Virus record (IMG/VR): IMGVR_UViG_3300028048_000106 | Coordinates: 28,188-92,187 of that record | Source of the DNA: a virus | Taxonomy: Duplodnaviria > Caudoviricetes | DNA: 64,000 nt | Direction: 5' to 3' (one strand) | In this document: positions 1 through 64,000 of the stretch, piece by piece | Numbering within the stretch: the stretch's first letter is position 1 | How the letters are laid out: each line of letters starts with the position of its first letter | Translations under genes and position numbers: made by a program | The notes under the pieces: generated by a model | The model's input: the letters and a program-made list of their open reading frames with translations, nothing else | The model's database searches: none | What the model was told of the DNA's origin: nothing

Positions 1-242
1 CGATCTTGCTTGGCCAAAAAGTGCGTTTTGCATATGTCATCCCTTCAAATGAATATGGCATTGAGTGCATTGCATTCCATGATGGGCAGTGGCCAATTGA
101 GTTTGACAGCATATTCAAAGTTGACTATGATGTGATGTTTGACAAGATGGTCTTGTCACCATTGAAAGGGTTCTTAGAGGCGACAAAGTTCAAGAAAGTT
201 GACCCTAGGAAGCAAGTTGTGTTTGACATATTCGACTTATGA
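1..242 (+). CDS. Family B DNA polymerase, C-terminal end (T4 gp43-like), truncated by window edge
   Basis: GQKVRFAYV...IAF...IDYDVMFDKMVLSPL-type thumb/C-terminal pattern of T4-like polB. Confidence 0.75.
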   Translation, partial: ILLGQKVRFAYVIPSNEYGIECIAFHDGQWPIEFDSIFKVDYDVMFDKMVLSPLKGFLEATKFKKVDPRKQVVFDIFDL

Positions 243-547
243 GCACTAGTTTCGAGCATAGGCATCAAGTACGTGTAGCTCTCGCCACTAGAATAGCAAA
301 AGATGCTATGCATAACGCACTTAGCTATTGCTTGTTTGAAGAGTGGAAGAGCATTGATGCTTGGCTACGTGACCATATATTAGAAGCAGTGCGGCCATTC
401 ATTGAGTCAGGAGACATTGACAGTGTTAATGTTGTCCACCACTTTTCAGAGAAAGGCAAATGGAATTTTGAGCTGAAAGTCATTCCGACTCAAGTAGTCT
501 CATTCACATGCAGAATAGACATAGGAGAAGACAATGAGGATAATTGA
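239..547 (+). CDS. Hypothetical protein
   Basis: 102-aa ORF, ATGA overlap with the upstream gene. Confidence 0.65.
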   Translation: MSTSFEHRHQVRVALATRIAKDAMHNALSYCLFEEWKSIDAWLRDHILEAVRPFIESGDIDSVNVVHHFSEKGKWNFELKVIPTQVVSFTCRIDIGEDNEDN

Positions 548-1637
548 AGAAGAGCAGCTAGACTTTGATGATGTGCTGATACAGCCAAAGTGCTCTAAGA
601 TACTGTCTAGAAGCGAAGTCAACTTGATGCGTGAGTTCAAGTGGTATGACATTGACAACACTAAGAAGTTCACTATGACTTGCATCCCTTATGGCACAAC
701 TAACATGGGGACAGTTGGTGTCTGCAAAGTAGCTGAGAAGATGGTGAAGTTTGGGCACATTGCTTGTCTTGAAAAGCACATCCCTTATGAAGAGATTGAA
801 GCGCTTTTCTCAAGCTTGAGCGAAGATGAGGCTGCTCGTGTGATTCCAAGCATTGGCATAAAAGAAGACTGCGGCACAATAAAGAAGCTATATGACAAGT
901 TCCACCTCAAGATGGTGATGATTGATGTCCCTAATGGCTACATCCCAACACTGATCAATAGAGTGAAAGAGATTCATGAGCACTGTAAAGACACTTGCAT
1001 AATAGCAGGAAACATTGTTGATGCTGCCGGTGCTGCACAGTTGATGGATGCTGGAGTCAAAGTAGTCAAAAGTGGGATAGGGAATGGAAGCGTATGCCTC
1101 ACAAGGCTTAAGACTGGTGTTGGCCGTCCACAGTTGTCTACATTGCTCGAAGTTGCTGATGCGTGCCACCAACGTGGATGCTATGTCTTGTGTGATGGAG
1201 GAGTCAACTCTGCTGGTGATGTGTGCAAAGCATTTGGTGCTGGAGCAGACTTCGTCATCTCTGGATCTTTGTTTGCTGGATGTGATGAAGCTGAAGGCAG
1301 CACCATTGAGAAGCAGTACTTGCTTGATGAACTTGATGAAGATGGCACATCAATCATTGCAGTAAAGAAGTTCAAGCAGTACTATGGCATGAGCTCTCAC
1401 TTAGCGCAAGAGAAGCACTTTGGCGGTGTGAGGAAATACTCATCAAGTGAAGGAAGAGAGAAGTTGATACCTTATTCTGGACCACTTGAAGATGTCATTC
1501 AAGACATTGATGGTGGCCTTAAGTCTTGCTGTGCCTACATTGGCTGCACTAAGATGAAGAACTTCAGCCGCCACACGACATTCTACAAAGTCAGACGGCA
1601 GTTGAACATAAAGTTTGACAAATGCAAAGACATATGA
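534..1637 (+). CDS. guaC: GMP reductase (IMPDH/GMPR family)
   Basis: LDFDDVLIQPK, NMGTVG, GIGNGSVCLTR catalytic Cys loop, DGG, YYGMSS, SEG motifs; no CBS domain. Confidence 0.9.
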   Translation: MRIIEEEQLDFDDVLIQPKCSKILSRSEVNLMREFKWYDIDNTKKFTMTCIPYGTTNMGTVGVCKVAEKMVKFGHIACLEKHIPYEEIEALFSSLSEDEAARVIPSIGIKEDCGTIKKLYDKFHLKMVMIDVPNGYIPTLINRVKEIHEHCKDTCIIAGNIVDAAGAAQLMDAGVKVVKSGIGNGSVCLTRLKTGVGRPQLSTLLEVADACHQRGCYVLCDGGVNSAGDVCKAFGAGADFVISGSLFAGCDEAEGSTIEKQYLLDELDEDGTSIIAVKKFKQYYGMSSHLAQEKHFGGVRKYSSSEGREKLIPYSGPLEDVIQDIDGGLKSCCAYIGCTKMKNFSRHTTFYKVRRQLNIKFDKCKDI

Positions 1638-1849
1638 AAAGACAATTTGACATCTGCAGAGACTTTGACCCGTATAAGTGCTGGGACCTTGGCTGCATTG
1701 AAGTAGAAGACAGTCTTATCTATGATGAGAATGGTGAAATAGTTGATGAAGAGCTGTTCTGTGGAGGTGACTTCACAGATCTAGAAAAGTGCCCATTGAA
1801 AAGGCACATAGAAGGCCTTGACATAGATGATGTGCAAACATCTAAGTAA
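1634..1849 (+). CDS. Small acidic Cys-containing hypothetical protein
   Basis: ATGA overlap with guaC stop; 71 aa. Confidence 0.55.
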   Translation: MKRQFDICRDFDPYKCWDLGCIEVEDSLIYDENGEIVDEELFCGGDFTDLEKCPLKRHIEGLDIDDVQTSK

Positions 1850-1860
1850 GTATTGCTGCT

Positions 1861-2052
1861 ATGGACTAGAATGAAACAATGATTTAGAAAGTACTGTCTA
1901 AGATTGAAGAAGTTGAAGACTTGCTCAATGATATACTTCCAAAGACAGACAAGAAGCACAAAGAAGAGATTCTTGATATCTGCAGTCTTGTAAGAATAAG
2001 AGCTGAACAATACATGAATGAGTACGGAGTAAATGAAGGAGTAGAGATATGA
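1861..2052 (+). CDS. Hypothetical protein (TAG-recoded)
   Basis: ATG GAC TAG AAT...; two in-frame TAG; ends TGA overlapping next ATG (ATGA). Confidence 0.55.
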
Positions 2053-3122
2053 GAGTGGTAGAGCCATTTGAGTCACTTTATGGATGCAGAGATGCCATCT
2101 TCTTGGCAGGCCATTGTCCAAGAGAAGACTTCAATGAAGATTGGCGTCTTGACGCGTTTGACATGTTGAAGCGCATTGGCTTTGATGGGACAGTGCTAAG
2201 CCCTACAAACCCAAAGTACATGGATTTGATTGACGCTCAAGGCATGGCACCAGACGCAGCAAGAGAGAAGCAAGTTGCATGGGAACGAGCAGCGATGCAC
2301 GTTGCATCAGCTATTGTCTTTTGGGTTCCACGCAGCAAGAAGTTTCCAGCTTTGACAACAAACTATGAGTTTGGAGAGTGGTACAAGAAGCCGCATGTCT
2401 TTGTTGGCTGGCCAGAAGAAGCAGAGCACTGTGACTACATGAGATGCAAGCTCAAAGAGCAAGGGAAGACTTACTGCAAGACTCTTGAAGAGACATTGAG
2501 ATCAGCAGTAGATGCATTGAAAGAGAGCAAAGGGCCTTGGTTCACTTCTGACACACACTTCTGCCAGCAACGGACACTCGAATTGTCTCGTCGTCCATTT
2601 GTTGATGTCACAGCAATGGACTATGAGATGGTGTCTAACTGGAACAAGAGAGTGACTATGCAAGATGAAGTCATCCATGCAGGAGACTTCATAGATCCAG
2701 ACAAGGCTGCGGCAATACTCAAGCAGATGCTGAGCATCTTGAACTTCAAGAAGATGCATTGGGTCCTTGGAAACTATGACAGGAAGATAAAAGACTTGAT
2801 AGTCCAGTATGCTGCTGAAAGTGGAAGAGACATTGCTGTCTATGACTCCAACTACAAGTTTTCAACAGACAAGCACTCTTATGTTGTTGTCCATGAGCCA
2901 AATGACTTTGAGATAGATGCTTCTCCGGATGACATCATCCTCTATGGCCACATACATGGCCGCTCTTTTGCAAAGAAGAATGGCTTTGACCTTGGAATTG
3001 ACTACCACCAATACTCTCCAATCAGCATTGAGCAAGTTGAGTGGTTTGCAAATGCGATGAAGTATTGGGACAAGAATGTCTACTCAGATGCTTGCAGCAT
3101 AAGCTAGACAGACAGCATTTGA
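2049..3122 (+). CDS. Nucleoside 2-deoxyribosyltransferase-like domain fused to calcineurin-like metallophosphoesterase
   Basis: N-term IFLAG...W...WE...IVFW...TTNYEFG; C-term SDTHF, GDF, GNYD, HEP, GHIH; TAG at 3105 read through to TGA 3122, which overlaps the next ATG. Confidence 0.75.
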
Positions 3123-4837
3123 TGCACAAGAAAGCTAGACAAGACATGGATGAGACAAATAAAGAGATAGACATTGATGAGATTGCAGAAAAGTATGAAG
3201 AGCAGAGCTTCTTCAAGCGCTTGAAGACTATGTTCAGTGGGCTCAAGTGCTCAAAGTACTCTAGAGAGTACAAGCTTGCGCGGATTGAGCTGCAGCGACT
3301 CGCTGCTCCACTAGTTGCAGTAGTTGTGCCAACTTTGGTTGTTATAGTTCTCTGTGTCGTGACTATGGTATCTACGCAGCTGCTCCCAAAGATACCACTA
3401 GTGGACATTCCGGTGCCAGAGGATGATAAGGTGGACATTGTGGAGACGCCAGAAGAGCCTATTCCACCAGATGACCCAGAGCCAGTTGTCATTGATATTG
3501 TAGTGGATGCTCCACCTTCTCCAACAGTTGAGCAGCCAACTGTTACTCCTCAGCCTTCAAATCCATCACAGGTCTTGACAACAAAGCCAGCAGCCGTTGA
3601 TGCAGTTGCAAATGTCAAGTCACCTGTTATGATGAAGAGCCTTAGAACATCTCGTACTCCAGGCCAGATAGGTGGTTTGACTAGAGGTGGTCCAAATGGA
3701 GGAGATCCAACAACTGAAGCTACTGTCTTGAAGGTGTTGTGGTGGCTCAAAGACCAGCAGAACACTGATGGCAGTTGGGGCAAGGCAAATAGTGTTGCAA
3801 ACACTTCACTTGCTGTGCTAACGTATCTTGCACATGGTGAGTATCCAGGCTCTGAGTCGCCATATAGAAAAGACTTTGGACCAGTTGTGCAGCTAGCAAT
3901 AGACTATCTCATCTCTCATCTCAGGACTGATGTGCAGCCATGCAGATTTGATCCAACAGACAGCAATGAGTATAGCTTCTTGCTAGGAGCATATGCACTC
4001 AGCGAAGCATATGGAATGACCCAGAACCCAAACTGCAAAGATGCTGCTCTGCAATGCTTGTACAGGATTGTTGAGAACCAATCTTCTACTGGTGGATGGG
4101 ACTACAAGCTCAACAAGAACTCGACTCGTGATGACTTGTCATATGCTGGCTGGGCAATACAAGCTCTCAAAGCTGGAAAGATGGCCGGACTTCATCCAGA
4201 AGGCTTGCAGACTGCCATCAACAAGGCAATCAACTGCCTCAAGAAGCGCAGCTACTCGAAGTCTAGTGGCTTCACATACACTCCAACTTCTGGCAACAGT
4301 GGTGGCGCAACTGGCCTTGCGGGAGTTGGCACACTTGCAATGCAGCTTCTTGGAAGAGGCGGTGAGCAAGAAGTGCAGAATGCACTTGATGTCATGAGAG
4401 ACTGGACGCCATCATTTGACCCTGACAAGCTTTCTGCCAAGAAGCCTGGCAATAGCCCACAGTACTACTGCTACTATGCAACGCAGTGCAAGTACCAGGC
4501 AGGCATGAAGGCAGGAGCGCTAAAGAATGACGAGGTGACTTGGCAGCAGTGGAACTTAGCAATGAAGAAACTGTACACTGCGTCCATCATCGACTTGCCT
4601 GAACGAGTCCTTGACTGGGCAGGAAAAGAGCACAAGCAAGGATACTTTGAGAACAAAGATGCGCATTCTACTCGTCCTTACATGGACACATGCTTGGCAG
4701 CGCTGCAGTTGATGGTCTACTACCGCTACCTGCCAACGACTTCAGTCAAAGCTGGAGCAGAAGATCCTCAAGATGGAAAAGATGAGCAGAATGCGGTAGA
4801 CAGCAAGAATGATGTTGATGTGAAAGTTGACATCTGA
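3122..4837 (+). CDS. Membrane-anchored prenyltransferase/squalene-oxidase repeat (alpha/alpha barrel) protein
   Basis: Hydrophobic helix (LVAVVVPTLVVIVLCVV), Pro-rich linker, WLKDQQNTDGSW, QSSTGGWDY, GFTY QW-type repeats; start may be 3122 or 3147. Confidence 0.75.
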   Translation: MHKKARQDMDETNKEIDIDEIAEKYEEQSFFKRLKTMFSGLKCSKYSREYKLARIELQRLAAPLVAVVVPTLVVIVLCVVTMVSTQLLPKIPLVDIPVPEDDKVDIVETPEEPIPPDDPEPVVIDIVVDAPPSPTVEQPTVTPQPSNPSQVLTTKPAAVDAVANVKSPVMMKSLRTSRTPGQIGGLTRGGPNGGDPTTEATVLKVLWWLKDQQNTDGSWGKANSVANTSLAVLTYLAHGEYPGSESPYRKDFGPVVQLAIDYLISHLRTDVQPCRFDPTDSNEYSFLLGAYALSEAYGMTQNPNCKDAALQCLYRIVENQSSTGGWDYKLNKNSTRDDLSYAGWAIQALKAGKMAGLHPEGLQTAINKAINCLKKRSYSKSSGFTYTPTSGNSGGATGLAGVGTLAMQLLGRGGEQEVQNALDVMRDWTPSFDPDKLSAKKPGNSPQYYCYYATQCKYQAGMKAGALKNDEVTWQQWNLAMKKLYTASIIDLPERVLDWAGKEHKQGYFENKDAHSTRPYMDTCLAALQLMVYYRYLPTTSVKAGAEDPQDGKDEQNAVDSKNDVDVKVDI

Positions 4838-4950
4838 CATCTAGCATTGAAGTCTTCCAATCAACAGTAGAATGCCAATAGACTCAAAAGTCTTTGTTTA
4901 GTCTATTGTGCGTTTGCCATATAATAGATATGCTGTAAAACTACAATGAG

Positions 4951-4957
4951 GTAAATA
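4951..4957 (+). promoter_or_regulatory. GTAAATA late-promoter-like motif (representative copy)
   Basis: Same heptamer upstream of genes at 8155, 9910, 14241, 16281, 19609, 27487, 30205, 35346, 35397, 42924, 51846 (+) and 27359, 27393, 29062, 29893, 42768 (-); resembles T4 TATAAATA; gp55 homologue in window. Confidence 0.75.
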
Positions 4958-4966
4958 TAGTCTACT

Positions 4967-6268
4967 ATGGCAAATCTCAATGAATCATATGACCCTAAGT
5001 ATCTTGTCTGTGTGACATCTAGCAACAACAACAAGTTCTATAGGATGCTTCCTGATCCTGACCAGCAAGGCTTCAGTGTTGAGTATGGACGAATTGGAGC
5101 CCCATCTTTCCGCACTGACCACTACCCAATAGACATGTATTGGCGCAAGTATGATGAGAAGTTGAAGAAAGGGTATGTTGACCAGACAAACTTAGTGAAG
5201 GCAGCAGTTGCTGCAACTTCAGGAGAAGATGGATTCAAGGCGATTGCAGACAAGAGTGTGAATGAGCTTGTAAAAGCACTTAGGAAGTATGCAAGTGACA
5301 CAATCAAGCAGAACTACACAATATCGCAGAGTGCTGTCACACAAGAGATGCTTGACACAGCAAAAGAGCTCATTGACAAGTTGAATTCAATTGCAGATGG
5401 CTTGACTAAGGGGCAGTCAGCATATCAATTCAATGATGTGCTGATCAAGCTTTTCAAGACAATCCCTCGTAAGATGAACAAAGTCAATGACTATCTCCTG
5501 CAGAGCAGCAATGCTAAAGATGCAGAAAAAGTCATTGACAGAGAGCAGAAGCTCTATGATGTGCTGTTGGCAAACTTCCAGACACAGCAGGCCACTGCAG
5601 CAAAAGACGCAGACAGCAATAAGCAGTCAGGTGCTGGTCCAACAGAGACAATTCTTGAGAAGTTTGGCCTAGAGTGTGAACTAGTAGATGACCAAGCAAA
5701 GATCAACGAGATAAAGAGGCATCTTGGCCAAGTTGCATCAAAGTTCAAGAGAGCATTTGTTGTTGTCAACAAGAAGACTCAAGATGCATATTCAGCATTC
5801 ATGGCTGCTAATCCAAAGTGCAAGACTAAGCTCTTTTTCCATGGATCAAGGAATGAGAACTTCTGGAGCATCTTGAAGAATGGCTTGCAGTTGAACCCTA
5901 AAGCATCAATAACTGGAAAGCTCTTAGGCAATGGAATATACTTTGCTGAAAAAGCAGCAAAGTCAGTGAACTACACATCACTACGAGGGTCTTATTGGTC
6001 AAATGGCACATCAAGTGTTGGTTTCATGGCAGTCTTTGCAGTTGCATGTGACACAGCAAATGCATTCAACGTGTGGACCAACTCTGACATGAACAAGTGC
6101 TATGGCATGACTTGGGACAAGCTCCAGAAACTTCAGCCTGGCGCAACACATGTATATGCTCATAAGCAGTCGGCATCTCATCCTGGCTCATGGCTGAGAG
6201 AAGATGAGTTCTGTGTGTATCGTGAAGACCAATGCACAATTAGGTATCTCGTTGAGCTGGCTGTGTAA
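4967..6268 (+). CDS. PARP-type ADP-ribosyltransferase (WGR + regulatory + catalytic domains)
   Basis: NNNKFY...EYGRIG (WGR-like), IPR helical domain, FHGSRNEN, GNGIYFA..A.KS.NY, LREDEFCVY..Q..IRYLVE (H-Y-E triad). Confidence 0.9.
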   Translation: MANLNESYDPKYLVCVTSSNNNKFYRMLPDPDQQGFSVEYGRIGAPSFRTDHYPIDMYWRKYDEKLKKGYVDQTNLVKAAVAATSGEDGFKAIADKSVNELVKALRKYASDTIKQNYTISQSAVTQEMLDTAKELIDKLNSIADGLTKGQSAYQFNDVLIKLFKTIPRKMNKVNDYLLQSSNAKDAEKVIDREQKLYDVLLANFQTQQATAAKDADSNKQSGAGPTETILEKFGLECELVDDQAKINEIKRHLGQVASKFKRAFVVVNKKTQDAYSAFMAANPKCKTKLFFHGSRNENFWSILKNGLQLNPKASITGKLLGNGIYFAEKAAKSVNYTSLRGSYWSNGTSSVGFMAVFAVACDTANAFNVWTNSDMNKCYGMTWDKLQKLQPGATHVYAHKQSASHPGSWLREDEFCVYREDQCTIRYLVELAV

Positions 6269-6300
6269 AATATAACTTGAATATGCATAGGTGAGAAACA

Positions 6301-8130
6301 ATGGCACTGAATTGGAATCCTTTTAGAAGACGGACATCTGACTAGACAAGCTAGAACATCTAGAACAACCCTAACTACTAGACATTTGCCTAGGTGAACT
6401 AGGACATTCAAGCAATTGTCAATGCAAAGTCAGTTGTGTCAACTGCAGCAAAAGACTAGAACAGAAGATTTGCAAACCCTTCTTGGCAGACATTCTTTGA
6501 TGGTGAGATACTTGCACTTCCTCTAGCAACAAACAAGTCTGAGCGGATTGACTAGTATAGACGCATCTCAAAGTACAACATCTGTGATTGGTGCTTTGAT
6601 GAGATTGCAGATGACTTCATACATGAAGATGAGAATGGTGACATAGTGAAGCTGTCTGTCCCTGACAGACTGTCAACAATGCAGAAAGACATTCTGCAGA
6701 ATGAGTTCAACAAGTTCATGAACTTGTTCAAGATAAAAGAAGACGGCTACAACTTGATAAAGCGCTTCTTGACTGAAGGAGAGCTTGCGTGGGAGAATGT
6801 CATCAGTCCAGCCCACCCAGAGATGGGCATAATTGGAGTGAAGTTCTTGCCGGCTGAGTACTATGAGACATTGATTGACACATCAACAGCTCGACCTGTT
6901 GGCATTGTCTTTGATGTTGGGTCATTTGCTGATGAGACACGGCAGATGTACAGGAACTCTTTTCAAGGAGCAGCATCTATATTCAATGCGGTGTATCCAA
7001 CACAGTACAAGTTCACTTTCTCAAAAGACACATGCATACCACTGCTGTACAGCCAGATAACATACATAAACTCAGGTGAGTACTCACATGACTTCTTGAT
7101 AACTTATCCATTGATTGAGAAGGCAAAGCAAGCATACTACAAGCTAGCATTGCTTGAAGATGCTGCTGTGACTCTACGTGTGACTCGTGCTCCTGAAAGA
7201 CTGCTGTTCAATGTGTCTACTGGAAGACTTGACTAGAATAGAGCAGATGAGTATGTCAGACGGTTTGCAAACAGCTTGCACTCAAAGAAAGTTGCTGCAA
7301 ATGGTGGGCAAGACATTGTCAGCACATATTCACCAATCACAATGTTGAAGTCATATATCTTTGGCAAGTCATCTGACTCAGAAGGGACAACTGTAGAGTC
7401 TGTTGGCTCATCAGCTGACTATGACTAGCTTGCTGACATTGAGTACTTCTTGAGAGCATTCTTGAAGATGTTCAAGGTGCCATTCTCTCGCTACAAGACA
7501 CCAGAGAACACAATTGAGAAGAATGATGCTATACCATATGAAGAGTACTCATTCAGCCGTATGATAATGCGCTTCTAGAGAAGATTTGCAGAAGGCTTCA
7601 AACGCGGATTCATAACACACTTGAAGCTTCGTGGACTTTGGGACAAGAAAGACTATGGACTAAAAGACTCTGACCTGCAAGTCAACTTCACTGCACCTGT
7701 CCTCTATGACTTGTATGAGAAGTAGAAGTTGACAGAGGCAAAGATGGCAATCTACAAAGCTTTCACTGACAATGATGAGATGTCTAAGTCACTGTGCATG
7801 AAGAAGTACTTAGGCTGGTCAGATGAAGAGATAAAAGAGAACTACATGTCATTGATACTTGACAAGCAGTGGACTGCTGTTGCTGACATGATGAGCGAGC
7901 GCATATCAGATGAGAACCCACCCGTTGACATAGAGTCTCCTATGAAGTTGAAGAATGACGTTGACAAGCTAGAGAAGAGCATAGGAGGCTAGGACAATGC
8001 CAATAGCGAAGAGCCATCTAGTGGAGAAGCAGAAGGTGGAGAAGAGGCAGAGTCAAGTGAAGAGCCATCTAGTGAAGAGAAAGAAGAGCCAGCAAAAGAG
8101 GCTGAGACTCCAACGTTTGGCCTTGGCTAA
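6301..8130 (+). CDS. Portal protein (T4 gp20-like), TAG-recoded
   Basis: One frame with only TAG interruptions; YRRI...FDEIADD, LLEDAAVTLRVTRAPERLLFNVSTGRL, DIEYF...FKVPFSR motifs. Confidence 0.9.
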
Positions 8131-8169
8131 GAGCCTTAAGTGGCATTCTGCCAAGTAAATAGAAATGCA

Positions 8170-8406
8170 ATGACGCCTTATCAATATCAATACTATAGTT
8201 TTCTTGAAAATGCACGCAAACGTGCATTATATCAACATAGTCTTGCAATGAATGCATTGACAGCAATACGTAGAGCTGTAAATGCTGGAATAGATCCACG
8301 GACAGATCCAGATCTACATGGCTATTGGATATTGATAAGTGAAGATGACAGACAGCGGTTTATATCTGAGCTTGATGGCACTGTGTTTGTCACTGAAGGT
8401 GACTGA
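8170..8406 (+). CDS. Hypothetical protein
   Basis: ORF 8 nt downstream of a GTAAATA motif. Confidence 0.55.
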   Translation: MTPYQYQYYSFLENARKRALYQHSLAMNALTAIRRAVNAGIDPRTDPDLHGYWILISEDDRQRFISELDGTVFVTEGD

Positions 8407-8420
8407 AGACTAGCAGAGCA

Positions 8421-9086
8421 TCATTCACTTTTGCTTTGGCTGTCTAGTATCTTAGTTATCTAGTCTACACTCCAGTTTTTCTTTGATGTCTCAATTGCAT
8501 CAGCATCTATGCTTTTAGGGCCTTCTTTTGCCAACATCAACTCTTTCTACAAGTCAGCTTTGTACCGTAGAAGCTCTTTCTTCTACTCTTTGTCAAATAT
8601 TGCAAACTTGACTTTGTCTACAAAGTTCTACTTGTCACGATAGACTCCTATGAACTCAGCTATGCTTATGTGGATGCTCTCTACAAGCTTGCTGTATGCC
8701 TAGACTGCTTCAGAGTCTATCAAGGGTGTTGCCAGAATGCTTGAATGGACGTGCCTTATGACATCTTTAGACAAGTCAATGATATCTTCTAGCTCCTTTA
8801 GAGAATGGTCCATTGACACCATCTGCACAGACAGCTCTGACATAGGCATAGACATGCACGTTGGCATAGCTGATATCTCAGCCATCTTGTCATGCATGTC
8901 TTGCTCTATAGATGACAACTAGTCAATTGCTGACAATGCAGCATCTTTAGTTGGCACTGCGCTACTGAGAGAAAGACTGTCTAGAAAAGTGTCAATGTCT
9001 TGTCCACCAGTTATCCCAAACACAGCATCAAGCTTCTCTTGCTGTGTTGCAATGTGTGGAGTGCTCTATCTACTGTTGTCAGTCAT
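8421..9086 (-). CDS. Helical hypothetical protein, possibly small terminase (gp16-like), TAG-recoded
   Basis: Open from ATG 9086 to TGA 8421 with only TAGs; coiled-coil pattern; gp16 similarity is weak. Confidence 0.45.
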
Positions 9087-9717
9087 TCTATGATCCACTC
9101 ATTGAGTCATCAGAGCCAATGTACTGCCTAATGTAGTTGTTCAAGCTTGACTTAGGGTCAATCCCTTGATATGTCTCAAGCTCTGACAACAGCTGCTTCA
9201 TGACTTCTTTTCTTATGTTCTACTGCTTGTAGTGCTTTGTTATAGTTGATATGTATGCATTCCAAGCACATGTACTGAAGTATGCAAATGGATTGTTGAA
9301 CTCAAAGTTGTAGTTCTTGAGGCCTTTTATTGCTTTCACAAAGAAGAACCCCTTTGCATCTTCTTTCAACTCTTTAGAGTAGTTTCTGAACTCACTTCGA
9401 TTGAGCATCTTGTCAGCAATTGCCATAAGCATCCTGCCAAGCTCTTCTGACAGGATGCGGTCTTCTACTTTCTTAGCTGAGTCACGCCACTTGACTAACT
9501 CTGCATGTAGTTCAGCTGATGTGCAGTAGAACCTCTCTTTGTTCTTTGGCTCAAGCTCTCCTGCTGCAGCTTTCTTAGCTTGTCTTTCTCTCTATATCTT
9601 CAGCTTTATGGCTTGTTTTTCAGCAAGTGTCAACTTCTTTGGCTGTTCTTTTTTCTACTTCTACTATTGCTTCTAAGTCTTCTTTGTAGACACATCAATA
9701 GTCTACTGCTTCATCAT
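9079..9717 (-). CDS. Late-transcription sigma factor (T4 gp55-like), TAG-recoded
   Basis: SEELGRMLMAIADKMLNRSEFRNY...NNPFAYFSTCAWNAY; 5 TAG in first 21 codons. Confidence 0.85.
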
Positions 9718-9815
9718 TGCACACATATATTGTCTTTCTTTGATTTAAAGGTATAAAGGTATATACTTATATAGAGATATTGTACACCGCTTTTGGCTAT
9801 CTCTAGATTTTTTTT

Positions 9816-9853
9816 GTGAACTAGTCACACCCTAAAGGACGTGATGTTTTTTG
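9816..9853 (-). mobile_element. 38-nt fused IS200/IS605 left/right end (non-autonomous mini element)
   Basis: CAAAAAACATCACGTCCTTTAGGGTGTGACTAGTTCAC; 5' part matches left end and 3' part matches right end of the TnpB element at 41439-42859. Confidence 0.7.
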
Positions 9854-9949
9854 CCTAAGTGAACTCTATACTTAGCTAAAGACTGAGCATCTTTCTTGCT
9901 TGCCTAAAAGTAAATAAACGCTGTTAACAACTTATTTAGCATAAACACT

Positions 9950-11209
9950 ATGGTAGACATCCGCAATGAGATAGACAAGATTGTCTTAGTAGAGTCATTT
10001 TCATCAAAGAAGCCACACATTTTCAATGATGACAAGACAACATTCAAGCAGTTGAAAGACTTGTTCACTAGCATATTTGACTCACGAGTCATAAAGTTCT
10101 CAAGAAAAGTCCCTAAACTAGACGCATATTTGACTGTCAAAGATGGCAATTGGTTTGTGTCATCTTACCTTAGGCCAGAGCAGCAGTACCCTATTGGCAA
10201 TGCCTCAAAGCTGCATGAGTCTGATGCTGACTCAAAAGATGCTGTCTAGAAGACATTTGACAGCATTGTTGAGTCACTTCAGTCTATTGACCCTGTGCTA
10301 TTGAACAGGTTCTTTGCAAATGGCAGCAACCGCCTGCACATACTGCTAGTGTGCCCACCAGATGGATGCTCTAAGCTGTATGGTGGAAAGTGCTTCACAG
10401 AGTATGGTGGCATTGACTGCTTCAATGATGGCAAATGCGTAGGTGATGACAAGAAGTCTAGCTTTGAGCTGTATAAGATATTGAAAGCTTGCCCAACACT
10501 GAAGTGCGAGTTTGCTGAGTTGACACCTGAACAGCTCACTGCAATAAAGTGCTGCAAAGATGAGAGAGCCATTCTAAAGCAGCTAGTTGACTAGTTGGCA
10601 AGACTAGTTGACGGCATTGGCTGGGGATGCTCAATACGTGACTATGTGCAAGACCGCTACTCTCGCTATCTAGTCAACAAAGCGCTTGAGCACAATCTTG
10701 ATGTGTCAAAGAAAGGAGCACTTGTTGATGAGCTTACATCTCGTCTAAGTGGGACATCAACTCTTAGGCCAACTAAGTCTGACCTCGCAACATTTGCAAA
10801 ACGTGAAGGGATTGATGTCAAGTCAGACGACTACAAGGCGTTTCTTGATGACATTGAGCAGAATGCGGCAATGACAAACAAAGACATCATGTCTCCAATT
10901 GAGAATGCAATATACTTTGCAGTGTCAAACATTGTCCAAGCACTGCTAAGCTACATCAGTCTTGACCCTAACCCAAAGGCAAAGAAGCTTGCACAGTAGA
11001 CAGCAAGAGACTTGTTTGCTGCATGTGACTCTATTGAGAAGTGCTCTTTTGACAGCAGCAAGCTAGATGGAATGAAGAAAGCTCTTGCAAAGCTGTGCTC
11101 TTACAAAGAGTTTGCTCCAAAAGAAGTCAGGTTTGTCAACAATGGCATTCCATACACTGTGGCATGCGAATGTGAGAAGCTTGATGCAATGTGCAAGACA
11201 ATTGCTTGA
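9950..11209 (+). CDS. Hypothetical late protein, TAG-recoded
   Basis: Four track ORFs in one frame joined by TAGs at 10247, 10592, 10997; GTAAATA upstream. Confidence 0.7.
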
Positions 11210-11220
11210 AAGGGCGCACG

Positions 11221-12234
11221 ATGACAACTGACAGCATACTAGAGTGCATAAGCATCGACATAGATGATAGCATGCTGAAAGATGCAAAGATTGCAGCATA
11301 CATGGCAAACTAGTCAATGCCAACATCATCTGGAAAAGTGAAGCCATACTCTCCTAAGTCATTTCCTGACAAAGCGTGCATTGTCTAGTTCAACTATGGT
11401 GCTGTGCCAGTAACAATATATCTTGACACTAAGGCCAAAGCCTGGAACTCAAGCTTCATCCAAGATGGCCATATTGCAAAACTAGCACCTGAACAGCTAG
11501 ACGGGTTCTTCTCTACAAAGTTCTATGCAAAGCTTGTTGATGCATTGGCAAGAAAATGGCCAACAAAAGACCCACAGTATGCTGACTTGTACAAAGCAGT
11601 GCTAGACTGCGCTTGCACAACCGAGATAAGAGAAGATGAGGCTCTATGTGCTGGAAGAATTGATGAAGTTGACTAGCCTGGCAAGAAGAAAGAGCTTGCA
11701 AACAAAGATGTTGACAACGACAACAAGAGAGACTATGCTGGGTCTGGACGAAAGATTGTCCACTTCTCAGACATGGGAGTGAGCAGCAAGTCAGGTGAGT
11801 ACTTCTGCTGGCCTCGCAAAGGCAAAGAGTTCAAGTGGAACTCTTGGAAAGATTGGCACAAGCTGAAGCCATTCGCAAAGATGTACTTCAAGCACAATGG
11901 CCGAAAGTACATGATATCTCTTTCACTGTTTGATGAGCAGTTTGACCACCGCGGGTTCCGTGGAGCAGATGTTGACTGGACACCGCCATTTGCATGGACA
12001 ACACCTGAAGAGTGTGATGAGATCATGCAGTTGTCTATTGTCAAGAAGTTCTTGAAGCAATGCATAAAGCGTGTGAAGCCATACATAGAGATGGACCCTG
12101 AAGAAGTGCTTAAGAAGATAGACAAGCCTGAACGAGTTGACATAAAAGAGATAGAGAAGACATAGCGCGTGATAAAGCATGTACTGAAGTCTGTGTTCAA
12201 AGAACAGTAGGCAGATGACTACAAGTATGATTGA
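11221..12234 (+). CDS. Hypothetical protein, TAG-recoded
   Basis: Track ORFs 11404 and 11773 are co-frame; only TAG stops until TGA 12232. Confidence 0.65.
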
Positions 12235-12258
12235 CATAATTCAACTAAGGACAAAGAC

Positions 12259-13260
12259 ATGAAGAACTATAGAAGAGGAAGCATGCACAACTTTACTGTG
12301 CGGTACAAGACAAGACGCAATGAGTCTACTATTGTGTGGGAAGGCTAGGCGTAGACTATAGAGCAAGCATTGCTCACTTGCCAAAGTACAGAAGATGATG
12401 GCATTGCACTTGTTGAATACATTGACATTGATGGTGAAGAGCTAAGCAGCGCTGCGATTGACAAGATAAACAAAGAGCATTTTGCTGAAGTTGATGAGTG
12501 CGATGGTGGAGGAGCTGCGGCCGGTGGAGATGCTGGTGGAGCTAGTGCTGGAGGAGATGCTGGAGCAGTTGCTGTTGATGCTGGAGACACTGCTGGTGAG
12601 ATGGCAGGGACTTCTACTGCTGATGTCATTGGCGGCACATTTGACCCTAAAAAGGGAGTCATGGGTGTTGGCAACTTCATGGTTCCATCTAAAGTAAAAG
12701 TCCCACTCCATAGATGGGAAGTGTGCAATGGTGGCTCAAAGCGCAAGAAAGACAAGAAAGGCAAAGACAAGAAGTATGCCTATGAGAAAGGCATGAAAGT
12801 TGTTGTTGACATGCTTGAGAAAGATGGCAATGGTGGAAGTCCAACATCTGGCAAGAAGAAGATCTTCTCAAGACTGAAGCGCATATCTAAAGGCGTGAAG
12901 TCTATGGATGACGTGAAAGCTGTTGAAGCTAAGATAGAGAAAGAGAAGTCACAGATTGAAAGCCGATTCTCAAAGTCAAGCTACTCTTAGATCAAGTAGA
13001 TGTTCACCGACTTCTGTGCATTCATCAAAGACATCTGCACTGGAAAATACAAGGCATCTTGGTTTGCTGTGACAATGGTCACGGTTGGCTTGATATACAT
13101 CATCTCTCCAATTGACTTGATTCCAGATGTTGTTCCTGTTGTTGGCGTCATAGATGATGCATTTGTCTTGAAGCTTATATATGATACTGTAAAAGACGAG
13201 ATTGGCAATTGGAAATCATAGAAGACTGCGAATGGCAGCAATAGAGCTTCAATGCATTGA
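12259..13260 (+). CDS. Gly/Ala-rich protein with C-terminal YkvA/DUF1232 domain, TAG-recoded
   Basis: 12370 and 13000 ORFs co-frame via TAGs; YIISPIDLIPDVVPVVGVIDD signature. Confidence 0.7.
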
Positions 13261-13309
13261 GCAGCTATGAAAGTACAATATCTTCATCTACATAGATGAG
13301 GATATTTGC

Positions 13310-14239
13310 ATGCAGAAAGAAGTTGTAGTCCTTGGTGGCAATGGGTTTCTTGGGTCAAATCTCTGTGAAGCTCTTTGGAAGAAAGGAATAAAGCCAATTG
13401 TCCTTGACAAGTCTCTTGGATGTGATCTTGCCACAGATATTGGACAAAATGCATTCAATGATGTTTTGTTGAATCTTTGCAATATTGACGACATTGATGT
13501 TGTCATGATGGCGGCTCGTCTTGGTGCAGAGCTTTTTGAGAATGACCCAATTCCACCGTATCTTGAAAACAAAGCTGTCAATGAGAAGTGCATAGAGACA
13601 ATTCTTAATTTTTCAAATCCAACGTCTAAATTCCACATATCATTCTATTCTACTTCTGAAGTGTATGGCAATGTTGACCCATCTAATGTGCCAAAAACGC
13701 TGCTGCCAACAATTGACCCTCTATATGGCCGTTCACTGTATGCGCAAGAGAAGCTTGCCACTGAGACAGTCTTGAACTGCCTTAGAGACACAAAGAAGAT
13801 AGCATCTCTTAGAGTATTTAGGCCATTCAATGTCTCTGGAAAATGGCAGAGACGTGGAGTAGTGCATGGAATGGTCAAGTCAGCAGTCTACTGCAACAAG
13901 ATAAGGTATGTGTCTGGCCAGACAAGAGAGATAACATTTGTGCAAGATGCGACAAAGATGGCTTTAGATGCAGTTCTTAGCAGAGAAGAAGGGACATTTG
14001 ACTTGACATCGAAGAACCACATCAGTCTAAAAGACCTTGCATGGAGCATAAAAGATGTCTTAGCTATGTCGCATCCATTGAAATATGCTTCTGTCACTGT
14101 AGAAGAAGACCCTCCAATTGACTCATACATAAAGACACGAGGGACAGTCAATGCCATCTCAAGCATTGGTGGAATAAAAGCATTTGCCAAGAGACTGGCA
14201 GAAAGCCACATCATTGAAGACATAGTGAACACTATGTGA
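13310..14239 (+). CDS. NAD-dependent epimerase/dehydratase (extended SDR)
   Basis: GGNGFLG, STSEVYG, YAQEK (YxxxK), RPFNV. Confidence 0.85.
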   Translation: MQKEVVVLGGNGFLGSNLCEALWKKGIKPIVLDKSLGCDLATDIGQNAFNDVLLNLCNIDDIDVVMMAARLGAELFENDPIPPYLENKAVNEKCIETILNFSNPTSKFHISFYSTSEVYGNVDPSNVPKTLLPTIDPLYGRSLYAQEKLATETVLNCLRDTKKIASLRVFRPFNVSGKWQRRGVVHGMVKSAVYCNKIRYVSGQTREITFVQDATKMALDAVLSREEGTFDLTSKNHISLKDLAWSIKDVLAMSHPLKYASVTVEEDPPIDSYIKTRGTVNAISSIGGIKAFAKRLAESHIIEDIVNTM

Positions 14240-14255
14240 AGTAAATACTGTCTAT

Positions 14256-14876
14256 ATGGCAGATGGACAGTCAATAATTGAGCCGAACACAGCCGAATTT
14301 CGGTCATCATTGTTTGAAGAGCACAGCTAGCAAGACATTGACAGCTAGCATGTAGCATAGACATTCAACATGGATGTCAACTATGCAAACTAGAACAAGT
14401 GGTTTGCATACTGCCCTCTTGAAGATGTCTTAGGCAAAAGATACAAGAACTTGAACTTGCACTTGACTAAGTTCAACATTCCACAATTGATTCAAGGAAC
14501 AATGGAGGCCAGTTTTAAGGGCTATGCCAAAGAGATGCCAACAAAGATATTGAACCCTTCTACAAAAGAGATAACTCTTGAGTACATTGTTGACTCAAAT
14601 TGGGAGAACTACCGCGCTCTCTATGCATTCATGTCTAACATAAATGGAACATTAAACCCTGTGTCAACTGATGAGAAGACTGGAATCCTTCCATCTGAGT
14701 ACATGCCAGTCAGAATATATCTTCTTGGCCCTTACAAGAAGAAGATAATACAGTTCTTGTTTGAGAACTGCTGGATAAAGGTGTTCAACGAGATATCACT
14801 TGATGTAAACTCACCAGCAGAAGTCACTCACTCATTTACACTCTCCTGGGACAGATATTGTATTGAGGACATCTGA
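14256..14876 (+). CDS. Tail terminator / tail-tube-fold protein (T4 gp3/gp19-like), TAG-recoded
   Basis: ITLEYIVDSNWENYRALYAFM...FLFENCW; N-terminal extension through TAGs; GTAAATA upstream. Confidence 0.7.
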
Positions 14877-14979
14877 CAAAGACTGCTATCTGCAGTAGTT
14901 GCTAGATTTAAAGACTAAGCATAAATAGCACAAAATCCATCTTTGGCTATTGCTAGCTTTAACTTGTACAATATATGAT

Positions 14980-16284
14980 ATGATAATTATAGACTAGCAA
15001 TAGCTTCATTGCAATGTGTATTTTGTGCAAAATCATGATGCTGTTGAGCAGTTGATTGACTTACTCAACAAGCACAAGACTAAATATGGCGCAATGCTAC
15101 AAGCGAAAGGACGAAAGTCACAGCCAAACTGCAAATCAAAGCACAGGATGCTGTATGAGTAGATAGTCCAAATGCTGCCAAATGCTGCAAATGGCATAAG
15201 TATTGCTGAAAAGTGCTATTGGATCATATATGGCTTGATAGATTTTCCAAAATGCGAAATATGTGGAAAAAGCCTTTCATCAAAGCAGTTTGTTAGCCTA
15301 CGCCATGGATATCGAAGATGCTGCTCAATGAAGTGCAGAGGGAAAGACCCACAGTATAGGCAGCATTTGTCAAATGTATATTGCCGTATGGTTGAACGTG
15401 ATCCACTAGCAGTAAGCAAGAGGTCATTGAAGTCATTGTAGACTAGAAAAGACAAGTATGGTGCATACTGCCCAACGTCATCATATGACAAGATGAGAGC
15501 AACTCGAAAGCAGAAGCAAGAAGATGACCCAAAGTACATTAGCAGAATTGTTGAGAAAGCGCATAGCACTAATGTTAAGAATGGACATCCTCCAACGTGG
15601 AACAACTCAGACAAAATGCGTAAGACACGGCTAGATCATAATGGTGGCCAATGGGAGACAGACTAGACACTAAGCCATAGAAAGCACAATGCTATGCTGA
15701 AGTATGGCGTTGATGATGCAAACAAGTCAGATGCTGTCAAACTACGGAAAGCACAAGCATTTGAGTCTCGGTATGGAGCTGGTGTCACGTGTGTGTTCTA
15801 GACAGATGAATTCAAACGCCATATGGTAGAGATATCTAGTCAACGAAAGGAAAAAGAGCACGCAACAAAGAAGCAGAATGGCACGTTTAACACATCTAAG
15901 CCAGAAGAAGAGTGCTACCACATGCTGCATTTTGCCTATCCACACATTATTCGGCAATACCGCTCAGAAGCATATCCATTTGCATGTGACTTCTATGACC
16001 CTGACTCGCATACATATTTTGAGTACAATGGCTCATGGACTCATGGCGGGCATTTCTTTGACAAGACCAATGCTGCTGACATAGAACAGGCTGTCAAATG
16101 GAAAAGCAAAGGCACAAAGTTCTATATGAATGCTCTCTACAATTGGACAGTCAGAGATGTCAAGAAAAGAGAGACTGCAGAGAAGAATAGCCTGAACTAT
16201 GTCGTGTTTTGGTGTCTTGATGAAGTGAGAAGACATGTCTTAGATGTTTTGAATGGCATATGGTTGTGCATGGTGGCGAAGTAA
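14980..16284 (+). CDS. Free-standing homing-endonuclease-like protein (Zn ribbon, KYG repeats, C-terminal PD-(D/E)XK/Vsr-like nuclease), TAG-recoded
   Basis: PKCEICGK, CSMKC, KYGV repeats, YPFACDFY...FEYNGSWTHG. Confidence 0.7.
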
Positions 16285-16328
16285 ATAAAGTATGTTGTAC
16301 AACATATAGAAACTTAAGGAAAAAAACA

Positions 16329-17489
16329 ATGGAAATACTTACTGAATTTGATGGTCTTCAAGAAGCTTTGAAGAAAGTCAAGATGGATGAGTCTGTCATG
16401 CCATACGTCAATGGAAGACTAGTAGACGATTCAGCTTGGAACAAGACATAGAAGATCCTCAACTGCCCTGAGATGATCTCTGCCCACAAGTACCTCTACA
16501 ATCTTGACATGGACTAGTTGACAGAAGAAGAGATTGACAAGATCAACTAGCTCTACAAGGTTGGCTGTGATCGAGGATTCATCATTGATGACCTTACAGA
16601 TTGGAATGCTCCAGATGCTCCAGCACAGGCCACCGATGCTCCAGAGAAGACAGAAGAGACGCCTAAGACAGAAGAGCCTATTGACCAGAAGCCAGTCAGT
16701 GGAAGTCTATTCAAGGCAAAAGTCCCATGTTGGACTATCATATACTCTGCTACATCAAAAGATGGCGACATCAAGACTGGAGAAGCATATTCAAATGCAA
16801 TTTCAGCTTCAGCAGCAAAAGCAGATGTGAATGCTAAGCTTTCTCGTATTGGCTACTCAAACATCTCAATTCTTGCAATTGAGGCAACTGATGCTTGTGA
16901 TGCTTCAGCAGCATAGACATATGTCAAAGAAGTTGAGGATGTCGCAGAAGATGACATGCTTGATGGACGTCCACACAACAACCATGTCTCTGAAGCAGAT
17001 GAAGAAGATGAGTCTAAAGATGATGCTGAGTCTGATGAGTCTGATGAAGAAGAGTCAAATGAAGATGCTGAAGAAAAAGAAGATGATGCATCTTCAGATG
17101 ACAGTTCTGATTCAAATGATGAATCAACAGATGATGCTGAAGAAGAGGAAGACACCGAAGAAGATTCTGAAGAAGATACTGAAGAAGAAGAGGAAGACGC
17201 TGAAGAAGATTCTAAGGAAGAAGATTCAAAAGATTCAGAAGATGGCGAAAAAGAGCTTGATGCTAATGAAAAGGCAGAACTCAAAGACAAGTACCGTAAA
17301 ACTTTCAAGAATGTCTTGTCTAAGTGCAAGTTTGAAAGCTCTTTCAATGACCTCACGCTTGAACAGAAAGTCAAGTTCTTCACCGAACTCTCAAAAGCAT
17401 GGAACAAGAATGAGCCAACAGAGTTCATGACAGACAAAGAAGTTGAACAGCTCAACAATGTTGTCGTAAAAGAAGGCAGCGATGACTGA
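16329..17489 (+). CDS. Highly acidic late protein (possible prohead core/scaffold), TAG-recoded
   Basis: Frame open via TAGs; long D/E tract about 17000-17250; AAGGA SD and GTAAATA upstream. Confidence 0.6.
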
Positions 17490-17715
17490 ATCAAATGACA
17501 TTAGTCTGCTTGATGTGTCAAGCCAATAGGGTGAACGAGAGAAGTGCTGTGCCAAGTGCAAGTACTTTGAAGAACGGACATGCTTTTGCCGCTTCAACCC
17601 TCCAATCCCTGTTGTCACACACAAAGACAATGGGCAGACATTTGTCACATCGGTCTACTCAAAGATAAACATGCCTAGCATTGATTGGTGCTAGAAGTTC
17701 GACAAAAAAGACTAA
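17482..17715 (+). CDS. Small Cys-rich protein, TAG-recoded
   Basis: CAKCKYF...CRFNPP...DWC; two TAG. Confidence 0.55.
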
Positions 17716-17761
17716 CATTAGTCTTGCTGTTCTAGAGTAGATGCATTAGAGAGCTAGCTAG

Positions 17762-18340
17762 TCATGCTAGCTCTTGTTTTGTCAAGCCAAATACTTCTTC
17801 TATGCATTTGCACGCTGCAAATGCTTTTCTTGTCTTTCCAGTCTTACGAGTCTTAAAGCACTACTAAGGGCAACCACATTTCTAGAAGAAGTCTTTTGGA
17901 ATGGTCTTCACAATGTATGTGCCAGTCTTCTAGTATACCCATTTCTAGTTCAATGAGAATGATCTACCACCATCAGACTTCTAGAATGTCCCTTTCACAT
18001 CTAGATACACCTAGAATGTGCTGCTCTACAATGCATGATGTGGCAGCTTAAACTCTTTAGCTAGTGTCTAGTAAGCTCTAGCTTTGACAACAACTAAGAA
18101 GTCTGGACTATAGACATGCTCACGTAGAAGTGACTTCTTCTTTCCATCTAGTGCTATGAAGTCAACTGCGTCAAACAACTTTATAGAAGGTGGCTAGTAC
18201 TAGAAGTCTTCTACTAAGCCAAGCTAAGCAGCTTCTACACACCATTCAAGAAAGTCGCATTCTTCAATGGAGTCCATCATCAAGTCTACACCATGAAATG
18301 CATCTCTATATGGAAACTGTCTTCTGTTGTTTCTTCCCAT
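17762..18340 (-). CDS. PD-(D/E)XK nuclease (DUF1064-like), heavily TAG-recoded
   Basis: DSIEE, FQYQP, YSPDF, YLDVKG, FSLNQKW with TAG=Q; missed by ORF track. Confidence 0.7.
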
Positions 18341-18342
18341 TG

Positions 18343-19044
18343 TCACTCCTCTATGCCAAGCGCTGCATCTAGATAGTCTTTTACTTCTAGAGCACATCTT
18401 TTGAATGAAGCACTTTTGTTCATCCTACTTTTGTTGTTGACATATTTTGATATCAAGTCATTGATGGCCACAATGTTCTGCTGTTGACTAGAGAATATGT
18501 CTTTCCACATATTACGGCAGTTACTGCTGCCATATGCCCACTTTATTGTCTTGAACAGCATGTAGCAGTCAAGTCTAGAATGCGATGCAAAGATGACTTT
18601 TGGCTACTGCGCTCGACATCTCTTGCGGGTCTCTCTATTGAAATAACCATTGAAGACATCTATGAAAAGCTCATTCATCAAGTCTATGTCAATTTCAATG
18701 TCTGTCTCAGACAATAGCCATTTCAAGCTTGGCCTATTCTCTATAAGACTAGCTAGCTTGCGTGGAAAATACTTGTCATCTTTGAAGTCTAGCAGTAGAT
18801 TGTCTTTAGGGTAGCATGACCCTATAACAATCATGGAGTCATGTTGGTCTTCTAGTTTAGAGACAGCACATTGTATGCTGTCATCTATGCAGTTTTTGAC
18901 TATGCTGCGCAGTCGCTGCTTAGAAGCGCTTAGACTAAGAATGTATCTACCATTCTCACGCTAGAAGAAGTCTTCACAACAAGCAACAATCTTCTCAATT
19001 GCAGCATCAAGAAGGCACTTGTAGTATATGAGATTCAGCTTCAC
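18343..19044 (-). CDS. Hypothetical protein, TAG-recoded
   Basis: Two track ORFs co-frame; GTGA overlap with upstream stop. Confidence 0.6.
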
Positions 19045-19331
19045 TTTCTTGCTAGACGTGGATCTGCCATAGCAGTATTTGCTCTAGAAATCTTGTCCGA
19101 CAATGCAGAATACCACGCTTTGTAGCTGACATTGCCTGAGTTGAAGAATGGATATGGCTTTGCATTGTCTATAGTAGTGTCATTTGCGGCATTGTACAGT
19201 GCTTCTTGTGCTTCTACATATCTACTAAGTGCTGACAAACATGCTTCAAACTTGTCTTTAGCAAAGAAAGTGTCTCCTTCTTGCTCTAGAGCTCTTATTT
19301 CTTGCTCTTTCTTCTGTGTAAGCTGCTTCAT
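19041..19331 (-). CDS. Hypothetical protein
   Basis: 96-aa ORF with AGGA SD. Confidence 0.6.
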   Translation of the reverse strand: MKQLTQKKEQEIRALEQEGDTFFAKDKFEACLSALSRYVEAQEALYNAANDTTIDNAKPYPFFNSGNVSYKAWYSALSDKISRANTAMADPRLARK

Positions 19332-19343
19332 TGTCTTTTCCTA

Positions 19344-19514
19344 TTAGTCAAGCTTGAAGTCTGCTATTGATGCTGCATACTTCTTCATGGCACTAGATAT
19401 CAACATCTTTGTGATTTCTGATGAGCAGACTTTTGCATCAGCTAGTAGTTCTTTAAGTTTCTAGACAGTGTCATCTAGAGATTTCAATTTTCCTTCAACT
19501 TCTTCTATGTTCAT
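19344..19514 (-). CDS. Small coiled-coil hypothetical protein (one TAG)
   Basis: MNIEEVEGKLKSLDD...; fills gap between neighbours. Confidence 0.45.
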
Positions 19515-19643
19515 GATAAGCCTTTCTAGATAAAATATACAGCATTTGAAAGTGCAGTGAATGCGCGATGATGAAGTCTAGAAAGTGATGAAGTCTAGAT
19601 AGAATAAGGTAAATAAACACAGTATAAGTAACAGATACAGTAT

Positions 19644-21551
19644 ATGGAGAAAGAAGAACAACTAGCAACAATAAAAAAACCTGGCGAGATTGAGAAGATC
19701 TCTGATGAAGAGTTCTAGCGTAGAGTCATTGAAATTGCAAAATGCAAGCGTGACATCGTTTACTTTGCAGAGAAATACTACCGTGTAATAAGCCTTGACA
19801 AAGGCTTGCACATAATAAAGCTCTATGATGTGCAGAAAGAATTCTTGAGATTCTTAGTCGACAACAACAAAGTCATATGTGTAAGTGGAAGACAATAGGG
19901 TAAGTCAACCATCTACTGCATCTATGCACTTTGGCTTGCTTGCTTTTCACCAGAGAAGAAGATAATGATTCTTGCAAACAAAGCAGCAACTGCACTTGAA
20001 CTTCTTAGTCGAATTGAGACAGGCTATGAGTATCTTCCGCATTGGATAAAGCCTGCTTGCCTTGTGTTCAATAAAGGTGAGATAACATTCTCTAACATGT
20101 CATCTATACGTGCATTTGCAAGCTCAAGTGATGCTGCTCGTGGATTCTCATGCAATGTTGTGATCCTCGACGAGTTTGCATTCTTGAACAAGAATGTTGC
20201 AGACAAGCTCTTCACTTCCATGTATCCCGTCATCTCGTCATCCCGGAATGGCAAGTTCATAATTGTCTCTACACCAAATGGGACAGACAACTTGTACTAT
20301 GACATCTGGTGTCAAGCAAACTCAAAAGAAGTTGGAAAGAATCTTGAAGGCTGGAAGCCTTTTGAGATGTATTGGCACCAAGTTCCAGGCCATGATGAAG
20401 CATGGAAAGAGAAGCAGATTGCTGCAATTGGAGCACAGCGGTTTGCGCAAGAATTTGACAACTAGTTCTTGGCAAAGAGTGACAACAAGAAGCTCATTCC
20501 TGATGATGTCCTCTAGAAGTTCCGCATAAAGCTCTCTGAGTACAAGGCGCAAGGGTTGAAGCCAAAGAAGTAGAAGATTGTCTCTTAGGCCTAGGATGAG
20601 CTCTATGAGTTTGAGATGTGGCATGAGTTCAAGCCTAATAGGACATATCTTGCTTCAGCTGACATCTCTGAAGGCATCGGCAGTGACAGTTCAGTGCTGT
20701 ACATATGGGATGTGACAGACTTGTCAAACATAGTGATGTGCGCAAAGTTCTCATCAAATGTCACATCTCTTGTGCAGTTTGCATACATTGCAAATAGAAT
20801 ATTGGCATTGTACAACAATCCTTGGCTAGCGGCTGAACGGAATGGTGTCTCTGCAGGAATGCTTGACTCTCTTAGGATAACATATGGCTACTAGAAGATA
20901 ATCATTGACAACAAGAAAAGAGAGCCTGGAATATACTCTCACGTCTAGGTGAAGAGCAGAGCATGCTTGTGGGCACGAGACATGATGACAACTAGCTGCT
21001 TTGGCTGGACAATCTATGACAAAGACCTCATTGATGAACTGTCTATATTCATAAAGAAAGACACAAAAGGCATGCAGAATGTCTACCACGCAATGCCTGG
21101 ACCAAACTCTCATGATGACCATGTCATGGCATTCATATGGGGAGCCTATGCACTGCACAATGACAGAGTGCAAGACCACTTCATAGTAGTTGACACAGTC
21201 ACAACTTAGATAGGGCTAGTGTATGCACACTACTTGCAGCCACTAGAAGAATACAATGCAAATGACATATCAAAATTGACAAGTGACCCACTGTACAAAG
21301 AGTTCTTGCAGTACAAAGAAGAGGCAGTGAAGCTTGGCCAAGGGCTGCTAGAGGCAATGCAAAGAGAAGATGATGCTGATATCTTCAAGTATGAGAAGCC
21401 AGACACATACTTTGGTGATGAAGATGGAAGTGGCTCTTGGAACAGCACTCCACTGAACTGGAACATGAAAAAAGACTTCTAGTAGAGTGGTAGAAGCTAG
21501 GTGCAGTTGAATGGCCGAAGCAGTAGTCCGCCACCATTCTTTGTGTTTTAA
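19644..21551 (+). CDS. Terminase large subunit (T4 gp17-like), TAG-recoded
   Basis: Walker A GRQ[TAG]GKST (TAG 19896), ILANK, Walker B VILDEFAF, STPNG, FAQEF, nuclease ADISEG...D and HDDHVMA. Confidence 0.93.
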
Positions 21552-21844
21552 GTTGCTAGCATCACTTCTGCATACTTGCTAGCTTCTATTTTGATAGTGC
21601 AAGCATTCTTGACATCAATGTCATCATCAAGATCAGCTTGCATTGCCAACTGCTCAATAGTCTAGCATTCTGGATGAGCATCTTTGAAATGGCGCAAGAC
21701 TTCTCTTCGAAGATACTTGCCACCTTCAGTGTTGCTCAAGAACTCTTGCTAGTTCAAGACAAGAGTCTCATATGCATCTGCTAGCTCATCTTTTGAGAAG
21801 CTGTCAATAGAGCATGCTTGTGCAAGCATAGCTTCTTCCATCAT
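21548..21844 (-). CDS. Hypothetical protein, TAG-recoded
   Basis: Open with two TAG to TAA 21548. Confidence 0.5.
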
Positions 21845-22019
21845 CTGCTGTTGGCTCATATTGCTTCTTCAACCACCTGTACAGCTCTTCTGCATTGACT
21901 GCTTCATTGTTGATTTTCAATGTGTCAAATGCATATGCATTGGGTGCAATGCTGTTTTTGCTGCCAGGAACAAAAAATATCTCAGCTGTGCAGTGCACTA
22001 AGTCATTCAACTTCTTCAT
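21804..22019 (-). CDS. Hypothetical protein
   Basis: MKKLNDL... in operon packing. Confidence 0.45.
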   Translation of the reverse strand: MKKLNDLVHCTAEIFFVPGSKNSIAPNAYAFDTLKINNEAVNAEELYRWLKKQYEPTADDGRSYACTSMLY

Positions 22020-22254
22020 ATGTCTCCTCAAAGATGTTCTTCTCGTAGAAGTAGAACTCACCTCTGACGCCTTTTATGAGATAGTCACCGACTTTGTTCT
22101 TCATCTTCATGTCACCTTCAAGCGTATGGACATACACCCAGCCATCTTGGTAGTAGACATCATTTCCTGCAAAGTCATATAGCTCTTTGAAGTTGTCACC
22201 AGTAAACTGGACCGCTTCAATTGGAATACGCTTCTTCACATACTTCTTAGCCAT
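22003..22254 (-). CDS. Conserved small phage protein
   Basis: KYVKKRIPIEAVQF...TLEG...GDYLIKGVRGEFY...IFEETYE pattern common in phages. Confidence 0.7.
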   Translation of the reverse strand: MAKKYVKKRIPIEAVQFTGDNFKELYDFAGNDVYYQDGWVYVHTLEGDMKMKNKVGDYLIKGVRGEFYFYEKNIFEETYEEVE

Positions 22255-22266
22255 CGTCAATGCCCT

Positions 22267-22617
22267 TCAACCATCATATCCACCATCAAGGCATGCATTG
22301 ACATGTGGATCATCAAATGCTTTGCCTAGAGCAGCCTCTATACGGTCTTTGAACTGCCTCTTAGTCTCATCATCTTCCATGCTGTTGAAGCTGAGGCCAA
22401 TCACCCACATCTCATAGTAGTTGTCTAAGCCTCTACGGCAGTCAAGGCCAAGCTCATCTGCAATTGCATCCGCTAGCTCATAACTGTCTTTTTGTCCATT
22501 GTCTTCTGGATGGAGCTTGTGCCAAGCTTTAGCAACGGTGTCATCATTAAATGCATCACCAACAAGCATGAATGAGCTGCTTGAGCTGTTGCTCACATAG
22601 TCTAGTCGTGTCTTCAT
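22267..22617 (-). CDS. SNSSSSSF-motif protein 1
   Basis: N-terminus MKTRLDYVSNSSSSSF. Confidence 0.75.
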   Translation of the reverse strand: MKTRLDYVSNSSSSSFMLVGDAFNDDTVAKAWHKLHPEDNGQKDSYELADAIADELGLDCRRGLDNYYEMWVIGLSFNSMEDDETKRQFKDRIEAALGKAFDDPHVNACLDGGYDG

Positions 22618-22827
22618 ATGTCTTCTTTCTTTCTTTTAGTAAGTGCTGTCATCTTTTGGAAGTGGATAGTGCTTTCTATACAACTTCAACTCGTCAAGCC
22701 ACTTTGCCAACTGTAGATGCTCTTGACCACAAGTGTGAGTCTCTTTACTGCAGACCATCTTCAAGCCAACATTACGAGCATGCTCTATTGCTTCATCTAG
22801 TGTCATGTCTACTATAAGCTCCTCTCT

Positions 22828-23094
22828 TTATATGGCTATGTCTGCCAATAGATGCCATGCTTTGTCTTTCAACTCATCAACAGCATCTGCTTTAACATAC
22901 TTGTTGTTTGGCCCGCTGAAGTCAAATCCATCATCTGCCTCACAGTCTGTGCAGTAGATGTGTGCTGAGTCTACAATGTCACTAGTTGTCAATGTAGGCA
23001 GCTCTAGTCTCTCAATAGACTTTATGAACTCTATGGCTTTCTCTAGCCTTTCTTCAATAATCATGTCAATCTCCTTCAATTGGAACTAGTCCAT
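22828..23094 (-). CDS. Hypothetical protein
   Basis: Track ORF extended to ATG 23094 via one TAG. Confidence 0.5.
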
Positions 23095-23238
23095 CACGTT
23101 GGTCCATCTTTGTGAGTATCTTGTGCAAGTCTTCAATAGACACATCATATTCATCAATGGAAGTACCATTGTCATATGATGCGTGCAAGACAACTTGTCC
23201 TATCTTGTGGTCTTTTAGAAGTCTGTCAAGGTCTAGTC

Positions 23239-23514
23239 TCATCTAATGTACCTTATGAAAGTTGAGTTCTGTCTTGGAATGGCTCTCAATAGCCATAGAT
23301 ATTGTATTGTCTCTGGCATCCGCTCTAAGGCCAAATAGTTGTCTAAGACAGTGCTTCTGACTCTAGAGTCTGTGCTCATTGTCAAGTACCGTCTTACCAT
23401 GAATGGTGAAGCATCTTTGAAGTTCTCAGATGAGATGTGCTCTCTGTAGAGCTCAATTGACTTTGTCTGCAAGATGTTTGCAAGAACATCAAAAAGCATG
23501 TTAGACCTTGCCAT
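23239..23514 (-). CDS. Clamp loader small subunit (T4 gp62-like)
   Basis: SPFMVRRYLTM...QYLWLLRAIPR; directly downstream of gp44 homologue. Confidence 0.65.
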   Translation of the reverse strand: MARSNMLFDVLANILQTKSIELYREHISSENFKDASPFMVRRYLTMSTDSRVRSTVLDNYLALERMPETIQYLWLLRAIPRQNSTFIRYIR

Positions 23515-23571
23515 ATGTCACTCTTGTATTCTTGTGCACTAAGATCTCTACTGTAGATTGGCTAGCATCTG

Positions 23572-24531
23572 TCATCTTTCCATCCATTTTGCAATGGCTG
23601 TCAGCAAGCCAAAGAAGCCACTCTCTTTGTCAATGACAGTGTTCAACTGGAACAGCAGGTCTGTCATCTTTAGTATTCCATCTAAGTCAACAACAATGCC
23701 AGTGTCAACAACATGCTTGTACAATGCACTTCCAAACTCAACATAGTCACTTATCTTGTCTTTCTCAGACAGATAGAACTTCCTGACTTCAAGCATGCTT
23801 CTAGTTGTCTTGAGCTTGTCAACAATGGCATCTAGCAGCTCATTCTTCTCAGACTCAGCAACTTTGTTGAGATTGACAACAAGCTCTCCTGTTGTGCAGC
23901 AGAACTGCAGGTAGTTGATGATTCTTCTGACATCTGGATAGTACTGGAAAGCTTCTTCAATGAAAGCTTTCACTGAGTCTCTTGTGTACTTGATGCCTTC
24001 ACTGTCAAGGATCTTCTTGACATGGATGAGAAGGTCTTTCTTGTCAAACTTGAGAGGGATGACTGGGCAACGAGACAGAAGAGGGGCAATTATCTTCTGC
24101 AAAAAGTTCCCAGTTATCAAGAACCGCGTGTCATCTTGTGCAGCCTCAATCAATGTCCTAAGCGCTTGCTGGAAGTTGTTGCCTCCTCCTGCACTCGCTG
24201 AGTCTACTTCATCAAGTATGACAACTTTTATCTTGCCTTCCATTGACAATGCATTGCAGAAGTCTTGGATCTTTGTCCTAAGGACATCAACGGTGCCATC
24301 TGTTGCACAAGGCACAAACAGCACTTGTGCATCAAGCTCATTGCACAGTATCTTTGCAAGTGTTGTCTTTCCTGACCCTGCTACTCCAATGAGGCTTAAG
24401 TTCTGAAGTGACTTCTTGTCAATCATTGACTTGAAGTACTTCTTTATGTCTTCACCCAAGACATACTCACTAAGGCACTTAGGGCGGTACTTGTCTACCC
24501 AAAGCTCTGTCAATGTGCTATTGTCTTCCAT
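23572..24531 (-). CDS. Clamp loader AAA+ subunit (T4 gp44/RFC-like)
   Basis: LWVDKYRP, GVAGSGKTT, ILDEVD, SRC, PDVRR. Confidence 0.92.
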   Translation of the reverse strand: MEDNSTLTELWVDKYRPKCLSEYVLGEDIKKYFKSMIDKKSLQNLSLIGVAGSGKTTLAKILCNELDAQVLFVPCATDGTVDVLRTKIQDFCNALSMEGKIKVVILDEVDSASAGGGNNFQQALRTLIEAAQDDTRFLITGNFLQKIIAPLLSRCPVIPLKFDKKDLLIHVKKILDSEGIKYTRDSVKAFIEEAFQYYPDVRRIINYLQFCCTTGELVVNLNKVAESEKNELLDAIVDKLKTTRSMLEVRKFYLSEKDKISDYVEFGSALYKHVVDTGIVVDLDGILKMTDLLFQLNTVIDKESGFFGLLTAIAKWMER

Positions 24532-24553
24532 GTATACAACCTACTTGTCTAGA

Positions 24554-25507
24554 TCAAAGTGTCATGAAGTCTGACCAGTCATTTGCTGCTCTTTTGTTGA
24601 GAGGGTTGTCTCTATACAAAGACTCATTTACAGTCTTCAATATCTTGTCTGAGAGTTCCTGTGGTATGCAGTTGAAGTCAATCATCTTTCTGTTCAGCAC
24701 ATATCTTGCTGCAAGCGAGTGGTCTTCTTTCAATGTCTTCTTCAATGCTTCTTTGTCTTTTGTCCACTTCAATGCTGTCTTAGGGCCACATCGTGTGAAC
24801 ACTTGCTGTATGTTGTCTGAACGGTCACCCATTAGGATCTTCCCAACCAAGTAGTCTTGTGCTGAGACGATCTCTCCACCTAAGTCACGCTTAGCCTCTT
24901 TGCCAAACAAGTCAAACTCTCTAATGCCATCAATCTGCAGAAAGTCATGGTCAGATGCAACTAGCATCACTCCAACATATTTGTCTCTAAGGTGCAATAT
25001 TGTTGTGGCGATCACGTCATCACCTTCTGCTCCATCAACTTTAACTAAGTGGTAGCCACGCTCACCTTCAACGTCAAGCTCTTTGAATATGACATCTGCA
25101 ATGTAGTCTTTTATTGGCTGCAGCTGGAACTGCCGCTTCACAAGCGCTCTATGTGCTTTGTACTCAGGGTAGAGTGCTTTGCGGAAAGAGTGGCTTAGCT
25201 TGTCATCCATAGCAAACACAATGTCAATTGCACTGCATTCATCTATCTCGCTTTGGAAGTTTGCTTTTGCAACCTCTTCAACACTCTCAAGCTTCCACAT
25301 CACCTGCTTCTTCAAGCAAGTCTTGTAGTTGTCACAGTTCAAGAGGTTTGGCAGATTCTTTTGGTCACACTCTTCAGCAGGCTTGATCCAAACTGCGGCA
25401 TCTTCTGGATACTTCTCTGTGAATGTCTTTACTGAAGCAAACAGGTTCACATATTCAAAATACGATCCATCAACTACTATCAAGAACTTCTTCTCATTGT
25501 CTTCCAT
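24554..25507 (-). CDS. 5'-3' exonuclease / T4 RNase H-like flap endonuclease
   Basis: VDGS, FRKALYPEYKAHR, EGDDVIA, SDHDFLQ, MGDRSDNI, CGPKTA. Confidence 0.88.
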   Translation of the reverse strand: MEDNEKKFLIVVDGSYFEYVNLFASVKTFTEKYPEDAAVWIKPAEECDQKNLPNLLNCDNYKTCLKKQVMWKLESVEEVAKANFQSEIDECSAIDIVFAMDDKLSHSFRKALYPEYKAHRALVKRQFQLQPIKDYIADVIFKELDVEGERGYHLVKVDGAEGDDVIATTILHLRDKYVGVMLVASDHDFLQIDGIREFDLFGKEAKRDLGGEIVSAQDYLVGKILMGDRSDNIQQVFTRCGPKTALKWTKDKEALKKTLKEDHSLAARYVLNRKMIDFNCIPQELSDKILKTVNESLYRDNPLNKRAANDWSDFMTL

Positions 25508-25533
25508 GACTATATGGTACTCCTATAGACTTG

Positions 25534-26142
25534 TCAGTCTTCTTCAACAAGCTTTGTTGTTGGGAACATCTTTCCTGCATGCAAGTCAGCAAGAAGCTGT
25601 TTCTGCTCATCTGTCAAGTTCTGCTCAAGCTTCTTTGACTCTTCATCAGCTTTTTTCCAATACTCAATGCTCTTAGGGTCTAAGTTGGGGTCATAGTATG
25701 TCCCATCGGGCTTGCTGACTCTATTCAGCAGTGACTCTATTGTCTCAGTAGGAGCCCACTCAACGTCAAGATGCTGCCTTTCTGTACTGCTGTTTGGGTC
25801 ATTCCAATACCCTTGGTCTTTCCACTTCTTGTTGGGGTCATATATGATCCTGTGCTTCTTCAAGTCAACTATGCTTCCATCATTGAGCTTGAACAGCGGA
25901 GAGTCACCAAGAAATCCAAAAGCTGGCATAGGGCCATTGAAGTAAGGGATGTCTTGATTTGGGACAGTGAGCTTTGCACTTGCTGTTGGATCATATGGCC
26001 TAGCTTCAGGGACAGTCAAGTGTCTAGCACTAGACTGCTTGTCTACAGCAAAAGCCTTCTAATATGGCTGCCCATATGCAAAATTCCTAAAGCGACTTTG
26101 GTTTAAAGGGTTTGCAAGAGGATGCGGATTTGTGGCTGTCAT
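25534..26142 (-). CDS. Hypothetical protein (one TAG)
   Basis: Extends to ATG 26142, 6 nt after TACAAT. Confidence 0.6.
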
Positions 26143-27353
26143 AGTGATATTGTATCATAAAACATAAACTATTTATGTTTCAGCTTTTGTGAAGAGGGAC
26201 AATAGGCTCCTCTTCGTAGAATGTTTATAGCTGCGTTAGTGTCTGCATCTATATCCAATCCACAAGAGCAGTGGTAGTGCTCACCTTCTCGGTTTGCCTT
26301 TATCACCGCACCACATTTTGAGCAAGTCTGGCTTGTGTAAGCTGGATCAATCTTAGTCAACGTGAAACCTTCACTTTCACTAAGTGACTCCAGCTTGTCA
26401 ATGACTTGCCTATAAGACCAATATTGAAGCTTGTTGTTGACTGACTTGTAGAATGAAGACTTGTGCTTCACGTTCTTCAAGTCTTCACAAACTATGTCAT
26501 AGTCTTGATGCTCTTCAACAAACTTCTTTGTCAGACGATTTACTTCATTTTCTTTGAATTTCAAGAGCTTTTGGTATTTCTTTGACCCTCTCTTCTTGTT
26601 TGTCAATCTCTTATAGATGTCAATTAGCTCTTTTCCATAGAACTTCCCATTTGAGTCAGCAATCAACTTGTGGTAGCCAAGGTCAATTCCAATCTTCTTT
26701 TGGTTGTCTTTCTTCTTTGCATCTTCCTTTTCATATATGAAGTTCAAGAAGTACTTTCCATTGATTCTTTGCAATTGAACTGACTTCTTCCTCTTCCAGT
26801 CTTTGAACTTCAAACTATGTTTATGGTGCTTGATTGGCAAGCAGATTGTCTTTGCTCTTTTCTTTCCTTCTTTGAAGATTGGCAAGAAAATCCTGACAAA
26901 CATGTCAAACTCTCCATCATCACATTCTTCAATGTCAAAGAGATTCTCGTTCAACATTATTGAGATGTTCTTCAAGTCAAACTTCAGTCTCTTCAGATAA
27001 TTGATGTTGAGTTCGTGGAAATGTTTGTCAGTGAAATTCTTGAACTTGTTGTTCTTCAAGCACCATCCAAAAACCTTCTTGTATTTTCCAAAGACTCTTT
27101 GTCTAAGATTTGCTAATTGACTTCTGACAATTTCACTCGCATTCTTGTATACAAGCTACTTAAAACGCGAATGCTTAATTGCACACTCTGGACAGTCTTT
27201 AGTTGATAGATACTGCTTGATTGGCAACTGTCCTCTTTTGATTAGCTCAAGATAAGTCTTCAAAGATGACTCGTACAAAGCAAACATCTAGTCAAGATCA
27301 TTTGTCTTAACTTGGTTACAAAACTTCAAACTATGCTTGCTTGTTCTTGTCAT
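26139..27353 (-). mobile_element. tnpB: TnpB RNA-guided endonuclease gene #1, TAG-recoded, no TnpA
   Basis: GIDLG, VCEDL, TSQTCSKCG, CSCG, DADTNAAINI; N-terminus MTRTSKHSLKF reached through 2 TAG. Confidence 0.85.
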
Positions 27354-27517
27354 ATATCTATTTACTCTTTAAGAATATGTTTCTGATATTCTTATTTACT
27401 CAAATCAACTGCAATTCTTTGCATGATTTATGCTGTTTATGCAATTCAATTAGTTTATCGCTTTAAATACATTCTACACATGTGAGGTAAATAAAGACAA
27501 AGTAGAGGTCAACAACA

Positions 27518-28018
27518 ATGTCAGTCTCAAAAGAGTTTCTAGAAGAAGCAGAGTTTGCAAAGAACAGAATAATGCAGAGCAATCTTGACACATCATGCAA
27601 GAAATCTCTGCACCGTCTCGTGAACATATCAACTGAAGCAACAAATGGCTTGACTCTTGATGAGAAAGTGCAGAAGATAACAGAGGCAATCTGTGGAATG
27701 GTGTTCTCACAAGTCAACTTCCTTGACACAGTTGACAAGAAGATAGAGAATGCAAACAAAGAGCAGTGCAAGACATGCATTGCTATGAAGCATGCTACTG
27801 ATGAAGAGAGCGAGAAGACAAAGCAATAGGTAATAGAAGAGTGGAAAAAACAGCATGGATACACTGAAGACAAAAAAGAATCAGAGAAGATGAGCATTCT
27901 TGACACAGTCAAAGCTGTGCTTGTGAAGCCATATGTCTGGCTGTTTGGTGCAATATTAGTCTTCAGTCCTTATGGTGTCTAGATAGTAGATGCTATACTG
28001 AAGTTCTTCAACAAGTGA
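27518..28018 (+). CDS. Late protein with C-terminal hydrophobic segment, TAG-recoded
   Basis: Reads through TAG 27827 to TGA; PYVWLFGAILVFSPYG. Confidence 0.6.
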
Positions 28019-28040
28019 ATTGCTTGACTAGATGAAGACT

Positions 28041-28067
28041 AAAGCCATGGAATTATTCCATGGCTTT
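28041..28067. terminator. Bidirectional intrinsic terminator hairpin
   Basis: AAAGCCATGGAA-TTA-TTCCATGGCTTT between convergent genes. Confidence 0.75.
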
Positions 28068-28097
28068 GCTTATGTAGATATAGATCTAGCGTGTGGC

Positions 28098-29033
28098 TCA
28101 ATTCATTTTCTCAAGAACACTTTTCCAATAGGCAATTGCTTCTGTGATCTGCTTCTTTGTGTACTGCTTCTTAGTAGGCTTTGACTCATCAAGGCGCTTT
28201 TCATTGATTTTTTTCGATAAGTCATCAATATCTTTGTCAAATGCTGACTAGTTGAACCCTGCATCCTTGAGGATGCTCCGACCATTCTGTGTTATCAGGT
28301 ACTTGTTGCCTTTACTTGTAGCAACGCCCATGTCAACTAATTCATCTAAGATCTTGACTTGTGCATTGAAGTCTTCTTTTGATGCATCGCATATCTTCTT
28401 GATGTCATCTTTGCTAAGTCCATTGCCTTTTGTCTGGGCAAGAGATGTGAGCAATGCAATCTATCCATCATCTAAGTTCTTTAATGCATGCTTATTCTCA
28501 AAGTACTTCTATATCTTATGGCCGCCATATGCTCCAATGCCAACTAATGCAAGCGCTGGAATAAGACCAGCTCCAAGCAAAGCAGACACAATACCGCCAG
28601 TAATCCACCCAAGTATTCCACCAATCCATCCTTCATTCAAGATCTCATTCGCATTTTCTTCTTCGTAGAACCTATGGCGACTGCCACCGTTATTCATTCC
28701 AAGGCCCATGCCTTTCATACGTGCATTGTTCATGAAGAGCATTGCTTTCTCAAATGCTGCACGAGGACTTGGATTCTGCTCTTTTATCTGTCCAAGACTG
28801 TAGAAGAACTTGCGTGTCCACTCTGTGTTCAGTCCAGCGTCATCAAAAAGCTCATGGCAGAGTGCAACAACATCTTCAAATGTGCGGCACTTGTTGAAAC
28901 GCTCAAAGTTTGTTGTCAATATCTCAGCAACTGAGCCAGGGATCTTTGAGAGGTCTAAGTCATTGAACGACTTGAATTGGGCTTCATCTATGTTTTTGTC
29001 TGTCTTCATGTTATGTCTTTCTTTGTAGTTCAT
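28098..29033 (-). CDS. Late (possibly virion) protein with Gly-rich hydrophobic segment, TAG-recoded
   Basis: Two track ORFs joined via TAG; start 29033 or 29009; GTAAATA upstream. Confidence 0.6.
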
Positions 29034-29052
29034 GTTATGTCTTTCTTTGTAG
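29005..29052. repeat. Exact 24-nt tandem duplication covering the translation start region
   Basis: TTCATGTTATGTCTTTCTTTGTAG x2. Confidence 0.85.
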
Positions 29053-29071
29053 TTGTAGATATATTTACTTT

Positions 29072-29884
29072 TTATGACACATAGAAGCACTGCGCTTTGC
29101 TCTCACGAGAGATGAGCTCTTCTAGTATCTTGTCTTTCTCTTCTTTCCCTTCATTGTATATCTCTACGTCAAGAGTGCCACCGCCTAGAAGTGCTGTGCC
29201 CTAGAACTTCTTGCGTATTGTGCCAACGAGCATCTTTGCTTCTGCTAAAGCGAGGTGCAAGACTGTGTCATTGCCATAGTACTGCTCAAGTGGTGGCTCA
29301 GCATTCACAGTCAAGAGAATGAACCGGTCGCGGCCACAAGGATGTGGTTCAGGTATCAAGCGCAGATGCTGTGTGACTTTGTCAAACTCGAAGTCTGGGT
29401 TTGAGCCAGTCATCTTCTTGCTGAGGTCATAGAACTCATGTGCATTGTGGTACAATGTCCACATTCCAACAGGGTTTGCATTGCCCATTCCATACATTGG
29501 TGACCCTTGCCCTTGGCCCATGTATGCATACATGCCAAAGAACATGTCTGGCTAAGTTCCAAATATTGCATCTCGCTGTGTTGCAATGTCTTTCACAGAC
29601 ATGATCTTGAACTCATGCAAGTCAAGCCCTTCACCCGGCTTGTAGTACTTGAGGTTCACAGTGAGATATGACTCTTGGTGGTACTCGTATCTTGAGAATA
29701 TGCGGATTGCATTTGCTATGCATGAATTCAACTAGTTGTCATTCAACTCTACTGTGACAAGTGGATATCCAAGCTAAGTAAGAATCCAGTCTTTCACTTT
29801 TTCAATTGTGTCAATCTTCTAGTTGAGCCATGTGTCATTTGGATCAATTCTGATCTCTGGCTTCTCTTTTACAGCATTCTTCAT
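29072..29884 (-). CDS. Neck protein (T4 gp13-like), TAG-recoded
   Basis: WILT[Q]LGYPLVTVELNDN[Q]L; LAEAKMLVGTIRKKF[Q]G..LGGGTLD. Confidence 0.85.
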
Positions 29885-29926
29885 ACATTGACTATTTACT
29901 TCAATGCATGTTGATTTGCCTAGCTG

Positions 29927-30181
29927 TCATAGACTAATGCTTCCAAGCTATAAGTTTCTATATACTGTTCTGCAGCTTGGATATGCATAGCTATGCTGTG
30001 GCTGCCAATGATTGAATGGCACCCCATAGTCATATACACTTTTGAGATGGCTATACTCATCCCTAGTGATGATGCACTCAATGCCAATAAGGTCACATTT
30101 CATTCTAAACTCATCATATGTTGATGTGCTTCTCAATGCATCTACCATTGCATCTATGTCATAGTCTACGCCATCTTCCAT
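29927..30181 (-). CDS. Hypothetical protein
   Basis: ATG 6 nt after TACAAT; TAG 29948 read through to TGA. Confidence 0.5.
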
Positions 30182-30220
30182 AGAGATATTGTACTGCCAA
30201 AAAAGTAAATATTGACTACC

Positions 30221-30967
30221 ATGGACATACCATTCTATTCAGACATATATGCATTTCCGGGCCCTTGGCGCCACACATGCCATCCACATAGACCACACTT
30301 CAAGAGAAGTCAAGTTGTTGAGACATCTAAAGAAGTTGCAATAAGTGATGCCACTGGCAGTCTACGCTACACTGTCTAGCTAGTGTCATCTCCACTTGAA
30401 GATGGCCTTGGATTCTAGGTGAGAGTTGTCCACCACTACCCCAATGGCACAGATGAAGATGTTGAGCTAGTGAAGACTGTCCCTGAAGATGGGACATACA
30501 CCAGAGATTACAAGAAGATTGAAGATGCTTTCAATACATGTGTGCAGAGGTACAACTCTCTAGTCAAAGCTGAGACGCAAGACTTCAACACAATTGACAT
30601 ATACAAAGACAAGATTGGATACAAGAAGACACATCCAGACTGCTGCATGTTCTGTGAGTGGAGCAGAATGCCAACACCACTTGACATGTGGCACAAGTGC
30701 CCAGGCTATCCACATCTTGAATGCCACAACCCAGACAATGAGTTCAAGTTCACATACATGGTAGATGATTTCCCTGGCTTTCCAAACAAGAACCACCATA
30801 GATATTGCCCAGACAGTTGGCACAAGCTGCCATGGATGGAAGAAGACCCATTCAAGAGAAAGCCTCTTAGAGGAGATGAAGTCTTGAACAGGATCTTTCC
30901 ACATGTTGACATGTTTGGAGTGTGCAATGGCTTCAAGAGAAGAGACAGTAAAATGCCTCCACATTGA
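30221..30967 (+). CDS. Cys/His/Pro-rich hypothetical late protein, TAG-recoded
   Basis: ATG 9 nt after GTAAATA; two TAG before the track ORF. Confidence 0.6.
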
Positions 30968-31057
30968 TTGCAGAGGCATTGAGCAGCAGTATGACAAATG
31001 GCACCTATAGATGTAGGTGCCATTTCTGTCTATGCTATGCTATGCTATATAGGTCAG

Positions 31058-32248
31058 TCAGTTCTTCAAATAGTTGTCTACTTTGCTCTTGTAGTCACGC
31101 ATTCCATAAGTCTTTGGCTGGAGGCTCTTCAACTCTTCAAGCAACTTAGTCTGCTTGCTGTCAAGACTGTCAAATGGCATGACTTTGAACTCAACAACTA
31201 GACTCCCTCTTGCATCTTTTGACCTCACTCCTTGTCCTGGAAGCGTCTTTGTTGCTCCACTTGTTGTCTTTGCTGGCACATCAACCATCAGCTTTTCCCA
31301 AGGAGTCTGGACTTCAATCTTCCCACCTAGCGTTGCTGTGATGGCATCTATAGGCACAACAGTCTTCAAGTTCATTCCACTTCTTGCAAAAAGACTGCTT
31401 GGTGACACTGAGATGCCTATGTACATGTCACCATTGTGTCCACCTTTCAGTCCACACTCTCCTTTTCCATGCACTCTAAGGCGTTGACCGCTATCAATTC
31501 CAGCAGGCACTTTCACTGACACGCGCTTCTTGGCATCAACTCGTTTCTGTCCATGGCACTTCTTGCACAGCTTTGCTGACACACCTTGCCCATGGCAGTG
31601 CGGGCATGGACTTATTGTCTGAGACACCATAAATCCATTCCGCTGTGTATGGACAACTTGCCCTGTGCCATTGCAGTGAGAGCACTTAGTTGGACTGCTT
31701 CCTTTCTCTACTCCTCGCCCAGAGCATTCTGGGCATGGGTCACTCAAAGTCAAGTCAATGTCTTTGACACAGCCATACAGCGCTTCTTTGAATGTCAACT
31801 GCATTGCCATCTGCAAGTCACTGCCATTCTCAGGTGAGTCAAAGTCGGGCTCTCTACTGTGGTGTCTTCTACTTCCAAATCCACCAAAGCCAAATGGACT
31901 GAAGCCAGCATCATCTTCTTCTTCAAATGGATTTCCACCAAAGTGCGCTCTAAACAGGTCAAACGGATTGAACCCAGATGAGCTGAAGCCACCTCCCATA
32001 CTAGGGCCATCAAATCCAAATTGGTCATATTGGGCTCTCTTGTCTTTGTCTGAGAGCACTGAGTATGCTTCAGCAACTTCTTTGAACTTTGCTTCTGCAT
32101 CTTTCTTCTCAGACTCGCTTTTGCCAACTTGACGGTCAGGATGGTACTTCAAGCTTAGCTTGTGGTAGCTCTTCTTCAACTCCTCATCGGTAGCATTCTT
32201 TCCAACGCCAAGCACTTCATAGTAGTCACGTCTGTCTGCCATAGTCAT
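31058..32248 (-). CDS. dnaJ: Chaperone DnaJ
   Basis: J domain with HPD, G/F region, four CxxCxG zinc repeats, C-terminal domain. Confidence 0.95.
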
Positions 32249-32568
32249 TTTTCACTTTCTGCGGCGTGCTTTTCATTTGTCTGTTGGCCATGCCCTGGAT
32301 CTGCAATGATCTTGTTTACACGGCAAAATGACTCATCATCATTCTTCTGCTCTATTGAGTAGTCAATGATTGACAGCACCTGAGGGATGCCTCTAAGATA
32401 GACGCTCTTGAACCAAAAAGCAAAAGACTCAACTGCTGCTTTGTCTTTCTTATCTATGATGAACTGGTTGCGGCCAGAGTCTTCAAGCACAATGACTGTG
32501 TCATGAAGCTCTACTCCACATATAAAGCATGACCGAAACCGCTTAACTTTGTCACTAGTAGTAGCCAT
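32245..32568 (-). CDS. Hypothetical protein (CxxC) between dnaK and dnaJ
   Basis: 107-aa ORF, ATGA overlap with dnaJ. Confidence 0.55.
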
Positions 32569-32590
32569 ATCTATATGTATGAAAACAAAA

Positions 32591-32619
32591 CTTTGACTGG
32601 CAGTAACTGCCAGTCAAAG
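32591..32619 (-). terminator. Intrinsic terminator after dnaK
   Basis: CTTTGACTGGCAG-TAA-CTGCCAGTCAAAG perfect stem followed by T-rich tract on minus strand. Confidence 0.8.
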
Positions 32620-32639
32620 ACATTTTACAACTTTAGGCC

Positions 32640-34604
32640 TCAAACGGTCTCAGCATCAACCGTTCCAGAGTCATTGCCCGTTGTTCCAGCACTGCCACTT
32701 GATGTTGATGCTCCACCCATGTTCTTGAACATCTCAGCAAACTTAGGGTCATTCTTCATCTTCTCTAAGTCTTCAGCAGAGAAGTTTGGCATCTGTCCAT
32801 TTGCTCCAGCGGGGTAGATCTTCTTGACAACCGGCTCCCATGCCTTTGTCAAAGCATCAACAGCATCTTTCACCTTCTGGATGTCATCAGTCTTCATCTC
32901 TTCACGGACTTTGGCAATTGCATCATTGATGGCTTTCTTCTCATCATCTGTTGCTTTGTCACCATTGTCTTTCAGAGTCTTCTCAATAGAGAAGCACAGA
33001 CTGTCAGCTGCATTCTTCTCCATCACAACTTCAGCACGCTTCTTGTCTTCTTCTTCATGCGCCTCAGCATCGGCCTTCATGCGCTCAATCTCCTCTTTTG
33101 AGAGGCCAGACCCATTTGTGATGGTGATGTGCTGCTCTTTGTTTGTCCCAAGGTCCTTTGCAGACACTGATATGATGTTGTTTGCATCAATGTCTACTGT
33201 CACTTCAATCTGTGGGACTCCACGTGGAGCAGGAGGGATTCCATCTAAGTTGAAAGACCCGAGCAGCTTGTTGTCAGCAAACATCTTGCGGTTGCCTGTT
33301 GCTAGACGTATTGTCACGGCTGGCTGGTTGTCTACTGCTGTTGAGAACACCTGTGACTTCTTTGTTGGGATTGTTGTGTTCTTCTCAATGAGTGTTGTGA
33401 ATATCTGGCCCATTGTCTCAATGCCAATGTCAAGAGGCGTCACGTCAAGAAGAAGGACATCTCCACCAACATTCTCGCCAGCAATGATAGATGCCTGTAT
33501 TGCTGCTCCTTCTGCAACAACAGTGTCAAGATTTGCATTCTTGCTTGGCTCTTTATTGAACAGTGCCTTGACTTTCTCTTGCACCAAAGGCATACGGCAA
33601 GAGCCACCAACAAGGACAACATCATCAATCTCACACTTTGCGTCATCAAGCAAAGCTTTTACTGGAGCGTCAAGACGGTCTACAAGAGGAGCAGCTAGCT
33701 GCTCAAACTTTGCACGTGTGAGCTCATACACCAGGTGCTTAGGGCCAGATGCATCAGCTGTGATGAATGGCAGATTGATAGAGTATGAAGGTGTAGTAGA
33801 CAGTGCGCACTTAGCCTTCTCAGACTCTTCAACAATCCTCTGCATTGCCATTGGGTCATTGCTCAAGTCAATGCCATTGTCTTTCTTGAACTCTGCAACA
33901 AGCCAGTCAGCGATGGCATTGTCGAAGTCCCAGCCACCAAGATGGTTGTCGCCATTTATTCCAATGACTTCAAACACACCATCTGCAATGTCAAGTATAG
34001 AGAGGTCAGATGTGCCACATCCAATGTCAGCAATTGCAATCTTTCCAGTCTTCTTCTTTGAAAGGCCATATGACAGACAAGCAGCTGTTGGCTCTGACAG
34101 CACTCTGACACACTCCATGCCAGCAATTGTTGCTGCATTCTTTGTTGCTTCTTTTGCTGCTGCATTGAAGTATGCTGGAACAGTCACAACACACTTCTTT
34201 ATCTCATATCCAAGATATGCTTCTGCATCTTTCTTCAACTTTCCAAGTATCTTAGCTGAGATCTCTTCTGGAGAGTACAGCTTGCCATCAATCTTCACTC
34301 TGCACTGGTTGTTTGGCCCTGCCACAACCTCATATGGCACGTTTGCAATCTCATCTTTGGCTTCATCTACTGTCTTTCCCATGAAGCGCTTTATTGCAAA
34401 CACAGTGCGCTTAGGGTTTGTCACGCGCTGCCGCGCTGCTTGTGTTCCAACAAGAATCTCACCAGATGATGTAAATGCGACAACAGATGGTGTTGTCATG
34501 CTGCCAGTGTCCTTTGCTGGAATTATGATTGGCTTGCCTCCTTCAGAGATGGCAACAACCGAATTGCCTGTTCCCAGGTCAAAACCTACAATTTTGTCAC
34601 TCAT
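32640..34604 (-). CDS. dnaK: Chaperone DnaK (Hsp70)
   Basis: GFDLGT, TPSVVAF, TVPAYF, EPTAA, LLLDVTPL, GIPPAPRGVPQIEV. Confidence 0.97.
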   Translation of the reverse strand: MSDKIVGFDLGTGNSVVAISEGGKPIIIPAKDTGSMTTPSVVAFTSSGEILVGTQAARQRVTNPKRTVFAIKRFMGKTVDEAKDEIANVPYEVVAGPNNQCRVKIDGKLYSPEEISAKILGKLKKDAEAYLGYEIKKCVVTVPAYFNAAAKEATKNAATIAGMECVRVLSEPTAACLSYGLSKKKTGKIAIADIGCGTSDLSILDIADGVFEVIGINGDNHLGGWDFDNAIADWLVAEFKKDNGIDLSNDPMAMQRIVEESEKAKCALSTTPSYSINLPFITADASGPKHLVYELTRAKFEQLAAPLVDRLDAPVKALLDDAKCEIDDVVLVGGSCRMPLVQEKVKALFNKEPSKNANLDTVVAEGAAIQASIIAGENVGGDVLLLDVTPLDIGIETMGQIFTTLIEKNTTIPTKKSQVFSTAVDNQPAVTIRLATGNRKMFADNKLLGSFNLDGIPPAPRGVPQIEVTVDIDANNIISVSAKDLGTNKEQHITITNGSGLSKEEIERMKADAEAHEEEDKKRAEVVMEKNAADSLCFSIEKTLKDNGDKATDDEKKAINDAIAKVREEMKTDDIQKVKDAVDALTKAWEPVVKKIYPAGANGQMPNFSAEDLEKMKNDPKFAEMFKNMGGASTSSGSAGTTGNDSGTVDAETV

Positions 34605-34688
34605 ATTTTGTTTCCTTTGTATTCAAAACAGTCATATTTGATCTATTTCATTTCTATAATATACTTGCCTGACTACTATTTCTGTTGG

Positions 34689-35138
34689 TCAATGGCTGAC
34701 TATTTGATGGTACTTCTCATAGTCAAATGGTGCATCTTCATCAATGATGCCTTTCTGCTTGAGCTCCATCCAAAGCTCGCACTCTGGAGTCAAAGAGTAT
34801 GTTGCATCTGGCAGCACAAGGTACTTTGTGTATGCCATGCTGTCTCTCAGGCTGCTGTCATCCATTGACTCAGATATGACTGGATAGTACTCTCCATCAT
34901 CTACATTGTATATGACTAAGTCAACTATGCGTGGAAAGTCTTCATCATCAAGCTCATCACTTGGCAACAAAGGGTCAGGGCAGCCGTGCTCTTCAGCAAC
35001 TTTATTGTAGATGGCATCTATGACTTCATCATATGTAAGGCTAGCCTCATCTTTGTCTAGCTCAACTTTGACATTGACTTCCTCACCACCGTATGGAAGC
35101 TCTACTACTGCTGCAAATGTTGTCTTGTTTGTCTTCAT
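34689..35138 (-). CDS. Acidic hypothetical protein
   Basis: ATG 6 nt after TACAAT. Confidence 0.6.
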   Translation of the reverse strand: MKTNKTTFAAVVELPYGGEEVNVKVELDKDEASLTYDEVIDAIYNKVAEEHGCPDPLLPSDELDDEDFPRIVDLVIYNVDDGEYYPVISESMDDSSLRDSMAYTKYLVLPDATYSLTPECELWMELKQKGIIDEDAPFDYEKYHQIVSH

Positions 35139-35303
35139 GTATACATTGTACTTTGTCTAGTTGGAAACTAAATCACAGTCAGTGCATCTAGACGCATTGT
35201 CAGTCTTTGGCTTCATCATCTACTGTCTGGCCAACTATCTTTGCACTGACTATCTTCCACTCTCTACTGCTGTCAAGCTTCTTCATTGACAAAAATCTCG
35301 CAC

Positions 35304-36714
35304 CAAGATCACATCCTTTTAGGGAGTGATTCACGTGCGAGAAGAGTAAATAAGATATGAAACAACATTAAGTCAATAGATTTCCAAGTCAAGAGAGTAA
35401 ATAAGATTGCAATGAGCAGAGGACTCCATACAGAAGAAGAGAAGGCAAAGATAAGAGCTAGCAAGCAAGCTACAGCTCTTAGGCACTCTTCTATGGATGC
35501 TAAAGTCTATGAGCTCAAGATTGTTGAGAGAAGACTTAACAAACAGCAGAAAGAACAACTTGAATTACTATTCTTAGAAGGAAAATGGTTCTACAACCAC
35601 ATTCTTTCAGAGAAGAAGAAAAGAGAAATCCCACTTCATTGCATTAATCCAACTCACTATAAAGACATCTTAAAACTAGACAAAGACAAAAATAAAGTCT
35701 CATACAAACTCCAAATTCTTCCTTCTCACTTCAAGCAGACAATCCACATGAGGATGATTTCGAATGAGAAGACAATTCGTTCATTGGTGAAGAAAGGCTT
35801 GCAAAGATATGGTAGCCTAAAGTTCAAGTCTGAGCTTTCTTGCATTCCACTGAAAGGGATGGACTGGAAGTTCAAGAGTATGCGAAAAGTTTGGATAATG
35901 GGAATCAAAGGACAGATCTTAGTTAGAGGAGTTGAGCAGATTCCAGCAAATTCAGAATTTGCAAATGCAAACTTGCTCAAGAGAGCAGATGGGTATTTCC
36001 TGAAAGTCACAACATACCAAGAGAGGAAAGAAAAACAAAATAATGGAAAGGAAATCGGTCTTGATCTTGGGATCAAGACGTCAATAACTACTTCTGAAGG
36101 TGAGAAGATAGACATATCTATTGAAGAAAGTGATCGACTAAAGAGACTTCAAAGAGAGATGTTTCGAAGAGTCAAAGGATCAAACAACAGATGGAAGACT
36201 ATCAAGAAACTACGGAAAGCCTATCAGAAGCAGACAAACAAAAAGCAAGACAAAGCAAATAAGATTGTGCATAGACTAAAGGCATATGACCGAATCTACA
36301 TGCAAGATGAGAACATAGCTGGATGGCACAGAGGAATGTTTGGAAAGCAGGTGCAGCACAGCTGCCTTGGAATGGTCAAGTCAAAGTTGATGGCATTGCC
36401 TCAGACAGTTGTCCTTGACATGTTCATTCCAACAACCAAGCTATGCCCTAAGTGCCATTCAGTGAAGAATGACATGACACTTGCAGACAGAGTGTATGAA
36501 TGCTCATGTGGATATCATGAAGATCGAGATGTGCATGCAGCAAAGAACATGATAAACATTGCAAAGTCTTGCTTTGAGAATCATTTAGTACCGGCGGAAC
36601 ACCGGGAAATCACGCTCACGGAGTTCAAGGCCGCTGTTGCTGATGAGATACTCAGCAGCAAGCCTGGACAAAGAAGTGAGAAGATCATACCTTTTAAGGT
36701 GTGATAGAGTTCAC
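35304..36714 (+). mobile_element. tnpB: IS200/IS605-family TnpB-only element #2 (CDS 35412-36704)
   Basis: GLDLG, QDE, PTTKLCPKC, CSCG, DRDVHAAKN; subterminal hairpins ATCACATCCTTTTAGGGAGTGAT (left) and ATCATACCTTTTAAGGTGTGAT..TTCAC (right). Confidence 0.88.
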
Positions 36715-36929
36715 TCAACTATAGACTTCGCATCAGCTTCTAGCTCTTCATACGTGCTATATCTAGCGCGTCTGACAAACTGCTAGCTGCAGCCTATGCA
36801 CTCATAGACTATCTCGCCTCTGTATGGCTTCACCCATCTTCTGCTTGCATTGATCTTCTCTTCTATCTATGCTCTTTCAGCAGGAGTCTCAATGTGTGTT
36901 TTCTTCTTCTTTGTGTATGCTTTGCCCAT
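36711..36929 (-). CDS. Small hypothetical protein, TAG-recoded
   Basis: MGKAYTKKKK...CIGC; stop TGA inside IS right end. Confidence 0.45.
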
Positions 36930-37404
36930 CTTTGCCTCCTATGCCTGTCTATGTGCTGTCTAGCAGCAAGTCTAGACGCATGCCAGAAATCCCAAAACTT
37001 GACTCACATAGTTTCTCAAATGCCTTTTGAGCATCTACATCATACAAGTCTTCATATATGTGGACTTCATCAAGCGAGTTGTTTGAAGCACATGCGTCAA
37101 GTATCTTCTTGTATACTTCAAGCTCATTGCTAGTTATGTGACTATTGTCAATCGTTGACTGCATGCATGCCTCCACTGTAGTAGTCTTTTACAAATTGAT
37201 ATAACTCATCTTCACTGCTAAATCCAAAATAGCCAGCATCATATTTAGCTAGTGTAAGATCAGACTGCATGCAGAAGTCTTCATACGACTAGCACTCATG
37301 CAGCAGGTTCATGAACTATACCTCGTACTTTGACTCAACATCATCTGGCAGCCAATATCCATTATAGTCGCATGACACAACTGGAAAATACTGTGAATAT
37401 GCCA

Positions 37405-38181
37405 TTAGATGTCTCCTGCTAAGTGCGAAATGAGCATGTCTCGTATCTCAAGTTGGTAGTCAGGCATAGGGATTAGCTTTGCTCCATCTTCAGTTATGTG
37501 GTTCAAGAACAGCTTGAACTTTGCGTCTCTTGGCACATACCCTTCTCTTTTCAAGAGATACTCATAGAGATTCAACTGTAGACTGTAGTGTGTTCCATTT
37601 ATGTCATGCAGATGGCTTATTGGTGGCAATGCGAACTTGTTCCAAGCATCTTCAAGGTCAATAGACTTGTTTGTCTTGTGGTCTCCAATTATGTATGTGC
37701 CATCTTTCTTTGACCTTGCAAACAAGTCAATTGTGCCAGCGATCTTGAGCGAAGGGCTGAACACTATCTTCTCAACACCAAGTATGTCAAACCCTTCATA
37801 GAAGCGACGGGCCATCTTCACAGCATGCTCCATCATCTTCTCTTCTTTCAAGCTAGATGGCTTGTTGCGAAGCTCTTTTCGTCCTAGCTCAATGTCTTCA
37901 CAGCACTCATGTATCTTTGTGCCAAGTGCTGATGCATCTCTTCCTGCCTTTGCCCACTTGGCTTTTATCTCCTCAATAGTGCATCCTTCTCTTGCTGCAC
38001 ACCGCTTTGCAATCTCTCCATCTGCATCAAATGGCTTGAAGAACTTGTGGAGGAACTGTGTGCCGCTTGTGTATGTGACTTCTGCTCCATCTATGACAGA
38101 GACATACTTGTGTGTCTTCTCAAAGAAGGTGATCTCTACTCCACTCGGATGCACTGCTCTACTTGAACCCGGCATAGTCAA
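37405..38181 (-). CDS. PD-(D/E)XK exonuclease (Cas4/RecB-like phage nuclease)
   Basis: HKY, GTKIH, E, AGTIDL, GDHKT, YSLQLNLY. Confidence 0.8.
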   Translation of the reverse strand: MTMPGSSRAVHPSGVEITFFEKTHKYVSVIDGAEVTYTSGTQFLHKFFKPFDADGEIAKRCAAREGCTIEEIKAKWAKAGRDASALGTKIHECCEDIELGRKELRNKPSSLKEEKMMEHAVKMARRFYEGFDILGVEKIVFSPSLKIAGTIDLFARSKKDGTYIIGDHKTNKSIDLEDAWNKFALPPISHLHDINGTHYSLQLNLYEYLLKREGYVPRDAKFKLFLNHITEDGAKLIPMPDYQLEIRDMLISHLAGDI

Positions 38182-38187
38182 CTAGCC

Positions 38188-38478
38188 TCACTTTCTGATG
38201 GCATTGCTCTCAAGCCAGATGTCAGCATACTCTCGTATCTTCTTGACATCTCTGCTACGAGGCTCACCTGGCTTCTCTTGCCTAAGGACATACTTCAGCA
38301 CATTGAACATGTAGGCATCTTTGTTGAGCCCTACTTTGTTTGCAATGGCGACGACGTCAATGCCTCTTCCTTCTGACACTAGCTGCTGCAGCTCTTCAAC
38401 TGTGAACAGTTGGTAGTGCTTTGGCTTGTGCACATAGTTGTAATCTTCAAAACCTTTTGGTGCTGTCAATGTATTCAT
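38188..38478 (-). CDS. DUF3310-like small phage protein
   Basis: VHKPKHY...NVLKYVLR..K...DVKK..Y. Confidence 0.65.
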   Translation of the reverse strand: MNTLTAPKGFEDYNYVHKPKHYQLFTVEELQQLVSEGRGIDVVAIANKVGLNKDAYMFNVLKYVLRQEKPGEPRSRDVKKIREYADIWLESNAIRK

Positions 38479-38528
38479 GCGTATATGGTACAATGCTAGA
38501 CAGCCAGCAGCGCATTGAATAGAGGCAG

Positions 38529-39200
38529 TCAATGCATGAACATGTCACGTTTGTACTGCTTTGACATCTCTTGCTTGAACAGTGATGTGACTCGTCTAAA
38601 CAGAGTCTTGTTGAGTGGTGTCTTCTGCATAAATGACTTACAAATGAACACTGGCAGAGCTGGAGACTCACTATAGTCAACGCATGACATGAACTTCTCT
38701 ATGCTAGAAGTGAACAGCTTTGCCAAGAACAGAGGCTGCTCTTTGTCAATGCGTGCTAGCACCTCGAAGACATAGTTTGCTGTGCCACTGCGACTGCATT
38801 CAGACATCAACCAACTACTGTAACTGTAGTCATATCTTGATGACTTCAATGCTATGCAGCATGCCAAGAACATCTCATATGATATAGACTCAAAGAAAGC
38901 CTTTTTGTCAAGACAGAAGACATCTTTTGCTTGAGACATCTTCCAAAATCCACTGTTGATGATGTTGAACACAACTAAGTCTCTAGCTTCTAGATGCTCT
39001 CCACACTTCAGCTCAATGTCTACAAGAGTCTGCCAAATGTCTCTTTCAAGACATCCATTGTATAGTTGGATGTCTTTTATAGAGTTGACAGAGACTTTGA
39101 CTATAGGGGTGGGAAGCTCTTGCTCGCCATCAACCGCTCTTAAGAATCCAACTATGCGTGAGTAGTCTTCAATGAGCTTGTCTACATCATCAACTACCAT
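38529..39200 (-). CDS. Hypothetical protein
   Basis: 223-aa intact ORF. Confidence 0.6.
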   Translation of the reverse strand: MVVDDVDKLIEDYSRIVGFLRAVDGEQELPTPIVKVSVNSIKDIQLYNGCLERDIWQTLVDIELKCGEHLEARDLVVFNIINSGFWKMSQAKDVFCLDKKAFFESISYEMFLACCIALKSSRYDYSYSSWLMSECSRSGTANYVFEVLARIDKEQPLFLAKLFTSSIEKFMSCVDYSESPALPVFICKSFMQKTPLNKTLFRRVTSLFKQEMSKQYKRDMFMH

Positions 39201-39203
39201 GTC

Positions 39204-39719
39204 TTAGTTGAGCATGCGTATGGCTTTGTCAGCATCTTGCTCAGTCAATCCAACATGGTAGTCAGTCAAGATGAGGTGCTCGGCAAAGACAAGACTGTCT
39301 TGATACCCTTCTCTAAAGTCATCTTCAAGGATGACATACTTCCCACGTGTCTTAGAGAACCATGTGTTGTCTTCAAACCACAGTTCAAGGCAGTCACACT
39401 TTGTTGCATGCCTTTCTGGTGGAATAGTTCCAATGATGTGCTCTTTGTACAGTGCTCTAAATGGCTCAAGAATGCTTTGGTACAGTTTCCCTCTATGCAG
39501 CCAAGCAGTGTTTGGTGGAGAGAACTTGCGCCAATTTGACGTGATGACAATCTTTGCGCCAGTCTGCTCAAGTATCTTGTCTAACCACTTCATGTTTATG
39601 CTAGACAAATGGTATCGAGATGGATCTAGACTCAAGAATGACGAGTCATCTAGATCAGTGTTTGTAAGAACATGGTCTAAGTCTAGAAACACAATCCTAT
39701 ATGTCTTGCTGTCCATCAA
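39204..39719 (-). CDS. HAD-superfamily phosphatase (Swiss-army-knife RNA-repair-like)
   Basis: FLDLDHVL, IVITSNWR, YVILEDD, GLT. Confidence 0.75.
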   Translation of the reverse strand: MMDSKTYRIVFLDLDHVLTNTDLDDSSFLSLDPSRYHLSSINMKWLDKILEQTGAKIVITSNWRKFSPPNTAWLHRGKLYQSILEPFRALYKEHIIGTIPPERHATKCDCLELWFEDNTWFSKTRGKYVILEDDFREGYQDSLVFAEHLILTDYHVGLTEQDADKAIRMLN

Positions 39720-40423
39720 TATGCTGAATACTCTAGAACTAGCTCTTCACCATCCCATGAGCACTCTTCTGCATTCAAGTATGCTAGAAGAGCTGCATGA
39801 AGATGGACAAAGTTCACTTTTATGATGTCATCATTCTCAACTGTCTCAGCATCAAGACTGTAGTCATTGAACTTCACTGTGTAGCCATAGCCTTCTTTGT
39901 CTATGTAGATAGGGTCTCGTGCTGTCTTGAACCTATTGTCAAATGGCGAGTAGCCTTCACCAATGATGCCTACATACTCATTTGAGAGAATGCTCTCAAA
40001 CTTCTTGCTGTACTCTCCTTCAAGGATGTAATCAACTGCTTGAAGCATCTTCTCAGCATCATGTCTTGAGACAATGACTGTGCTGTCTCTAAATGAATAT
40101 GGATTGATGTTGAAGTGCTCTCTTAAGCCAGTGAAGACTGAGCCAAAGTGGAACTCTAGTAGTCTTTCATGCCTAATGCCATCTTCGCTGTAGTACGTAG
40201 TTGTCTTCTTGCTGTCATCAGTGGCTGCCAAACTACTAGACTTGAATCCAGCATGCAGCAATATTGGAATGTCTTTCTTCAAAGCTTCTTCGTCTTTGTT
40301 TGCATTGAAAGAGTCTTTCTTGTTTGCAAGAAAGTACTCGTTCTTCAATGCATCTAGCTCAGCAGTAGAGGCTTTGCTCTTGTTGAACCTACGGTATATT
40401 GTGAGATAAGATCCGTGTGACAT
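39716..40423 (-). CDS. Hypothetical protein
   Basis: 235-aa intact ORF. Confidence 0.6.
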   Translation of the reverse strand: MSHGSYLTIYRRFNKSKASTAELDALKNEYFLANKKDSFNANKDEEALKKDIPILLHAGFKSSSLAATDDSKKTTTYYSEDGIRHERLLEFHFGSVFTGLREHFNINPYSFRDSTVIVSRHDAEKMLQAVDYILEGEYSKKFESILSNEYVGIIGEGYSPFDNRFKTARDPIYIDKEGYGYTVKFNDYSLDAETVENDDIIKVNFVHLHAALLAYLNAEECSWDGEELVLEYSAY

Positions 40424-40469
40424 TGTGCAAGTCTTTCAAGTTAAAGATAGAATGTATGTCTCTAGAAGC

Positions 40470-40862
40470 TCACCAATTAGAGACAATTTCAATATCTAGC
40501 TTGCCATCTTCAGTGGACAGTGTGATGTCATACTGCTCATTATCACCGGGAAAGATGTAGTTGACAGCATTCACAATAGCGCTTGATGCCTCAGAGAACA
40601 TCTGCTTTGTGCAGTTTGCGCCTTTTACAGCATAGACTTTGAACCCAAACTCATGGCCTTTCAAGATGCGGTCTTCATAAGTGACTTTAACTAAGCCATC
40701 TGTCATGCTCTCAAAATATCCCTTGATGTCCTGCAGAATCCCCTCTACAAGCAGTCTACGCATCTTTCCATTGAAGACAATTGCATCTTGCTGCTTTACA
40801 GCAGTGTCTTCTATGGCATTTTTTGCCTTTGCTGCTGCCTTTTTGGCGTTTTCTCTCTTCAT
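40470..40862 (-). CDS. Hypothetical protein
   Basis: 130-aa intact ORF. Confidence 0.6.
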   Translation of the reverse strand: MKRENAKKAAAKAKNAIEDTAVKQQDAIVFNGKMRRLLVEGILQDIKGYFESMTDGLVKVTYEDRILKGHEFGFKVYAVKGANCTKQMFSEASSAIVNAVNYIFPGDNEQYDITLSTEDGKLDIEIVSNW

Positions 40863-40875
40863 AGTCTTCTTTTTG

Positions 40876-41412
40876 TCAAATTCTCTTCAACACGCATGAA
40901 AGTGACCTTCCTTCTAGAGATGGCTTTCCATCAAGTCTAGCAATTCCATCAAAGTTCACTAGAATGCTCCGCATGACATCTTTTGCATATTCAAGCTTGT
41001 CCATCTCGCGCTTTGCCAAGAATATTGTCACTTTCACTGTGTCGCCATCTTCTAGAAACTGCTTTATGTGGGCAATCTTTATGTTTCGATCATTGTCATC
41101 AATGCGAATGGTGAACTTTATCTCTTTAAGTTCAGAGCGACTTGCCCGTAGCTTCTTCATCTGCTCTTTTTGGCGCTTCTTCTCATCATACTTGAACTTG
41201 GCATAGTCAATTATCTTGCATATAGATCCAGGAAACACAGATGGATTGAATGCTATCTGCACAAGGTTCTTACCTTCTGACTTTGCTCTTGCAATAGCAT
41301 CATCTTTTGAAAGTATTGTTGTTTGGCCATCTTGGCCAACTAGTCTGACTTTGCTAGACTTTATAGCATAGTCCATTGGTAGATTTGTCTTGTCATTCTT
41401 GTCTTTTGCCAT
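40876..41412 (-). CDS. infC: Translation initiation factor IF-3 (divergent)
   Basis: VRLVG, NLVQIA, CKIIDYAKFKY, KEIKF..RID, FLEDGDTVKV, EGR; AAGGA SD before ATG 41412. Confidence 0.88.
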   Translation of the reverse strand: MAKDKNDKTNLPMDYAIKSSKVRLVGQDGQTTILSKDDAIARAKSEGKNLVQIAFNPSVFPGSICKIIDYAKFKYDEKKRQKEQMKKLRASRSELKEIKFTIRIDDNDRNIKIAHIKQFLEDGDTVKVTIFLAKREMDKLEYAKDVMRSILVNFDGIARLDGKPSLEGRSLSCVLKRI

Positions 41413-41438
41413 GCTTTCCTTCTTTGCAGTTACACTAG

Positions 41439-42859
41439 GTGAACTAGTCACACCTTGAAAGGTGTGATCTTCAAGTGTTCTTCCTTGCATCTAGTGCAAT
41501 CACTTGATTTTCTTGCTTCAATGTCGGTAGTTTCACGAACACAATTTGTATCATGTTCGCCAGAGCTTCCAACTCCACAAGCGTTTATTCCCGACGTCCC
41601 ATCGGTATTCTTCATAATGTCTCTCAAAGCAAAGTTCCTTATGTTGATAGCTGCATTCAAGTCTCTATCTATTATTATACCACATTCTGGGCATTCATAG
41701 ACTCGGACATCTAATGGCATCTTCTGTCTATGTCCACAGCAATGGCATATTTGGCTTGATGCTTCAAACCTTCCAATCTTCTTGAAGATCTTGCCTTCTC
41801 TCATTGCTTTGTAGTTCAACATAGACGTAAACATGTGCCACCCTAAGTCTGAGACCTTCCTGCCCCAAAGCTTCTTCATCCCTTGCAGACTCAAGTCTTC
41901 AATGCAGAAACAGTCAAATTGGCTTTCTTTGACTAGTCTTGTTGAAGTCTTGTGCAAGAAGTCTTTTCTTTGGTCAGCAATCTTTTGATGAATTTTTGCA
42001 ACTTTCCTTCTTTGCTTCTCTTTGTTCTTGCTTCCTTTTGTCTTCTTGCTTAGTTTTCTTTGTTCTTGTGCTAGCTTGTCTAGCATCTTTTTGAAATATT
42101 GTGGATTGTCAATCTATCTTCCATCTGACAATGTCAAGAAGTGCTTTAAGCCAAAATCAATTCCTAGAGCATTCTTCTTGTTGATGTTGATGTCATCGAC
42201 TAATGGTCTAAAGTCATCCTTTGCATGCACAATGAACGACACATAGTATTGTCCAGAAGAGTTTCTCGAGATTGTTGCTGTTCCAATCTTGCCTTTCTTG
42301 ACTTGTCTTGAGATCTTGACTTTGATTCCATTCTTTCTTGAGAACTTTGGCATCTTGATCTTTGACTCTTTGAAGTCAATCTGGAAATGTTGAGGGATCT
42401 CAAATGAGTCTTTGTCAAACTTCTTTGATTTGAATCTCGGGAAATTTGCTCTACCAGCAAAGAAGTTGTTGAATGCTCGGTCAAGATGGCCAACCGCACA
42501 TATGAGACTCTGTGAGTTGACTTCATAAAGCCAAGGATTTGCTTCTTTGAGTTTTACAGTCTCACCAGAACAACCCAAGCCAATTGAGTTTAAGTACTTC
42601 TATTGAGATGCATATCTTTCTTGATTGAGATGAAGAGCCCAATTGTACATGAAACGAACACAGCCAAAATGCTTAGAAAGAAGAACTTTCTACTCACTAG
42701 TTGGATATATTCGAAATCTATATGTCTCAATCATTTGGTAATAGAGATATTGTACGTTTTACAGTTTTATTTACTCAAGACAAATCATAAACTTCACATG
42801 TATTTCATAGAAAATTCTAGGCAATTCGTATCACACCCTAAAGGATTTGATGTTTCTTG
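41439..42859 (-). mobile_element. tnpB: IS200/IS605-family TnpB-only element #3 (CDS 41448-42734, TAG-recoded)
   Basis: YRFRIYPTSE[Q], FGCVRFMYN, GIDFG, IEDL, SSQICHCCG, CPECG, DRDLNAAINI; hairpin ends. Confidence 0.9.
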
Positions 42860-42938
42860 CTTAGGTACCCTTTAAAATATACATGTTGGCTTGAAAGTAG
42901 CAACGTTTTCAACTAATTTCGATGTAAATAATGACAGC

Positions 42939-43709
42939 ATGAGTGGTAGATCTAATGACATAAAGAAAGAGATCAAGATATCTTAGCTGCCAAGCATAAA
43001 GAACATAAGCAGCGATGATCTTTTGATAATATCAGACTATGATGGTGGCAAGTGCTTGTCTAAGAACATGACAATGCAGTAGCTATAGAACTATGTCAGT
43101 TCTAAAACATTGTCTAGCAATGCATTTAAGACTAAGGTAGAGAGCATTGCAAAGGTACAGCATCTTTTTGACACACGAGAGAATTGGGAGAAAGAGCCAT
43201 TGCGCAGTCTAGTTCTAGAGAAAGGCTAGATTGCATTTGTCAATGACACAGGCCTAGAAGAAGTCATGATGAAAGCTGGCAATGGCATAGACCCATTCTA
43301 CCAGCTTCCATATGTCAGATTTCCAGTTAATGATCCAGCAGAGATAATGGTGAACACAAGAGCTGGTTGGGCAGAATAGCCTGGATTTTAGCCAGCTAAA
43401 GGCTAGATTGTCATTTGGTCTGACAAAGCTTAGATGCACAAGTATGTGCTTGAAGGCGATGAGCTAGTAGACGATGGTTTAATAGATGTCCCTGGCATAA
43501 AGATTGGAGATGGCAATGCATACAATCTTGACTTGCCATATGTTGGAGATGACATTGAGTAGAAGATTGACTAGCACATAAAAGACGTGCAAGCGCATGT
43601 CTCAGAGCAAGATAGGAAGTCTTGGAACCACAAAATCACAATAGGTAATCTTGATACGCCATCTGATGACGGTGTAGAAGGTGAAACACTAATCATAAAA
43701 AGAAACTAA
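42939..43709 (+). CDS. Tail-fibre-associated protein with two Mtd-N-like repeats, TAG-recoded
   Basis: W...VLEKG[Q]I...KAGNG..F..LPY and W..[Q]P...KG[Q]I...KIGDG...LPY; invisible in ORF track. Confidence 0.65.
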
Positions 43710-43729
43710 AAACAAAGGAAAATAAAATT

Positions 43730-45466
43730 ATGGCAAATCCATTCATTAGCCAAATTACCCTTCCTAGTGGAACAACGTATGATATAAAAGACACGCAGGC
43801 GCGTTCTGATATATCTGCTCTTAGCTCTGCTATTGAAGGTGGCGTACATTACATCGGTAAGACCACTACATAGCTTTCAGGTGATGGCGACACCACATCA
43901 TCGGTAGTCATTAACGGTGAGACAGTCGAAGCTAAGCAAGGCGACATGGTCAGTCTTTCTGCACAAGGAAAGCAAGATCTTGAGTTCTTGTTCAATGGCT
44001 CTGCATGGTATGAGCTTGGTTCTACTGGTTCATTGAAGGCTCTCGCATTCAAGGATTCTGCATCTGGTTCATATACTCCTGGTGGTTCAGTCAGTCAGCC
44101 AACATTTGCTGGTAGTGAAATGACTGCTTCAGGCAGCTATACGCCAGCAGGCACACTTGATGCTCCTGCGTTCACTGGTACAGCTGGAAGTGTAAGCGTC
44201 ACTGGTACTGCAGCTGGTACAGTCAGTCAGCCAGAATTCAGCAATGGTGCGGCATCAGTTTCAGCAGAATATACTCCAGCTGGTAGCGTTACGCTTGGTG
44301 GTCAAACGACACAAGATGTCACAATATCAATAGATGAATCTGCGTCTGGAAACTATCAACCAGCTGGTGATGTGACTTAGCCAGACTTTACTAATGGCAC
44401 AATTACAAATGGCAGCGCTTCCTATACAAAGGTGACAGGTGTCACAACCAAGACTACTAAGAGCGTAGGCGTCAGCAAAGGCTCCGGCACGGCAAACTAT
44501 ACGCCAACAGGCAATGTAACAGCTTCATTCTCTGGCGCGGATATGACGTCTACTGGTGAATTTACGCCTACTGGTACTGTTGCCGTTGGAACGACTACAG
44601 CCACAGTGACAGTCGCTGGAACCTAGCCAGCAGAGTCTTCCGAAGTGACATATACACCAGATGGTACTGTATCCGCTCCAACGATCAGTGTCGCCACAGC
44701 AGGTACCACTGATACGGTCAATAGCGCCACAGCCAAGACCGTAGTTACAGACATGAGTGTGGCAGAACCTAGCGCAGGCGAGACGACAGGCGAGCTCGCA
44801 TACTATGCCGTGTCTGGCGAGACGCTTACGTTCAAGAAGTTCATCGAGACTACTGGTAATTCTGTTGATACAACAGCAAAAATTGTTAAGACTGGTGATG
44901 CTACATATACTGCAACTGCTCCGACATTTACTGGTACCGGTGCAAAGCTCGTTACAGATAACATTACTATTCCATCTGGTTCTGGTACGTTCACTGGCAC
45001 CAAGGGCAACGTCAGCGTCACAGGTACGACGACGGGGTCTATCACTGGCCTAGGCTTCACTGGCACAGGTGTAGATCTCGAAGTCCTCGTCCCAGATACA
45101 TATGAAGTCGCGACAGAGACTGGCTCAGCCACAGTTACAGGCAGTGTTACTGGCACGGTCACCAAGCCAAACTTCACTGGTACAAAGGTTGCTATTACTG
45201 CAACTGGTGTCAGTGTTCCAACAAGTGCAACATTTGGTGGCACAAAGACTACAATCACAGCTACTGGTACAGCTACTGGTACAGTCAGTCAGCCAACATT
45301 CACCGGTGGCACTGTTACATCTACTGGAACATTCACACCAGAAGGTACAGTTGCAGCTCCAGTGTTTACTGGCACAGACGCAACAATTACTGTCAAAGGT
45401 ACACCAGCAGGTACTGTCAGCAAACCAAACTTCACTGGTACAGAAGCAACAATCACTGTTAGCTGA
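43730..45466 (+). CDS. Thr/Gly-rich repetitive fibre protein, TAG-recoded
   Basis: Repeated (Y/F)TPxGTVSxPxFTG motifs; AAAGGA SD; three TAG. Confidence 0.75.
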
Positions 45467-45490
45467 TGATAATGAAAGGAGTAAGTGCAC

Positions 45491-46894
45491 ATGGCTACTG
45501 GTAGCATAAGCTAGATAAAGTTGCCTAATGGCAGCACTTACGACCTAAAGGATGCCGGTCTACGCAACTAGACCGGCATCCTTTCCAGCGATGGCGTCAA
45601 TGTCGCAGGCGTAAGTGAAAGCTATTTTCGACCAACTATAAAGGTATTTGACGCAGATCCTGTTCGCATCGACTTAAGTGTAGTCAGGCTTTCAGCAGAT
45701 GACTATGATGAGCTAGTTGCAAATGATGAAGCATTGTCTAATGTCATCTATGTTGTTGATGACGCCAAGATAAATGCATATGATGAGCAGATAAAGAATC
45801 TAGCCGCAGGCGTCGACGACACAGATGCAGTCAATATGGCATAGTTCAACGCAGTCTCTGCGCGTATTGACGACACATACACAAAAGCAGAGACTGACTA
45901 GAAGATTGCAAGTGCACAATACTTCAAGAAGTATGTTGTGCAGACTCTGCCACCAGTCGCAGAAGCTGATGAGCGCGGAATCTACTTAGTGCCTAGTGAT
46001 GATCAATAGACTTCAAATACATATGATGAGTATGTCATCGTAGGAGAAGGATCTTCAAGAGAGTGGGAGAAGATTGGATCTAAGAGCATTGACCTCTCTG
46101 GATACAAGACAAAGCAGACTGCAAAGACAAGTCCAACTGCAAGTGGCACCACAACAGCATTCATTGACACAATATCTCAAGATGAGAATGGTGTCATAAC
46201 TGCTACCAAGAAGAATATTTAGTCAGCAACAACTTAGTAGGCAGGCATCGTCCAGCTGAACAACACGTTGACAAGCACTGCTACTAATCAAGCAGCTACT
46301 GCGAATGTAGTCAAGTTGACTAATGACAAGTTTGCTGACTATTCATTGATATCACATGTGCATGACCAGTACTTGACAGCAGTCCCTTCTGACTACAAGA
46401 CATATAGCGAGACATAGCAGACGCTCAGTGGTGATGGATATGCAACCCAAGACTAGCTAAATGAGAAGTCAACTGTGTCAGTAGACAATGTCAAGGCAGA
46501 TGTCAATTTGCAGCACATATCACAAAAAGACTATGAGCAGCTAGTAGTTGATGATGCTACGCTGAGCAATGCGCTGTATGTTGTCTCGGCTGACTATGTT
46601 GAGTCTTATGGCCAGCAGATAAAGAATGTTGCTCCTGGATCTGACTTGTCAGATGCAGTCAATGTAGAGCAGCTTCTCAGCGCGGTGGGCAATGTGCAAG
46701 TTCCAACTGACTTGAGCTCTTTCAACAACTCTCCTGGATATCTTGTGTCAAGTGACATAAGTGACTACTATTAGAAATCCGAGACAAGCAGTGCAATACA
46801 AATAGCAGTGGCTATTGACAGCATTAGAAATATGATATCTAGTGCTATGACATCAACATATGAATATGCGCAGCATGAGATTGGAGAACAGTAA
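45491..46894 (+). CDS. Tail fibre protein with two YadA-stalk-like motifs, TAG-recoded
   Basis: IKNLAAGVDDTDAVNMA[TAG]F and IKNVAPGSDLSDAVNVEQL; ATT..AGIVQL fibre repeat; N-terminus paralogous to 43730 gene. Confidence 0.75.
45547..45584 (+). terminator. 16-bp perfect hairpin inside 5' end of CDS (possible attenuator)
   Basis: AAAGGATGCCGGTCTA-CGCAAC-TAGACCGGCATCCTTT. Confidence 0.55.
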
Positions 46895-46896
46895 AA

Positions 46897-47094
46897 ATGG
46901 ATATTCCTACGCCAGATATAACCGTTAGAAGTCTTAAATTGTCTGATTAGACATATAGTGGTCGTGTACTATATGATTATTTGTCAGCAAATGAACAATA
47001 CATAAAGTAGTATTTCCACGACCTTTTGTTTGATACCATATTGTCTACGTACGAATATACGTAGGAAGAGATTGAAGGAGACAGCAATATATGA
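46897..47094 (+). CDS. Small hypothetical protein, TAG-recoded
   Basis: Fills gap; ATGA overlap with next gene. Confidence 0.5.
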
Positions 47095-49472
47095 AGAACT
47101 ATCCATCCCTGTCAGCGCTGTTTAGAGATGTCGGTCTGAGCATCGTGAAGAAGCACAAGGCAACAGGCTTGAGCTCGATTTGCCCGCTTGAGTTTGCAGA
47201 GAAGATAGACACGATCGACTAGGCGGAAGATGCAGACAAGGTCGCACTTGGAGAAATCAAAGACCTTTGGTTTTCTATTATAGGTGGTGTCTTGACGATC
47301 TGCTGGAGAGATCCGCTTGATGTAGTGCACGAAGGCTCTGTCATAACTCACTTTGGAGCTACAACGCTCAGAGCCAAGCTAGATGGCTATCCAGTTGGTC
47401 CTGAAGATGGCATATAGATTTACTCTGGAATGACAAGAGACAAGCATGCATCTACTCCACTTGTGGTTGACTTGGACTCACTAGGCTTGATCCAAGATGA
47501 TGGAGAAGGCGGAACTAAGACAATCTACTTCAAGTTCTTCTCTAAGACTTCTGGCAGTGCTTTGCATGATGGAATATGGAACACAGACACTTTGATTGGA
47601 GATGCAAATCAGTTCTCAAGTGAGTCATATGACTGGAGCGCAATCTACTCAGCTTTGAAAGACTACCCTACTGCAAAAGCATTGAGTGTCCTTCCTGAAG
47701 CTGGTTCAAAGGTGTTTGTCAACTACATGATAAGAGACTACTACCTCTCTTCTAGCATAAATGTGGCAGCTGAGACCCGTCAAGATGTTGTCAACAATGC
47801 TGACAAGCTTAGTGCTGTCTCCATTCCATGGACAATTCTCGGCTACAACGCAAATGTCCCACAATATGTTGGATACAAACGGCTTGATGACCTCACTTAG
47901 ACATACAAGTACATGTATGTGCAGTCAATTGATGACTCAGTGTCTTCATGCACGCTATTCAAGACTGATGGAACTTAGGAGACCATTGAGCTTGATGTTG
48001 GAAATAAGCAGTTCAGGAACATTGTTGCTGGATGCTAGACATACACTGAAGATGAGTGGGACTACTAGATCAACAAGAAGTCATATACAAAGAACAACTA
48101 TGTTGTTGATGCCGTGTCAGAGTCTACGTTTGGCTACAACAACGAAGGAACTGGAACATAGAATGTCTATCATGTTCCAGTCAAGATCAGCGCTGATGGG
48201 TATGAATGGGACTTCTGCGGTTACACGATGACAATCTAGCCACAGAATGCTTTGATTTCGATAAACAGGACTAGCAACACTGCAACTGCAACGTACACTA
48301 ACATTTAGTTTGATGCAACAGAGATCAGATACGCTGACATTTTTGAATAGTTCCCAGATGACACTTCTGGAGGCGAGACGTACGTGAGGCTAGAAGCAGA
48401 TGGACTCCATGAGATAGACTGGTCATTGTCAGCTTCGTTGAAAGTCAATGAGCTGCCATATGACGTATACAAAATAGAAGATGGCAGACTTGAGCTTCAG
48501 ACGTCGTATTTCTAGAAGTACTGCGGCTATGCGCTGAAGAGTATCAACGCAGAGACAGGCGCGAATGTATATGAGAACCTAGTCGAGATAGAAGACTTCG
48601 AGATTGGCAAGGCGTACTACACGACGTGCAACGCCAAAGACTACGACAAGACTAACAGAAACCTGAGCGTAGTAGCTGACGTCGTCAGATATGATGGCCA
48701 GTTATACGTCTGCAAAGCCAATGTGGCTATTGGCCAATCCAAAACGTTCGAGCAACTTTCGGCATCGAACTTCAGGGCTTTGTCATCGGCAGCCGAGCTG
48801 TCTGTCAAGGCTTTGTACGACGCCGGCATGTACTTCGTCTCCAGTTAGAAGATGCCATTGACGATGTTTGGCAAGGAGGTTGTTGAGCAGAACATGTTGA
48901 ACTGCTACTTTTACGGGCGCAATGTCTATGAGCAGTCATTCTACAAGCAGTATGCCAACAACATAAATGGATCAAGACGTTTCTCTGATTCACCTTACAA
49001 GCCACAGCACAAGCACGATGTTGTGTCTACTGCAGGTTTGGCAAATGCAAATAGTCTGATGTTGAAGCTGTACAAAGAGCAATAGATGATTAGGCATATA
49101 GTTCCTGCTGTGAACAGGACAGTTGTGTCTCCTATTAATGGACCATTTCGGCCAGACACATACACTAAAAACAATAGATAGACATGGGAGACTTCGATTG
49201 ACTTGTTCTGGCCATTAGCGAACTATGAGGTGTTCGGCTCTGGAGCAGATGCCAGCAGCACGTTCTCGAAGGTTTATCCAGACAATGCATCAAGAATAAA
49301 GACAAATCTTGCTGCAGATGGATCTTCATCTGCTAGTTCCGTGAAATGGTGGCTGCGTGATCCTACTACTGGCAACTCTTCCAATGAGTACCTTGTCTAC
49401 ACTTCTGGAGCATCCAACACCTACCTTGCCAACTACTCTTATGGCTTTGTCCCAGCTTGCATAATCGGATAA
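47091..49472 (+). CDS. DGR target: putative receptor-binding protein with C-terminal C-type-lectin-fold (DUF6273-like) domain, TAG-recoded
   Basis: 793 codons open with only TAG; FWPLANYEVFG...WWLR...GFVPAC; carries the VR. Confidence 0.85.
49331..49460 (+). repeat. DGR variable repeat (VR)
   Basis: 130 nt ungapped match to 50397-50526; 14 of 15 mismatches are at TR adenines. Confidence 0.95.
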
Positions 49473-49482
49473 TCGTTTAATC

Positions 49483-49499
49483 GGCCGCGTCAAGCGGCC
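49483..49499 (+). promoter_or_regulatory. GC-rich hairpin downstream of VR (DGR homing element)
   Basis: GGCCGC-GTCAA-GCGGCC, 10 nt after target stop; absent after TR. Confidence 0.7.
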
Positions 49500-49540
49500 A
49501 CTGATAAGCAAAAACATTAGATTGTGTAAGAAAAACTAGT

Positions 49541-49888
49541 ATGAGAGATATTATAAACATAGGAAAATTGATAGATCTCAGCTAGTATGGCATGGAGACG
49601 ACACCAAAAATGGATGTTGTCCATATAAGTGACTTAGATGGCAAGACAATAGTCATATAGAACATAGGTGAGTTCACCTCTAAGAGATATGGGAAAAAGG
49701 GAATCAAGGCAGAGATCTTGGTAGACGGAAAATAGAAGCTGCTGTTCACGACGGCTGTCATCATAATGAAGCAGCTTCTGGACATATAGACAAAGTTCAT
49801 AGTCAACAAGCTAGACTTCTAGAACATCAAGTGCAAAGTATAGAAAATAGATGGAAAGTACTTTAAGTTGGTTGACAGTGAAGAGTAA
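49541..49888 (+). CDS. Small DGR-embedded hypothetical protein, TAG-recoded
   Basis: 115 codons, only TAG stops; HISDLDGKTIVI...LFTTAVIIMKQL. Confidence 0.65.
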
Positions 49889-49918
49889 AAAAGTGAAAAC
49901 GTAGAGAAGTTGAATACT

Positions 49919-50368
49919 ATGGCGGTCCCTGCATACAAGAGAAATGAGAACAAGCTAGATGTCTTGAACATCGCAATGGCGGTATTTGAGATGGCGGTCT
50001 CTCTTGTCAAGAATGACTAGCTGCTGTCAAAGAAGAACTACAAGATAGTGGCAGAGCCAATGATGGCAAACATACGCAATCTGATGTACAAGATATCGCT
50101 AGCAAACAACATATTCGTTAAGACCGAAGAGACTAAGAAAAAGAGGATGATGCTATAGCTTAGCGCAAGAGAATATGCCATACAGCTTTAGGTAGATGTG
50201 CAGTTGATAATGAAGCTTTCAGCTGACTAGAAGCAGTTGGTCATCTGCAACAAGCTGATAGAAAAGATAGATGAGCTGAAGACAAAGATTGCTGGGTGGA
50301 TCAAATATACGGCAAAACAGGAGATTTTCAATGCAAGAGAAGAAGCTGGAGAGCAAAAACAAGACTAA
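49919..50368 (+). CDS. avd: Avd-like DGR accessory protein, TAG-recoded
   Basis: MAVPAYKRNENKL start, ANNI...R, I.GW end, basic four-helix pattern, directly upstream of TR. Confidence 0.8.
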
Positions 50369-50396
50369 TGTGCAGATTTGGCAGCATCTCAATAAA

Positions 50397-50526
50397 TGCT
50401 AGTTCCGTGAATTGGTGGCTGCGTAATCCTAATACTGGCAACTCTAACAATGAGTACAATGTCAACACTTCTGGAGCATCCAACAACAACAATGCCAACA
50501 ACTCTAATGGCTTTGTCCCAGATTGC
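50397..50526 (+). ncRNA. DGR template repeat (TR)
   Basis: AAC/AAT-rich (15 Asn codons) copy of VR between avd and RT. Confidence 0.93.
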
Positions 50527-50718
50527 TTTGTTTGCTGCCAAGAGATGCATGGCAATGGTGAAAGTATGCAATGCAGAAATCCTAAGCCATAGTGTGGCAG
50601 CAATATGCAAGGGAGATGCCGCTCAAGGCATTCGCCAAACATGCTAAATGATGCTAGATATGCTCTAAGCTGCAGTCAGATGCACTGGCAAGTCAAGCTA
50701 GACACATTTGCATAGCAT

Positions 50719-51849
50719 ATGTCTGCTAATAGAAGTCCAGCATTTCCAGTTTCTTCTCTTCATCCTTTTTTGTCTAAGCCATCTAAGTTTGTTTAGATGT
50801 TGACTCCAGAAATATTAGCAGATGCCGCTAGGAAGTGCGCACGTGGAGTTAGGTGGAAGACATCAGTGACTACATGGATGTTCAACTTAGTCTAGAACTG
50901 CAATAGACTTTGTAGAAGCATCAAGACAGGCACATACAAGCTCTCTAAGTATATTGTGTTCAAGACATTTGACAAGAAACCACGCATTATACACAGCACT
51001 AGGTTTTCAGACAGAGTGGTCTAGATGGCTATGTGTGATAATGGACTTCTTGAAGACCTTTGCAGACCATTGATATATGAGAATGGAGCATGCTTAGAAG
51101 GAAAGGGCTTCACATTTACATTCAACTTAGTCTCTAATCATCTGAGGAAATTCTATTTGCATGAAGGCCAGCATACAAATGCCGGTTGGTATGTCAAAGC
51201 TGATGTCAAGAAGTTCTTTGACAGCACTCCTCACAAGATTTTGAAGAATTGTGTTGCGAAGACTTTTAAAGATTCTTGGATGATTTAGTAGGTGGATGAC
51301 ATCATTGATTCGTTCAACATCAACGATACTAATGAAAAAACAGATGGATTTGGAACAAGAGGTGTTGGCCTTGGCAGCTAGATAAGCTAGCTGCTCTAGA
51401 TTCTAGTCCTCAACGGCTTAGATCATACGATGAAGCAGAAGTTCAAAGCCAAGCACTACATAAGGTACATGGATGACATCTTAGTCTTGGTTGAGTCTAA
51501 AGACAAAGCTAGCGCAGCTTTATGTGAGATCAGGCATCAGCTGGAGCAGATAGGCTTGGAACTGAATGCTAAGTCGAGAATAGGACGAATACAAGATGGA
51601 TTCACATTCTTGAATGTCAACTTCAGGTTGACGTCAACAGGCAAAGTGAAGAAGAAGCTTGGAAAAAAGACTATTAGAAGAGAGCTAAGCCGGTTGAAAA
51701 CTTTAGCACGCAAATTGAAATCTGGGCACCTATAGTACAGAGACTTCTTGCAACATGTCAATAGCTGGTTTGGGTCTAACATATGCAAAATGTCTAGAGG
51801 CTAGGTGAAGTTTTTGAGAAGAGCTATATCAATCTGTCTGCAAAAGTAA
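50719..51849 (+). CDS. DGR reverse transcriptase, TAG-recoded
   Basis: KPRII, DRVV[Q], ACLEGKG, KADVKKFFDS, GVGLGS[Q]IS[Q], RYMDD, FTFLN; start codon uncertain. Confidence 0.92.
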
Positions 51850-51870
51850 ATACTATAAGAGGATTCACAT

Positions 51871-52233
51871 ATGATGTCAAAACTAATAAAGATACTGTCA
51901 AAAGAGCAGTTTGAAGATGAGACTCTTGTCTCAAAGCTTCGTAGAGACTACACCGCTGACACTTCAGAACAGACTCAAGCTGAGTTTGAAGCTGCATGTG
52001 AAGTGTTTAGGCAAGTATGCAGAGACATTGAAACTGCAACAGGAATTCAAGGGTTCAAAGGCGGGTTTGATGAGATGCTTGCATTCCAACAGTCTGAAGT
52101 GGCAACAACCCAAGCTGGTTTTGCTCTTGCAATTAGATGGAGTGCAGCTGACAAGCTTTGCACATACCTTGCAAACAAGATGAAGATTGGCCAACCAGCA
52201 TGGTGGAAGAAATGCTGGGGAATTGAAGAGTGA
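51871..52233 (+). CDS. Hypothetical late protein
   Basis: GTAAATA and GAGG upstream; 120 aa. Confidence 0.6.
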   Translation: MMSKLIKILSKEQFEDETLVSKLRRDYTADTSEQTQAEFEAACEVFRQVCRDIETATGIQGFKGGFDEMLAFQQSEVATTQAGFALAIRWSAADKLCTYLANKMKIGQPAWWKKCWGIEE

Positions 52234-52267
52234 ACTACTCGCACCCTAAATGGTGTGATGTTTCTTG
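52230..52267 (-). mobile_element. 38-nt fused IS200/IS605 left/right end (non-autonomous mini element)
   Basis: CAAGAAACATCACACCATTTAGGGTGCGAGTAGTTCAC. Confidence 0.7.
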
Positions 52268-52367
52268 CAGAAGAAAGTCTAAATGCCACACGTCAGATGA
52301 TTTCAGCGCTGTGAACCTGTGGTTTTTCTCTCTTGAATCTATAGTTTAAGCCAAATGCTTCTATGCA

Positions 52368-53261
52368 TCAATCTACCATCTTCTGCACTCTAGACAAACT
52401 TACTATAGGCACTATGCTCTGCCATTGAGTTGAACTGTCTTCTCTTATGCTCAGTGTTGCTGACCATGGAGAGTCAAGGTCTTTGTCAATGCTCAATGAC
52501 ACGCATCCAATGAATAGCTTCTTGTCATATAGACTGTCTTTGCATGACAAGTCATCAACAATGACCTCTGCATCTGCTGCCATCCGTGGGCAGTTGCTGT
52601 CTACTACATAGTCTTTGAAGAGTGGGGCTTTCTTGCAGCCATACTTTGTGAAGTCAAATTGACATCTATACTTGCCATTCACGACAAATGAGTCAGTGTG
52701 CTCTAGACTAAGCAGCATGCTGTGCATTGCCTTTCCATCCATTGGAATGCCAAGCGCTTTCTGCACTTGACAGATGTCATCTTTGCAGAAGCCTTTGCAT
52801 GGATCTACTTTGACAATGTGCTTATGCACATGCTCTAAGCTGTCTTCTACTGCATATGTGTCATCATCAAGCACGGCGTATGACTCAACTAAGTTGTCTA
52901 CTGTGAAGTCATCAATAGCTTTGATCTTTGCATCTCCAACTGCATCAGCATGCTTGCCAACAAACACATCTCCAACTATTCTCTCTTTCAGCCAAGGCAG
53001 CATCTCAAGAAATGCAATTGGGCTCATGCTGCAGTTCTGCTCTTCTGCATCTCTATGCTTAGCCCAATCAGACAGCCACACAATGCGCAGCTTTGGCTCT
53101 GCATCAACAAAGGCTTTCAATGCCTCAACTGCTGGCTTGTGCAAGCAGACACAGTAGTCAGCATATGTGTCACAGTACAAGTCTTTGCCATTCTCTGCCT
53201 TGTTCAAGACACCATCAATGTCAAGAAACAAGACTTTCTCAATGCTTTTGATGTAGTGCAT
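52368..53261 (-). CDS. HAD-superfamily (RNA-repair-like) domain plus unknown C-terminal domain
   Basis: LFLDIDGVLN, IVWLSDW, YAVLDD, DPCKGF. Confidence 0.72.
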   Translation of the reverse strand: MHYIKSIEKVLFLDIDGVLNKAENGKDLYCDTYADYCVCLHKPAVEALKAFVDAEPKLRIVWLSDWAKHRDAEEQNCSMSPIAFLEMLPWLKERIVGDVFVGKHADAVGDAKIKAIDDFTVDNLVESYAVLDDDTYAVEDSLEHVHKHIVKVDPCKGFCKDDICQVQKALGIPMDGKAMHSMLLSLEHTDSFVVNGKYRCQFDFTKYGCKKAPLFKDYVVDSNCPRMAADAEVIVDDLSCKDSLYDKKLFIGCVSLSIDKDLDSPWSATLSIREDSSTQWQSIVPIVSLSRVQKMVD

Positions 53262-53270
53262 ATTGCCTCC

Positions 53271-54173
53271 TTACATGCTCTCACAGGCTAGCAGCTCAAT
53301 GCCTGATATCCCATCTATTCCATCTGCATCATCTTCACAGTAGATGTAGAAGTCACCATAGCCATCGCCAGAGTTTGCAATCCTGACATAGAACAGTGCA
53401 TCTCCATGCGCAATTCTAGCTTCAAGTGCATCTAAGTCTTCCCATCTAGCAAGATCTACCACATAGCCTCTAGAAATGAGGTCTCTTGTGTTGTCAATGG
53501 TGTCTTTTGTTATTTGGTAGGTGTCAATTGACTCAAAGCACACATTAGCACTTGCTCTTCTGTCTGCTGCCACATGTGCCTTAGCAATCTCTACAATCGC
53601 CTTCACACGCCTGTCAATCTCTTCTGCTGTCTCTTGCCTACTGCCAGCTCCATTGAAGTGGTATCTGTTGAATGTTGACTCCATTGTGCTGTTTGGCACA
53701 ACAATCCCTTGTGCATAAGTCTTCTCATAGTGGACAGCTGTGTCAGTAGCCTCGTCATACTCGTCAAGACTGTAGGCGTCTTTCTCCCAGTCATATACAG
53801 AGCCATGTCTAGATTGTCCATCTTTGATGCTCTTCAGCACATTCTTGTAGTGCTCCCACTCTTTTTCAGCAGCTTTGCTTGCATTTGGGTCTTTTCTGCC
53901 CGATATCCATATCTTCTTGAAGTAGTCTAGACTGTACTTCACAGCTTTTGTCTTGACAAGAAGCTTTCCTATGAATGCAAGCTGGAAAGTCCTTACACAG
54001 AAGTCTAGTATGCACTTGTTGCGGCCAGCTAGTGCCTTGTCATGGTATGGAGACCTCTTGTTTGTACATGACTTGGCTAAGTCTTTCAGCACATCATCTA
54101 GATACTGCTTCTGGCAGGCAACTACAAAACTGCTGCTTGAGCTGTTGCTCACAAAGTCTACTCTTGCTTTCAT
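53271..54173 (-). CDS. SNSSSSSF-motif protein 2
   Basis: MKARVDFVSNSSSSSF; ATG 6 nt after TACAAT. Confidence 0.75.
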   Translation of the reverse strand: MKARVDFVSNSSSSSFVVACQKQYLDDVLKDLAKSCTNKRSPYHDKALAGRNKCILDFCVRTFQLAFIGKLLVKTKAVKYSLDYFKKIWISGRKDPNASKAAEKEWEHYKNVLKSIKDGQSRHGSVYDWEKDAYSLDEYDEATDTAVHYEKTYAQGIVVPNSTMESTFNRYHFNGAGSRQETAEEIDRRVKAIVEIAKAHVAADRRASANVCFESIDTYQITKDTIDNTRDLISRGYVVDLARWEDLDALEARIAHGDALFYVRIANSGDGYGDFYIYCEDDADGIDGISGIELLACESM

Positions 54174-54209
54174 AGTAACATTGTACTCTATTTTCGACAG
54201 CCTCACCAA

Positions 54210-54623
54210 TCATGCTTGTCTACTTTCCCACTCTTGGCACAGTATGCCATTCTTTGAAAGCCACTCAGCTACGATGTGCCTATGGCAGAACTTCTCCGGC
54301 GTCTCATAGCACAAGATGAAAGTTGGGTTCCACTCTGCCAAGTCTTTCAGCTCTCTTGCTGTAGACAAAGGGTCAAGGATGTTCAGCACAGTCTTGCAGT
54401 ATCTGCTAGTGTACCACTTTCTTGACTCTTCGCTTTCTAGAGAGTCTTTGAACATGCTGTGCCACTCTCTCCACCAACTCCAATGTGGCATCAATGGCTT
54501 GTACTTCTCTCCTTTGAACCAGTCAGGCGTCTTTCCTGCAATAGACACTAGCCTAGCATCTGGGACAGTGGCAAGTATCTTCTCTATGTTTCCAAAGTAG
54601 CTTGTGTACACCATAGCTGTCAC
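54210..54623 (-). CDS. DUF488-like protein
   Basis: YTSYF, VSIA..P, L.P, ILCYETPEKFCHRHIVAEWL. Confidence 0.75.
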   Translation of the reverse strand: MTAMVYTSYFGNIEKILATVPDARLVSIAGKTPDWFKGEKYKPLMPHWSWWREWHSMFKDSLESEESRKWYTSRYCKTVLNILDPLSTARELKDLAEWNPTFILCYETPEKFCHRHIVAEWLSKNGILCQEWESRQA

Positions 54624-55438
54624 CCTTCATGGAATATGCAGTGGACAACACCTTCATCTAAGAAGTCTTTCCATGTGTAGATGTCACCATTCAGCCAAGA
54701 CACTCTGTTTGGCATGCGCTTCTTGCTGTCTTCATCAAGTGGGTATTTCTCTAGCAGTTTGGGGTCTATAGGGTCAATCTTCTTCAATTCTACTAGTCTT
54801 GCAAACAGTATCTCAATGAATCTAGCACATGAGTAGGCCGGCGACTCAAATCTCACGTCTTTGCCTTGCTTGCTGTCTTGACTGTCTTTCTGGCCATCTT
54901 CATCTATTCCATCTATGGACATTATGTCGTTTTCACCGAAATGTATGAATAGATGTGTGCCATTGTCTAGAAGCACTTCATCAGCTTTCTTTATCTCTAG
55001 TTTTCTACGAGCTTCTCTAATAGTCTCTTTAATGTATTCTGGTGCATCAGAATGAGCTAGGCTGTCTTCGTCACCATTTGAAAGATACCAACTATGGTCT
55101 ATAGCCTCTAAGCTTCTAAGAAGACTCTTGAATACTTGCGCCTGCTCTTTAACTGGATCCCAAGCATCATCCATGTTTGGAAACTCTTGATTCCAGAACT
55201 CTAGCATTTGGCCAAATGCACGGACTGCTTTCGCTCTGTCTTTAGGCATCTCATACACAACAAATGGCCTAGACAGCTCATCTTTGCTGTCAAGATCTAC
55301 TTTGCCATCTATCCATAGACTAGCAAGCGCTTCTTCAATGTCTGCCTTGCCAATCTTGAAGTGTGTGAATATCTCAGTCTTAGATATTATGAAGCTTGAG
55401 CTTGAGCTGTTTGACACAAAGTCTTGACGTGCTTTCAT
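54620..55438 (-). CDS. SNSSSSSF-motif protein 3
   Basis: MKARQDFVSNSSSSSF. Confidence 0.75.
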   Translation of the reverse strand: MKARQDFVSNSSSSSFIISKTEIFTHFKIGKADIEEALASLWIDGKVDLDSKDELSRPFVVYEMPKDRAKAVRAFGQMLEFWNQEFPNMDDAWDPVKEQAQVFKSLLRSLEAIDHSWYLSNGDEDSLAHSDAPEYIKETIREARRKLEIKKADEVLLDNGTHLFIHFGENDIMSIDGIDEDGQKDSQDSKQGKDVRFESPAYSCARFIEILFARLVELKKIDPIDPKLLEKYPLDEDSKKRMPNRVSWLNGDIYTWKDFLDEGVVHCIFHEG

Positions 55439-55463
55439 GTCTTTATCTTACAATGCCTAGAGA

Positions 55464-55742
55464 TTAGTTAGATGCTTGTTTCTTGGGCCTAGCATATTTG
55501 TCTGCTTTCCAATATCCAGGATCAGCATACATGATCTTGCAGAGCTGTGGAAGAAGCTTTTCAGGAGGGTATCCACCAGGATAGTCGCCTTCACACTGCG
55601 CAGCATGGCGCAGCTCTTGGTCTATCTCTTGAAGAGTGTATGCCATGTTCAAAGCTTCATCAAACAAGCTTTGGTAGACAAGGTCTGGAACCATTCGTTC
55701 CTGGGGCTTCTCGCTTTTAGGTGTCTTCTTCTTGCTCATCAT
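55464..55742 (-). CDS. Hypothetical protein
   Basis: Intact ORF in operon. Confidence 0.55.
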   Translation of the reverse strand: MMSKKKTPKSEKPQERMVPDLVYQSLFDEALNMAYTLQEIDQELRHAAQCEGDYPGGYPPEKLLPQLCKIMYADPGYWKADKYARPKKQASN

Positions 55743-55743
55743 G

Positions 55744-56217
55744 TCAGTCTTCCTTTGATATCTCTATCTCAATGTAAGAGTCAACCATCTTTGTCATCTT
55801 GTCGCACGGGTCATTGTCTTCACATGAGAAGTAGTTCATCTCAAATGGTATGCTGTACTTCAGCATTGTTGGAAAGCCTTTCTTCATCTTCTTGACATCA
55901 ATCTTTGCCAAGTCAGCATCAACTCTCTTCTTCAACTCAAGGCGCCCATTGTAGTATGCCTTTATCACATTGACTCTAGTGTCTGACAGCTTAGGCTCGC
56001 GGTTTGTGTCAAAGTCTTTCCTAATCTCTTTTTCAGTCAACTTCTTCTTTGGTGCATCTAAGAAGCCATCCAGTATCTGCTTGAATATCTTCTCATCATG
56101 CGCAACATACTCTTCAATGTTCCTGTGCTGTACAATAGAGCTCTTCTCTGGGCAGTCACTTGCCCAATATGGCTCTACAAAGTCATTGAACAACTTCACT
56201 CTATATCTTGTATTCAT
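55744..56217 (-). CDS. Hypothetical protein
   Basis: Intact ORF, GGAGG SD. Confidence 0.6.
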   Translation of the reverse strand: MNTRYRVKLFNDFVEPYWASDCPEKSSIVQHRNIEEYVAHDEKIFKQILDGFLDAPKKKLTEKEIRKDFDTNREPKLSDTRVNVIKAYYNGRLELKKRVDADLAKIDVKKMKKGFPTMLKYSIPFEMNYFSCEDNDPCDKMTKMVDSYIEIEISKED

Positions 56218-56229
56218 CTTGCCGCCTCC

Positions 56230-56766
56230 TCAATGGTTACTGTACACTCTGTAGAACTTAGGGTTATGCAGATGTGCAAAAGAGTCTCTCATGTCTTCTT
56301 CATCATTACTTTCATCATCGCCTCTTGGCTCATCTGACGCTACTACCTCAACAATATCGATGTCTTTCCACTGTGGCTCAAGGACCGCATAGAGTGCATC
56401 AGCAATCTCATTCTCAATGCTGTGCACATTCTCCAACTTAGCTGTTCGAGCTTCAGATCTGTCAAACTTAGCGTCAACATATGCTCGCTCATACTTTTCG
56501 ACAAGCTTTTTAACTGACTTAGGAAGTATGCCAAATGTCCCACTGCCAAAGTGCTTTGAGTAGTCTTCATCTGCAATGAACTTGACTGAGCTCGTTGACA
56601 TGTCTCTAAAATATCCCCAAGTGTCTCTTCTCCAGTTATGATGCAGAAAATCTCTAAGCTCAAGAGAGTAGTCATCTCCATACACTGCAATAGTGTCAAG
56701 GTCTTCTCTTGTGCAGATGAAGCTTGAGCTTGAGCTGTTGCTTACAAAATCACTTCTTGTCTTCAT
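56230..56766 (-). CDS. SNSSSSSF-motif protein 4
   Basis: MKTRSDFVSNSSSSSF. Confidence 0.75.
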   Translation of the reverse strand: MKTRSDFVSNSSSSSFICTREDLDTIAVYGDDYSLELRDFLHHNWRRDTWGYFRDMSTSSVKFIADEDYSKHFGSGTFGILPKSVKKLVEKYERAYVDAKFDRSEARTAKLENVHSIENEIADALYAVLEPQWKDIDIVEVVASDEPRGDDESNDEEDMRDSFAHLHNPKFYRVYSNH

Positions 56767-56786
56767 AGTTCAATATCCTCTACATC

Positions 56787-57227
56787 TTATTTCTCATACT
56801 TGGCTTTCAGTCGTCTAAGCAAATCTTTCTCTTCTGATTCCAGCCTAGCTTTGTCTCGAGCTTCTTCATCATCGCAAATTTTCTCATATTCCGCCTTATA
56901 GTCATATCCTTCGTCAAGCCATCTCAATGGAAATGAGATGTTCTCCATGTCATATGAGCAAGCTGTCATGCACTTCTCAGACTTGTAGTCAGTTGGACTA
57001 TGATAGTATAGATAAGTGTTTTCAATGAAGAACTCACTGCAGTCTTTGAAGTTAGGCTCGTATGTGTCCTGTATCACTTTCTCAATCTTATGCTTAATAG
57101 GGTCAACAAGCATGTCAATAGCTTTGACTTTGCTCTCTATTGAAAGGCCATCAAACAGCTTCTTGATCTTTGAGACAGCTTCTGCCTCTATTTTCTTGCT
57201 CTTAGCATCTTTATCTTCTTTTCTCAT
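56787..57227 (-). CDS. Hypothetical protein
   Basis: Intact ORF, ATGA overlap. Confidence 0.6.
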   Translation of the reverse strand: MRKEDKDAKSKKIEAEAVSKIKKLFDGLSIESKVKAIDMLVDPIKHKIEKVIQDTYEPNFKDCSEFFIENTYLYYHSPTDYKSEKCMTACSYDMENISFPLRWLDEGYDYKAEYEKICDDEEARDKARLESEEKDLLRRLKAKYEK

Positions 57228-57631
57228 TCTTCTGGAAACTCCAATGCGCCATAGTATGTAGTGTGGGCTTCTGGGTCTTCATATATCTTGAACTTCACAG
57301 GAGCTCCATCTACTGTGTCTGCCATCTTGTCAAATCTCTTCATGTACTGTGTGTCATGGTCTTCACCAGCATCGCACTTCACCCAATTGCCAACTTCAAG
57401 CTGAGTGATCTGCCTATTGTCTATGCCTTCTTTGCTCCAAGGGTCACTGGTGTACCAAGAGTCCCATCTACAGACTGCATCAAAGTCTTGGTACAGTGAC
57501 AAGCTCACTTCTCTTGAGTCAAACTTCTTGACAAGCTCCTTGAATGCTTCAACTGCTTCTTGAGTGTCTAGCTCAATGAAGAAGCTGCAGCTTGAGCTGT
57601 TTGAAACATAGTCAGTCCTGATCTTCATCAT
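57224..57631 (-). CDS. SNSSSSSF-motif protein 5
   Basis: MKIRTDYVSNSSSCSF. Confidence 0.75.
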   Translation of the reverse strand: MMKIRTDYVSNSSSCSFFIELDTQEAVEAFKELVKKFDSREVSLSLYQDFDAVCRWDSWYTSDPWSKEGIDNRQITQLEVGNWVKCDAGEDHDTQYMKRFDKMADTVDGAPVKFKIYEDPEAHTTYYGALEFPEE

Positions 57632-58583
57632 CTATCTCCTCTTCACCATCTTCTTGTGCAGCATGGCACGTGGCATCTGCCTTAGCTTTCTCTTCAGCAT
57701 ACTGCTTCTTTGTCATGACTTCTTTGCCTGCTTGCCAGACAGATCCATTCATGACATACTGCTGTCCAGTCTTGTCTGCACACTCTTGACAGAGATATGC
57801 AATCCATCCACGTGTTGTGCAGCGTGGAGAGTATGTGCTCTTGCTTGATATGTAATGTCCACAATGCTCACAGACATTGTAGCAGTCTTTCTCAGCTTTT
57901 GCCACTATGTCTCGCGCTTTGTCTTCAAGAATCTTTGAAATGCAATTCTGAGCATGTGATGGTTCGAAGTCAAACAGCCTAGATGGCCAATTCTCAATGA
58001 AATACCTTCTATCGAGAAGCCAGTCCATCAACTTGTGCTTTGTTGCCACAGAATGTGTCCTCTTATAGTGGTGGTATGTTGCTCTTCTTATGAACTTGCC
58101 ATCTTTCTCAAAGACTTCTACATTGCAGCAGTTCTTGTTTGCCTCTTTCTCTTTCTCAAACTCTTCTCGTGATGCAAGCTCTTTCTCAACAACCTCATCA
58201 TAAGCATCTTTGTCAAGGACTTCAACTCTCTTGAAGTCTAGCTTTGAGATCTTGTCAAAGATGCTATGGAAAAGCCTGTTCCATGCACACATCCACTTTG
58301 GAGGGTCTGCAACTATAGAGTAGTAGAAGTGCAGAGTTCCATACTTCTCTTTGACTTGGTCTGCTTGGACTCTGACTCTGAACTTAGGGTACATCAAGTA
58401 GTTCAATGCTTCTAGACGCTGTGAAGCATCGTCAATTGCATTGAGCCAACCATTGTTCACTTCAAGTCCCCAGCACATGCAAGTCTCTGTACATGGCCGA
58501 CTTCTCATGCAGTACAAAATCTTGTTGCTATGCAAGATGCTGTACTTCAAATTCTCTGCGTTTTCACTGCTCATCTTCATCAA
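57612..58583 (-). CDS. Conserved phage protein with Zn ribbon
   Basis: GW...QVKEKYGTLHFY...CEHCG...GW...CQEC. Confidence 0.7.
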   Translation of the reverse strand: MMKMSSENAENLKYSILHSNKILYCMRSRPCTETCMCWGLEVNNGWLNAIDDASQRLEALNYLMYPKFRVRVQADQVKEKYGTLHFYYSIVADPPKWMCAWNRLFHSIFDKISKLDFKRVEVLDKDAYDEVVEKELASREEFEKEKEANKNCCNVEVFEKDGKFIRRATYHHYKRTHSVATKHKLMDWLLDRRYFIENWPSRLFDFEPSHAQNCISKILEDKARDIVAKAEKDCYNVCEHCGHYISSKSTYSPRCTTRGWIAYLCQECADKTGQQYVMNGSVWQAGKEVMTKKQYAEEKAKADATCHAAQEDGEEEIDDEDQD

Positions 58584-59401
58584 GAATCTACTCCTCTTGG
58601 CGCATAGTCTTTAATGTCACATATGCAGTTTGACACAGTATCGCTGAGTCTTTCTGCACAGCTAGAACTGCCAAACAAGTCATGTACTTCTACAAACTTC
58701 GCGTCTTCATCGTCTTGCCAATTTGAGAAGCCTTTCCAATAGCTTTCATTTCTATAGTAGACATTGAATGTCATGTTCTTGTCTTTCAATACAAACGTCT
58801 CGCAGATGAGCTCATCATCAAACTCACCTTTAAGGTACTTCTCTACAGCTTCAGCTACTTTAGATTGGTCAAACACCTTGCAGATCTCTTTGCTCTTGTT
58901 GGCATTAGGTGCCTCTGCTCTGACAATGTACATTCCATCACCATTGTCTGCCCAATGGACCATGTCAGCGCTTATAGAGCTTTTCAATGGGACATACAGC
59001 CTAAATGCTCTGTCAGATGCTATTTCATGGAAGTCAATTGACATTGGCCCATCTATAGATGTCTCTGGCTCGCTCCAACGACTACTATAGCCTAGCTCTA
59101 GTTTTATAGAGACAACTTCAAGGCCATTCTTCAGACTAGGGTCAAGGTCTTTGAAGAACATGTTGTCAATCTTCTCAATGAACTCACAGACAACACTAGA
59201 GTTGAACTTGTGCTCACGATATGCTTTTGCAACCTTGATCAAGTAGTTGTCATCTAGACCATTGTCTACAGTCTCTTTCAAGTCAGCATTTGCAACATGC
59301 AGAAGCATATCAAGCTCAATCATAGCACGAGCAATCTCATTCTTCTTCTTGAAGTACTCTGCACGAGTCTTGTAGAACTTCTCTATCTTCTCAATGTCCA
59401 T
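58580..59401 (-). CDS. Hypothetical protein
   Basis: 273-aa intact ORF. Confidence 0.6.
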   Translation of the reverse strand: MDIEKIEKFYKTRAEYFKKKNEIARAMIELDMLLHVANADLKETVDNGLDDNYLIKVAKAYREHKFNSSVVCEFIEKIDNMFFKDLDPSLKNGLEVVSIKLELGYSSRWSEPETSIDGPMSIDFHEIASDRAFRLYVPLKSSISADMVHWADNGDGMYIVRAEAPNANKSKEICKVFDQSKVAEAVEKYLKGEFDDELICETFVLKDKNMTFNVYYRNESYWKGFSNWQDDEDAKFVEVHDLFGSSSCAERLSDTVSNCICDIKDYAPRGVDS

Positions 59402-59404
59402 AAG

Positions 59405-59809
59405 TCAATCTAGCGCTTTCTTCAAAGCATCTATAGAGTCTACTTCAATGATTGATGAGCTAGATGCATGAGACTCTACTATGACAGCTAGCCCTAAGTT
59501 CTCAATGTATAGAGCAACATCAGTCAATCCACAATAGCTATTGCCACCAATAAGCTTCTTTGCTGCAGCCTTGGCATCATGTGATGCACTCCAGTCAAGA
59601 CTAAGCTCATTGAACTCGCTGCTAAGAGACTTTCCAGTAGTAGCAGCTTTCACAAGACGTATCTCAAAGTCATGTGGAAACTTTAAACGTGCTGCATCAC
59701 CATCATATGGTGCAGTCTTCCATTCAATGACAGGCTTCTTCTTCAATAGACTGTATGTCTTCTTTGAAGCTAGAAGCATGACATCTAGTTTGTGCTGTGG
59801 AGATTTCAT
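59405..59809 (-). CDS. Hypothetical protein
   Basis: Intact ORF; ATG 6 nt after TACTAT. Confidence 0.55.
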   Translation of the reverse strand: MKSPQHKLDVMLLASKKTYSLLKKKPVIEWKTAPYDGDAARLKFPHDFEIRLVKAATTGKSLSSEFNELSLDWSASHDAKAAAKKLIGGNSYCGLTDVALYIENLGLAVIVESHASSSSIIEVDSIDALKKALD

Positions 59810-59821
59810 ATATAGATAGTA

Positions 59822-61057
59822 TCACATTGTGGTGCCATCTAAACTGTATATTGGGCAAGACTTGCAAGCTGGGCTCTTGCAGAAACGGACTTTCTCCACT
59901 TCATCTGAGTTCCACCAATCAGTAGCTGACTTGTAGTCTAGCACATTGATTGGCTTGATGAAGTCCGTGCCTTCTGCAAATGAGCAGCTCCAATACTCAC
60001 CTTTGACATTGATGTAGCTGCTGAGCTTTGAGCTCTCACAAGGCTCCGCACTTGCGCACAGCTCTGGCTTGTCTATTGCCTTCAGCACTTCCATCACAGG
60101 AGTAGCTGAGCAGCTGTCGAATCCAAAGCTTATGCTGTGCTCCATGCAGTATTTCACAAGCTCTTCATATATGCTGTATGGCACAGTGCAGTCCATCTTC
60201 TCTGCACGGCCTTTTGGCTTGATACGCAGTAGCACTACTGACTTAAGTCCATCAACTTTCTTTTCAGCAATGTCTTGAAGCACATCTCTCACATGTGGCA
60301 TGTTGTCTTTAGACACCACTATGTGCATGTTCACATGGAGGTCTCGCTTGTAGTGCTCTTTAGCATAGTCATGAAGCTCTTTTATAGTCTTGTAGCAGAG
60401 CTCCTTTGCTCCAATGTAGCAAGAGACTGCAACAGCTCCACAGTATCTGCAGAGCACGTCTTTCATGTGCTCATCCATGTCTGCGCCAACTGTAGTGACA
60501 TTTGGGATGATGCCAACTTCTCTGCAGTATGCAAACATCTTCTCAAGGTCAGGATTCGTCTTGAGGCCTGTTATGCCAAATGCAATCTGTGACAAGTTCT
60601 TTGGAAAGCTGTCTACAATCTGCTTGAATGTCTCAAAGCTCATGTTAGTTGGCTTTGCATTCGTGTTGTTCTTATAGCAGTACTTGCAGTTAGTGCTTCC
60701 AGGAACAGGGACGCAGCCATTGACACTCACTTCGAGGTCGAGGATCTCTGGACCAAGCGCACACCACTCAACATCTTCTTCAACTTCTCTGCCAAACCGT
60801 ATGTTCAAGCCAGTAGTCTTGCTGAAGAAGCAGTTGTAAGAGTGGTCTTCACAGAATGTCAACTTGAAGTTGTCTCCATGGTAGACTCTCCACTTCTTGC
60901 CAAGAACCGTGTAGTCATTGACAACTATGCCTTTAGGGTTAGATGACAGCATAGACAGCGCAACAGCATTGGCATATGCAGTGTGCCCACTCTGCTTGAG
61001 CTTCTTTGCCATCCAAGACAGCTCAATTGGAATTGCCTGCTTGACTTTCTTTTCCAT
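59822..61057 (-). CDS. Radical SAM enzyme with Twitch/SPASM-like C-terminus
   Basis: PEILDLEVS, CX8CX2C (CVPVPGSTNCKYC), KPKGRA, GFDSC, CES...YIN..G...CSF...CP. Confidence 0.85.
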   Translation of the reverse strand: MEKKVKQAIPIELSWMAKKLKQSGHTAYANAVALSMLSSNPKGIVVNDYTVLGKKWRVYHGDNFKLTFCEDHSYNCFFSKTTGLNIRFGREVEEDVEWCALGPEILDLEVSVNGCVPVPGSTNCKYCYKNNTNAKPTNMSFETFKQIVDSFPKNLSQIAFGITGLKTNPDLEKMFAYCREVGIIPNVTTVGADMDEHMKDVLCRYCGAVAVSCYIGAKELCYKTIKELHDYAKEHYKRDLHVNMHIVVSKDNMPHVRDVLQDIAEKKVDGLKSVVLLRIKPKGRAEKMDCTVPYSIYEELVKYCMEHSISFGFDSCSATPVMEVLKAIDKPELCASAEPCESSKLSSYINVKGEYWSCSFAEGTDFIKPINVLDYKSATDWWNSDEVEKVRFCKSPACKSCPIYSLDGTTM

Positions 61058-61064
61058 GACGGTG

Positions 61065-61358
61065 TCAGACTTCTAGGCTCACTGGCTTGCTCTTGTGCTC
61101 GTCAAGAGCTTTCCACTCTTCTTTGTTTGCTCTGACAAGGCCAAAGTATGTGTAGTCGCCAAAGTCAATGACAAGCTTGCGCTTCTTAGTGAACACTAGC
61201 ACACGGTCATACCACTGTATGCGGTACTTCTCCTGCGCCTTCTTTGACTTCTTCCACTTTGCAAAGTCTTTGTCCATCTTGTCAATCTGCTTAGCTGTGT
61301 ACTTCCCAATAGTCTCTACACGCTTGCCATCCATGCCTTTTGTTATTGTAAGTGTCAT
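61065..61358 (-). CDS. Hypothetical protein
   Basis: Intact ORF, AGGAG SD, TATAAT upstream. Confidence 0.6.
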   Translation of the reverse strand: MTLTITKGMDGKRVETIGKYTAKQIDKMDKDFAKWKKSKKAQEKYRIQWYDRVLVFTKKRKLVIDFGDYTYFGLVRANKEEWKALDEHKSKPVSLEV

Positions 61359-61399
61359 GTCTTTCTCCTTGACATCATTATATCATGTCTCTAGAGTTC

Positions 61400-62212
61400 T
61401 TAATCTTCAAGCCAATGGTTTTCTCCATAAAAGAACAAAACTACTACTATAGCAGTGAAGATAGACCAAATTGACCAAAATATGCATACTGCATAGCTAG
61501 TAGTGCAGTCTTCATATGCAGTCTTTAGATTTCTATCTTTCCAAAATGGTGTAGCATCTGATATAGTGCTATCTATGATCTTTGTGAACATGGTGCCATG
61601 CATCTTTGCTGGGACTACATAGAACACTATCCGCTTGTGCCATCCAATTGACACGGTTGCCTCTTTGTGGGAGCACCCTCCAAGGTCAAACTTTGATGCT
61701 AGAAACCTAGCTCCAGAGAAGTCAACATGCTTAGACTTCATTTGCTTGTGGTCATATCTGTCCCAACTCCAGTAAGTCTCTGTCCTAGTCCTAGAGTGAG
61801 ACCGCCCTTTGCTGTCAGTCACCGTGTAGTGGACAACTCTAGTGTGCATTGTGTACTTCTCATAAGAAGCATCAATTGCTAGCCACTCTCCATGAAGCTT
61901 CTCATGCTTCACTTTGTCTACTGCTTCAAGATCACCTTCAACAAATGCATGCCCAACATCTGTGTCAAGAGCAAGCTTGAACTCATCTGCATTGTTGTCT
62001 ATCTGTGCAGCTTGACGGTACATCAACTGCTTAGTGTGGACATGGTGCTCAATCTCGCTTGCTATGAAGAAGCCAACTACAGTCATTGCTCCAACAATCA
62101 AGAAAGCAAATATTGCTTCTCTTAGCGTGAGCTCCCACGTCCCAAAGTCAATAAGGACTATAGACCTTTTGCCTATAGCCCTTTGCTGTCGATGTCTGTA
62201 GTAGTAAGGCAT
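61400..62212 (-). CDS. Two-TM membrane protein (LemA partner)
   Basis: N- and C-terminal hydrophobic helices; TAATG overlap with lemA. Confidence 0.65.
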   Translation of the reverse strand: MPYYYRHRQQRAIGKRSIVLIDFGTWELTLREAIFAFLIVGAMTVVGFFIASEIEHHVHTKQLMYRQAAQIDNNADEFKLALDTDVGHAFVEGDLEAVDKVKHEKLHGEWLAIDASYEKYTMHTRVVHYTVTDSKGRSHSRTRTETYWSWDRYDHKQMKSKHVDFSGARFLASKFDLGGCSHKEATVSIGWHKRIVFYVVPAKMHGTMFTKIIDSTISDATPFWKDRNLKTAYEDCTTSYAVCIFWSIWSIFTAIVVVLFFYGENHWLED

Positions 62213-62754
62213 TAAAAGAGCTTCATTGACTTGTTGTCTTTCACGCTCTCATCGGCTTCATAGTAAGTGTATGGTTGGATCTCATATCCAGCAATTGAGA
62301 GCCAAAGACTTGCTGGAAATGAGCGGCAGTGGCGCTTGTAGTCTCTGACTTGCTCATTGTACGCCTTCTTGTGCTGTGCAAGATGGTTCTCAGTGAGAGA
62401 GATCTCAGTCATGAGCTGCTTGTAGTTTGCTTGTGACTTCAGCTCTGGATACCGCTCTTCAACACGGCTGAATGCAGCAATGCACTCTTTTGCTTGTGCA
62501 CCACTCATCTGCTTTCCGCGAGCAGTGATGACATCAACAAGAGCTTTGTACTCATGCGCATCATACTGCTTGACACACTCTGCAAGCTCTGTCAGCTTGT
62601 TGAACCTGTTAGAGAGCTGCACATCTATGCCTGACTGAGCAGTGTTCACATTCTCTTCAAGAGATATTGCAGAGTTCTTTGAGCTTATGACCATGACTCC
62701 AAGTATCATCACTATGCCAAGAATAGCAGCTCCAATTGTCAATGCTAGCTTCAT
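62212..62754 (-). CDS. LemA family protein
   Basis: N-terminal TM, LEENV, IDVQLSNR, YDAHE, ERYPELKS..NY..LM.E...EN, YN..V..Y...FP. Confidence 0.85.
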   Translation of the reverse strand: MKLALTIGAAILGIVMILGVMVISSKNSAISLEENVNTAQSGIDVQLSNRFNKLTELAECVKQYDAHEYKALVDVITARGKQMSGAQAKECIAAFSRVEERYPELKSQANYKQLMTEISLTENHLAQHKKAYNEQVRDYKRHCRSFPASLWLSIAGYEIQPYTYYEADESVKDNKSMKLF

Positions 62755-62807
62755 GTGTTTTCCTTTATGTTGTTGTATAACTACATTGTATCACAGTCGT
62801 CGCATTC

Positions 62808-63215
62808 TTAACCAGAAGTCTCAGTCTTTCCAGATGTAGTTATGCACATAGGGTACTGCAGCTTCCATGCATCAAATGCTCTTAGATGGTAGACTTCTTT
62901 TCCATCTTGATTGAACTCAGCATCATATGCTTTGGTGATCTTGTTCCAAATATGCCGCTGCCAAGTGACAGTTGCATCAAGATCAAGATACTTGCGTGCT
63001 ATCTCATCATCATTGATCAGGTTGTATGCTTCAGACACTAAGTCATATGCTCTCTTTAGCACTTCACTTGAATGCCCAATTTCTATAGCTTCTGTAGTAG
63101 ACAGCACTTCTACATCAACATTCTTCTCTGCATTTTGCACAGCAACAGCATCTTGTACAACACTGCCGTTTGCTATCTCTTCTATTCTCACTTCATCATT
63201 GTTTGTCATTTGCAT
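62808..63215 (-). CDS. Hypothetical protein
   Basis: Intact ORF, AGGAG SD. Confidence 0.55.
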   Translation of the reverse strand: MQMTNNDEVRIEEIANGSVVQDAVAVQNAEKNVDVEVLSTTEAIEIGHSSEVLKRAYDLVSEAYNLINDDEIARKYLDLDATVTWQRHIWNKITKAYDAEFNQDGKEVYHLRAFDAWKLQYPMCITTSGKTETSG

Positions 63216-63230
63216 CTCTCCTGCAGTATG

Positions 63231-64000
63231 TTAAACTGTGATCAAGTCCTTGCTCTTGAGATATGGTGTTGGGTCGAGAAGCCGCTTGTCCCTTTGTCCT
63301 TCCAATTGCCAACCATCGAGGTGGCATGTCTCTGTACGTAATTCAAGGTGGAGCATCGCCACCGAGTGGTTCCTGATGTCGGGCCTGTACTTCTCTGGCT
63401 TGAGAACTGGTGTGACATGTCCAATGCTCAAGCATGGATGCACCTTCTTGCCAACTTTCATGCTGTCTCTTGGCTTCGCAAGCTCGCCATATGTGACCAC
63501 ACCAGACTTACCCTCTACCTTTATGCACCAAGTTGGATTCCACCAATCACAATTTGCATTCTTGCCGGTGAACTCGTATACTGCAGTGATAACACCCGTT
63601 TCCACTGGATACACTTCTGCGCCATCGTGTGTGTAGATGTCCACTCCCTCATGGATGTCAAACTTGCGTATTGCTCCAAATGCGCCAGGCTCGTAGAACC
63701 TTGGAAGGTAGTCTCTGAACTTCTCCTTGCACTTTCCACGAATGAACTCATTGCTGTTTGCATCATATACGAATTTGCCGAACATGCCCTTGTCATTCTC
63801 TGACTGTCCATGGTAGGTTGGCGCACCAAGCAAGTCTTCCTGCTTGATGGGTTGATACCAGATATGTCCCTCCACTATGTTCTTGATTGTGGTGATGTCA
63901 GCGAGACCACCAATTCCAATTCCACCACAAGCGAGGTTCTTGACAGTTGGCTCTATGAATCTGACGAAGTCGAGGGAGTCGAGATATGCCCTGTTCTTCT
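63231..64000 (-). CDS. Flavoprotein (CoaC/HFCD-like) segment fused to M23 peptidase; 5' end beyond window
   Basis: Frame open to the edge: FIEPTVKNLACGGIGIGGLA then FGAIRKFDIHEGVD (HxxxD) and MLHLE. Confidence 0.65.
   Translation of the reverse strand, partial: KNRAYLDSLDFVRFIEPTVKNLACGGIGIGGLADITTIKNIVEGHIWYQPIKQEDLLGAPTYHGQSENDKGMFGKFVYDANSNEFIRGKCKEKFRDYLPRFYEPGAFGAIRKFDIHEGVDIYTHDGAEVYPVETGVITAVYEFTGKNANCDWWNPTWCIKVEGKSGVVTYGELAKPRDSMKVGKKVHPCLSIGHVTPVLKPEKYRPDIRNHSVAMLHLELRTETCHLDGWQLEGQRDKRLLDPTPYLKSKDLITV

Follow-up and report, generated by a model that had tools for sequence, protein, structure and literature searches.

TAG is read as a sense codon in the late-type genes of the phage from which this DNA derives, which confirms what an earlier note on the same DNA had claimed. 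Sequence comparisons at the codon level, together with others that are free of circularity, support glutamine rather than glutamate as the residue it specifies. The window (the whole 64,000-nt stretch) was analysed with the 28 kb upstream of it, and the resulting 92-kb record, ~34% of the genome, comes from a large T4-like phage of the rumen or gut, whose jumbo genome spans roughly 270 kb. It carries a gp20-family portal, a gp17-type terminase, a T4 RNase H, a clamp loader and a gp55-like factor; its nearest cultured phages are T4-like cyanophages (33% TerL identity). The lineage is known from cattle-rumen-type metagenomes, and its relatives are of rumen origin. Most probably this is a code-15 phage with two gene sets, in which UAG would be decoded as Gln in a temporal fashion by an agent from the missing part of the genome.

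Choosing ORFs among overlapping frames by codon-usage score and homology, we counted 240 in-frame TAG codons across 39 genes. TAA and TGA interrupted none of these, nor the conserved genes in 19 relatives; the three stops do not break the frames equally. Another 50 genes of at least 100 aa, 13,037 codons in all, hold no TAG, an outcome with a probability of about 1e-112 if TAG occurred in them as often as in the TAG-bearing set. Comparing tables 11 and 15, as the earlier note had proposed, raised the greedy coding density of the 92-kb record from 0.78 to 0.95 when TAG was read as sense, with 0.86 for TGA and 0.82 for TAA as sense. The note's point that essential genes depend on a sense TAG also holds: the frames of portal, TerL, neck, tail tube-like, fibre, DGR, two TnpB and gp55-like genes are broken without it. 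The neat gene overlaps it pointed to are real (TGATG at 3120-3124, ATGA at 26139-26142). Across the genes with in-frame UAG, this codon accounts for about 45% of Gln codons. Among the stops of the record, TGA (67) and TAA (37) are used and TAG is nowhere the sole stop: frame 2049-3107 ends at TAG, with an in-frame TGA four codons later.

The TAGs could also be untranslated, in decayed pseudogenes, in a mis-assembled or chimeric contig, or as sequencing errors. The fragmented code-11 frames are the one point in favor of such an origin, to which we give almost no credence. The interruptions are by TAG alone, never TAA or TGA, the same TAG positions are kept in independent assemblies from other samples, and TAG and TAG-free genes alternate ~29 times in a gene order common to the relatives. 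A pseudogene or assembly-error origin was rejected on these grounds. The record and its relatives need annotation with TAG=Gln; otherwise some 20% of their coding sequence goes missing and the hallmark genes seem disrupted. The protein collection that was searched already annotates the relatives in this way.

Genes for the virion and for packaging depend on TAG, as do those for the fibre, the DGR, the glycosyltransferases, both TnpBs and the late sigma factor of gp55 type. TAG is absent from a second set, with functions in replication and nucleotide metabolism, DnaK/DnaJ, IF3 and a stretch of ORFans 12 kb long; the two sets interleave in about 29 runs (Table 1). TAG genes do lie between 6301 and 51849, the span first proposed for the recoding, but they extend beyond it into the additional 28 kb on the upstream side. 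The glycosyltransferase genes 5' of the window are TAG-rich. TAG was absent, as predicted, from GuaC, PARP, the clamp loader, RNase H, DnaK, DnaJ, IF3 and the minus-strand block at 52.4-63.9 kb; in IF3 a single TAG falls one codon 5' of the ATG. PolB is TAG-free as well, and PolB, GuaC and the deoxyribosyltransferase are also TAG-free in a relative. The split is not strictly by function, with PARP and the epimerase-like gene, the latter within the structural module, TAG-free and the glycosyltransferases TAG-rich. PARP did not hold up as an example of an early, TAG-free gene: a late-type GTAAATA box stands 10 nt upstream of its start codon, and a relative's orthologue with 62% identity contains 10 TAGs against 0 here, which makes PARP a poor marker of early expression.

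Table 1. TAG-dependent and TAG-free features of the window, in order of position.
Feature	Coordinates	Strand	In-frame TAG	Matches and other remarks
GuaC/IMPDH, deoxyribosyltransferase-phosphoesterase, 598-aa gene without assigned function, WGR-PARP	534..6268	+	none, bar the 2049-3107 terminator	
Portal protein (T4 gp20 type)	6301..8130	+	13	PHROG213 1e-73; PF07230 in homologues
Protein without assigned function	8421..9098	-	7	PHROG9704 1e-5
gp55-like late sigma factor	9079..9726	-	8	PHROG234 'late sigma transcription factor' 1.3e-18
Three genes (419, 347, 333 aa)	9950..13260	+	3, 5, 5	GTAAATA box at 9910
Nucleotide-sugar epimerase-like, embedded among TAG genes	13310..14239	+	none	PHROG540 4e-21
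Tail tube-like gene and two other genes	14256..17489	+	4 (tail tube-like); 8, 4	PHROG45 2e-10; GTAAATA at 14241
Large terminase subunit	19644..21551	+	13	PHROG5989 1e-50, PHROG2 1e-44; GTAAATA at 19609
Clamp-loader AAA ATPase and T4-type RNase H	23572..25507	-	none	Pfam AAA/Rad17, 5_3_exonuc_N/RNaseH_C
TnpB-like	26139..27353	-	3	PHROG506 3e-35; two GTAAATA boxes, 27365 and 27399
Head-tail adaptor (neck)	29072..29884	-	5	PHROG211 9e-19; GTAAATA at 29899
DnaJ, small ORF, DnaK	31058..34604	-	none	Pfam DnaJ, HSP70 4.8e-219
IF3 homologue	40876..41490	-	none from ATG 41490	Pfam IF3_N, IF3_C
TnpB	41448..42734	-	3	Pfam HTH_OrfB_IS605, OrfB_IS605, TNB
Three genes, the third a YadA-like fibre	42891..46894	+	10, 3, 11	
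DGR target protein	47091..49472	+	14	variable repeat 49331-49460
DGR template repeat	50397..50526	+		within 5' part of long TAG=Q frame 50296-51849
DGR reverse transcriptase core	50797..51849	+	about 9	PHROG1423 1e-82
Co-oriented block, ~17 genes, mostly unassigned (HAD, LemA)	52368..63875	-	none	

The claim that TAG sits where Gln is expected was borne out by homologue columns, by the codons of relatives, by strain exchanges and by solved proteins that use the standard code. The portal matches T4 gp20 structures at 2e-25; at its TAG columns homologues carry Q at a frequency of 0.58 and E at 0.06 (Q background 4.2%), close to the columns of its own Gln (0.59 and 0.08) and far from those of its own Glu (0.03 and 0.67). 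Aligned to homologues, TAG columns are thus Gln-like and not random residues, and Q was the top-ranked residue for TAG under BLOSUM62. Across relatives, the codons facing TAG were CAG (46), CAA (26) and GAG (19). An independent assembly, 97% identical, keeps 13 of 13 portal TAGs, and its three additional TAGs all fall at CAG codons of the window. The content of Gln encoded by CAA/CAG (2.45% in TAG genes vs 2.94% in TAG-free genes) differs only slightly, so composition does not discriminate.

The individual motifs cited in the earlier note were all found, with two qualifications. ELNDN-TAG-L is present in the neck gene and YPTSE-TAG in the TnpB at 41448-42734, where TAG15 lies within the conserved N-terminal YPxxxQ motif and falls on the Q of an AI-designed TnpB-like nuclease (9yyg). 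The two fibre repeats differ as described, with TAG at codon 120 of one and CAG at the matching codon 396. The terminase has GRQ-TAG-GKS, but that Walker-A column is variable (Q/S/T in homologues). GS-TAG-IS-TAG occurs in the DGR reverse transcriptase frame, but at least the first 77 codons of this frame, which has 12 TAGs in total, are the template-repeat part and not RT. Variable and template repeats align over 130 nt, 14 of the 15 differences being at template adenines. Two TAGs of the RT align with Q of the Bordetella bRT (8ub7), in the DRLVQ and SQ motifs, and T4 gp20 likewise has Q aligned at TAG positions.

Glutamate, or another residue, would be the alternative meaning of a sense TAG. 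GAG is the third commonest codon facing TAG in the relatives, and at several TAG columns of TerL most homologues have E (103 of 120 at column 291, 79 of 120 at column 274). Nevertheless, the Gln profile fits best in TerL (mean logL -2.23 vs -2.61 for the Glu profile) and in the portal (-1.84 vs -3.77). Against a close relative TAG faces 19% of Gln codons and 3.7% of Glu codons, and Glu codons face Gln about as rarely (3.2%). The strain-level differences are CAG in three of three cases, and the sites anchored on an invariant Q in RT, TnpB and portal fit Gln as well. We therefore regard a reading other than Gln as very unlikely.

The concentration of TAG in late and structural genes asserted in the note was seen both by annotation and by an independent promoter-like motif. 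This motif, GTAAATA, is an A/T-rich 7-mer found 5-40 nt upstream of many late-type genes; a copy stands within 70 nt upstream of 11 of the 39 genes with TAG and of 3 of the 56 without (Fisher p=0.003). The three genes at 9950-13260 are probably virion genes, and their orthologues in L026 also bear TAG; in L026, too, the orthologue of the 8421-9098 gene adjoins the gp55-like gene, in inverted orientation. Of the eight TAGs of the gp55-like gene, six are in the conserved K/Q-rich N-terminal part, one in the core (codon 169) and one near the end. Orthologues have 0-3 TAGs in relatives and seven in the 97%-identical strain. A sigma-70 promoter scan 5' of the gene gave nothing above chance.

A code-15 phage would be expected to encode a suppressor tRNA with anticodon CUA and, in some members, RF2 or another means of lowering RF1 activity. 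In the 92 kb, neither ARAGORN, run in default, intron-tolerant and relaxed modes, nor Rfam, searched with its tRNA model and with all families, returned a tRNA; the relaxed matches were false positives inside genes, none with anticodon CUA. Nor did this ~34% of the genome contain RF-1, PCRF or GlnRS (tRNA-synt_1c) domains. Five related fragments (51-185 kb; portals 56-70% identical in four and 48% in one) likewise had no tRNA. With the 92-kb record they make six clade fragments of 18-69% CheckV completeness, and if the tRNAs formed one cluster, as in distant relatives, all six would have missed it with a probability of roughly 6%. The complete 418-kb genome of a TAG-recoded relative, a distant one with 37% TerL identity, does encode an isolated tRNA with a CUA anticodon. 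Host prediction through DnaK gave no signal, the best match being a 4.3-kb contig in a Lachnospiraceae bin that is probably itself phage DNA.

A standard-code host with a temporal switch fits the pattern, the timing being drawn solely from gene function and the motif. The TAG-free genes would be translated by the unmodified host apparatus, and an agent from the missing two thirds of the genome would then allow full-length translation of the TAG-dependent genes. Judging from other recoded jumbo phages, the decoder would be a tRNA(CUA) carrying Gln, perhaps helped by loss of RF1 activity. Because the gp55-like factor needs read-through, the code switch would stand upstream of late transcription from GTAAATA-type promoters. 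That avoidance of TAG as a terminator extends to the TAG-free genes fits less well, as it would be unnecessary if these were translated solely before the switch.

The same avoidance speaks for another model, in which UAG means Gln from the start of infection to its end, either through a host that itself decodes UAG so or through a decoder that the phage injects or makes very early, and the TAG-free genes reflect ancestry, namely recent acquisition from standard-code bacteria with slow amelioration. Many TAG-free genes are indeed host-like (DnaK, DnaJ, IF3, GuaC), and the PARP orthologues differ between relatives in TAG content (0 vs 10). The core T4-like PolB, clamp loader and RNase H are, however, TAG-free too, as is the 12-kb ORFan block; a relative likewise has no TAG in PolB, GuaC and the deoxyribosyltransferase, and the late-type motif tracks the TAG genes. 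To our knowledge no bacterium with UAG=Gln is known, which counts against a host that reads UAG. Ancestry under constant decoding is thus unlikely to account for the pattern. It is also conceivable, if doubtful, that the code switch acts as the master timer and works without a conventional phage tRNA. Since the gp55-like factor needs eight UAG read-throughs, late transcription could not precede the decoding change, and the lack of tRNA in six fragments leaves room for a modified host tRNA-Gln, RF1 inactivation or an undetectable tRNA. A temporal switch by an agent from the missing genome remains our preferred explanation.

Code 15, its late-gene bias, scattered modules in jumbo phages and rumen enrichment are established, published knowledge. 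TAG=Gln phages of gut and rumen include Lak, crAss-like phages and the Jade, Sapphire, Agate, Garnet and Amethyst clades (Borges et al., 10.1101/2021.08.26.457843), and Gln at TAG has proteomic proof in crAss-like phages (PMC9523058). Code-15 jumbo phages have been described with, as a worked example, a gp20-type portal that is split under code 11 (PMC13037316), just as it is here. The phage also resembles code-15 phages in having in-frame TAG at Gln positions of structural and late genes with TAG-free replication genes, and Jade, Sapphire, Agate and Lak in the scattering of recoded modules over a large genome. It differs in that its lineage was placed in none of the named clades. With it, a T4-like lineage of rumen jumbo phages joins the recoded ones.

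T4 late control relies on the gp55 late sigma factor and TATAAATA late promoters. The likeness here is a gp55-like factor and an A/T-rich GTAAATA 5' of late-type genes, although the motif is unlike TATAAATA. The lineage offers a test case for the code-switch model: its late sigma depends on TAG, GTAAATA is a candidate late promoter motif, and CAG and TAG are exchanged between strains. A further difference from T4 is that the gp55-like mRNA has eight TAGs, so that synthesis of the factor would depend on the code switch.

The 92,187-bp linear IMG/VR record, whose positions 28188-92187 make up the window, was rated ~34% complete by CheckV, implying a genome of ~270 kb. Its hallmark genes are of the T4 type (portal, terminase, RNase H, clamp-loader ATPase and a gp55-like late sigma factor), and its large terminase (TerL) reaches at best 34% identity to cultured phages, mostly T4-like cyanophages. 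Close relatives were found in cattle-rumen assemblies (STEW sample names), on contigs that reach 395 kb in length; a scaffold of 395,716 bp encodes a portal with 82% identity to that of the window. The gene order PolB, GuaC, deoxyribosyltransferase, PARP, portal is common to these relatives and this phage. The DnaK protein had one close match (74%) in reference genomes, on the 4.3-kb contig CAVJGK010000129.1 (L031) of a Lachnospiraceae MAG bin. This contig is probably a phage fragment, and the host hint that it provides is weak at most.

Under code 11, the structural regions of the phage break into short frames, which become long frames matching known families once TAG is read as sense. Over the whole record, the coding density of a greedy gene set rose from 0.78 with code 11 to 0.95 with TAG as sense; it was 0.86 with TGA and 0.82 with TAA as sense, with more numerous strand switches in both cases. 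This agrees with the earlier note, which had read TAG as a sense codon from a series of quoted examples, every one of which was found in the sequence. In the codon-usage-scored gene list, 39 genes with at least two TAG hold 240 TAG in total (1.97 per 100 codons), and a second set, 50 genes of 100 aa or more, is free of TAG over 13,037 codons, an outcome with a chance of ~1e-112 at the rate of the TAG genes. A chimeric contig could be rejected as the explanation because the two gene sets alternate along the record in ~29 runs. Assembly error was likewise rejected as the source of the TAG codons, as an independent assembly with a 97.3% identical portal carries all 13 portal TAG. In the portal matches of 19 IMG/VR relatives, eight lacked TAG and none was interrupted by an in-frame TAA or TGA.

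Features of the phage and of its relatives (window coordinates unless a relative is named)
Feature	Coordinates	Strand	In-frame TAG	Remarks
Portal	6301-8130		13	gp20 family, PHROG213 1e-73; PF07230 in homologues; T4 gp20 structures 2e-25
TerL			13	
Neck adaptor			5	
Tail tube-like gene			4	
Fibre gene			11	
DGR target gene			14	793 aa
DGR variable repeat (VR)	49331-49460			end of target gene
DGR template repeat (TR)	50397-50526			upstream of reverse transcriptase (RT)
DGR RT frame			12	
gp55-like late sigma factor	9079-9726	minus	8	PHROG234 1.3e-18
Two-gene block with gp55-like gene	8421-9726			L026:11880-13164 in close relative
PARP	4967-6268		0	
PARP orthologue in close relative	L026:8690-9964		10	62% identical
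TnpB-like genes	26139-27353	minus		
	35412-36704	plus		
	41448-42734	minus		
Genes with TAG ahead of TGA	2049-3107 (to 3122)			
	29927-30181	minus		
GTAAATA boxes	4951, 9910, 14241, 19609, 27365, 27399, 27487, 29899, 30205, 35346, 35397, 42774, 51846			4 more upstream of window
tRNA(CUA) of 418-kb relative	L165:612-688 = G008:C1:268611-268687	minus		outside cluster of ~30 tRNAs

Counting Gln in protein matches is partly circular, since the collection searched already translates the relatives with TAG as Gln. The residue was therefore assigned by six checks chosen to avoid this circularity. At the codon level, the phage portal TAG faced CAG 46 times, CAA 26, GAG 19 and TAG 14 in the 19 IMG/VR relatives, and the well-conserved columns held CAA or CAG nearly exclusively. 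BLOSUM62 scores at TAG columns placed Gln first (1.65, against 1.10 for Glu), the more so when only well-aligned columns were kept (3.04 against 1.54). The three extra TAG in the portal of the independent assembly all correspond to CAG in the window. Solved standard-code proteins gave the same residue. Gln is aligned to TAG in two motifs of Bordetella bRT (DRLVQ and SQ), in one motif of a TnpB-like nuclease (YPxxxQ) and at a single T4 gp20 position.

Glu was the competing assignment, and the GAG codons in the portal comparison and the TerL columns bear on it. With the query's own Gln and Glu columns from the same alignments as internal control, the Gln/Glu fractions in the portal were 0.58/0.06 at TAG columns, 0.59/0.08 at Gln columns and 0.03/0.67 at Glu columns. 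The corresponding values in TerL were 0.34/0.28, 0.43/0.17 and 0.05/0.60, and in both proteins the TAG columns were most likely under the Gln profile. A codon comparison with a close relative, based on eight gene pairs >40% identical (the control counts include a ninth pair, at 36%), found TAG facing 19% of the phage's Gln codons. For its Glu codons the figure was 3.7%, about equal to the ordinary Glu-to-Gln rate of 3.2%. The Glu reading was thus rejected, and the Gln assignment of the earlier note held when its TAG columns were aligned to homologues.

TGA (67) and TAA (37) account for the ends of all called genes, and in single-TAG genes the TAG mostly precedes what is probably the real start. 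Only two genes carry a TAG 4-6 codons ahead of an in-frame TGA, so that termination would fall near the same point under either code; these are the only candidates for TAG as a stop. Sense TAG also has a context of its own. Across all TAG genes of the 92-kb record, it is followed by A in 53% of cases (34% for CAG, 33% for all codons), by T in only 17% (36% for CAG), and preceded by C in 46% (10% for CAG). The TAG share of TAG plus CAG codons is 78-88% after C or T and 30% after G. Competition with RF1 could account for this strong bias, as could a mutational preference.

TAG is mostly a late-gene feature. By annotation, the TAG genes encode virion, packaging, fibre and DGR functions, and the TAG-free set includes PolB, clamp loader, RNase H, GuaC, DnaK, DnaJ, IF3 and the ORFans of a 12-kb block on the minus strand. 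A signal independent of annotation agrees with this bias. The 7-mer GTAAATA, similar to the T4 late promoter TATAAATA, has 21 copies, of which 17 precede a start codon by 60 nt or less, and it lies within 70 nt upstream of 11/39 TAG genes versus 3/56 TAG-free genes (Fisher p=0.003). The distance to the start codon is 1-60 nt and frequently just 5-10 nt, a spacing that suggests very short or absent leaders. The late and structural bias proposed in the earlier note was borne out in this general form, with exceptions: a TAG-free epimerase-like gene sits inside the structural module, two TAG-rich glycosyltransferase genes lie upstream of the window, and PARP has GTAAATA 10 nt before its ATG, yet no TAG. 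The WGR-PARP of a 97%-identical strain also lacks TAG, and the TAG-containing orthologue in L026 indicates that the TAG content of a single gene changes fast within the clade.

Six of the TAG in the gp55-like gene fall in a K/Q-rich N-terminal extension, conserved and coding in relatives, and one in the conserved core. Orthologues carry 7 TAG in the 97%-identical strain and 0-3 in more distant relatives. If the factor is TAG-dependent, late transcription would hinge on the code switch. The block formed by this gene and one of no assigned function is inverted relative to L026. The DGR is complete, with 14 of the 15 differences in the 130-nt VR/TR alignment at TR adenines. As the TR lies inside 50296-51849, the long frame read with TAG as Gln passes through it, and the RT starts further on. 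Of the three TnpB-like genes, one lacks TAG and the other two have 3 each, so that two or more of them use the code of the phage itself. All three have one or two GTAAATA copies in front.

No tRNA was found in the 92 kb by ARAGORN (default, intron-tolerant and relaxed) or the Rfam tRNA model, nor any match to other Rfam families, RF-1 or PCRF domains or GlnRS; five related fragments (51-185 kb) also yielded no tRNAs. The scan also covered three relatives at a greater distance (TerL 35-40% identical, rated 97-100% complete), two of 418-434 kb with terminal repeats and one of 262 kb classed as a provirus. The larger two have ~30 tRNAs in one 13-kb cluster and the third has two groups. The complete, TAG-recoded 418-kb genome (8 TAG in TerL) encodes an isolated tRNA with anticodon CUA, GC-rich, atypical and dissimilar to the tRNA-Gln genes of the same phage; by analogy only, it may be a lead to the decoder of our phage. 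A standard-code host with a temporal switch, as the earlier note proposed, appears to fit best and is in line with published work (10.1101/2021.08.26.457843): TAG-free genes would be made under the host code before a switch to TAG as Gln.

TAG-to-Gln recoding with a late-gene bias, including recoded modules dispersed in large phage genomes, has been published (10.1101/2021.08.26.457843), and proteomics of crAss-like phages has confirmed the assignment (PMC9523058). A survey of recoding in jumbo phages found the highest share in rumen phages and uses as worked example a Portal_GP20 gene broken up under code 11 (PMC13037316), much like the gp20-family portal described here. This phage is a clean further case of that recoding.

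What the first reader, a model, noticed from the sequence alone, without database searches (positions are those of the whole stretch)
9079..9790. Late sigma factor behind a 'TAG gate'
The gp55-like gene has an early-type TACAAT box upstream (about 9779-9784), but carries 5 TAG in its first 21 codons (including TAG TAG AAG TAG) in a Lys/Gln-rich N-terminal extension, with few in the conserved core. The portal gene similarly has 6 TAG in its first 34 codons. Inference: the master regulator of late transcription cannot be made until amber decoding is efficient, which would couple the code switch to the whole late programme at a single checkpoint.
Basis: partly seen in the sequence, partly recalled or inferred. 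Interest (0 to 1): 0.8.

Follow-up and report, generated by a model that had tools for sequence, protein, structure and literature searches.

The report
Late sigma factor needs amber read-through
In this fragment of a large phage that reads the stop codon TAG as glutamine, the gene for the T4-type protein that should switch on late genes has six TAGs before its working part, as in all relatives checked, so it cannot be made until TAG is being read; whether this placement was selected as a timer is not proven.

Summary
Window 9079-9726 (-) encodes a 215-aa gp55-type late sigma factor. The evidence is PHROG 234 at E=1.3e-18, T4 gp55 PDB 7d7c_F at E=1.3e-12, and 7d7c_F as top Foldseek hit. TAG sits at codons 8, 18, 21, 22, 24, 45, 169 and 213.

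Six TAGs lie in a clade-specific N-terminal extension of about 57 residues that T4 gp55 lacks. No ATG, GTG or TTG occurs between codons 33 and 98, so at least TAG45 must be decoded.

In 30 relatives, 29 have at least one TAG before the core (43 per 1000 codons against 5.3 per 1000; Q-shuffle p=4e-5). A sigma-70-like TAYAAT box upstream is also common.

The pattern is not one unique checkpoint. Across 36 recoded genes of the contig, TAG is twice as dense in codons 1-50 while CAA and CAG stay flat (p=5e-5). Late genes carry their own TAGs, and 13 of 30 relatives also have a late-type GTAAATA box before gp55.

Dependence of late sigma on the code switch is well supported. Selection for a gate is not proven. 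No suppressor tRNA lies in this fragment, which is about 34% complete.

The general model is published (Borges et al.). A recoded late sigma and the 5' bias were not found in the papers searched. Earlier notes of this scan report the same wiring on other genomes.

The parts
9079..9726 (-). gp55-type late sigma factor gene, 215 codons, 8 in-frame TAG, ends with TGA
9655..9705 (-). Cluster of five TAG codons (codons 8, 18, 21, 22, 24) in a variable K/Q-rich tail. It contains TAGAAG/TAGAAA hexamer repeats.
   Evidence: AlphaFold2 pLDDT is below 50 for residues 1-27. The tail is not alignable among homologues.
9547..9636 (-). Conserved basic extension (codons 31-60, predicted helix 34-54) that T4 gp55 lacks. 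It holds TAG45 at 9592-9594.
   Evidence: Nearly invariant columns K31 to K61. Helix. In the TAG45 column, 11 homologues have TAG and 18 have Gln.
9112..9546 (-). Sigma core homologous to T4 gp55 residues 9-118 and beyond. TAG169 is at 9220-9222; TAG213 (9088-9090) lies in the C-terminal tail just past this range.
9776..9784 (-). TACAATATC box, a sigma-70-like -10 element with no canonical -35, 53 nt upstream of the ATG
   Evidence: The family occurs 8 times in the window against 0.57 expected. TAYAAT is conserved upstream of gp55 in relatives. The consensus -35/-10 scan did not call it.
9759..9770 (-). Degenerate late-type box, ATAAGTATATAC. It differs at 2 bases from GTAAATATATAC, found at the same place in relatives.
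9910..9916 (+). GTAAATA late-promoter-like box for the divergent gene 9950-11209
6301..8130 (+). T4 gp20-type portal gene with 13 TAG, six of them in codons 15-34 (6343-6402)
   Evidence: Portal homologues have 30 TAG per 1000 in the first 60 codons against 9 per 1000 afterwards, with a recurrent TAG near codon 16.
8421..9098 (-). Conserved gene of unknown function overlapping the 3' end of gp55, 7 TAG. The start is more likely the ATG at 9086.
   Evidence: (PHROG 9704). Its N-terminus is seen downstream of gp55 in L001 and L002.

Best explanation
The gene encodes the T4-gp55-type sigma factor of a large T4-like phage in which TAG is read as glutamine.

Shown: the protein can only be made if TAG is decoded. 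Six TAGs precede the sigma core. Five lie in a disordered, fast-evolving K/Q-rich tail and one lies at an invariant Gln of a conserved basic helix. No alternative start lies downstream.

Shown: this arrangement is kept across the clade while the individual TAG positions turn over.

Inferred: the mRNA is made from a sigma-70-like TAYAAT promoter by host RNA polymerase, or with the TAG-free phage sigma-70-family factor. It therefore appears before late transcription, and its translation aborts after 7 to 44 codons until a suppressor tRNA (not in this fragment) is active.

Inferred: yield scales roughly as per-codon read-through efficiency to the 6th-8th power. That makes sigma output a steep function of suppressor activity, and early placement keeps abortive products short.

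Inferred by homology: the sigma factor then opens GTAAATA promoters, the counterpart of T4 TATAAATA, in front of terminase, tail tube, adaptor and other TAG-bearing genes. The result is a feed-forward circuit in which the code switch is needed both to transcribe and to translate late genes.

The gp55 gene and the portal gene are the extreme cases of a genome-wide 5' bias of TAG.
For: Identity as gp55. TAG positions. No ATG, GTG or TTG in codons 33-98. The Leu32 codon is CTN, TTA or ACC in 18 of 26 homologues, and TTG there occurs at the genome's Leu-codon frequency of 25%. TAG read as Gln: in the TAG45 column 11 homologues have TAG and 18 have Q. Clade conservation: 74 TAG in 1724 extension codons against 26 in 4939 core codons; 29 of 30 homologues have at least one TAG before the core; Q-shuffle p=4e-5, and p=5e-4 for 13 sequences below 65% identity. 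Genome-wide bias: TAG 34-37 per 1000 in codons 1-50 against 14-18 per 1000 later, while CAA+CAG stay flat at about 25 per 1000; p=5e-5, and p=4.5e-4 without gp55 and portal. The bias survives trimming of starts (p=5e-4). Neighbouring genes in relatives show a gradient from 28 to 8.6 per 1000. Portal homologues show it too. Promoters: GTAAATA 17 against 4.06 expected, 20 of 21 copies just upstream of same-strand genes including terminase, tail tube and adaptor. TACAATATC 8 against 0.57 expected. TAYAAT upstream of gp55 in 22 of 30 relatives. Replication genes are TAG-free and virion genes TAG-rich. The T4 late promoter is TATAAATA at -13 to -6 (PMC1524935).
Against: No suppressor tRNA or release factor is in the 92-kb fragment or in six related fragments, so the order of events is untested. 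The TAG share of Gln codons in the gp55 5' region equals the genome's 5' average. At conserved Gln columns the TAG share in the extension is, by hand count from the column table, only slightly above that in the core. Most of the excess therefore sits at unconstrained K/E/Q positions, where AAG, GAG or CAG becomes TAG in a single step. The local cluster contains TAGAAG repeats, which could arise by slippage. Thirteen of 30 relatives also have a late-type GTAAATA box upstream of gp55. Late genes carry their own TAGs, so gating sigma is partly redundant. An unrelated recoded phage (phAss-1) shows only a weak 5' trend, p about 0.02-0.08.
Confidence: 0.55

Rival explanations
1. By-product without regulatory design. 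gp55 is simply expressed after the code switch. TAG codons drift into the unconstrained, disordered K/Q/E-rich tail through single-step changes and slippage. Selection against costly premature termination removes TAG from cores and gene bodies. The dependence on amber decoding is real but was not selected as a timer.
For: The five clustered TAGs lie in residues 1-27, which have pLDDT below 50 and do not align among homologues. In TAG columns the other residues are mostly K, Q and E. The TAG share in the gp55 5' region equals the genome-wide 5' average. The 5'-to-3' decline of TAG is general across genes, as expected if the cost of a nonsense error rises with position. TAGAAG repeats are present.
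Against: CAA and CAG are flat along genes while only TAG doubles at 5' ends. 29 of 30 homologues keep at least one TAG before the core despite turnover of positions. TAG recurs at conserved Gln columns of the structured helix. Among genes behind TACAAT-type boxes, gp55 is the outlier with 8 TAG against 0-3 for the others. The gp55 core (TAG share 0.16-0.18) avoids TAG more than late-gene bodies in the same relatives (0.23-0.31).
Confidence: 0.35
2. Dose limiter rather than timer. Even after the switch, read-through stays below 100%. Eight TAGs then hold the sigma factor at a low steady level, and the position near the start only keeps waste small.
For: The genome-wide decline of TAG along genes implies imperfect decoding. 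Regulators are usually needed in small amounts (established knowledge). The base after TAG is A in 54% of cases, the context known to favour suppression.
Against: The portal, terminase and other abundant virion proteins carry as many or more TAGs. Nothing measures read-through efficiency.
Confidence: 0.07
3. The TAG-rich tail is not translated. Translation starts downstream of the cluster, at TTG codon 32 or later, so the cluster is 5' UTR.
For: Codon 32 is TTG in this phage and in five relatives, and ATG in two. One database homologue was called from that codon.
Against: Eighteen of 26 homologues have a non-start Leu or Thr codon there, and TTG occurs at the background Leu frequency. Residues K30-K31 upstream are conserved. 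The upstream frame is open except for TAG in all homologues, back to an ATG that in many relatives follows a purine-rich AAGGA/GGAG-like stretch. Even from codon 32, TAG45, TAG169 and TAG213 must still be read.
Confidence: 0.03

Closest known systems
T4 gp55 late sigma factor (PDB 7d7c chain F; PHROG 234), acting with gp33 and the gp45 clamp on TATAAATA promoters
   Same: Sequence and fold homology hold over the core. A short -10-only motif, GTAAATA, sits just upstream of virion genes. The genomic setting is T4-like, with a gp20 portal, clamp loader and large terminase.
   Different: This protein has a 57-residue N-terminal extension absent from T4 gp55. The gene contains 8 codons that are stops in the standard code. 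The motif begins with G rather than TA. Dependence on gp33 and gp45 was not examined.
Stop-codon recoding as a post-transcriptional regulator of late and lytic genes in gut phages (Borges et al., bioRxiv 10.1101/2021.08.26.457843; Lak phages, PMC6784885)
   Same: TAG is read as Gln, early and replication genes are compatible with the standard code, and structural genes are recoded. The logic is the same: late proteins wait for the suppressor machinery.
   Different: Those papers discuss lysis, structural and integrase genes. 'Sigma' and 'N-terminal' do not occur in the preprint, and Lak sigma factors are mentioned only in passing. Here the recoded target is the transcription factor for the late class, and TAG is biased to the first 50 codons.
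bldA tRNA-Leu(UUA) and TTA codons in Streptomyces developmental regulators such as adpA (from my own knowledge)
   Same: One tRNA species limits translation of a master transcriptional regulator and so times a developmental programme.
   Different: There the codon is a rare sense codon in a cellular genome. Here it is a host stop codon reassigned by a virus, and several copies cluster at the 5' end.
Laboratory T4 gene 55 amber mutants grown in suppressor and non-suppressor hosts (from my own knowledge)
   Same: Late transcription is conditional on amber suppression of gene 55.
   Different: In this phage the arrangement is natural, multi-copy and conserved in a clade.

Membership tests
T4 gp55-type late sigma factors | Significant sequence similarity to the gp55 family | tested here: met
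   PHROG 234 E=1.3e-18. T4 gp55 7d7c_F E=1.3e-12, profile positions 63-167 aligned to gp55 residues 9-118. 328 T4-like phage records matched by tblastn.
T4 gp55-type late sigma factors | gp55 fold (region-2-like helical domain) | tested here: met
   The AlphaFold2 model has mean pLDDT 72.7 and about 80-90 in the core. Foldseek top hit is 7d7c_F, E=4.8e-4, probability 1.00, TM(target) 0.63; the next hits have E above 1.
T4 gp55-type late sigma factors | A short, -10-only late promoter (T4: TATAAATA) upstream of virion genes | tested here: inconclusive
   GTAAATA occurs 17 times against 4.06 expected. 20 of 21 contig copies lie 1-60 nt upstream of same-strand genes, including terminase, tail tube and adaptor. 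Recognition by this protein was not tested.
T4 gp55-type late sigma factors | Activation through gp33 and the gp45 sliding clamp, with a C-terminal clamp-binding tail | not tested
   A clamp loader is present at 23572-24531. No gp33 or gp45 homologue was identified here.
Code-15 (TAG read as Gln) recoded phages with late-gene bias | Essential genes are open only if TAG is sense, and TAG aligns with Gln | tested here: met
   Portal, terminase and gp55 are restored under TAG=Q. In one column 11 homologues have TAG and 18 have Q; Q is enriched four-fold in TAG columns.
Code-15 (TAG read as Gln) recoded phages with late-gene bias | Early and replication genes TAG-free, virion genes TAG-rich | tested here: met
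Code-15 (TAG read as Gln) recoded phages with late-gene bias | Phage-encoded suppressor tRNA(CUA), often with RF2 | tested here: inconclusive
   None in the 92-kb contig or in six related IMG/VR fragments. The record is about 34% complete by CheckV.

The most novel reading that the evidence does not exclude
Clusters of reassigned stop codons near the start of a gene are a selected, steep translational gate, with output roughly equal to read-through efficiency raised to the number of TAGs. In this clade the gate sits on the late sigma factor itself. Suppressor-tRNA level then licenses the whole late transcription programme in a feed-forward circuit. The two-fold 5' bias of TAG, with CAA and CAG flat, would be a general design rule of recoded phages that the papers searched do not describe.
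Probability: 0.35. Interest if true: 0.8.

Novelty: new variant of a known kind. Interest (0 to 1): 0.6.

Why it matters
Recoding as a brake on late genes is so far a correlation between gene class and codon use. A recoded late sigma factor provides a concrete, testable link between the translational code switch and the transcriptional cascade.

The 5' bias of TAG is a quantitative signature. It implies either imperfect decoding or selection on codon position. It can be checked in any recoded phage genome and in reporter assays using standard amber-suppressor strains.

It also matters for annotation. Gene callers that start gp55 at Leu32 or Met99 miss a conserved N-terminal extension.

Tried and rejected
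I used 35 loci from IMG/VR and metagenome scans instead.
- blastn against phage records found nothing. A single-protein scan of viral contigs found nothing.
- I looked for a suppressor tRNA in the own contig, in six related virus records and in large metagenome contigs, which are not held. None was found.
- RF-1/RF-2 domain search of the own contig: none.
- A closer relative found through its portal (G005, 70% identity) has no gp55 near the portal or anywhere in the record.
- TTG at Leu32 as the true start: rejected.
- 5' TAG excess as an artefact of over-extended starts: rejected. It survives trimming to the last ATG within 30 codons and dropping the first 10 codons.
- 5' AT-richness for initiation as the cause: rejected. 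CAA is not enriched over CAG in codons 1-25, and the TAG excess reaches codon 50.
- The consensus sigma-70 scan did not call the TACAAT box, because there is no -35.
- Generality test in phAss-1 (OQ749652, first 100 kb, 18 recoded genes): only a weak trend in the same direction.

Full report
**What is there**

The window is the right-hand 64 kb of a 92,187-bp virus record. CheckV rates the record about 34% complete. Long frames for a T4 gp20-type portal, a large terminase, a tail tube, a head-tail adaptor and many others open only if TAG is read as sense. All 106 crude gene calls end in TGA (68) or TAA (38); TAG was treated as sense when calling them.

Replication and nucleotide genes carry no TAG. 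These include the clamp loader, exonucleases, a polymerase fragment, an epimerase and a dehydrogenase. This is therefore a TAG-recoded, T4-like large phage. Its relatives come from metagenome records that appear, from their accession series, to be rumen or gut samples (sample metadata not checked), on contigs up to 432 kb.

**The gene**

Window 9079-9726 (-) encodes 215 residues. It matches PHROG 234 'late sigma transcription factor' at E=1.3e-18 over residues 61-188. tblastn matches the late sigma genes of 328 T4-like phages at about 30% identity. A family profile matches T4 gp55 in PDB 7d7c chain F at E=1.3e-12. An AlphaFold2 model finds 7d7c_F as its only significant Foldseek hit.

The profile alignment starts at T4 gp55 residue 9. 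The first 57 or so residues here are therefore an extension that T4 lacks. More than 250 database homologues share it. In an alignment of 30 of them, residues 31-60 form a nearly invariant basic segment, predicted as a helix at residues 34-54. Residues 1-30 are a variable K/Q/S/T-rich tail with pLDDT below 50.

**The observation**

TAG is at codons 8, 18, 21, 22, 24, 45, 169 and 213. TACAAT is at 9784-9779 on the minus strand.

**Is the TAG-rich part translated?**

- The only ATG, GTG or TTG codons before codon 99 are at codons 1, 4, 5, 12 and 32.
- A start at Met99 would delete the first helices of the core.
- Leu32 is TTG here, but it is CTN, TTA or ACC in 18 of 26 relatives. TTG there occurs at the genome's Leu-codon frequency of 25%.
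- The residues just upstream of Leu32 are conserved.
- In every relative the frame upstream of Leu32 is interrupted only by TAG, back to an ATG that in many relatives follows a purine-rich AAGGA/GGAG-like stretch.
- Even from codon 32, TAG45 must be read. In that alignment column 11 homologues have TAG and the other 18 have Gln.

The sigma factor therefore cannot be made without amber decoding. This step is shown by the sequence.

**Conservation**

I extracted the gene from 30 distinct related loci at 46-79% identity. TAG counts are as follows.

| Region | TAG | Codons | TAG per 1000 |
|---|---|---|---|
| N-terminal extension | 74 | 1724 | 43 |
| Core | 26 | 4939 | 5.3 |

- 29 of 30 homologues have at least one TAG before the core. 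The exception depends on the choice of start.
- Shuffling TAG among Gln codons within each gene gives p=4e-5. For 13 sequences below 65% identity it gives p=5e-4.
- The TAG share of Gln codons is 0.49 in the tail, 0.35 in the conserved extension and 0.16 in the core.
- TAG positions differ between sub-clades, so the pattern is maintained through turnover.
- This window's gene, with six TAGs before the core, ties for the highest count.

**The bias is not special to gp55**

In the 36 recoded genes of the contig, TAG density is 34-37 per 1000 in codons 1-50 and 14-18 per 1000 afterwards. CAA+CAG stay at about 25 per 1000 throughout.

- The excess is significant against a within-gene shuffle of Gln codons: p=5e-5, and p=4.5e-4 without gp55 and the portal.
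- It survives trimming of starts (p=5e-4 for all genes; p=0.004 without gp55 and portal).
- gp55 and the portal are the two extremes, with six TAGs each in the first 50 codons.
- Genes next to gp55 in relatives show a gradient from 28 to 8.6 per 1000.
- Portal homologues have 30 per 1000 in the first 60 codons against 9 per 1000 afterwards, with a recurrent TAG near codon 16.
- Recoded genes have 44 Gln codons per 1000 against 29.5 in TAG-free genes. The difference is entirely TAG.
- An unrelated recoded phage, phAss-1, shows only a weak trend in the same direction, p about 0.02-0.08.

**Promoters**

Two motifs are strongly over-represented.

- GTAAATA occurs 17 times in the window against 4.06 expected. 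In the contig, 20 of 21 copies lie 1-60 nt upstream of a same-strand gene, including terminase, tail tube, adaptor and several TAG-bearing genes. It resembles the T4 late promoter TATAAATA, placed at -13 to -6 (PMC1524935).
- TACAATATC occurs 8 times against 0.57 expected. It lies 7-53 nt upstream of genes that carry 0-3 TAGs, except gp55 with 8.

Upstream of gp55, a TAYAAT box, often TAYAATAT, is present in 22 of 30 relatives. In 13 of those 30 a GTAAATA box lies between it and the ATG. In this window that second box is degenerate (ATAAGTATATAC).

A TAG-free sigma-70-family gene lies at contig 1375-2142, with a TACAAT box 66 nt upstream.

The likely cascade is inferred, not shown:

1. TAYAAT promoters are read by host RNA polymerase or the phage sigma-70-like factor.
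2. gp55 mRNA is made.
3. gp55 protein is made only when TAG is decoded.
4. GTAAATA promoters open. In some relatives this would include positive feedback on gp55 itself.

**Mechanism and its limits**

Dependence of late sigma on amber decoding is shown. The rest is inference: that the dependence sets timing, that the six to eight TAGs make output a steep function of suppressor activity, and that early placement limits waste.

The main rival is that TAG simply drifts into an unconstrained, disordered K/E/Q-rich tail. AAG, GAG and CAG each become TAG in one step, and the cluster contains TAGAAG repeats. Under this rival, TAG is removed from cores because premature termination costs more there. 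By hand count from the column table, the TAG share at conserved Gln columns of the extension is only slightly above that in the core. The TAG share in the 5' region of gp55 equals the genome's 5' average. Both points fit this rival.

Several observations argue against pure drift:

- CAA and CAG are flat along genes while TAG doubles at 5' ends.
- At least one TAG before the core is retained almost universally.
- TAG recurs at constrained Gln sites of the helix.
- gp55 is the outlier among genes behind TACAAT-type boxes.

Both readings imply that TAG decoding is imperfect or conditional, and that property is what makes a 5' cluster a throttle.

The suppressor tRNA, its promoter and any release factor were not found in this or six related fragments.

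**Known or new**

The model that stop-codon recoding delays late and lytic proteins is published (bioRxiv 10.1101/2021.08.26.457843). That text contains neither 'sigma' nor 'N-terminal'. The Lak paper mentions sigma factors only in passing. A 2026 jumbo-phage survey does not mention them. Three full-text searches found no paper on a recoded late sigma or on a 5' bias of recoded codons. That is absence of a hit in the held library, not proof of absence.

Earlier notes of this scan report amber- or opal-bearing late sigma genes and 'early amber' patterns on other genomes. I treated these as leads only.

I file the finding as a new variant of a known kind.

Noticed in passing
window 4951-4957, 8155-8161, 9910-9916, 14241-14247, 16281-16287, 19609-19615, 27359-27399, 27487-27493, 29062-29068, 29893-29899, 30205-30211, 35346-35403, 42768-42774, 51846-51852: GTAAATA, usually preceded by purines, is a candidate late promoter. 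It occurs 17 times against 4 expected and almost always lies just upstream of a same-strand gene. In about half the cases it ends 5-10 nt before the ATG. By analogy with T4 (motif at -13 to -6) those mRNAs would be leaderless or nearly so.
   Followed up: partly
window 9776-9784(-), 13274-13282(+), 23298-23306(-), 26146-26154(-), 30185-30193(-), 42746-42754(-): The TACAATATC(T/A)CT family is a second promoter-like class. In several copies the ATG follows 4-7 nt after the TACAAT hexamer (TACAATATCTCTATG, TACAATATCTATG). gp55 is the exception, with a leader of about 46 nt.
   Followed up: partly
L005, L020, L022, L025, L029, L033: 20-40 nt upstream of the gp55 ATG: In several relatives the late-type box in front of gp55 is palindromic or nearly so (GTAAATATATTTAC or GTAAATATTTAC). 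That places GTAAATA on both strands. It could be a bidirectional promoter or a dimeric regulator site.
   Followed up: no
G000:C1:1375-2142 (about 26 kb left of the window): A TAG-free sigma-70-family gene (PF04542, E=1.3e-16), 255 codons, with a TACAAT box 66 nt upstream. The phage therefore carries two sigma factors, of which only the gp55-type one is recoded.
   Followed up: partly
all 36 recoded genes of the contig: The base after an in-frame TAG is A in 54% of cases (33% after CAG, 46% after AAG). The base before TAG is C in 46% of cases (24% overall). The +4 A matches the classical context for efficient amber suppression, but NAG codons in general also show an A bias.
   Followed up: partly
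window 26139-27353(-), 35412-36704(+), 41448-42734(-): Three genes match PHROG 506 'transposase', which I take to be TnpB-like (not checked). Each is preceded by one or two GTAAATA boxes. Two of them carry three TAGs each and one carries none.
   Followed up: no
window 8421-9098(-): A conserved gene of unknown function (PHROG 9704) overlaps the stop of gp55 and carries 7 TAG. Its N-terminus appears in the same position after gp55 in distant relatives, so it is a candidate partner in late transcription.
   Followed up: no
L037+L038 (phage phAss-1, OQ749652, 1-100000): In this unrelated TAG-recoded phage, TAG density is 33 per 1000 in codons 1-25 against 14-20 per 1000 later (18 genes, p about 0.02-0.08). 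A 5' bias may be widespread but weak.
   Followed up: partly
whole contig: Gln codons total 44 per 1000 in recoded genes against 29.5 per 1000 in TAG-free genes, while CAA+CAG are about equal in both. TAG codons are therefore added on top of normal Gln usage, often at K or E positions.
   Followed up: partly

Follow-up and report, generated by a model that had tools for sequence, protein, structure and literature searches.

Probable fusion of promoters to start codons, and a divergent initiation factor IF3, in a huge TAG-recoded T4-related phage

In a huge phage related to T4, for which TAG is a sense codon, there appear to be two classes of promoter, many copies of each being fused directly to a start codon, an explanation to which we give a probability of about 0.68. 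The window (the whole stretch of DNA analysed, 64,000 nt, to which coordinates refer unless stated otherwise) belongs to a contig of 92,187 bp, itself a fragment of about one third of the genome (~34% by CheckV estimate). Genes were called over the entire contig with TAG as a sense codon, using a coding-potential caller blind to the motifs, and all enrichment values refer to the resulting 109 genes. About 25 of these, that is, about a quarter, carry a promoter-ATG fusion of class A or class B, and about 30% have a clear Shine-Dalgarno (SD) sequence; the remaining genes probably depend on translational coupling or weak signals. A first-pass annotation of this DNA had proposed a systematic leaderless architecture linked to a divergent phage IF3. 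The promoter-ATG geometry and the divergence of IF3 withstood the analysis, in contrast with the genome-wide extent, the strict leaderlessness of one motif class and the IF3 link; “systematic” was an overstatement given the proportions above and the SD-led mRNA of IF3 itself.

Two motifs adjacent to start codons

Class A sites (consensus rGTAcaATrT, 14 sites) place a TAnnnT hexamer 6 nt before the start codon. Among them are the following:

24529..24544, minus strand: GTAGGTT-gtatac-ATG, clamp-loader gene start (gene 23572-24531)
25505..25520, minus strand: GTACCAT-atagtc-ATG, exonuclease gene start (24554-25507), with the best PWM score (12.7)
26140..26155, minus strand: ATACAAT-atcact-ATG, opening a 202-aa gene, with the box inside the preceding TnpB gene at its 3' end
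30179..30223, both strands: divergent pair, GTACAAT-N6-ATG for the minus-strand gene 30181 and GTAAATA-N9-ATG for the plus-strand gene 30221
35136..35151, minus strand: GTACAAT-gtatac-ATG, start of a 149-aa gene (34689-35138)
38476..38491, minus strand: GTACCAT-atacgc-ATG, start of a DUF3310-like gene (38188-38478)
54171..54186, minus strand: GTACAAT-gttact-ATG, probable start of a 300-aa gene for which the caller picked a GTG at 54206
55436..55451, minus strand: GTAAGAT-aaagac-ATG, start of a 272-aa gene, additional to the sites first proposed
59807..59822, minus strand: ATACTAT-ctatat-ATG, opening a 134-aa gene, with the box adjoining the stop codon of the upstream gene

The first-pass annotation had counted at least eight genes with this arrangement (24531, 25507, 26142, 30181, 35138, 38478, 54173, and 59809), and every one of them reads as it described, all on the minus strand. 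It had also called for a histogram of box-to-ATG distances against a shuffled control, which indeed reveals an enriched 6-nt spacing. TAnnnT ends 6 nt before the start in 12 of the 109 genes, whereas the other 29 spacings average 2.45 genes each (binomial P 6.9e-6), and the stricter TAnnAT ends exactly there in nine genes versus ~0.90 at other spacings (P 3.5e-7), a number reached in none of 1000 shuffles, even when the maximum over 30 spacings was taken. Among internal in-frame ATGs, only 3/518 have TAnnAT at 6 nt (Fisher P 1.5e-5 against gene starts). Applied to three IF3-encoding jumbo phages, the same caller yielded no 6-nt spike (Atu_ph07, 0/129; Hallingskeid, 0/122; LR756504, 2/138).

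The start codon is ATG, rather than GTG or TTG, at all 14 class A sites. T-12, A-11, and T-7 are invariant (14/14) whereas positions -10 to -8 vary; G occupies -13 in 10/14 sites, and conservation extends to positions -6 and -5 of the spacer. The aligned upstream regions contain neither a conserved -35 box nor a TG extension at -15/-14. The invariance of T-12, A-11, and T-7 corresponds both to the sigma70 -10 pattern and to the TANNNT signature of leaderless genes, which, with its first T ~12 bp before the start, is an accepted bioinformatic hallmark of such genes (PMC3160421). Judging from this pattern, class A is a sigma70-family -10 element, for which the reader may be either the host sigma or a sigma70-family protein encoded by the phage itself (genome coordinates 1375-2142). 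By analogy with E. coli geometry, a box at -12 to -7 would set transcription initiation at the A of the AUG and thus generate a truly leaderless mRNA. The leaderless genes of Actinobacteria and Deinococcus-Thermus (Zheng et al. 2011, PMC3160421) and lambda cI expressed from PRM likewise have a -10 hexamer at -12 to -7, an AUG start and no SD. Here, by contrast, the carrier is a phage and the consensus is an extended one, possibly read by a phage sigma.

Class A boxes precede TAG-poor genes of replication or early type, such as those for the clamp loader and the exonuclease. Several are located 12-26 nt behind the upstream gene or within its 3' end, so that these genes could also be translated from read-through polycistronic RNA. 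In the divergent pair 30181/30221, just 39 nt separate the two ATGs and both boxes stand back to back, leaving a space into which two leaders cannot fit. Over their first 36 nt, class A and class B mRNAs taken together carry less structure than the mRNAs of other genes (one-sided P 0.003), a difference that is not significant for class A alone (P 0.12).

Class B is defined by GTAAATA. Besides the plus-strand member of the divergent pair and a copy 28 nt before the large-terminase gene, its relevant features are:

4951..4969, plus strand: GTAAATA-N9-ATG, before a 433-aa TAG-free PARP-like gene
8155..8172, plus strand: GTAAATA-N8-ATG, candidate start of a small ORF (8170-8406)
9079..9714, minus strand: gp55-like late sigma gene with 8 TAG codons (phrog_234, E 1.3e-18)
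14241..14258, plus strand: GTAAATA-N8-ATG, tail-tube gene with 4 TAG codons
29882..29899, minus strand: GTAAATA-N8-ATG, head-tail adaptor gene with 5 TAG codons
35397..35414, plus strand: GTAAATA-N8-ATG, TnpB gene (35412-36704), with another GTAAATA at 35346
42924..42941, plus strand: GTAAATA-N8-ATG, 256-aa TAG-rich gene for which the caller picked a TTG at 42891

GTAAATA occurs 21 times on the contig, with 22 copies expected by chance; its placement is not random, since 17 of the 21 copies have a gene start on the same strand 4-33 nt downstream (15 at starts picked by the caller and two at the alternative ATGs 8170 and 42939 of the first-pass annotation). The spacing is bimodal, either 4-9 nt or 21-33 nt. 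The genes concerned mostly contain TAG and include identified structural genes (tail tube, head-tail adaptor) together with several of unassigned function; GTAAATA is likewise placed before the PARP-like gene at 4967, which is free of TAG, and before the TnpB gene at 35412.

The motif matches six of the last seven bases of the T4 late promoter TATAAATA, of which it would be a variant, and the gp55-like protein is its likely reader. T4-family late transcription similarly combines a gp55 sigma with TATAAATA, and GTAAATA, like the T4 late box, is kept out of coding sequence and stands before late structural genes. The T4 box occupies -13 to -6, and the Aeh1 variant CTAAATA starts at -12 (PMC1524935). 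Assuming by analogy that GTAAATA extends from -12 to -6, spacings of 5-9 nt would leave leaders of 0-4 nt, which cannot accommodate an SD; a single site, spaced at 4 nt, is at odds with this geometry. The seven GTAAATA-N8/9-ATG sites first proposed (4967, 8170, 14256, 29884, 30221, 35412, and 42939) are all present as described and do lack room for an SD; with leaders of 3-4 nt under T4 geometry, they would be near-leaderless rather than strictly leaderless. T4 late mRNAs, by contrast, have SD-containing leaders, whereas about half of the GTAAATA boxes of this phage are merely 4-9 nt before an ATG. The late sigma gene and the late genes of this phage, unlike those of T4, also need TAG read-through.

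The caller selected other starts at four of the proposed sites of both classes (35138, 54173, 42939, and 8170). Orthologue lengths in the relative L004 favour the proposed ATG at 35138, as well as that at 38478; three of the 15 proposed starts (54173, 42939, and 8170) are candidate starts, not chosen by the motif-blind caller.

The arrangement is also found in relatives. In G001, which has 50% GC and also uses TAG as a sense codon, 4/30 genes have the box at 6 nt, and the clamp-loader and tail-tube fusions are kept at ~47% protein identity (TAGAAT-N6-ATG and GGTAAATA-N7-ATG, respectively). A divergent pair of 40 nt in the same relative has TAnnAT-N6 on each side. The L004 orthologue (152 aa) of the 149-aa gene at 34689-35138 starts with TATAAT-ttaaac-ATG, and both L004 and L006 contain further fusion cases. 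The fusion at the DUF3310 gene turns over, being N6 here, N8 in L004, and replaced by an SD in L006.

DNA promoters or RNA signals

The same motifs could instead act in RNA, as operators of a RegA-like repressor or as elements that recruit ribosomes beside the AUG independently of an SD. In T4, RegA represses early replication genes, those of the clamp loader type included, and here the motif contacts the start codon of early replication genes, among them that of the clamp loader; the conservation of spacer positions -6 and -5 would also suit an RNA signal. Class A boxes are nevertheless found 14-64 nt upstream of the gp55-like gene and of the genes at 13310, 15016, 42734, and 62754, an SD-like run lying between box and start at 13310 and 62754. 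Two of these boxes are:

9777..9787, minus strand: GTGTACAATAT, of class A, 64 nt ahead of the gp55-like gene (long leader)
13271..13281, plus strand: AAGTACAATAT, of class A, 30 nt ahead of ATG 13310, with gaggat in between (leadered use)

That both motifs also occur 14-64 nt upstream of other genes, several with an SD, speaks for promoters in the DNA and against signals for translation. In addition, the invariant class A positions are exactly those of the sigma70 -10 element, GTAAATA fits the promoter of a phage-encoded sigma, and relatives preserve the spacing but not the hexamer itself (TAGGTT to TAGAAT, TACAAT to TATAAT), which a degenerate DNA box explains better than a specific RNA operator. 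We therefore regard an RNA signal as very unlikely. Chance, AT-rich composition or an artefact of start choice is hardly credible: although TAnnnT is a loose pattern, the 6-nt spike is absent when every ATG of the genome is counted, and the motif guided the initial choice of some starts, this reading is contradicted by the persistence of the spike with motif-blind starts, by its absence from shuffles, internal ATGs and the three control phages, and by its reappearance in the 50% GC relative.

A divergent, clade-specific IF3

Two features define the initiation factor of this phage:

40876..41412, minus strand: IF3 gene (178 aa), its ATG preceded by aaggaaagc, mRNA SD-led
41008..41022, minus strand: codons F131-L132-A133-K134-R135, aligned with E. 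coli IF3 R129-F130-R131-G132-R133

The protein matches both Pfam IF3 domains well above their cut-offs (IF3_N, 62 bits against 26.9; IF3_C, 79.5 against 34.8), aligns over its full length with the Thermus and E. coli factors and with a third PDB IF3 chain (5me0; E 2e-24 to 9e-20), and keeps the Lys/Arg-rich linker between domains. By these matches, it is a genuine two-domain bacterial-type IF3, and the substitutions that the first-pass annotation had pointed out (LAKRE for FRGRE, MDYAI for INExI) are real. The E. coli motif 129-RFRGR-133 is replaced by FLAKR, with R133 and E134 kept, and in all 22 aligned clade sequences (61-98% identical to the phage IF3) this position reads [FVIM][LM][AST][KR]R. 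E. coli R99, Y107, R112, and R116 are T, R, A, and Q in the phage protein; for R99 and R116 a basic residue stands 1-2 positions off, and the K110 equivalent is kept. Among the residues aligned with E. coli fidelity residues R25 and Y75, R23 is invariant and Y75 nearly so in the alignment.

IF3 is conserved in >300 relatives, on contigs of up to 455 kb, within a conserved block that also encodes DnaK and DnaJ homologues and nucleases. IF3 genes also exist in Atu_ph07, Phosso, Hallingskeid, LR756504, and other phages. The products of these four are likewise two-domain proteins but just 25-38% identical to the phage IF3 and, in contrast with its FLAKR, keep R/K-G-R or G-R at 131-133.

Possible roles of the phage IF3

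The phage factor is a conserved, clade-specific version of IF3, and its role during infection may be no more than to provide IF3 or take its place. We consider the chances about even that it belongs to the general translation-supply equipment of huge phages, unrelated to the promoter-ATG fusion, and would maintain initiation and subunit recycling when host gene expression is shut off. Its wide distribution, including three phages with no spacing spike, its conservation in the clade and a genomic neighbourhood resembling a host-independence set all agree with such a function, although it leaves the fixed non-canonical RFRGR region of the clade unexplained. A supply function is compatible with two fused promoter classes and is not a true alternative to them.

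A role specific to tolerating leaderless mRNAs is possible. IF3 does antagonise leaderless initiation in E. coli, as the first-pass annotation had stated, since excess IF3 inhibits leaderless translation (PMC9031893, PMC11775629). Residue R131 of E. coli IF3 contacts the start codon, and replacing RFRGR with the mitochondrial KKGK lifts this inhibition at high IF3 (PMC11775629), a published swap that makes the idea testable. Having lost the R131 equivalent, the phage IF3 might no longer reject complexes at a 5'-terminal AUG, or it might displace host IF3, so that phage mRNAs with no leader or almost none would be accepted by ribosomes. Of four IF3-bearing phage lineages tested, that of this phage is the one in which an altered motif and a spacing spike coincide. 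Mammalian mitochondrial IF3 (PMC11775629) also has the motif replaced and works with leaderless mRNAs in a leaderless-rich system; it differs in that the phage protein, known from its sequence, has FLAKR, lacks N- and C-terminal extensions and is not a close relative. According to the summary in PMC3594737 of work by Sevostyanova et al. (2007), the Thermus phage phiYS40 makes mostly leaderless middle and late transcripts while host IF2 rises and IF3 falls. Going by that summary, both phages would share many leaderless mRNAs (here predicted) and a proposed link with IF3 dosage; phiYS40 is reported to lower host IF3 whereas this phage adds its own variant, and primer extension served to map the starts of phiYS40, those described here being predicted. 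The phage gene has an ATG with an SD and lacks the AUU start through which E. coli infC is autoregulated.

Several observations nonetheless make such tuning of IF3 unlikely. The correlation comes from a single clade, and the anticipated co-occurrence of IF3 genes and leaderless spacing across jumbo phages did not materialize in the three other IF3-encoding phages. Leaderless-rich Thermus keeps M-F-R-G-R, which indicates that the motif change is not needed for leaderless translation and, with the three spike-less phages, weakens the proposed link. Moreover, K134-R135 still provides two adjacent basic residues; R99, R112, and R116 differ too, which looks more like a surface re-patterned in general than like the loss of one target; R99 and Y107 are divergent in other phage IF3s as well; and only about a quarter of genes are of leaderless type.

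We give slightly less credence still to the clade IF3, deprived of the start-codon-contacting R131, being a takeover factor that spares 5'-terminal and near-terminal AUGs while initiation is maintained. If it were, a quarter of the phage mRNAs, both early and late, could be made leaderless yet translated well, and, provided that start-codon proofreading is kept, the phage IF3 could depress host infC via its non-AUG start. Such a protein would be the first initiation factor encoded by a phage to have a defined preference for a class of mRNA, and a bacterial parallel to mitochondrial IF3.

Box-to-start spacing in a TAG-recoded contig

The window covers bases 28188–92187 of a single linear virus contig (92,187 bp; coordinates below are those of the window unless marked genome) with an estimated CheckV completeness of about 34%. 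Many of the contig's long frames are broken when TAG is read as a stop codon and restored when it is read as sense, the portal and large terminase genes carrying 13 TAG codons each and the gene of a 775-aa protein 14. Genes were called from codon-usage log-odds by weighted interval scheduling, TAG being read as sense and starts being chosen by coding score alone, that is, blind to any upstream box; the 109 genes obtained cover 94% of its length. The TAG-free gene sets comprise replication genes, chaperones, and IF3, and the TAG-containing ones virion genes and the late sigma factor. We found no tRNA genes in the contig, no bS21 above cut-off, and no IF1.

The first-pass annotation had proposed a systematic leaderless architecture from 15 starts, and all 15 sites have the sequence it described. 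They are of two kinds: a TAnnnT box (consensus rGTAcaATrT), typically ending 6 nt before ATG (class A), and a GTAAATA box upstream of ATG (class B). The 6-nt spacing stands out clearly from shuffled controls. A TAnnnT hexamer ends 6 nt upstream of the called start in 12 of 109 genes, against a mean of 2.45 for the other 29 spacings (binomial P = 6.9e-6), and the stricter TAnnAT does so in 9 of 109 against 0.90 (P = 3.5e-7). When the 40-nt upstream regions were shuffled (mononucleotide shuffling, n = 1000), the TAnnAT maximum across all 30 spacings was always below 9. Of 518 internal in-frame ATGs, just 3 have the box at 6 nt (Fisher P = 1.5e-5). Counting spacings over every ATG of the genome gives no spike at 6 nt because coding periodicity swamps the signal; the test works on gene starts only, and the signal is therefore a property of gene starts. 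The identical caller, applied to 100 kb from each of three further jumbo phages that encode an IF3, gave 0/129 genes at 6 nt in Atu_ph07, 0/122 in Hallingskeid, and 2/138 in LR756504, with strong Shine-Dalgarno (SD) peaks in the first two, so that the method does not create the spike. Altogether, some 14–15 class A genes and about 11 short-spaced class B genes make up roughly 25 of the 109, and a strict SD-like core at 4–11 nt precedes about 30% of genes. The word "systematic" is thus fair for the promoters, over half of the recognisable boxes adjoining a start codon, but not for the genes.

Two classes of promoter-like box

In an alignment of 14 class A sites, all with ATG as start codon, T-12, A-11, and T-7 are invariant, and G at -13 (10/14), A at -8 (11/14), and T at -5 (12/14) are partially conserved; neither a conserved -35 box nor a TG extension was found upstream of these sites. 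A weight matrix spanning positions -15 to -5 was used to scan the genome, and a few of its best matches fall within genes.

Best class A matrix matches
6–7 nt before the start: 25507, 54173, 38478, 35138, 30181, 26142, and one start outside the window
Intergenic, 14–64 nt before the start: the gp55-like gene, 13310, 15016, 42734, and 62754

An SD-like run precedes starts 13310 and 62754, where the box lies at a distance. A box that keeps the invariant positions of a sigma70 -10 element while its distance from the start varies is better explained as a promoter in the DNA than as a signal in the RNA. Near-identical stretches at 49386 and 50452 (+), GAGTACC/AATGT...cttctggagcatccaaca, also score as class A boxes; they are repeats and not promoters, presumably the variable and template regions of a DGR. 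Class A boxes serve the clamp loader, two nuclease-type genes, and several genes of unknown function, nearly all TAG-free. Leaderless genes have been described as marked by a hexamer at -12 to -7 before the start (PMC3160421); in that position, a class A box would make the A of ATG the predicted +1. As the contig encodes a sigma70-family protein, a candidate reader of these boxes, they may be read by either a host or a phage sigma.

Sigma factors and TnpB genes
Genome 1375–2142 (+), outside the window: sigma70-family gene (Sigma70_r2, E 1.3e-16), TAG-free
9079–9714: gp55-like late sigma (phrog_234, E 1.3e-18)
26139–27329 (-): TnpB/IS605-type gene
35412–36704 (+): TnpB/IS605-type gene, GTAAATA 8 nt before the ATG
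41448–42734 (-): TnpB/IS605-type gene, both GTAAATA and a class A box upstream
(all three TnpB genes: phrog_506; Pfam OrfB_IS605 and Cas12f1-like TNB)

The class B heptamer GTAAATA occurs 21 times in the contig, against 22 copies predicted from composition, but 17 of the 21 lie 4–33 nt upstream of a same-strand start although the contig is 94% coding, and purines precede each start-proximal copy. Distances to the start are bimodal, either 4–9 nt (about 11 sites) or 21–33 nt (about 8 sites). Class B boxes serve the tail tube, head-tail adaptor, large terminase, and other TAG-containing genes, and are also found before a TnpB gene and a TAG-free 433-aa gene at 4967. The late box of T4, TATAAATA, spans -13 to -6, and in phage Aeh1 CTAAATA starts at -12 (PMC1524935). 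By this geometry, the class B leader would equal the spacing minus 5, namely 3–4 nt at the seven GTAAATA starts of the first-pass annotation and 0–2 nt at three sites outside the window. Leaders this short leave no room for an SD, as had been suggested, although such mRNAs would be near-leaderless and not strictly leaderless. Two of the three TnpB genes contain TAG codons, and two of the three are preceded by tandem GTAAATA pairs spaced 34–51 nt apart, at 27365 and 27399 (-) and at 35346 and 35397 (+).

Conservation of the box-start fusion in relatives

The divergent genes 30181 (-) and 30221 (+) are separated by a 39-nt gap that holds one class A and one class B box back to back. A relative's fragment of 63.7 kb (G001, also locus L012; 50% GC, TAG as sense, clamp loader 47% identical) has a comparable 40-nt divergent pair with one box per side, and TAnnAT lies at 6 nt in 4 of its 30 called genes but in at most one at any other spacing. 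The fusion of box and start is kept at orthologous genes: TAGGTT-N6 of the clamp loader here corresponds to TAGAAT-N6 in G001, and GTAAATA-N8 of the tail tube here to GGTAAATA-N7 in G001. The large terminase of G001 matches two called genes, 56985 (-) and 58033 (-), of 121 aa and 802 aa, and may be a split gene or one with an insertion; its first piece has TAATAT-N6-ATG. In a close relative (L004, ERZ28654830 scaffold_4, 277 kb), with the same gene order and an IF3 80% identical, the orthologue of the gene starting at 35138 reads TATAAT-N6-ATG. The GC content of L004 is 34%, against 43% here, and base composition has shifted considerably within the clade. Another relative, L006, adds two further fusion cases. 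Even so, the fusion varies gene by gene: the spacer of the DUF3310 gene is N6 here and N8 in L004, and the L006 gene has an SD. Over their first 36 nt, class A and B mRNAs taken together are less stably folded than the mRNAs of other genes (P = 0.003); for class A alone the difference is not significant (P = 0.12).

The phage IF3 and its altered motif

IF3 and downstream chaperone genes
40876–41412 (-): IF3, both Pfam domains well above cut-offs, ATG start behind aaggaaagc
32640–34604 (-): HSP70 (DnaK-like)
31058–32242 (-): DnaJ-like
(Pfam names of the two chaperones from the syntenic loci L004 and L005)

More than 300 homologues of this IF3 were found at E 1e-5 or better, on contigs of up to 455 kb; the best 120 of them are 62–98% identical and almost all about 178 aa long or with a short N-terminal extension. 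The gene belongs to a conserved block ordered IF3, two unknown genes, HAD_SAK_2, DUF3310, PDDEXK nuclease, then HSP70 and DnaJ; it was not found in G001 and G002, two fragments of relatives too small for its absence to be telling. Here, the TnpB gene at 42734 separates IF3 from the nearest class A and B boxes. In L004 a class A box directly precedes it, with a 30-nt SD-containing leader, which makes IF3 an early-type, SD-led gene. A search of 185,579 species genomes retrieved bacterial IF3s 31–46% identical (at most 39% over the full match) and no close copy, pointing to an old, phage-specific variant rather than a recent capture.

The N-domain residues R25 and Y75 (E. coli numbering) are kept, as are R133, E134, and R168 of the C-domain, where R99->T, Y107->R, R112->A, R116->Q, R129->F, and R131->A differ from E. 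coli. The altered motif reported in the first-pass annotation is real: E. coli 129-RFRGR-133 is FLAKR here, and all 22 aligned clade sequences follow [FVIM][LM][AST][KR]R. Three other phage IF3s retain R/K/V-G-R and Thermus retains FRGR.

In E. coli, excess IF3 inhibits leaderless translation whereas low doses help (PMC9031893). R131 contacts the start codon, and replacing RFRGR by the mitochondrial KKGK abolishes the inhibition and relaxes start-codon discrimination (PMC11775629). In phage phiYS40, middle and late mRNAs are described as mostly leaderless, with a reported shift in IF2/IF3 balance (PMC3594737). These observations make specific and testable the earlier suggestion that the phage IF3 re-tunes ribosomes toward leaderless phage mRNAs, all the more as the clade has replaced the very motif whose swap relieves the leaderless block (PMC11775629). 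Nevertheless, a specific link between IF3 and the promoter-ATG design seems unlikely. The altered motif coincides with the spike in one clade only, in a comparison of just 4 lineages; the leaderless-rich bacterium Thermus keeps the canonical motif; and two of the lost arginine positions have a basic residue one or two residues away. The co-occurrence of infC and leaderless starts that this suggestion would predict across jumbo phages did not extend to the three control phages, which encode IF3 and lack the 6-nt spike.

Leaderless mRNAs in phages, late promoters of the T4 type, and IF3 genes in jumbo phages have all been described before, and our literature search found no paper joining the three for huge or recoded phages. 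Our analysis adds three points: three further jumbo phages with an IF3 gene, run through the same caller, show no spike; the fusion is conserved between orthologues; and this clade has naturally replaced RFRGR, the sole IF3 element whose swapping is known from experiment to relieve the leaderless block. This replacement offers a concrete and cheap experimental opening on a phage initiation factor. If the starts are as inferred, late gene expression here would differ from that modelled on T4, and annotation by start-codon finders that rely on an SD would place such starts wrongly. Across a whole clade of huge TAG-recoded phages, many of the mRNAs for replication and virion proteins would then lack a leader for ribosome binding.

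Follow-up and report, generated by a model that had tools for sequence, protein, structure and literature searches.

Introduction

In the DGR of Bordetella phage BPP-1 (NC_005357), a 42-kb temperate podovirus, the elements are arranged mtd-VR-hairpin-avd-TR-brt, and the phage requires hairpin and RNA elements to which the hairpin and spacer RNA described here are comparable (PMC3240598, PMC6182149, bioRxiv 10.1101/2023.10.23.563531). The known accessory classes of DGRs are avd, HRDC, MSL and CH1 (PMC5758913). DGRs of TAG-recoded phages have already been published, both for persister phages of the infant gut (bioRxiv 10.1101/2023.08.07.552389) and for Zeta crAss-like phages (PMC12386605), and the two reports describe how the standard code fragments recoded DGR genes. 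In Faecalibacterium phages and other gut phages, DGR targets including tentaclins have a DUF6273 domain that ends with the VR (PMC10743442, PMC11792537); published models of other DUF6273 proteins show a lectin-like fold (PMC10743442).

Here we describe a DGR in a stretch of 64,000 nucleotides (the window), which belongs to a phage record representing ~34% of a roughly 270-kb genome; the contigs of relatives reach 240 kb and 317 kb. We put the probability that the locus is a complete and functional DGR of the avd-TR-RT type at about 90%. Judged from sequence comparison, the DGR has been active recently in this large gut phage, and the protein whose tip it rewrites is probably a tail protein. 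Because the concept has been published before, the gain is incremental; what the present locus offers is a clean, fully resolved case in which targeted hypermutation occurs in a jumbo phage whose genetic code is non-standard, with two small additions, a conserved small basic ORF and a covarying spacer between TR and RT.

Results and Discussion

Layout of the cassette and its repeats

Open reading frames were read with TAG as glutamine. All cassette genes lie on the plus strand, and each of them (target, small ORF, Avd and RT) requires read-through of TAG. An earlier note on this DNA had proposed a complete DGR in the order target, VR, hairpin, small ORF, avd, TR and RT; on re-reading, the TR/VR pair, target, Avd and RT were each located and the order was the same, with a structured spacer added between TR and RT.

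The VR (49331–49460, plus strand) occupies the final 47 codons of the target gene and is a direct repeat of the TR (50397–50526, plus strand). The two align over 130 nt, as the note had stated, and are 88% identical, with 15 mismatches. Fourteen of these have A in the TR and G, C or T in the VR; given that 39 of the 130 TR bases are A, the probability of at least 14 of 15 mismatches falling at A is ~5e-7. All 14 are at codon position 1 or 2 of the target frame, while the only non-A mismatch, the T-to-A change (TR to VR) that the note had placed near the 5' end, is found at 49346, at codon position 3, and is private to this genome. The note's figure of 14 A-specific substitutions holds for the mismatches but not for mutagenesis, since one of them lies in the IMH-like 3' end of the VR (GGCTTTGTCCCAGCTTGC, 49443–49460, plus strand), where C at 49456 stands opposite A at 50522 of the TR. 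The same difference is present in the window, in L012, L010, L003 and L005/L006 (numbers of this kind designate the relatives), and is fixed in all the relatives that were compared, among them a lineage with an RT of only 45% identity; we therefore reject its reading as a mutagenesis scar and take it to be an IMH/IMH* difference, which leaves 13 mutagenic sites. The VR is thus inside a coding target and the TR adenines are in AAY codons; there are 15 such codons in the target frame, allowing ~4e17 protein variants in the DUF6273 tip.

A GC hairpin, GGCCGC-GTCAA-GCGGCC (49483–49499, plus strand), lies 22 nt after the VR and has no T-run. With its 6-bp stem and 5-nt loop (GTCAA) it falls outside the pattern of phage DGR hairpins published so far, whose stems are of 7–10 bp and whose tetraloops are GRNA (PMC3240598). 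L012, L010, L008 and L009 keep it, even though their sequences part company past this point; in L003 another hairpin takes its place, and no hairpin follows the TR; we regard it as a candidate DGR target-site hairpin or cruciform. The spacer between TR and RT (50527–50796, plus strand, 270 nt) is a candidate for a structured section of the DGR RNA. Its GCAAGGG (50607–50613) can pair with the 3' end of the TR, at CCC (50517–50519) and TTGC (50523–50526), and conserved blocks and helices recur across six relatives, where 94.5% of cells are paired and 22 pairs have changed on both sides, as against 0–5 in slid controls.

Reverse transcriptase, Avd and the small ORFs

The RT gene (50797–51849, plus strand) encodes 350 aa with 9 TAG codons, and the ATG at 50797 is most likely its start; a longer frame from 50296, open when TAG is read as glutamine, was rejected, as it merely passes through the TR and the spacer. 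The protein carries LGSQISQ (51370–51390) and YMDD (51466–51477), in keeping with the [I/L/V]GxxxSQ and YxDD of the DGR clade, and the TAG codons at 51379 and 51388, assigned beforehand to the DGR-typical SQ motif, are indeed the two glutamines of GLGSQISQ; TAG encodes the glutamine of the DRVVQ and GxxxSQ motifs, which Brt also has. Family searches gave RVT_1 (6e-19) and PHROG 1423 (1e-82). Among solved structures, Bordetella bRT 8ub7 matches best (6e-18), followed by group II (2.7e-13) and retron-type (~1e-12) structures, and scores are far below the NCBIfam cut-offs for retron, Drt and AbiA and also below those of the group II models. In a tree of three reference DGR RTs and group II RTs, with the retron, Abi and UG classes left out, the RT groups with the DGR RTs of Bordetella BPP-1, Nostoc and Halomonas, and a branch with 99% SH-aLRT support separates this group from the group II RTs.

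The Avd-like ORF (49919–50368, plus strand; start alternatives 49910/49919) encodes 149 aa from ATG 49919, with 4 TAG codons and a pI of 9.4. It is modelled as four long helices in a four-helix bundle (pLDDT 90.6). Against solved structures (VIA), the model gives Z scores of 14.6–16.8 to 2gsc, 2rld, the Avd chains of 8ub7/8ub8, and 4dwl (16.8 to 2gsc, 15.5 to 8ub8_C, and 14.6 to 4dwl with an rmsd of 1.8 over 108 residues), values only slightly above those for unrelated helical bundles. An hhalign comparison with an alignment of the BPP-1, Nostoc and Halomonas Avds gave 92% (E 6.7e-7), and the family profile matches the annotated Nostoc Avd at 8e-7. There is no direct Pfam match for the window's Avd itself; 13 of 82 relatives match bAvd (PF22296) and 8 of 82 match PF05635. 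A near-invariant glutamine of the family is encoded by TAG. Profile comparison and predicted fold support homology to known Avds, which belong to a superfamily of four-helix bundles that takes in bAvd-like proteins and 23S rRNA IVPs.

Between target and avd is a small basic ORF (49541–49888, plus strand; 115 aa, 6 TAG, pI 9.1) with homologues at the same place in L003, L005, L008, L010 and L021, for which Pfam, PHROG, NCBIfam and PDB searches gave no match. That it is a fifth, as yet unclassified DGR accessory factor, travelling as more than a passenger with the cassette of this clade and its covarying spacer RNA, seems doubtful to us; such a factor would help to handle the cDNA or to mature the target protein. 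The RT is followed by an acidic ORF, orf120 (51871–52233, plus strand; 120 aa, no TAG, 9 CAA/CAG), whose homologues come after the RT in L003, L004, L008, L010 and L012 and were not detected in L005, L020 and L021. Family searches with orf120 gave no match, and we count it as a conserved neighbour of the DGR.

The target protein and its variable tip

The target gene (47091–49472, plus strand) encodes 793 aa, has 14 in-frame TAG codons and stops at TAA. Residues 700–792 match positions 79–170 of the 172 positions of the Pfam DUF6273 profile (PF19789; 29.7 bits, cut-off 23.5), and the VR falls at the C-terminal end of this domain. Full-length homologues are 59% and 49% identical, and orthologues are present in L008–L012. 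Family searches with the N-terminal 690 residues gave no match, and no Ig-like domains were detected in the target by a Pfam search. An AlphaFold model of residues 560–793, built from 9 sequences, has a pLDDT of 34.5, too low for use; the lectin fold that the earlier note saw in the C-terminus is therefore not established, its basis being the DUF6273 match and the published models. The tip probably forms a C-type-lectin-like surface for ligand binding, carried by a tail fibre or another virion-surface protein, as in the class of DGR variable proteins to which Mtd and TvpA belong. The tail-fibre operon in which the note placed the DGR is likewise not established; this setting would follow from one upstream gene with fibre-like repeats (45485–46894, plus strand; 469 aa, 11 in-frame TAG), which matches Pfam YadA_stalk (3e-13) and Phage_fiber_2 (3e-6) and the tail fiber family PHROG 2126 (1.6e-7).

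Activity in the light of close relatives

The nearest relative, L012, is 97% (96.9%) identical over 7.5 kb. The VRs of the two differ by 16.2%, compared with 0.8% for the TR, 0.4% for avd and 1.5% for the RT, and 18 of the 21 VR differences sit at A sites of the TR. In L010, five non-A substitutions of the TR are also present in the VR. L005 and L006, of a sister lineage, have identical TRs and different VRs, and in L003, L006 and L007 VR and TR mismatch at A only. All of these are comparisons between different assemblies. The change of the VR at A sites beside a near-constant TR, avd and RT, together with the TR changes copied into the VR of L010, argues for recent homing, and to judge from these sequences the transfer is unidirectional, from TR to VR, as in mutagenic retrohoming. 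The earlier note had named an invariant VR combined with inactivating changes in the RT, or an RT that clusters outside the DGR RTs, as findings that would speak against it; the VR varies at A sites among close relatives, and the RT, which is intact, falls with the DGR RTs in the tree.

By analogy with BPP-1, the TR and the spacer downstream of it would be carried on one transcript and bound by a complex of RT and Avd; the RNA would be reverse-transcribed with misincorporation opposite adenines, and the cDNA would replace the VR at the 3' end of the gene for the 793-aa target, with the IMH-like VR end and the GC hairpin, a little beyond the stop codon, giving the process its direction.

TAG recoding and timing

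Once TAG is a sense codon, the share covered by ORFs of 150 aa or longer climbs from 57% to 92%, and at the TAG sites relatives have TAG in 68 cases, CAG/CAA in 59 and all other codons together in 42. The frames that are opened, the alignment of TAG with glutamine codons, and the conserved glutamines of RT and Avd thus give independent support for TAG as glutamine. The multiple TAG codons that the earlier note reported for RT, Avd and target are all there (9, 4 and 14), and its view that pipelines using code 11 would see fragments is borne out by publicly deposited relatives, whose code-11 calls are pieces of 30–190 aa. No tRNA, and hence no suppressor tRNA, was found in the 92-kb record (~34% of the genome).

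The cassette ends a TAG-rich plus-strand block (42891–51849) that lies beside 16 TAG-free genes (52368–63998); the genes for the portal, TerL and a late sigma factor are also TAG-rich. Since RT, Avd and target carry in-frame TAG codons, the DGR can work only while TAG is read through. This dependence is common to the portal, terminase and late sigma factor, so we infer that diversification probably takes place late in the infection, when genomes have been replicated but are not yet packaged; a restriction to the late phase, which the earlier note proposed, would be reasonable on the same grounds.

Alternative readings

The cassette could be a recently silenced fossil in this genome, with a VR pattern that records past homing in the lineage. 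The private T-to-A change at 49346 is what drift after homing would give, and loss of the RT is documented in a recoded gut phage (bioRxiv 10.1101/2023.08.07.552389), but that change is the only non-A mismatch across 130 nt, the nearest relatives (92–97% identity) have each rewritten their VR, and the RT, Avd, TR, IMH-like end, hairpin and spacer are intact and are the best-conserved parts of the locus; we consider a fossil very improbable. Opinion is evenly balanced on whether the TAG codons of RT and Avd are ordinary codon usage of late genes, with no purposeful gating of the DGR by the code switch. TAG is a large share of the glutamine codons across 42891–51849 and in the portal, TerL and late sigma factor genes, TAG and CAG/CAA swap freely between relatives, and L021, a relative with the standard code, has the same cassette; yet the dependence is absolute, as translation would halt at the first in-frame TAG, at codon 33 of the RT and codon 34 of Avd, and usage shifts sharply at gene boundaries, adjacent orf120 having TAG at 0 of its 9 glutamine codons.

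It is unlikely, though with some evidence in its favour, that the target is another virion-surface adhesin, such as a Hoc-like or 'tentaclin'-like decoration, and not a tail fibre that binds the host receptor. The sole PHROG match with a functional label is 'Hoc-like head decoration', obtained through the DUF6273/VR segment; DUF6273 is found in tentaclins and Hoc-like proteins (PMC10743442, PMC11792537); the L005 target has 398 aa and lies among glycosyltransferase and IF3 genes rather than tail genes; and the matchless N-terminal 690 residues would fit as well. If the target were a decoration binding mucus or another ligand, the DGR would not switch host tropism. On the other side, the target gene comes after the fibre-like gene on the same strand and with the same TAG usage, and in most cases the target of a phage DGR is a tail or receptor-binding protein (PMC12386605, PMC10743442).

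Whichever protein is diversified, its variation would be tied to the stage of infection when TAG is read through, and the natural variants (window, L012, L010, L008 and L009) are material from which the variable residues of the tip can be studied. The standard code hides DGRs of this kind, and code-15 calls instead extend the RT frame back over the TR, an argument for code-aware detection in annotation pipelines and DGR surveys.

Comparison with known systems

The cassette has the gene order and strand logic of BPP-1. Both have the VR at the 3' end of the target with an IMH-like fixed end, a GC hairpin past the stop codon, a four-helix-bundle Avd and a spacer between TR and RT; DRxVQ, GxxxSQ and YMDD are common to the two RTs, and 8ub7 is the best solved match. 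The present system differs from BPP-1 in reading TAG as glutamine and in belonging to a jumbo gut phage, in the extra conserved ORF between VR and avd, in a DUF6273 tip instead of the Mtd family, in its 270-nt spacer, and in a hairpin of 6 bp with a 5-nt loop where BPP-1 has 8 bp with GAAA. TAG recoding is shared with the DGRs of the infant-gut persister phages and of the Zeta phages, a likeness by description; theirs are in crAss-like or other smaller phages, and most Zeta DGRs are without avd (PMC12386605), whereas here there is an avd and a further conserved ORF. The tip finds its likeness in the DUF6273 targets of gut phages, from which our target differs by its much greater length (793 aa), by its unassigned N-terminal part of 690 residues and in that no Ig-like domains were detected, and by tblastn the RT matches FP_Mushu, FP_Brigit and phage nd12 at 27–34% identity.

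Repeat pair and target gene

The DGR target is a plus-strand ORF of 793 aa (47091-49472) that contains 14 in-frame TAG codons and is open when TAG is read as glutamine (code 15). Near its 3' end lies the upstream copy of a 130-nt direct repeat, the variable repeat (VR, 49331-49460), which is paired with a template repeat (TR, 50397-50526). The copies differ at 15 positions, and at 14 of these the downstream copy (TR) has A where the upstream copy (VR) has G, C or T; with 39 A among the 130 TR bases, the chance of at least 14 of 15 mismatches falling on A is P about 5e-7. All 14 are at codon position 1 or 2 of the target frame from ATG 47091, while the remaining mismatch, T>A at 49346, is at codon position 3 and is private to the window among the relatives compared. 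The earlier note had counted the same 14 A-specific substitutions and one T>A and read them as a signature of mutagenic retrohoming; the counts stand, with one substitution to be taken out of that reading. The A/C mismatch at 50522/49456 is identical in every relative examined, the distant L005/L006 lineage included, and is thus an IMH/IMH*-like difference and no mutagenesis event. In the target frame TR holds 15 AAY codons, equivalent to about 4e17 possible peptides.

The target matches Pfam DUF6273 over residues 700-792 (29.7 bits, cut-off 23.5), and the domain match ends with VR. Published models give DUF6273 a C-type-lectin-like fold in which VR lies on a surface hairpin (PMC10743442), and VRs sit at the C-terminal end of this domain (PMC11792537). 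Our structure model of residues 560-793 has a pLDDT of 34.5, too low to define the fold of the tip. Two full-length homologues were found, with 59% and 49% identity. A weak likeness to influenza B haemagglutinin, seen with a profile that included the L005 target (E 4e-4), disappeared in the alignment of closer homologues, and we thus regard it as noise. The gene upstream (45485-46894, plus strand) encodes YadA-stalk and phage-fibre repeats. On the contig of P0013, a database protein from the same RT clade, two tandem DUF6273 target genes lie ahead of the cassette.

Downstream of the target, 10 nt past the stop codon and 22 nt past VR, is the plus-strand hairpin GGCCGC-GTCAA-GCGGCC (49483-49499), with no T-run after it; no hairpin was found after TR. 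The block from stop codon to hairpin is kept in the relatives L012, L010, L008 and L009, and the DNA beyond it is unrelated in the latter two; in L003 this site carries another hairpin, of 7 bp with the loop GTTA. Phage DGR hairpins are described as 7-10 bp GC stems with GRNA tetraloops located 4-34 bp past VR, and homing in BPP-1 requires such a hairpin (PMC3240598). The position and G+C content of the element found here fit this description, but its stem length and loop do not.

Reverse transcriptase and Avd

The reverse transcriptase (RT) gene occupies 50797-51849 on the plus strand, with ATG 50797 as its most plausible start. Under TAG=Q no stop interrupts the frame between GTG 50296 and RT, across TR and the spacer, which is why code-15 gene callers over-extend the protein: public RT proteins extended in this way measure 427-469 aa, P0005 and P0006 being TAG=Q calls that stretch RT across TR, and P0072 combines RVT_1 with DUF6273. 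We rejected the long frame (50296-51849) as the RT gene; the TR-covering extension is absent in L003 and L005, which have separate frames.

The RT is recognised by Pfam RVT_1 (6e-19) and PHROG 1423 (1e-82). Among solved structures it is closest to the RNP-bound Bordetella DGR RT (8ub7, 6e-18), with weaker matches to group II (2.7e-13) and retron-type RTs (about 1e-12), and against NCBIfam the group II (103 bits, cut-off 300) and retron St85 models (36 bits, cut-off 235), as well as the Drt and AbiA models, all score far under their cut-offs. In a quick maximum-likelihood tree of DGR RTs and three group II RTs, with retron, Abi and UG RTs left out, the window RT groups with BPP-1 Brt and the Nostoc and Halomonas DGR RTs, and a branch with 99% SH-aLRT divides the DGR RTs, the window RT among them, from group II; the phylogenetic check proposed in the earlier note thus favours a DGR RT. 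The Nostoc and Halomonas RTs have annotated avd or four-helix-bundle genes alongside. Full-length plasmid matches that were fetched (Nostoc, Halomonas) sit in DGR-type cassettes, and plasmid group II RTs match over at most two thirds of the RT length. Among phages, the tblastn matches include phages already known for their DGRs (Bordetella, Faecalibacterium FP_Mushu and FP_Brigit, Vibrio VP585, Bacteroides and crAss-like records). The TAG codons at 51379 and 51388, previously assigned to the DGR-typical SQ motif, are indeed both glutamines of GLGSQISQ, and in the alignment with 8ub7 the TAG-encoded glutamines at DRVVQ and GxxxSQ are both kept in Brt.

The accessory protein Avd is encoded by a 149-aa TAG=Q ORF with 4 TAG (49919-50368, plus strand, from ATG 49919). 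Direct searches of Pfam, PHROGs, NCBIfam, PADLOC and PDB sequences gave no match, and it took a deeper family alignment to reveal homology. With a profile built from four orthologues, 193 proteins of about 135-145 aa were recruited; in a subset of 82, Pfam bAvd was matched by 13 and 23S_rRNA_IVP by 8. The family HMM finds the annotated Nostoc Avd (8e-7), and an hhalign comparison of the family with the Avds of BPP-1, Nostoc and Halomonas reaches 92% probability (E 6.7e-7, 104 columns). A near-invariant glutamine of the family, Q83 of the Avd protein (P0003), is encoded by TAG. The AlphaFold model is a four-helix bundle (pLDDT 90.6) that most closely resembles two IVP-family structures, 2gsc (Z 16.8) and 2rld (Z 16.3), followed by the Avd chains of 8ub7/8ub8 (Z 15.4-15.5) and by 4dwl (Z 14.6; rmsd 1.8 across 108 residues); these scores exceed those of unrelated bundles by a small margin. 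Its pI of 9.4 agrees with the basic Avds described in PMC5758913. We rejected a minus-strand ORF (49477-50181), preferring the conserved plus-strand small ORF and avd.

Comparison with relatives and evidence of activity

Searching viral_contigs with RT peptide patterns and an A-masked VR/TR pattern returned no relatives; these were reached on metagenomic contigs through RT homologues and code-11 fragments of the target tip. Several of the contigs are labelled gut metagenome, and all need TAG=Q. The nearest, L012, is 96.9% identical to the window across 7.5 kb, and L010 (identical in sequence to L011) is 92.4% identical.

Divergence between the window and L012 is 0.4% in avd, 0.8% in TR, 1.5% in RT, 4.5% in the target upstream of VR and 16.2% in VR, and 18 of the 21 VR differences are at TR-A sites, so that the VR variation anticipated for an active element is seen between relatives. 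In L010, five non-A substitutions in TR recur in its own VR, which is direct comparative evidence for copying from TR to VR. L005, L006 and L007 form a lineage further removed (RT 45% identical, 240-kb contig), in which two assemblies with an identical TR differ in VR at A sites. We consider it highly probable, at roughly nine chances in ten, that the window carries an intact and recently active DGR. The observation of a DGR in the earlier note is confirmed and its interpretation supported, save for the lectin fold of the target tip and the restriction to the late phase, both of which are predictions; the target, small-ORF, avd and RT frames it listed under TAG=Q were recovered exactly, and its expectation that code-11 pipelines would yield only fragments is borne out in L008, L010 and L012, where public gene calls split target and RT into pieces of 30-190 aa.

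Spacer RNA and neighbouring genes

The 270 nt from TR to the RT start (50527-50796, plus strand) contain blocks conserved among relatives whose RTs share just 53-64% identity. RNAalifold on six sequences (about four lineages) predicts 48 pairs with 94.5% of cells paired; 22 pairs have changes on both sides, as compared to 0-5 when partners are slid by 1-3 columns. These compensatory changes, in an alignment of this depth, suggest that the spacer is a structured RNA. The 3' end of TR is a possible pairing partner of the invariant GCAAGGG (50607-50613); the BPP-1 element uses pairing between TR and spacer to place its priming site, with the neighbouring RNA wrapped around bRT-Avd (PMC6182149; bioRxiv 10.1101/2023.10.23.563531).

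Between target and avd is a small plus-strand ORF (49541-49888; 115 aa, 6 TAG, pI 9.1), with homologues at the same place in L003, L005, L008, L010 and the standard-code relative L021, where the likeness (L021:3607-4098) is seen in alignment alone. L020 (2600-6095) has the gene order target-TR-avd-RT without this ORF. In L012 (3265-3682) the homologue is broken over two frames, owing either to a frameshift or to faulty assembly. Searches with the small ORF returned no family or structure, and its six-sequence profile drew no match in Pfam or PDB. Known DGR accessory genes fall into the avd, HRDC, MSL and CH1 classes, and conservation is unusual for ORFs nested within a cassette (PMC5758913). 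The small ORF may encode a DGR accessory factor outside these classes or a chaperone dedicated to the target.

Directly after RT, orf120 (51871-52233, plus strand) encodes an acidic protein of 120 aa with no TAG among its 9 Gln codons; it lies at the end of the TAG-rich operon and is kept after RT in closer relatives only (L003, L004, L008, L010, L012). An IF3-like protein with IF3_N and IF3_C domains is encoded near the DGR in L005/L006 (4845-5393) and L010 (976-1512).

TAG recoding and genome setting

The window is bases 28188-92187 of a linear 92,187-bp IMG/VR record with a CheckV completeness of 34%, from which a genome of roughly 270 kb would follow; G+C is 42-43%. Nothing near-identical at the DNA level was found in the phage collection, no Rfam family matched the window, and no tRNA genes were found across the record. 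When TAG is taken as sense, ORFs of at least 150 aa cover 92% of the window, up from 57%, and 94% of the record, up from 61%. Where the DGR genes of the window have TAG, the aligned codon in relatives is TAG 68 times, CAG/CAA 59 times and any other codon 42 times in total.

In a gene map based on codon usage, the DGR cassette lies at the end of a TAG-rich plus-strand block (42891-51849), in most genes of which about half of all Gln codons at most, or more than that, are TAG. On either side lies a minus-strand block, one TAG-poor (37405-42734) and the other made up of 16 consecutive genes with zero in-frame TAG (52368-63998); the latter run converges on the DGR operon, and its first gene (52368-53261) carries a HAD_SAK_2 domain. 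Other TAG-rich genes encode the portal (13 TAG), the terminase large subunit (13 TAG) and a gp55-like late sigma factor (8 TAG). Two TnpB/IS605-OrfB-like genes match PHROG 506, one at 41448-42734 (minus strand; Pfam OrfB_IS605 and Cas12f1-like TNB), which needs three TAG read-throughs, and one at 35412-36704 (plus strand) with zero TAG.

Without read-through of TAG, RT would be truncated at codon 33 and Avd at codon 34. In the model of Borges and colleagues (Nat Microbiol, 2022), recoding reportedly sets early genes apart from late genes. Because RT and Avd need read-through, this model would imply that hypermutation is confined to late infection, as the earlier note had proposed for receptor diversification.

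Comparison with known DGRs

By the classification of PMC5758913, this cassette belongs to the avd-TR-RT type (architecture B1), and a single ORF is nested in it. Gut phages very commonly carry DGRs (PMC8241571). From infant-gut phages, RT genes that hold several in-frame TAG and lie beside recoded tail-protein targets have been described, with VR changing over time (bioRxiv 10.1101/2023.08.07.552389), and Zeta crAss-like phages are described as having amber-dependent RTs that bear the GxxxSQ motif (PMC12386605). TAG-recoded phage DGRs are thus already known, and the present DGR adds an example rather than a new concept; its mildly new aspects are that it sits in a jumbo phage, has a conserved small basic ORF and shows covariation in support of the TR-RT spacer.
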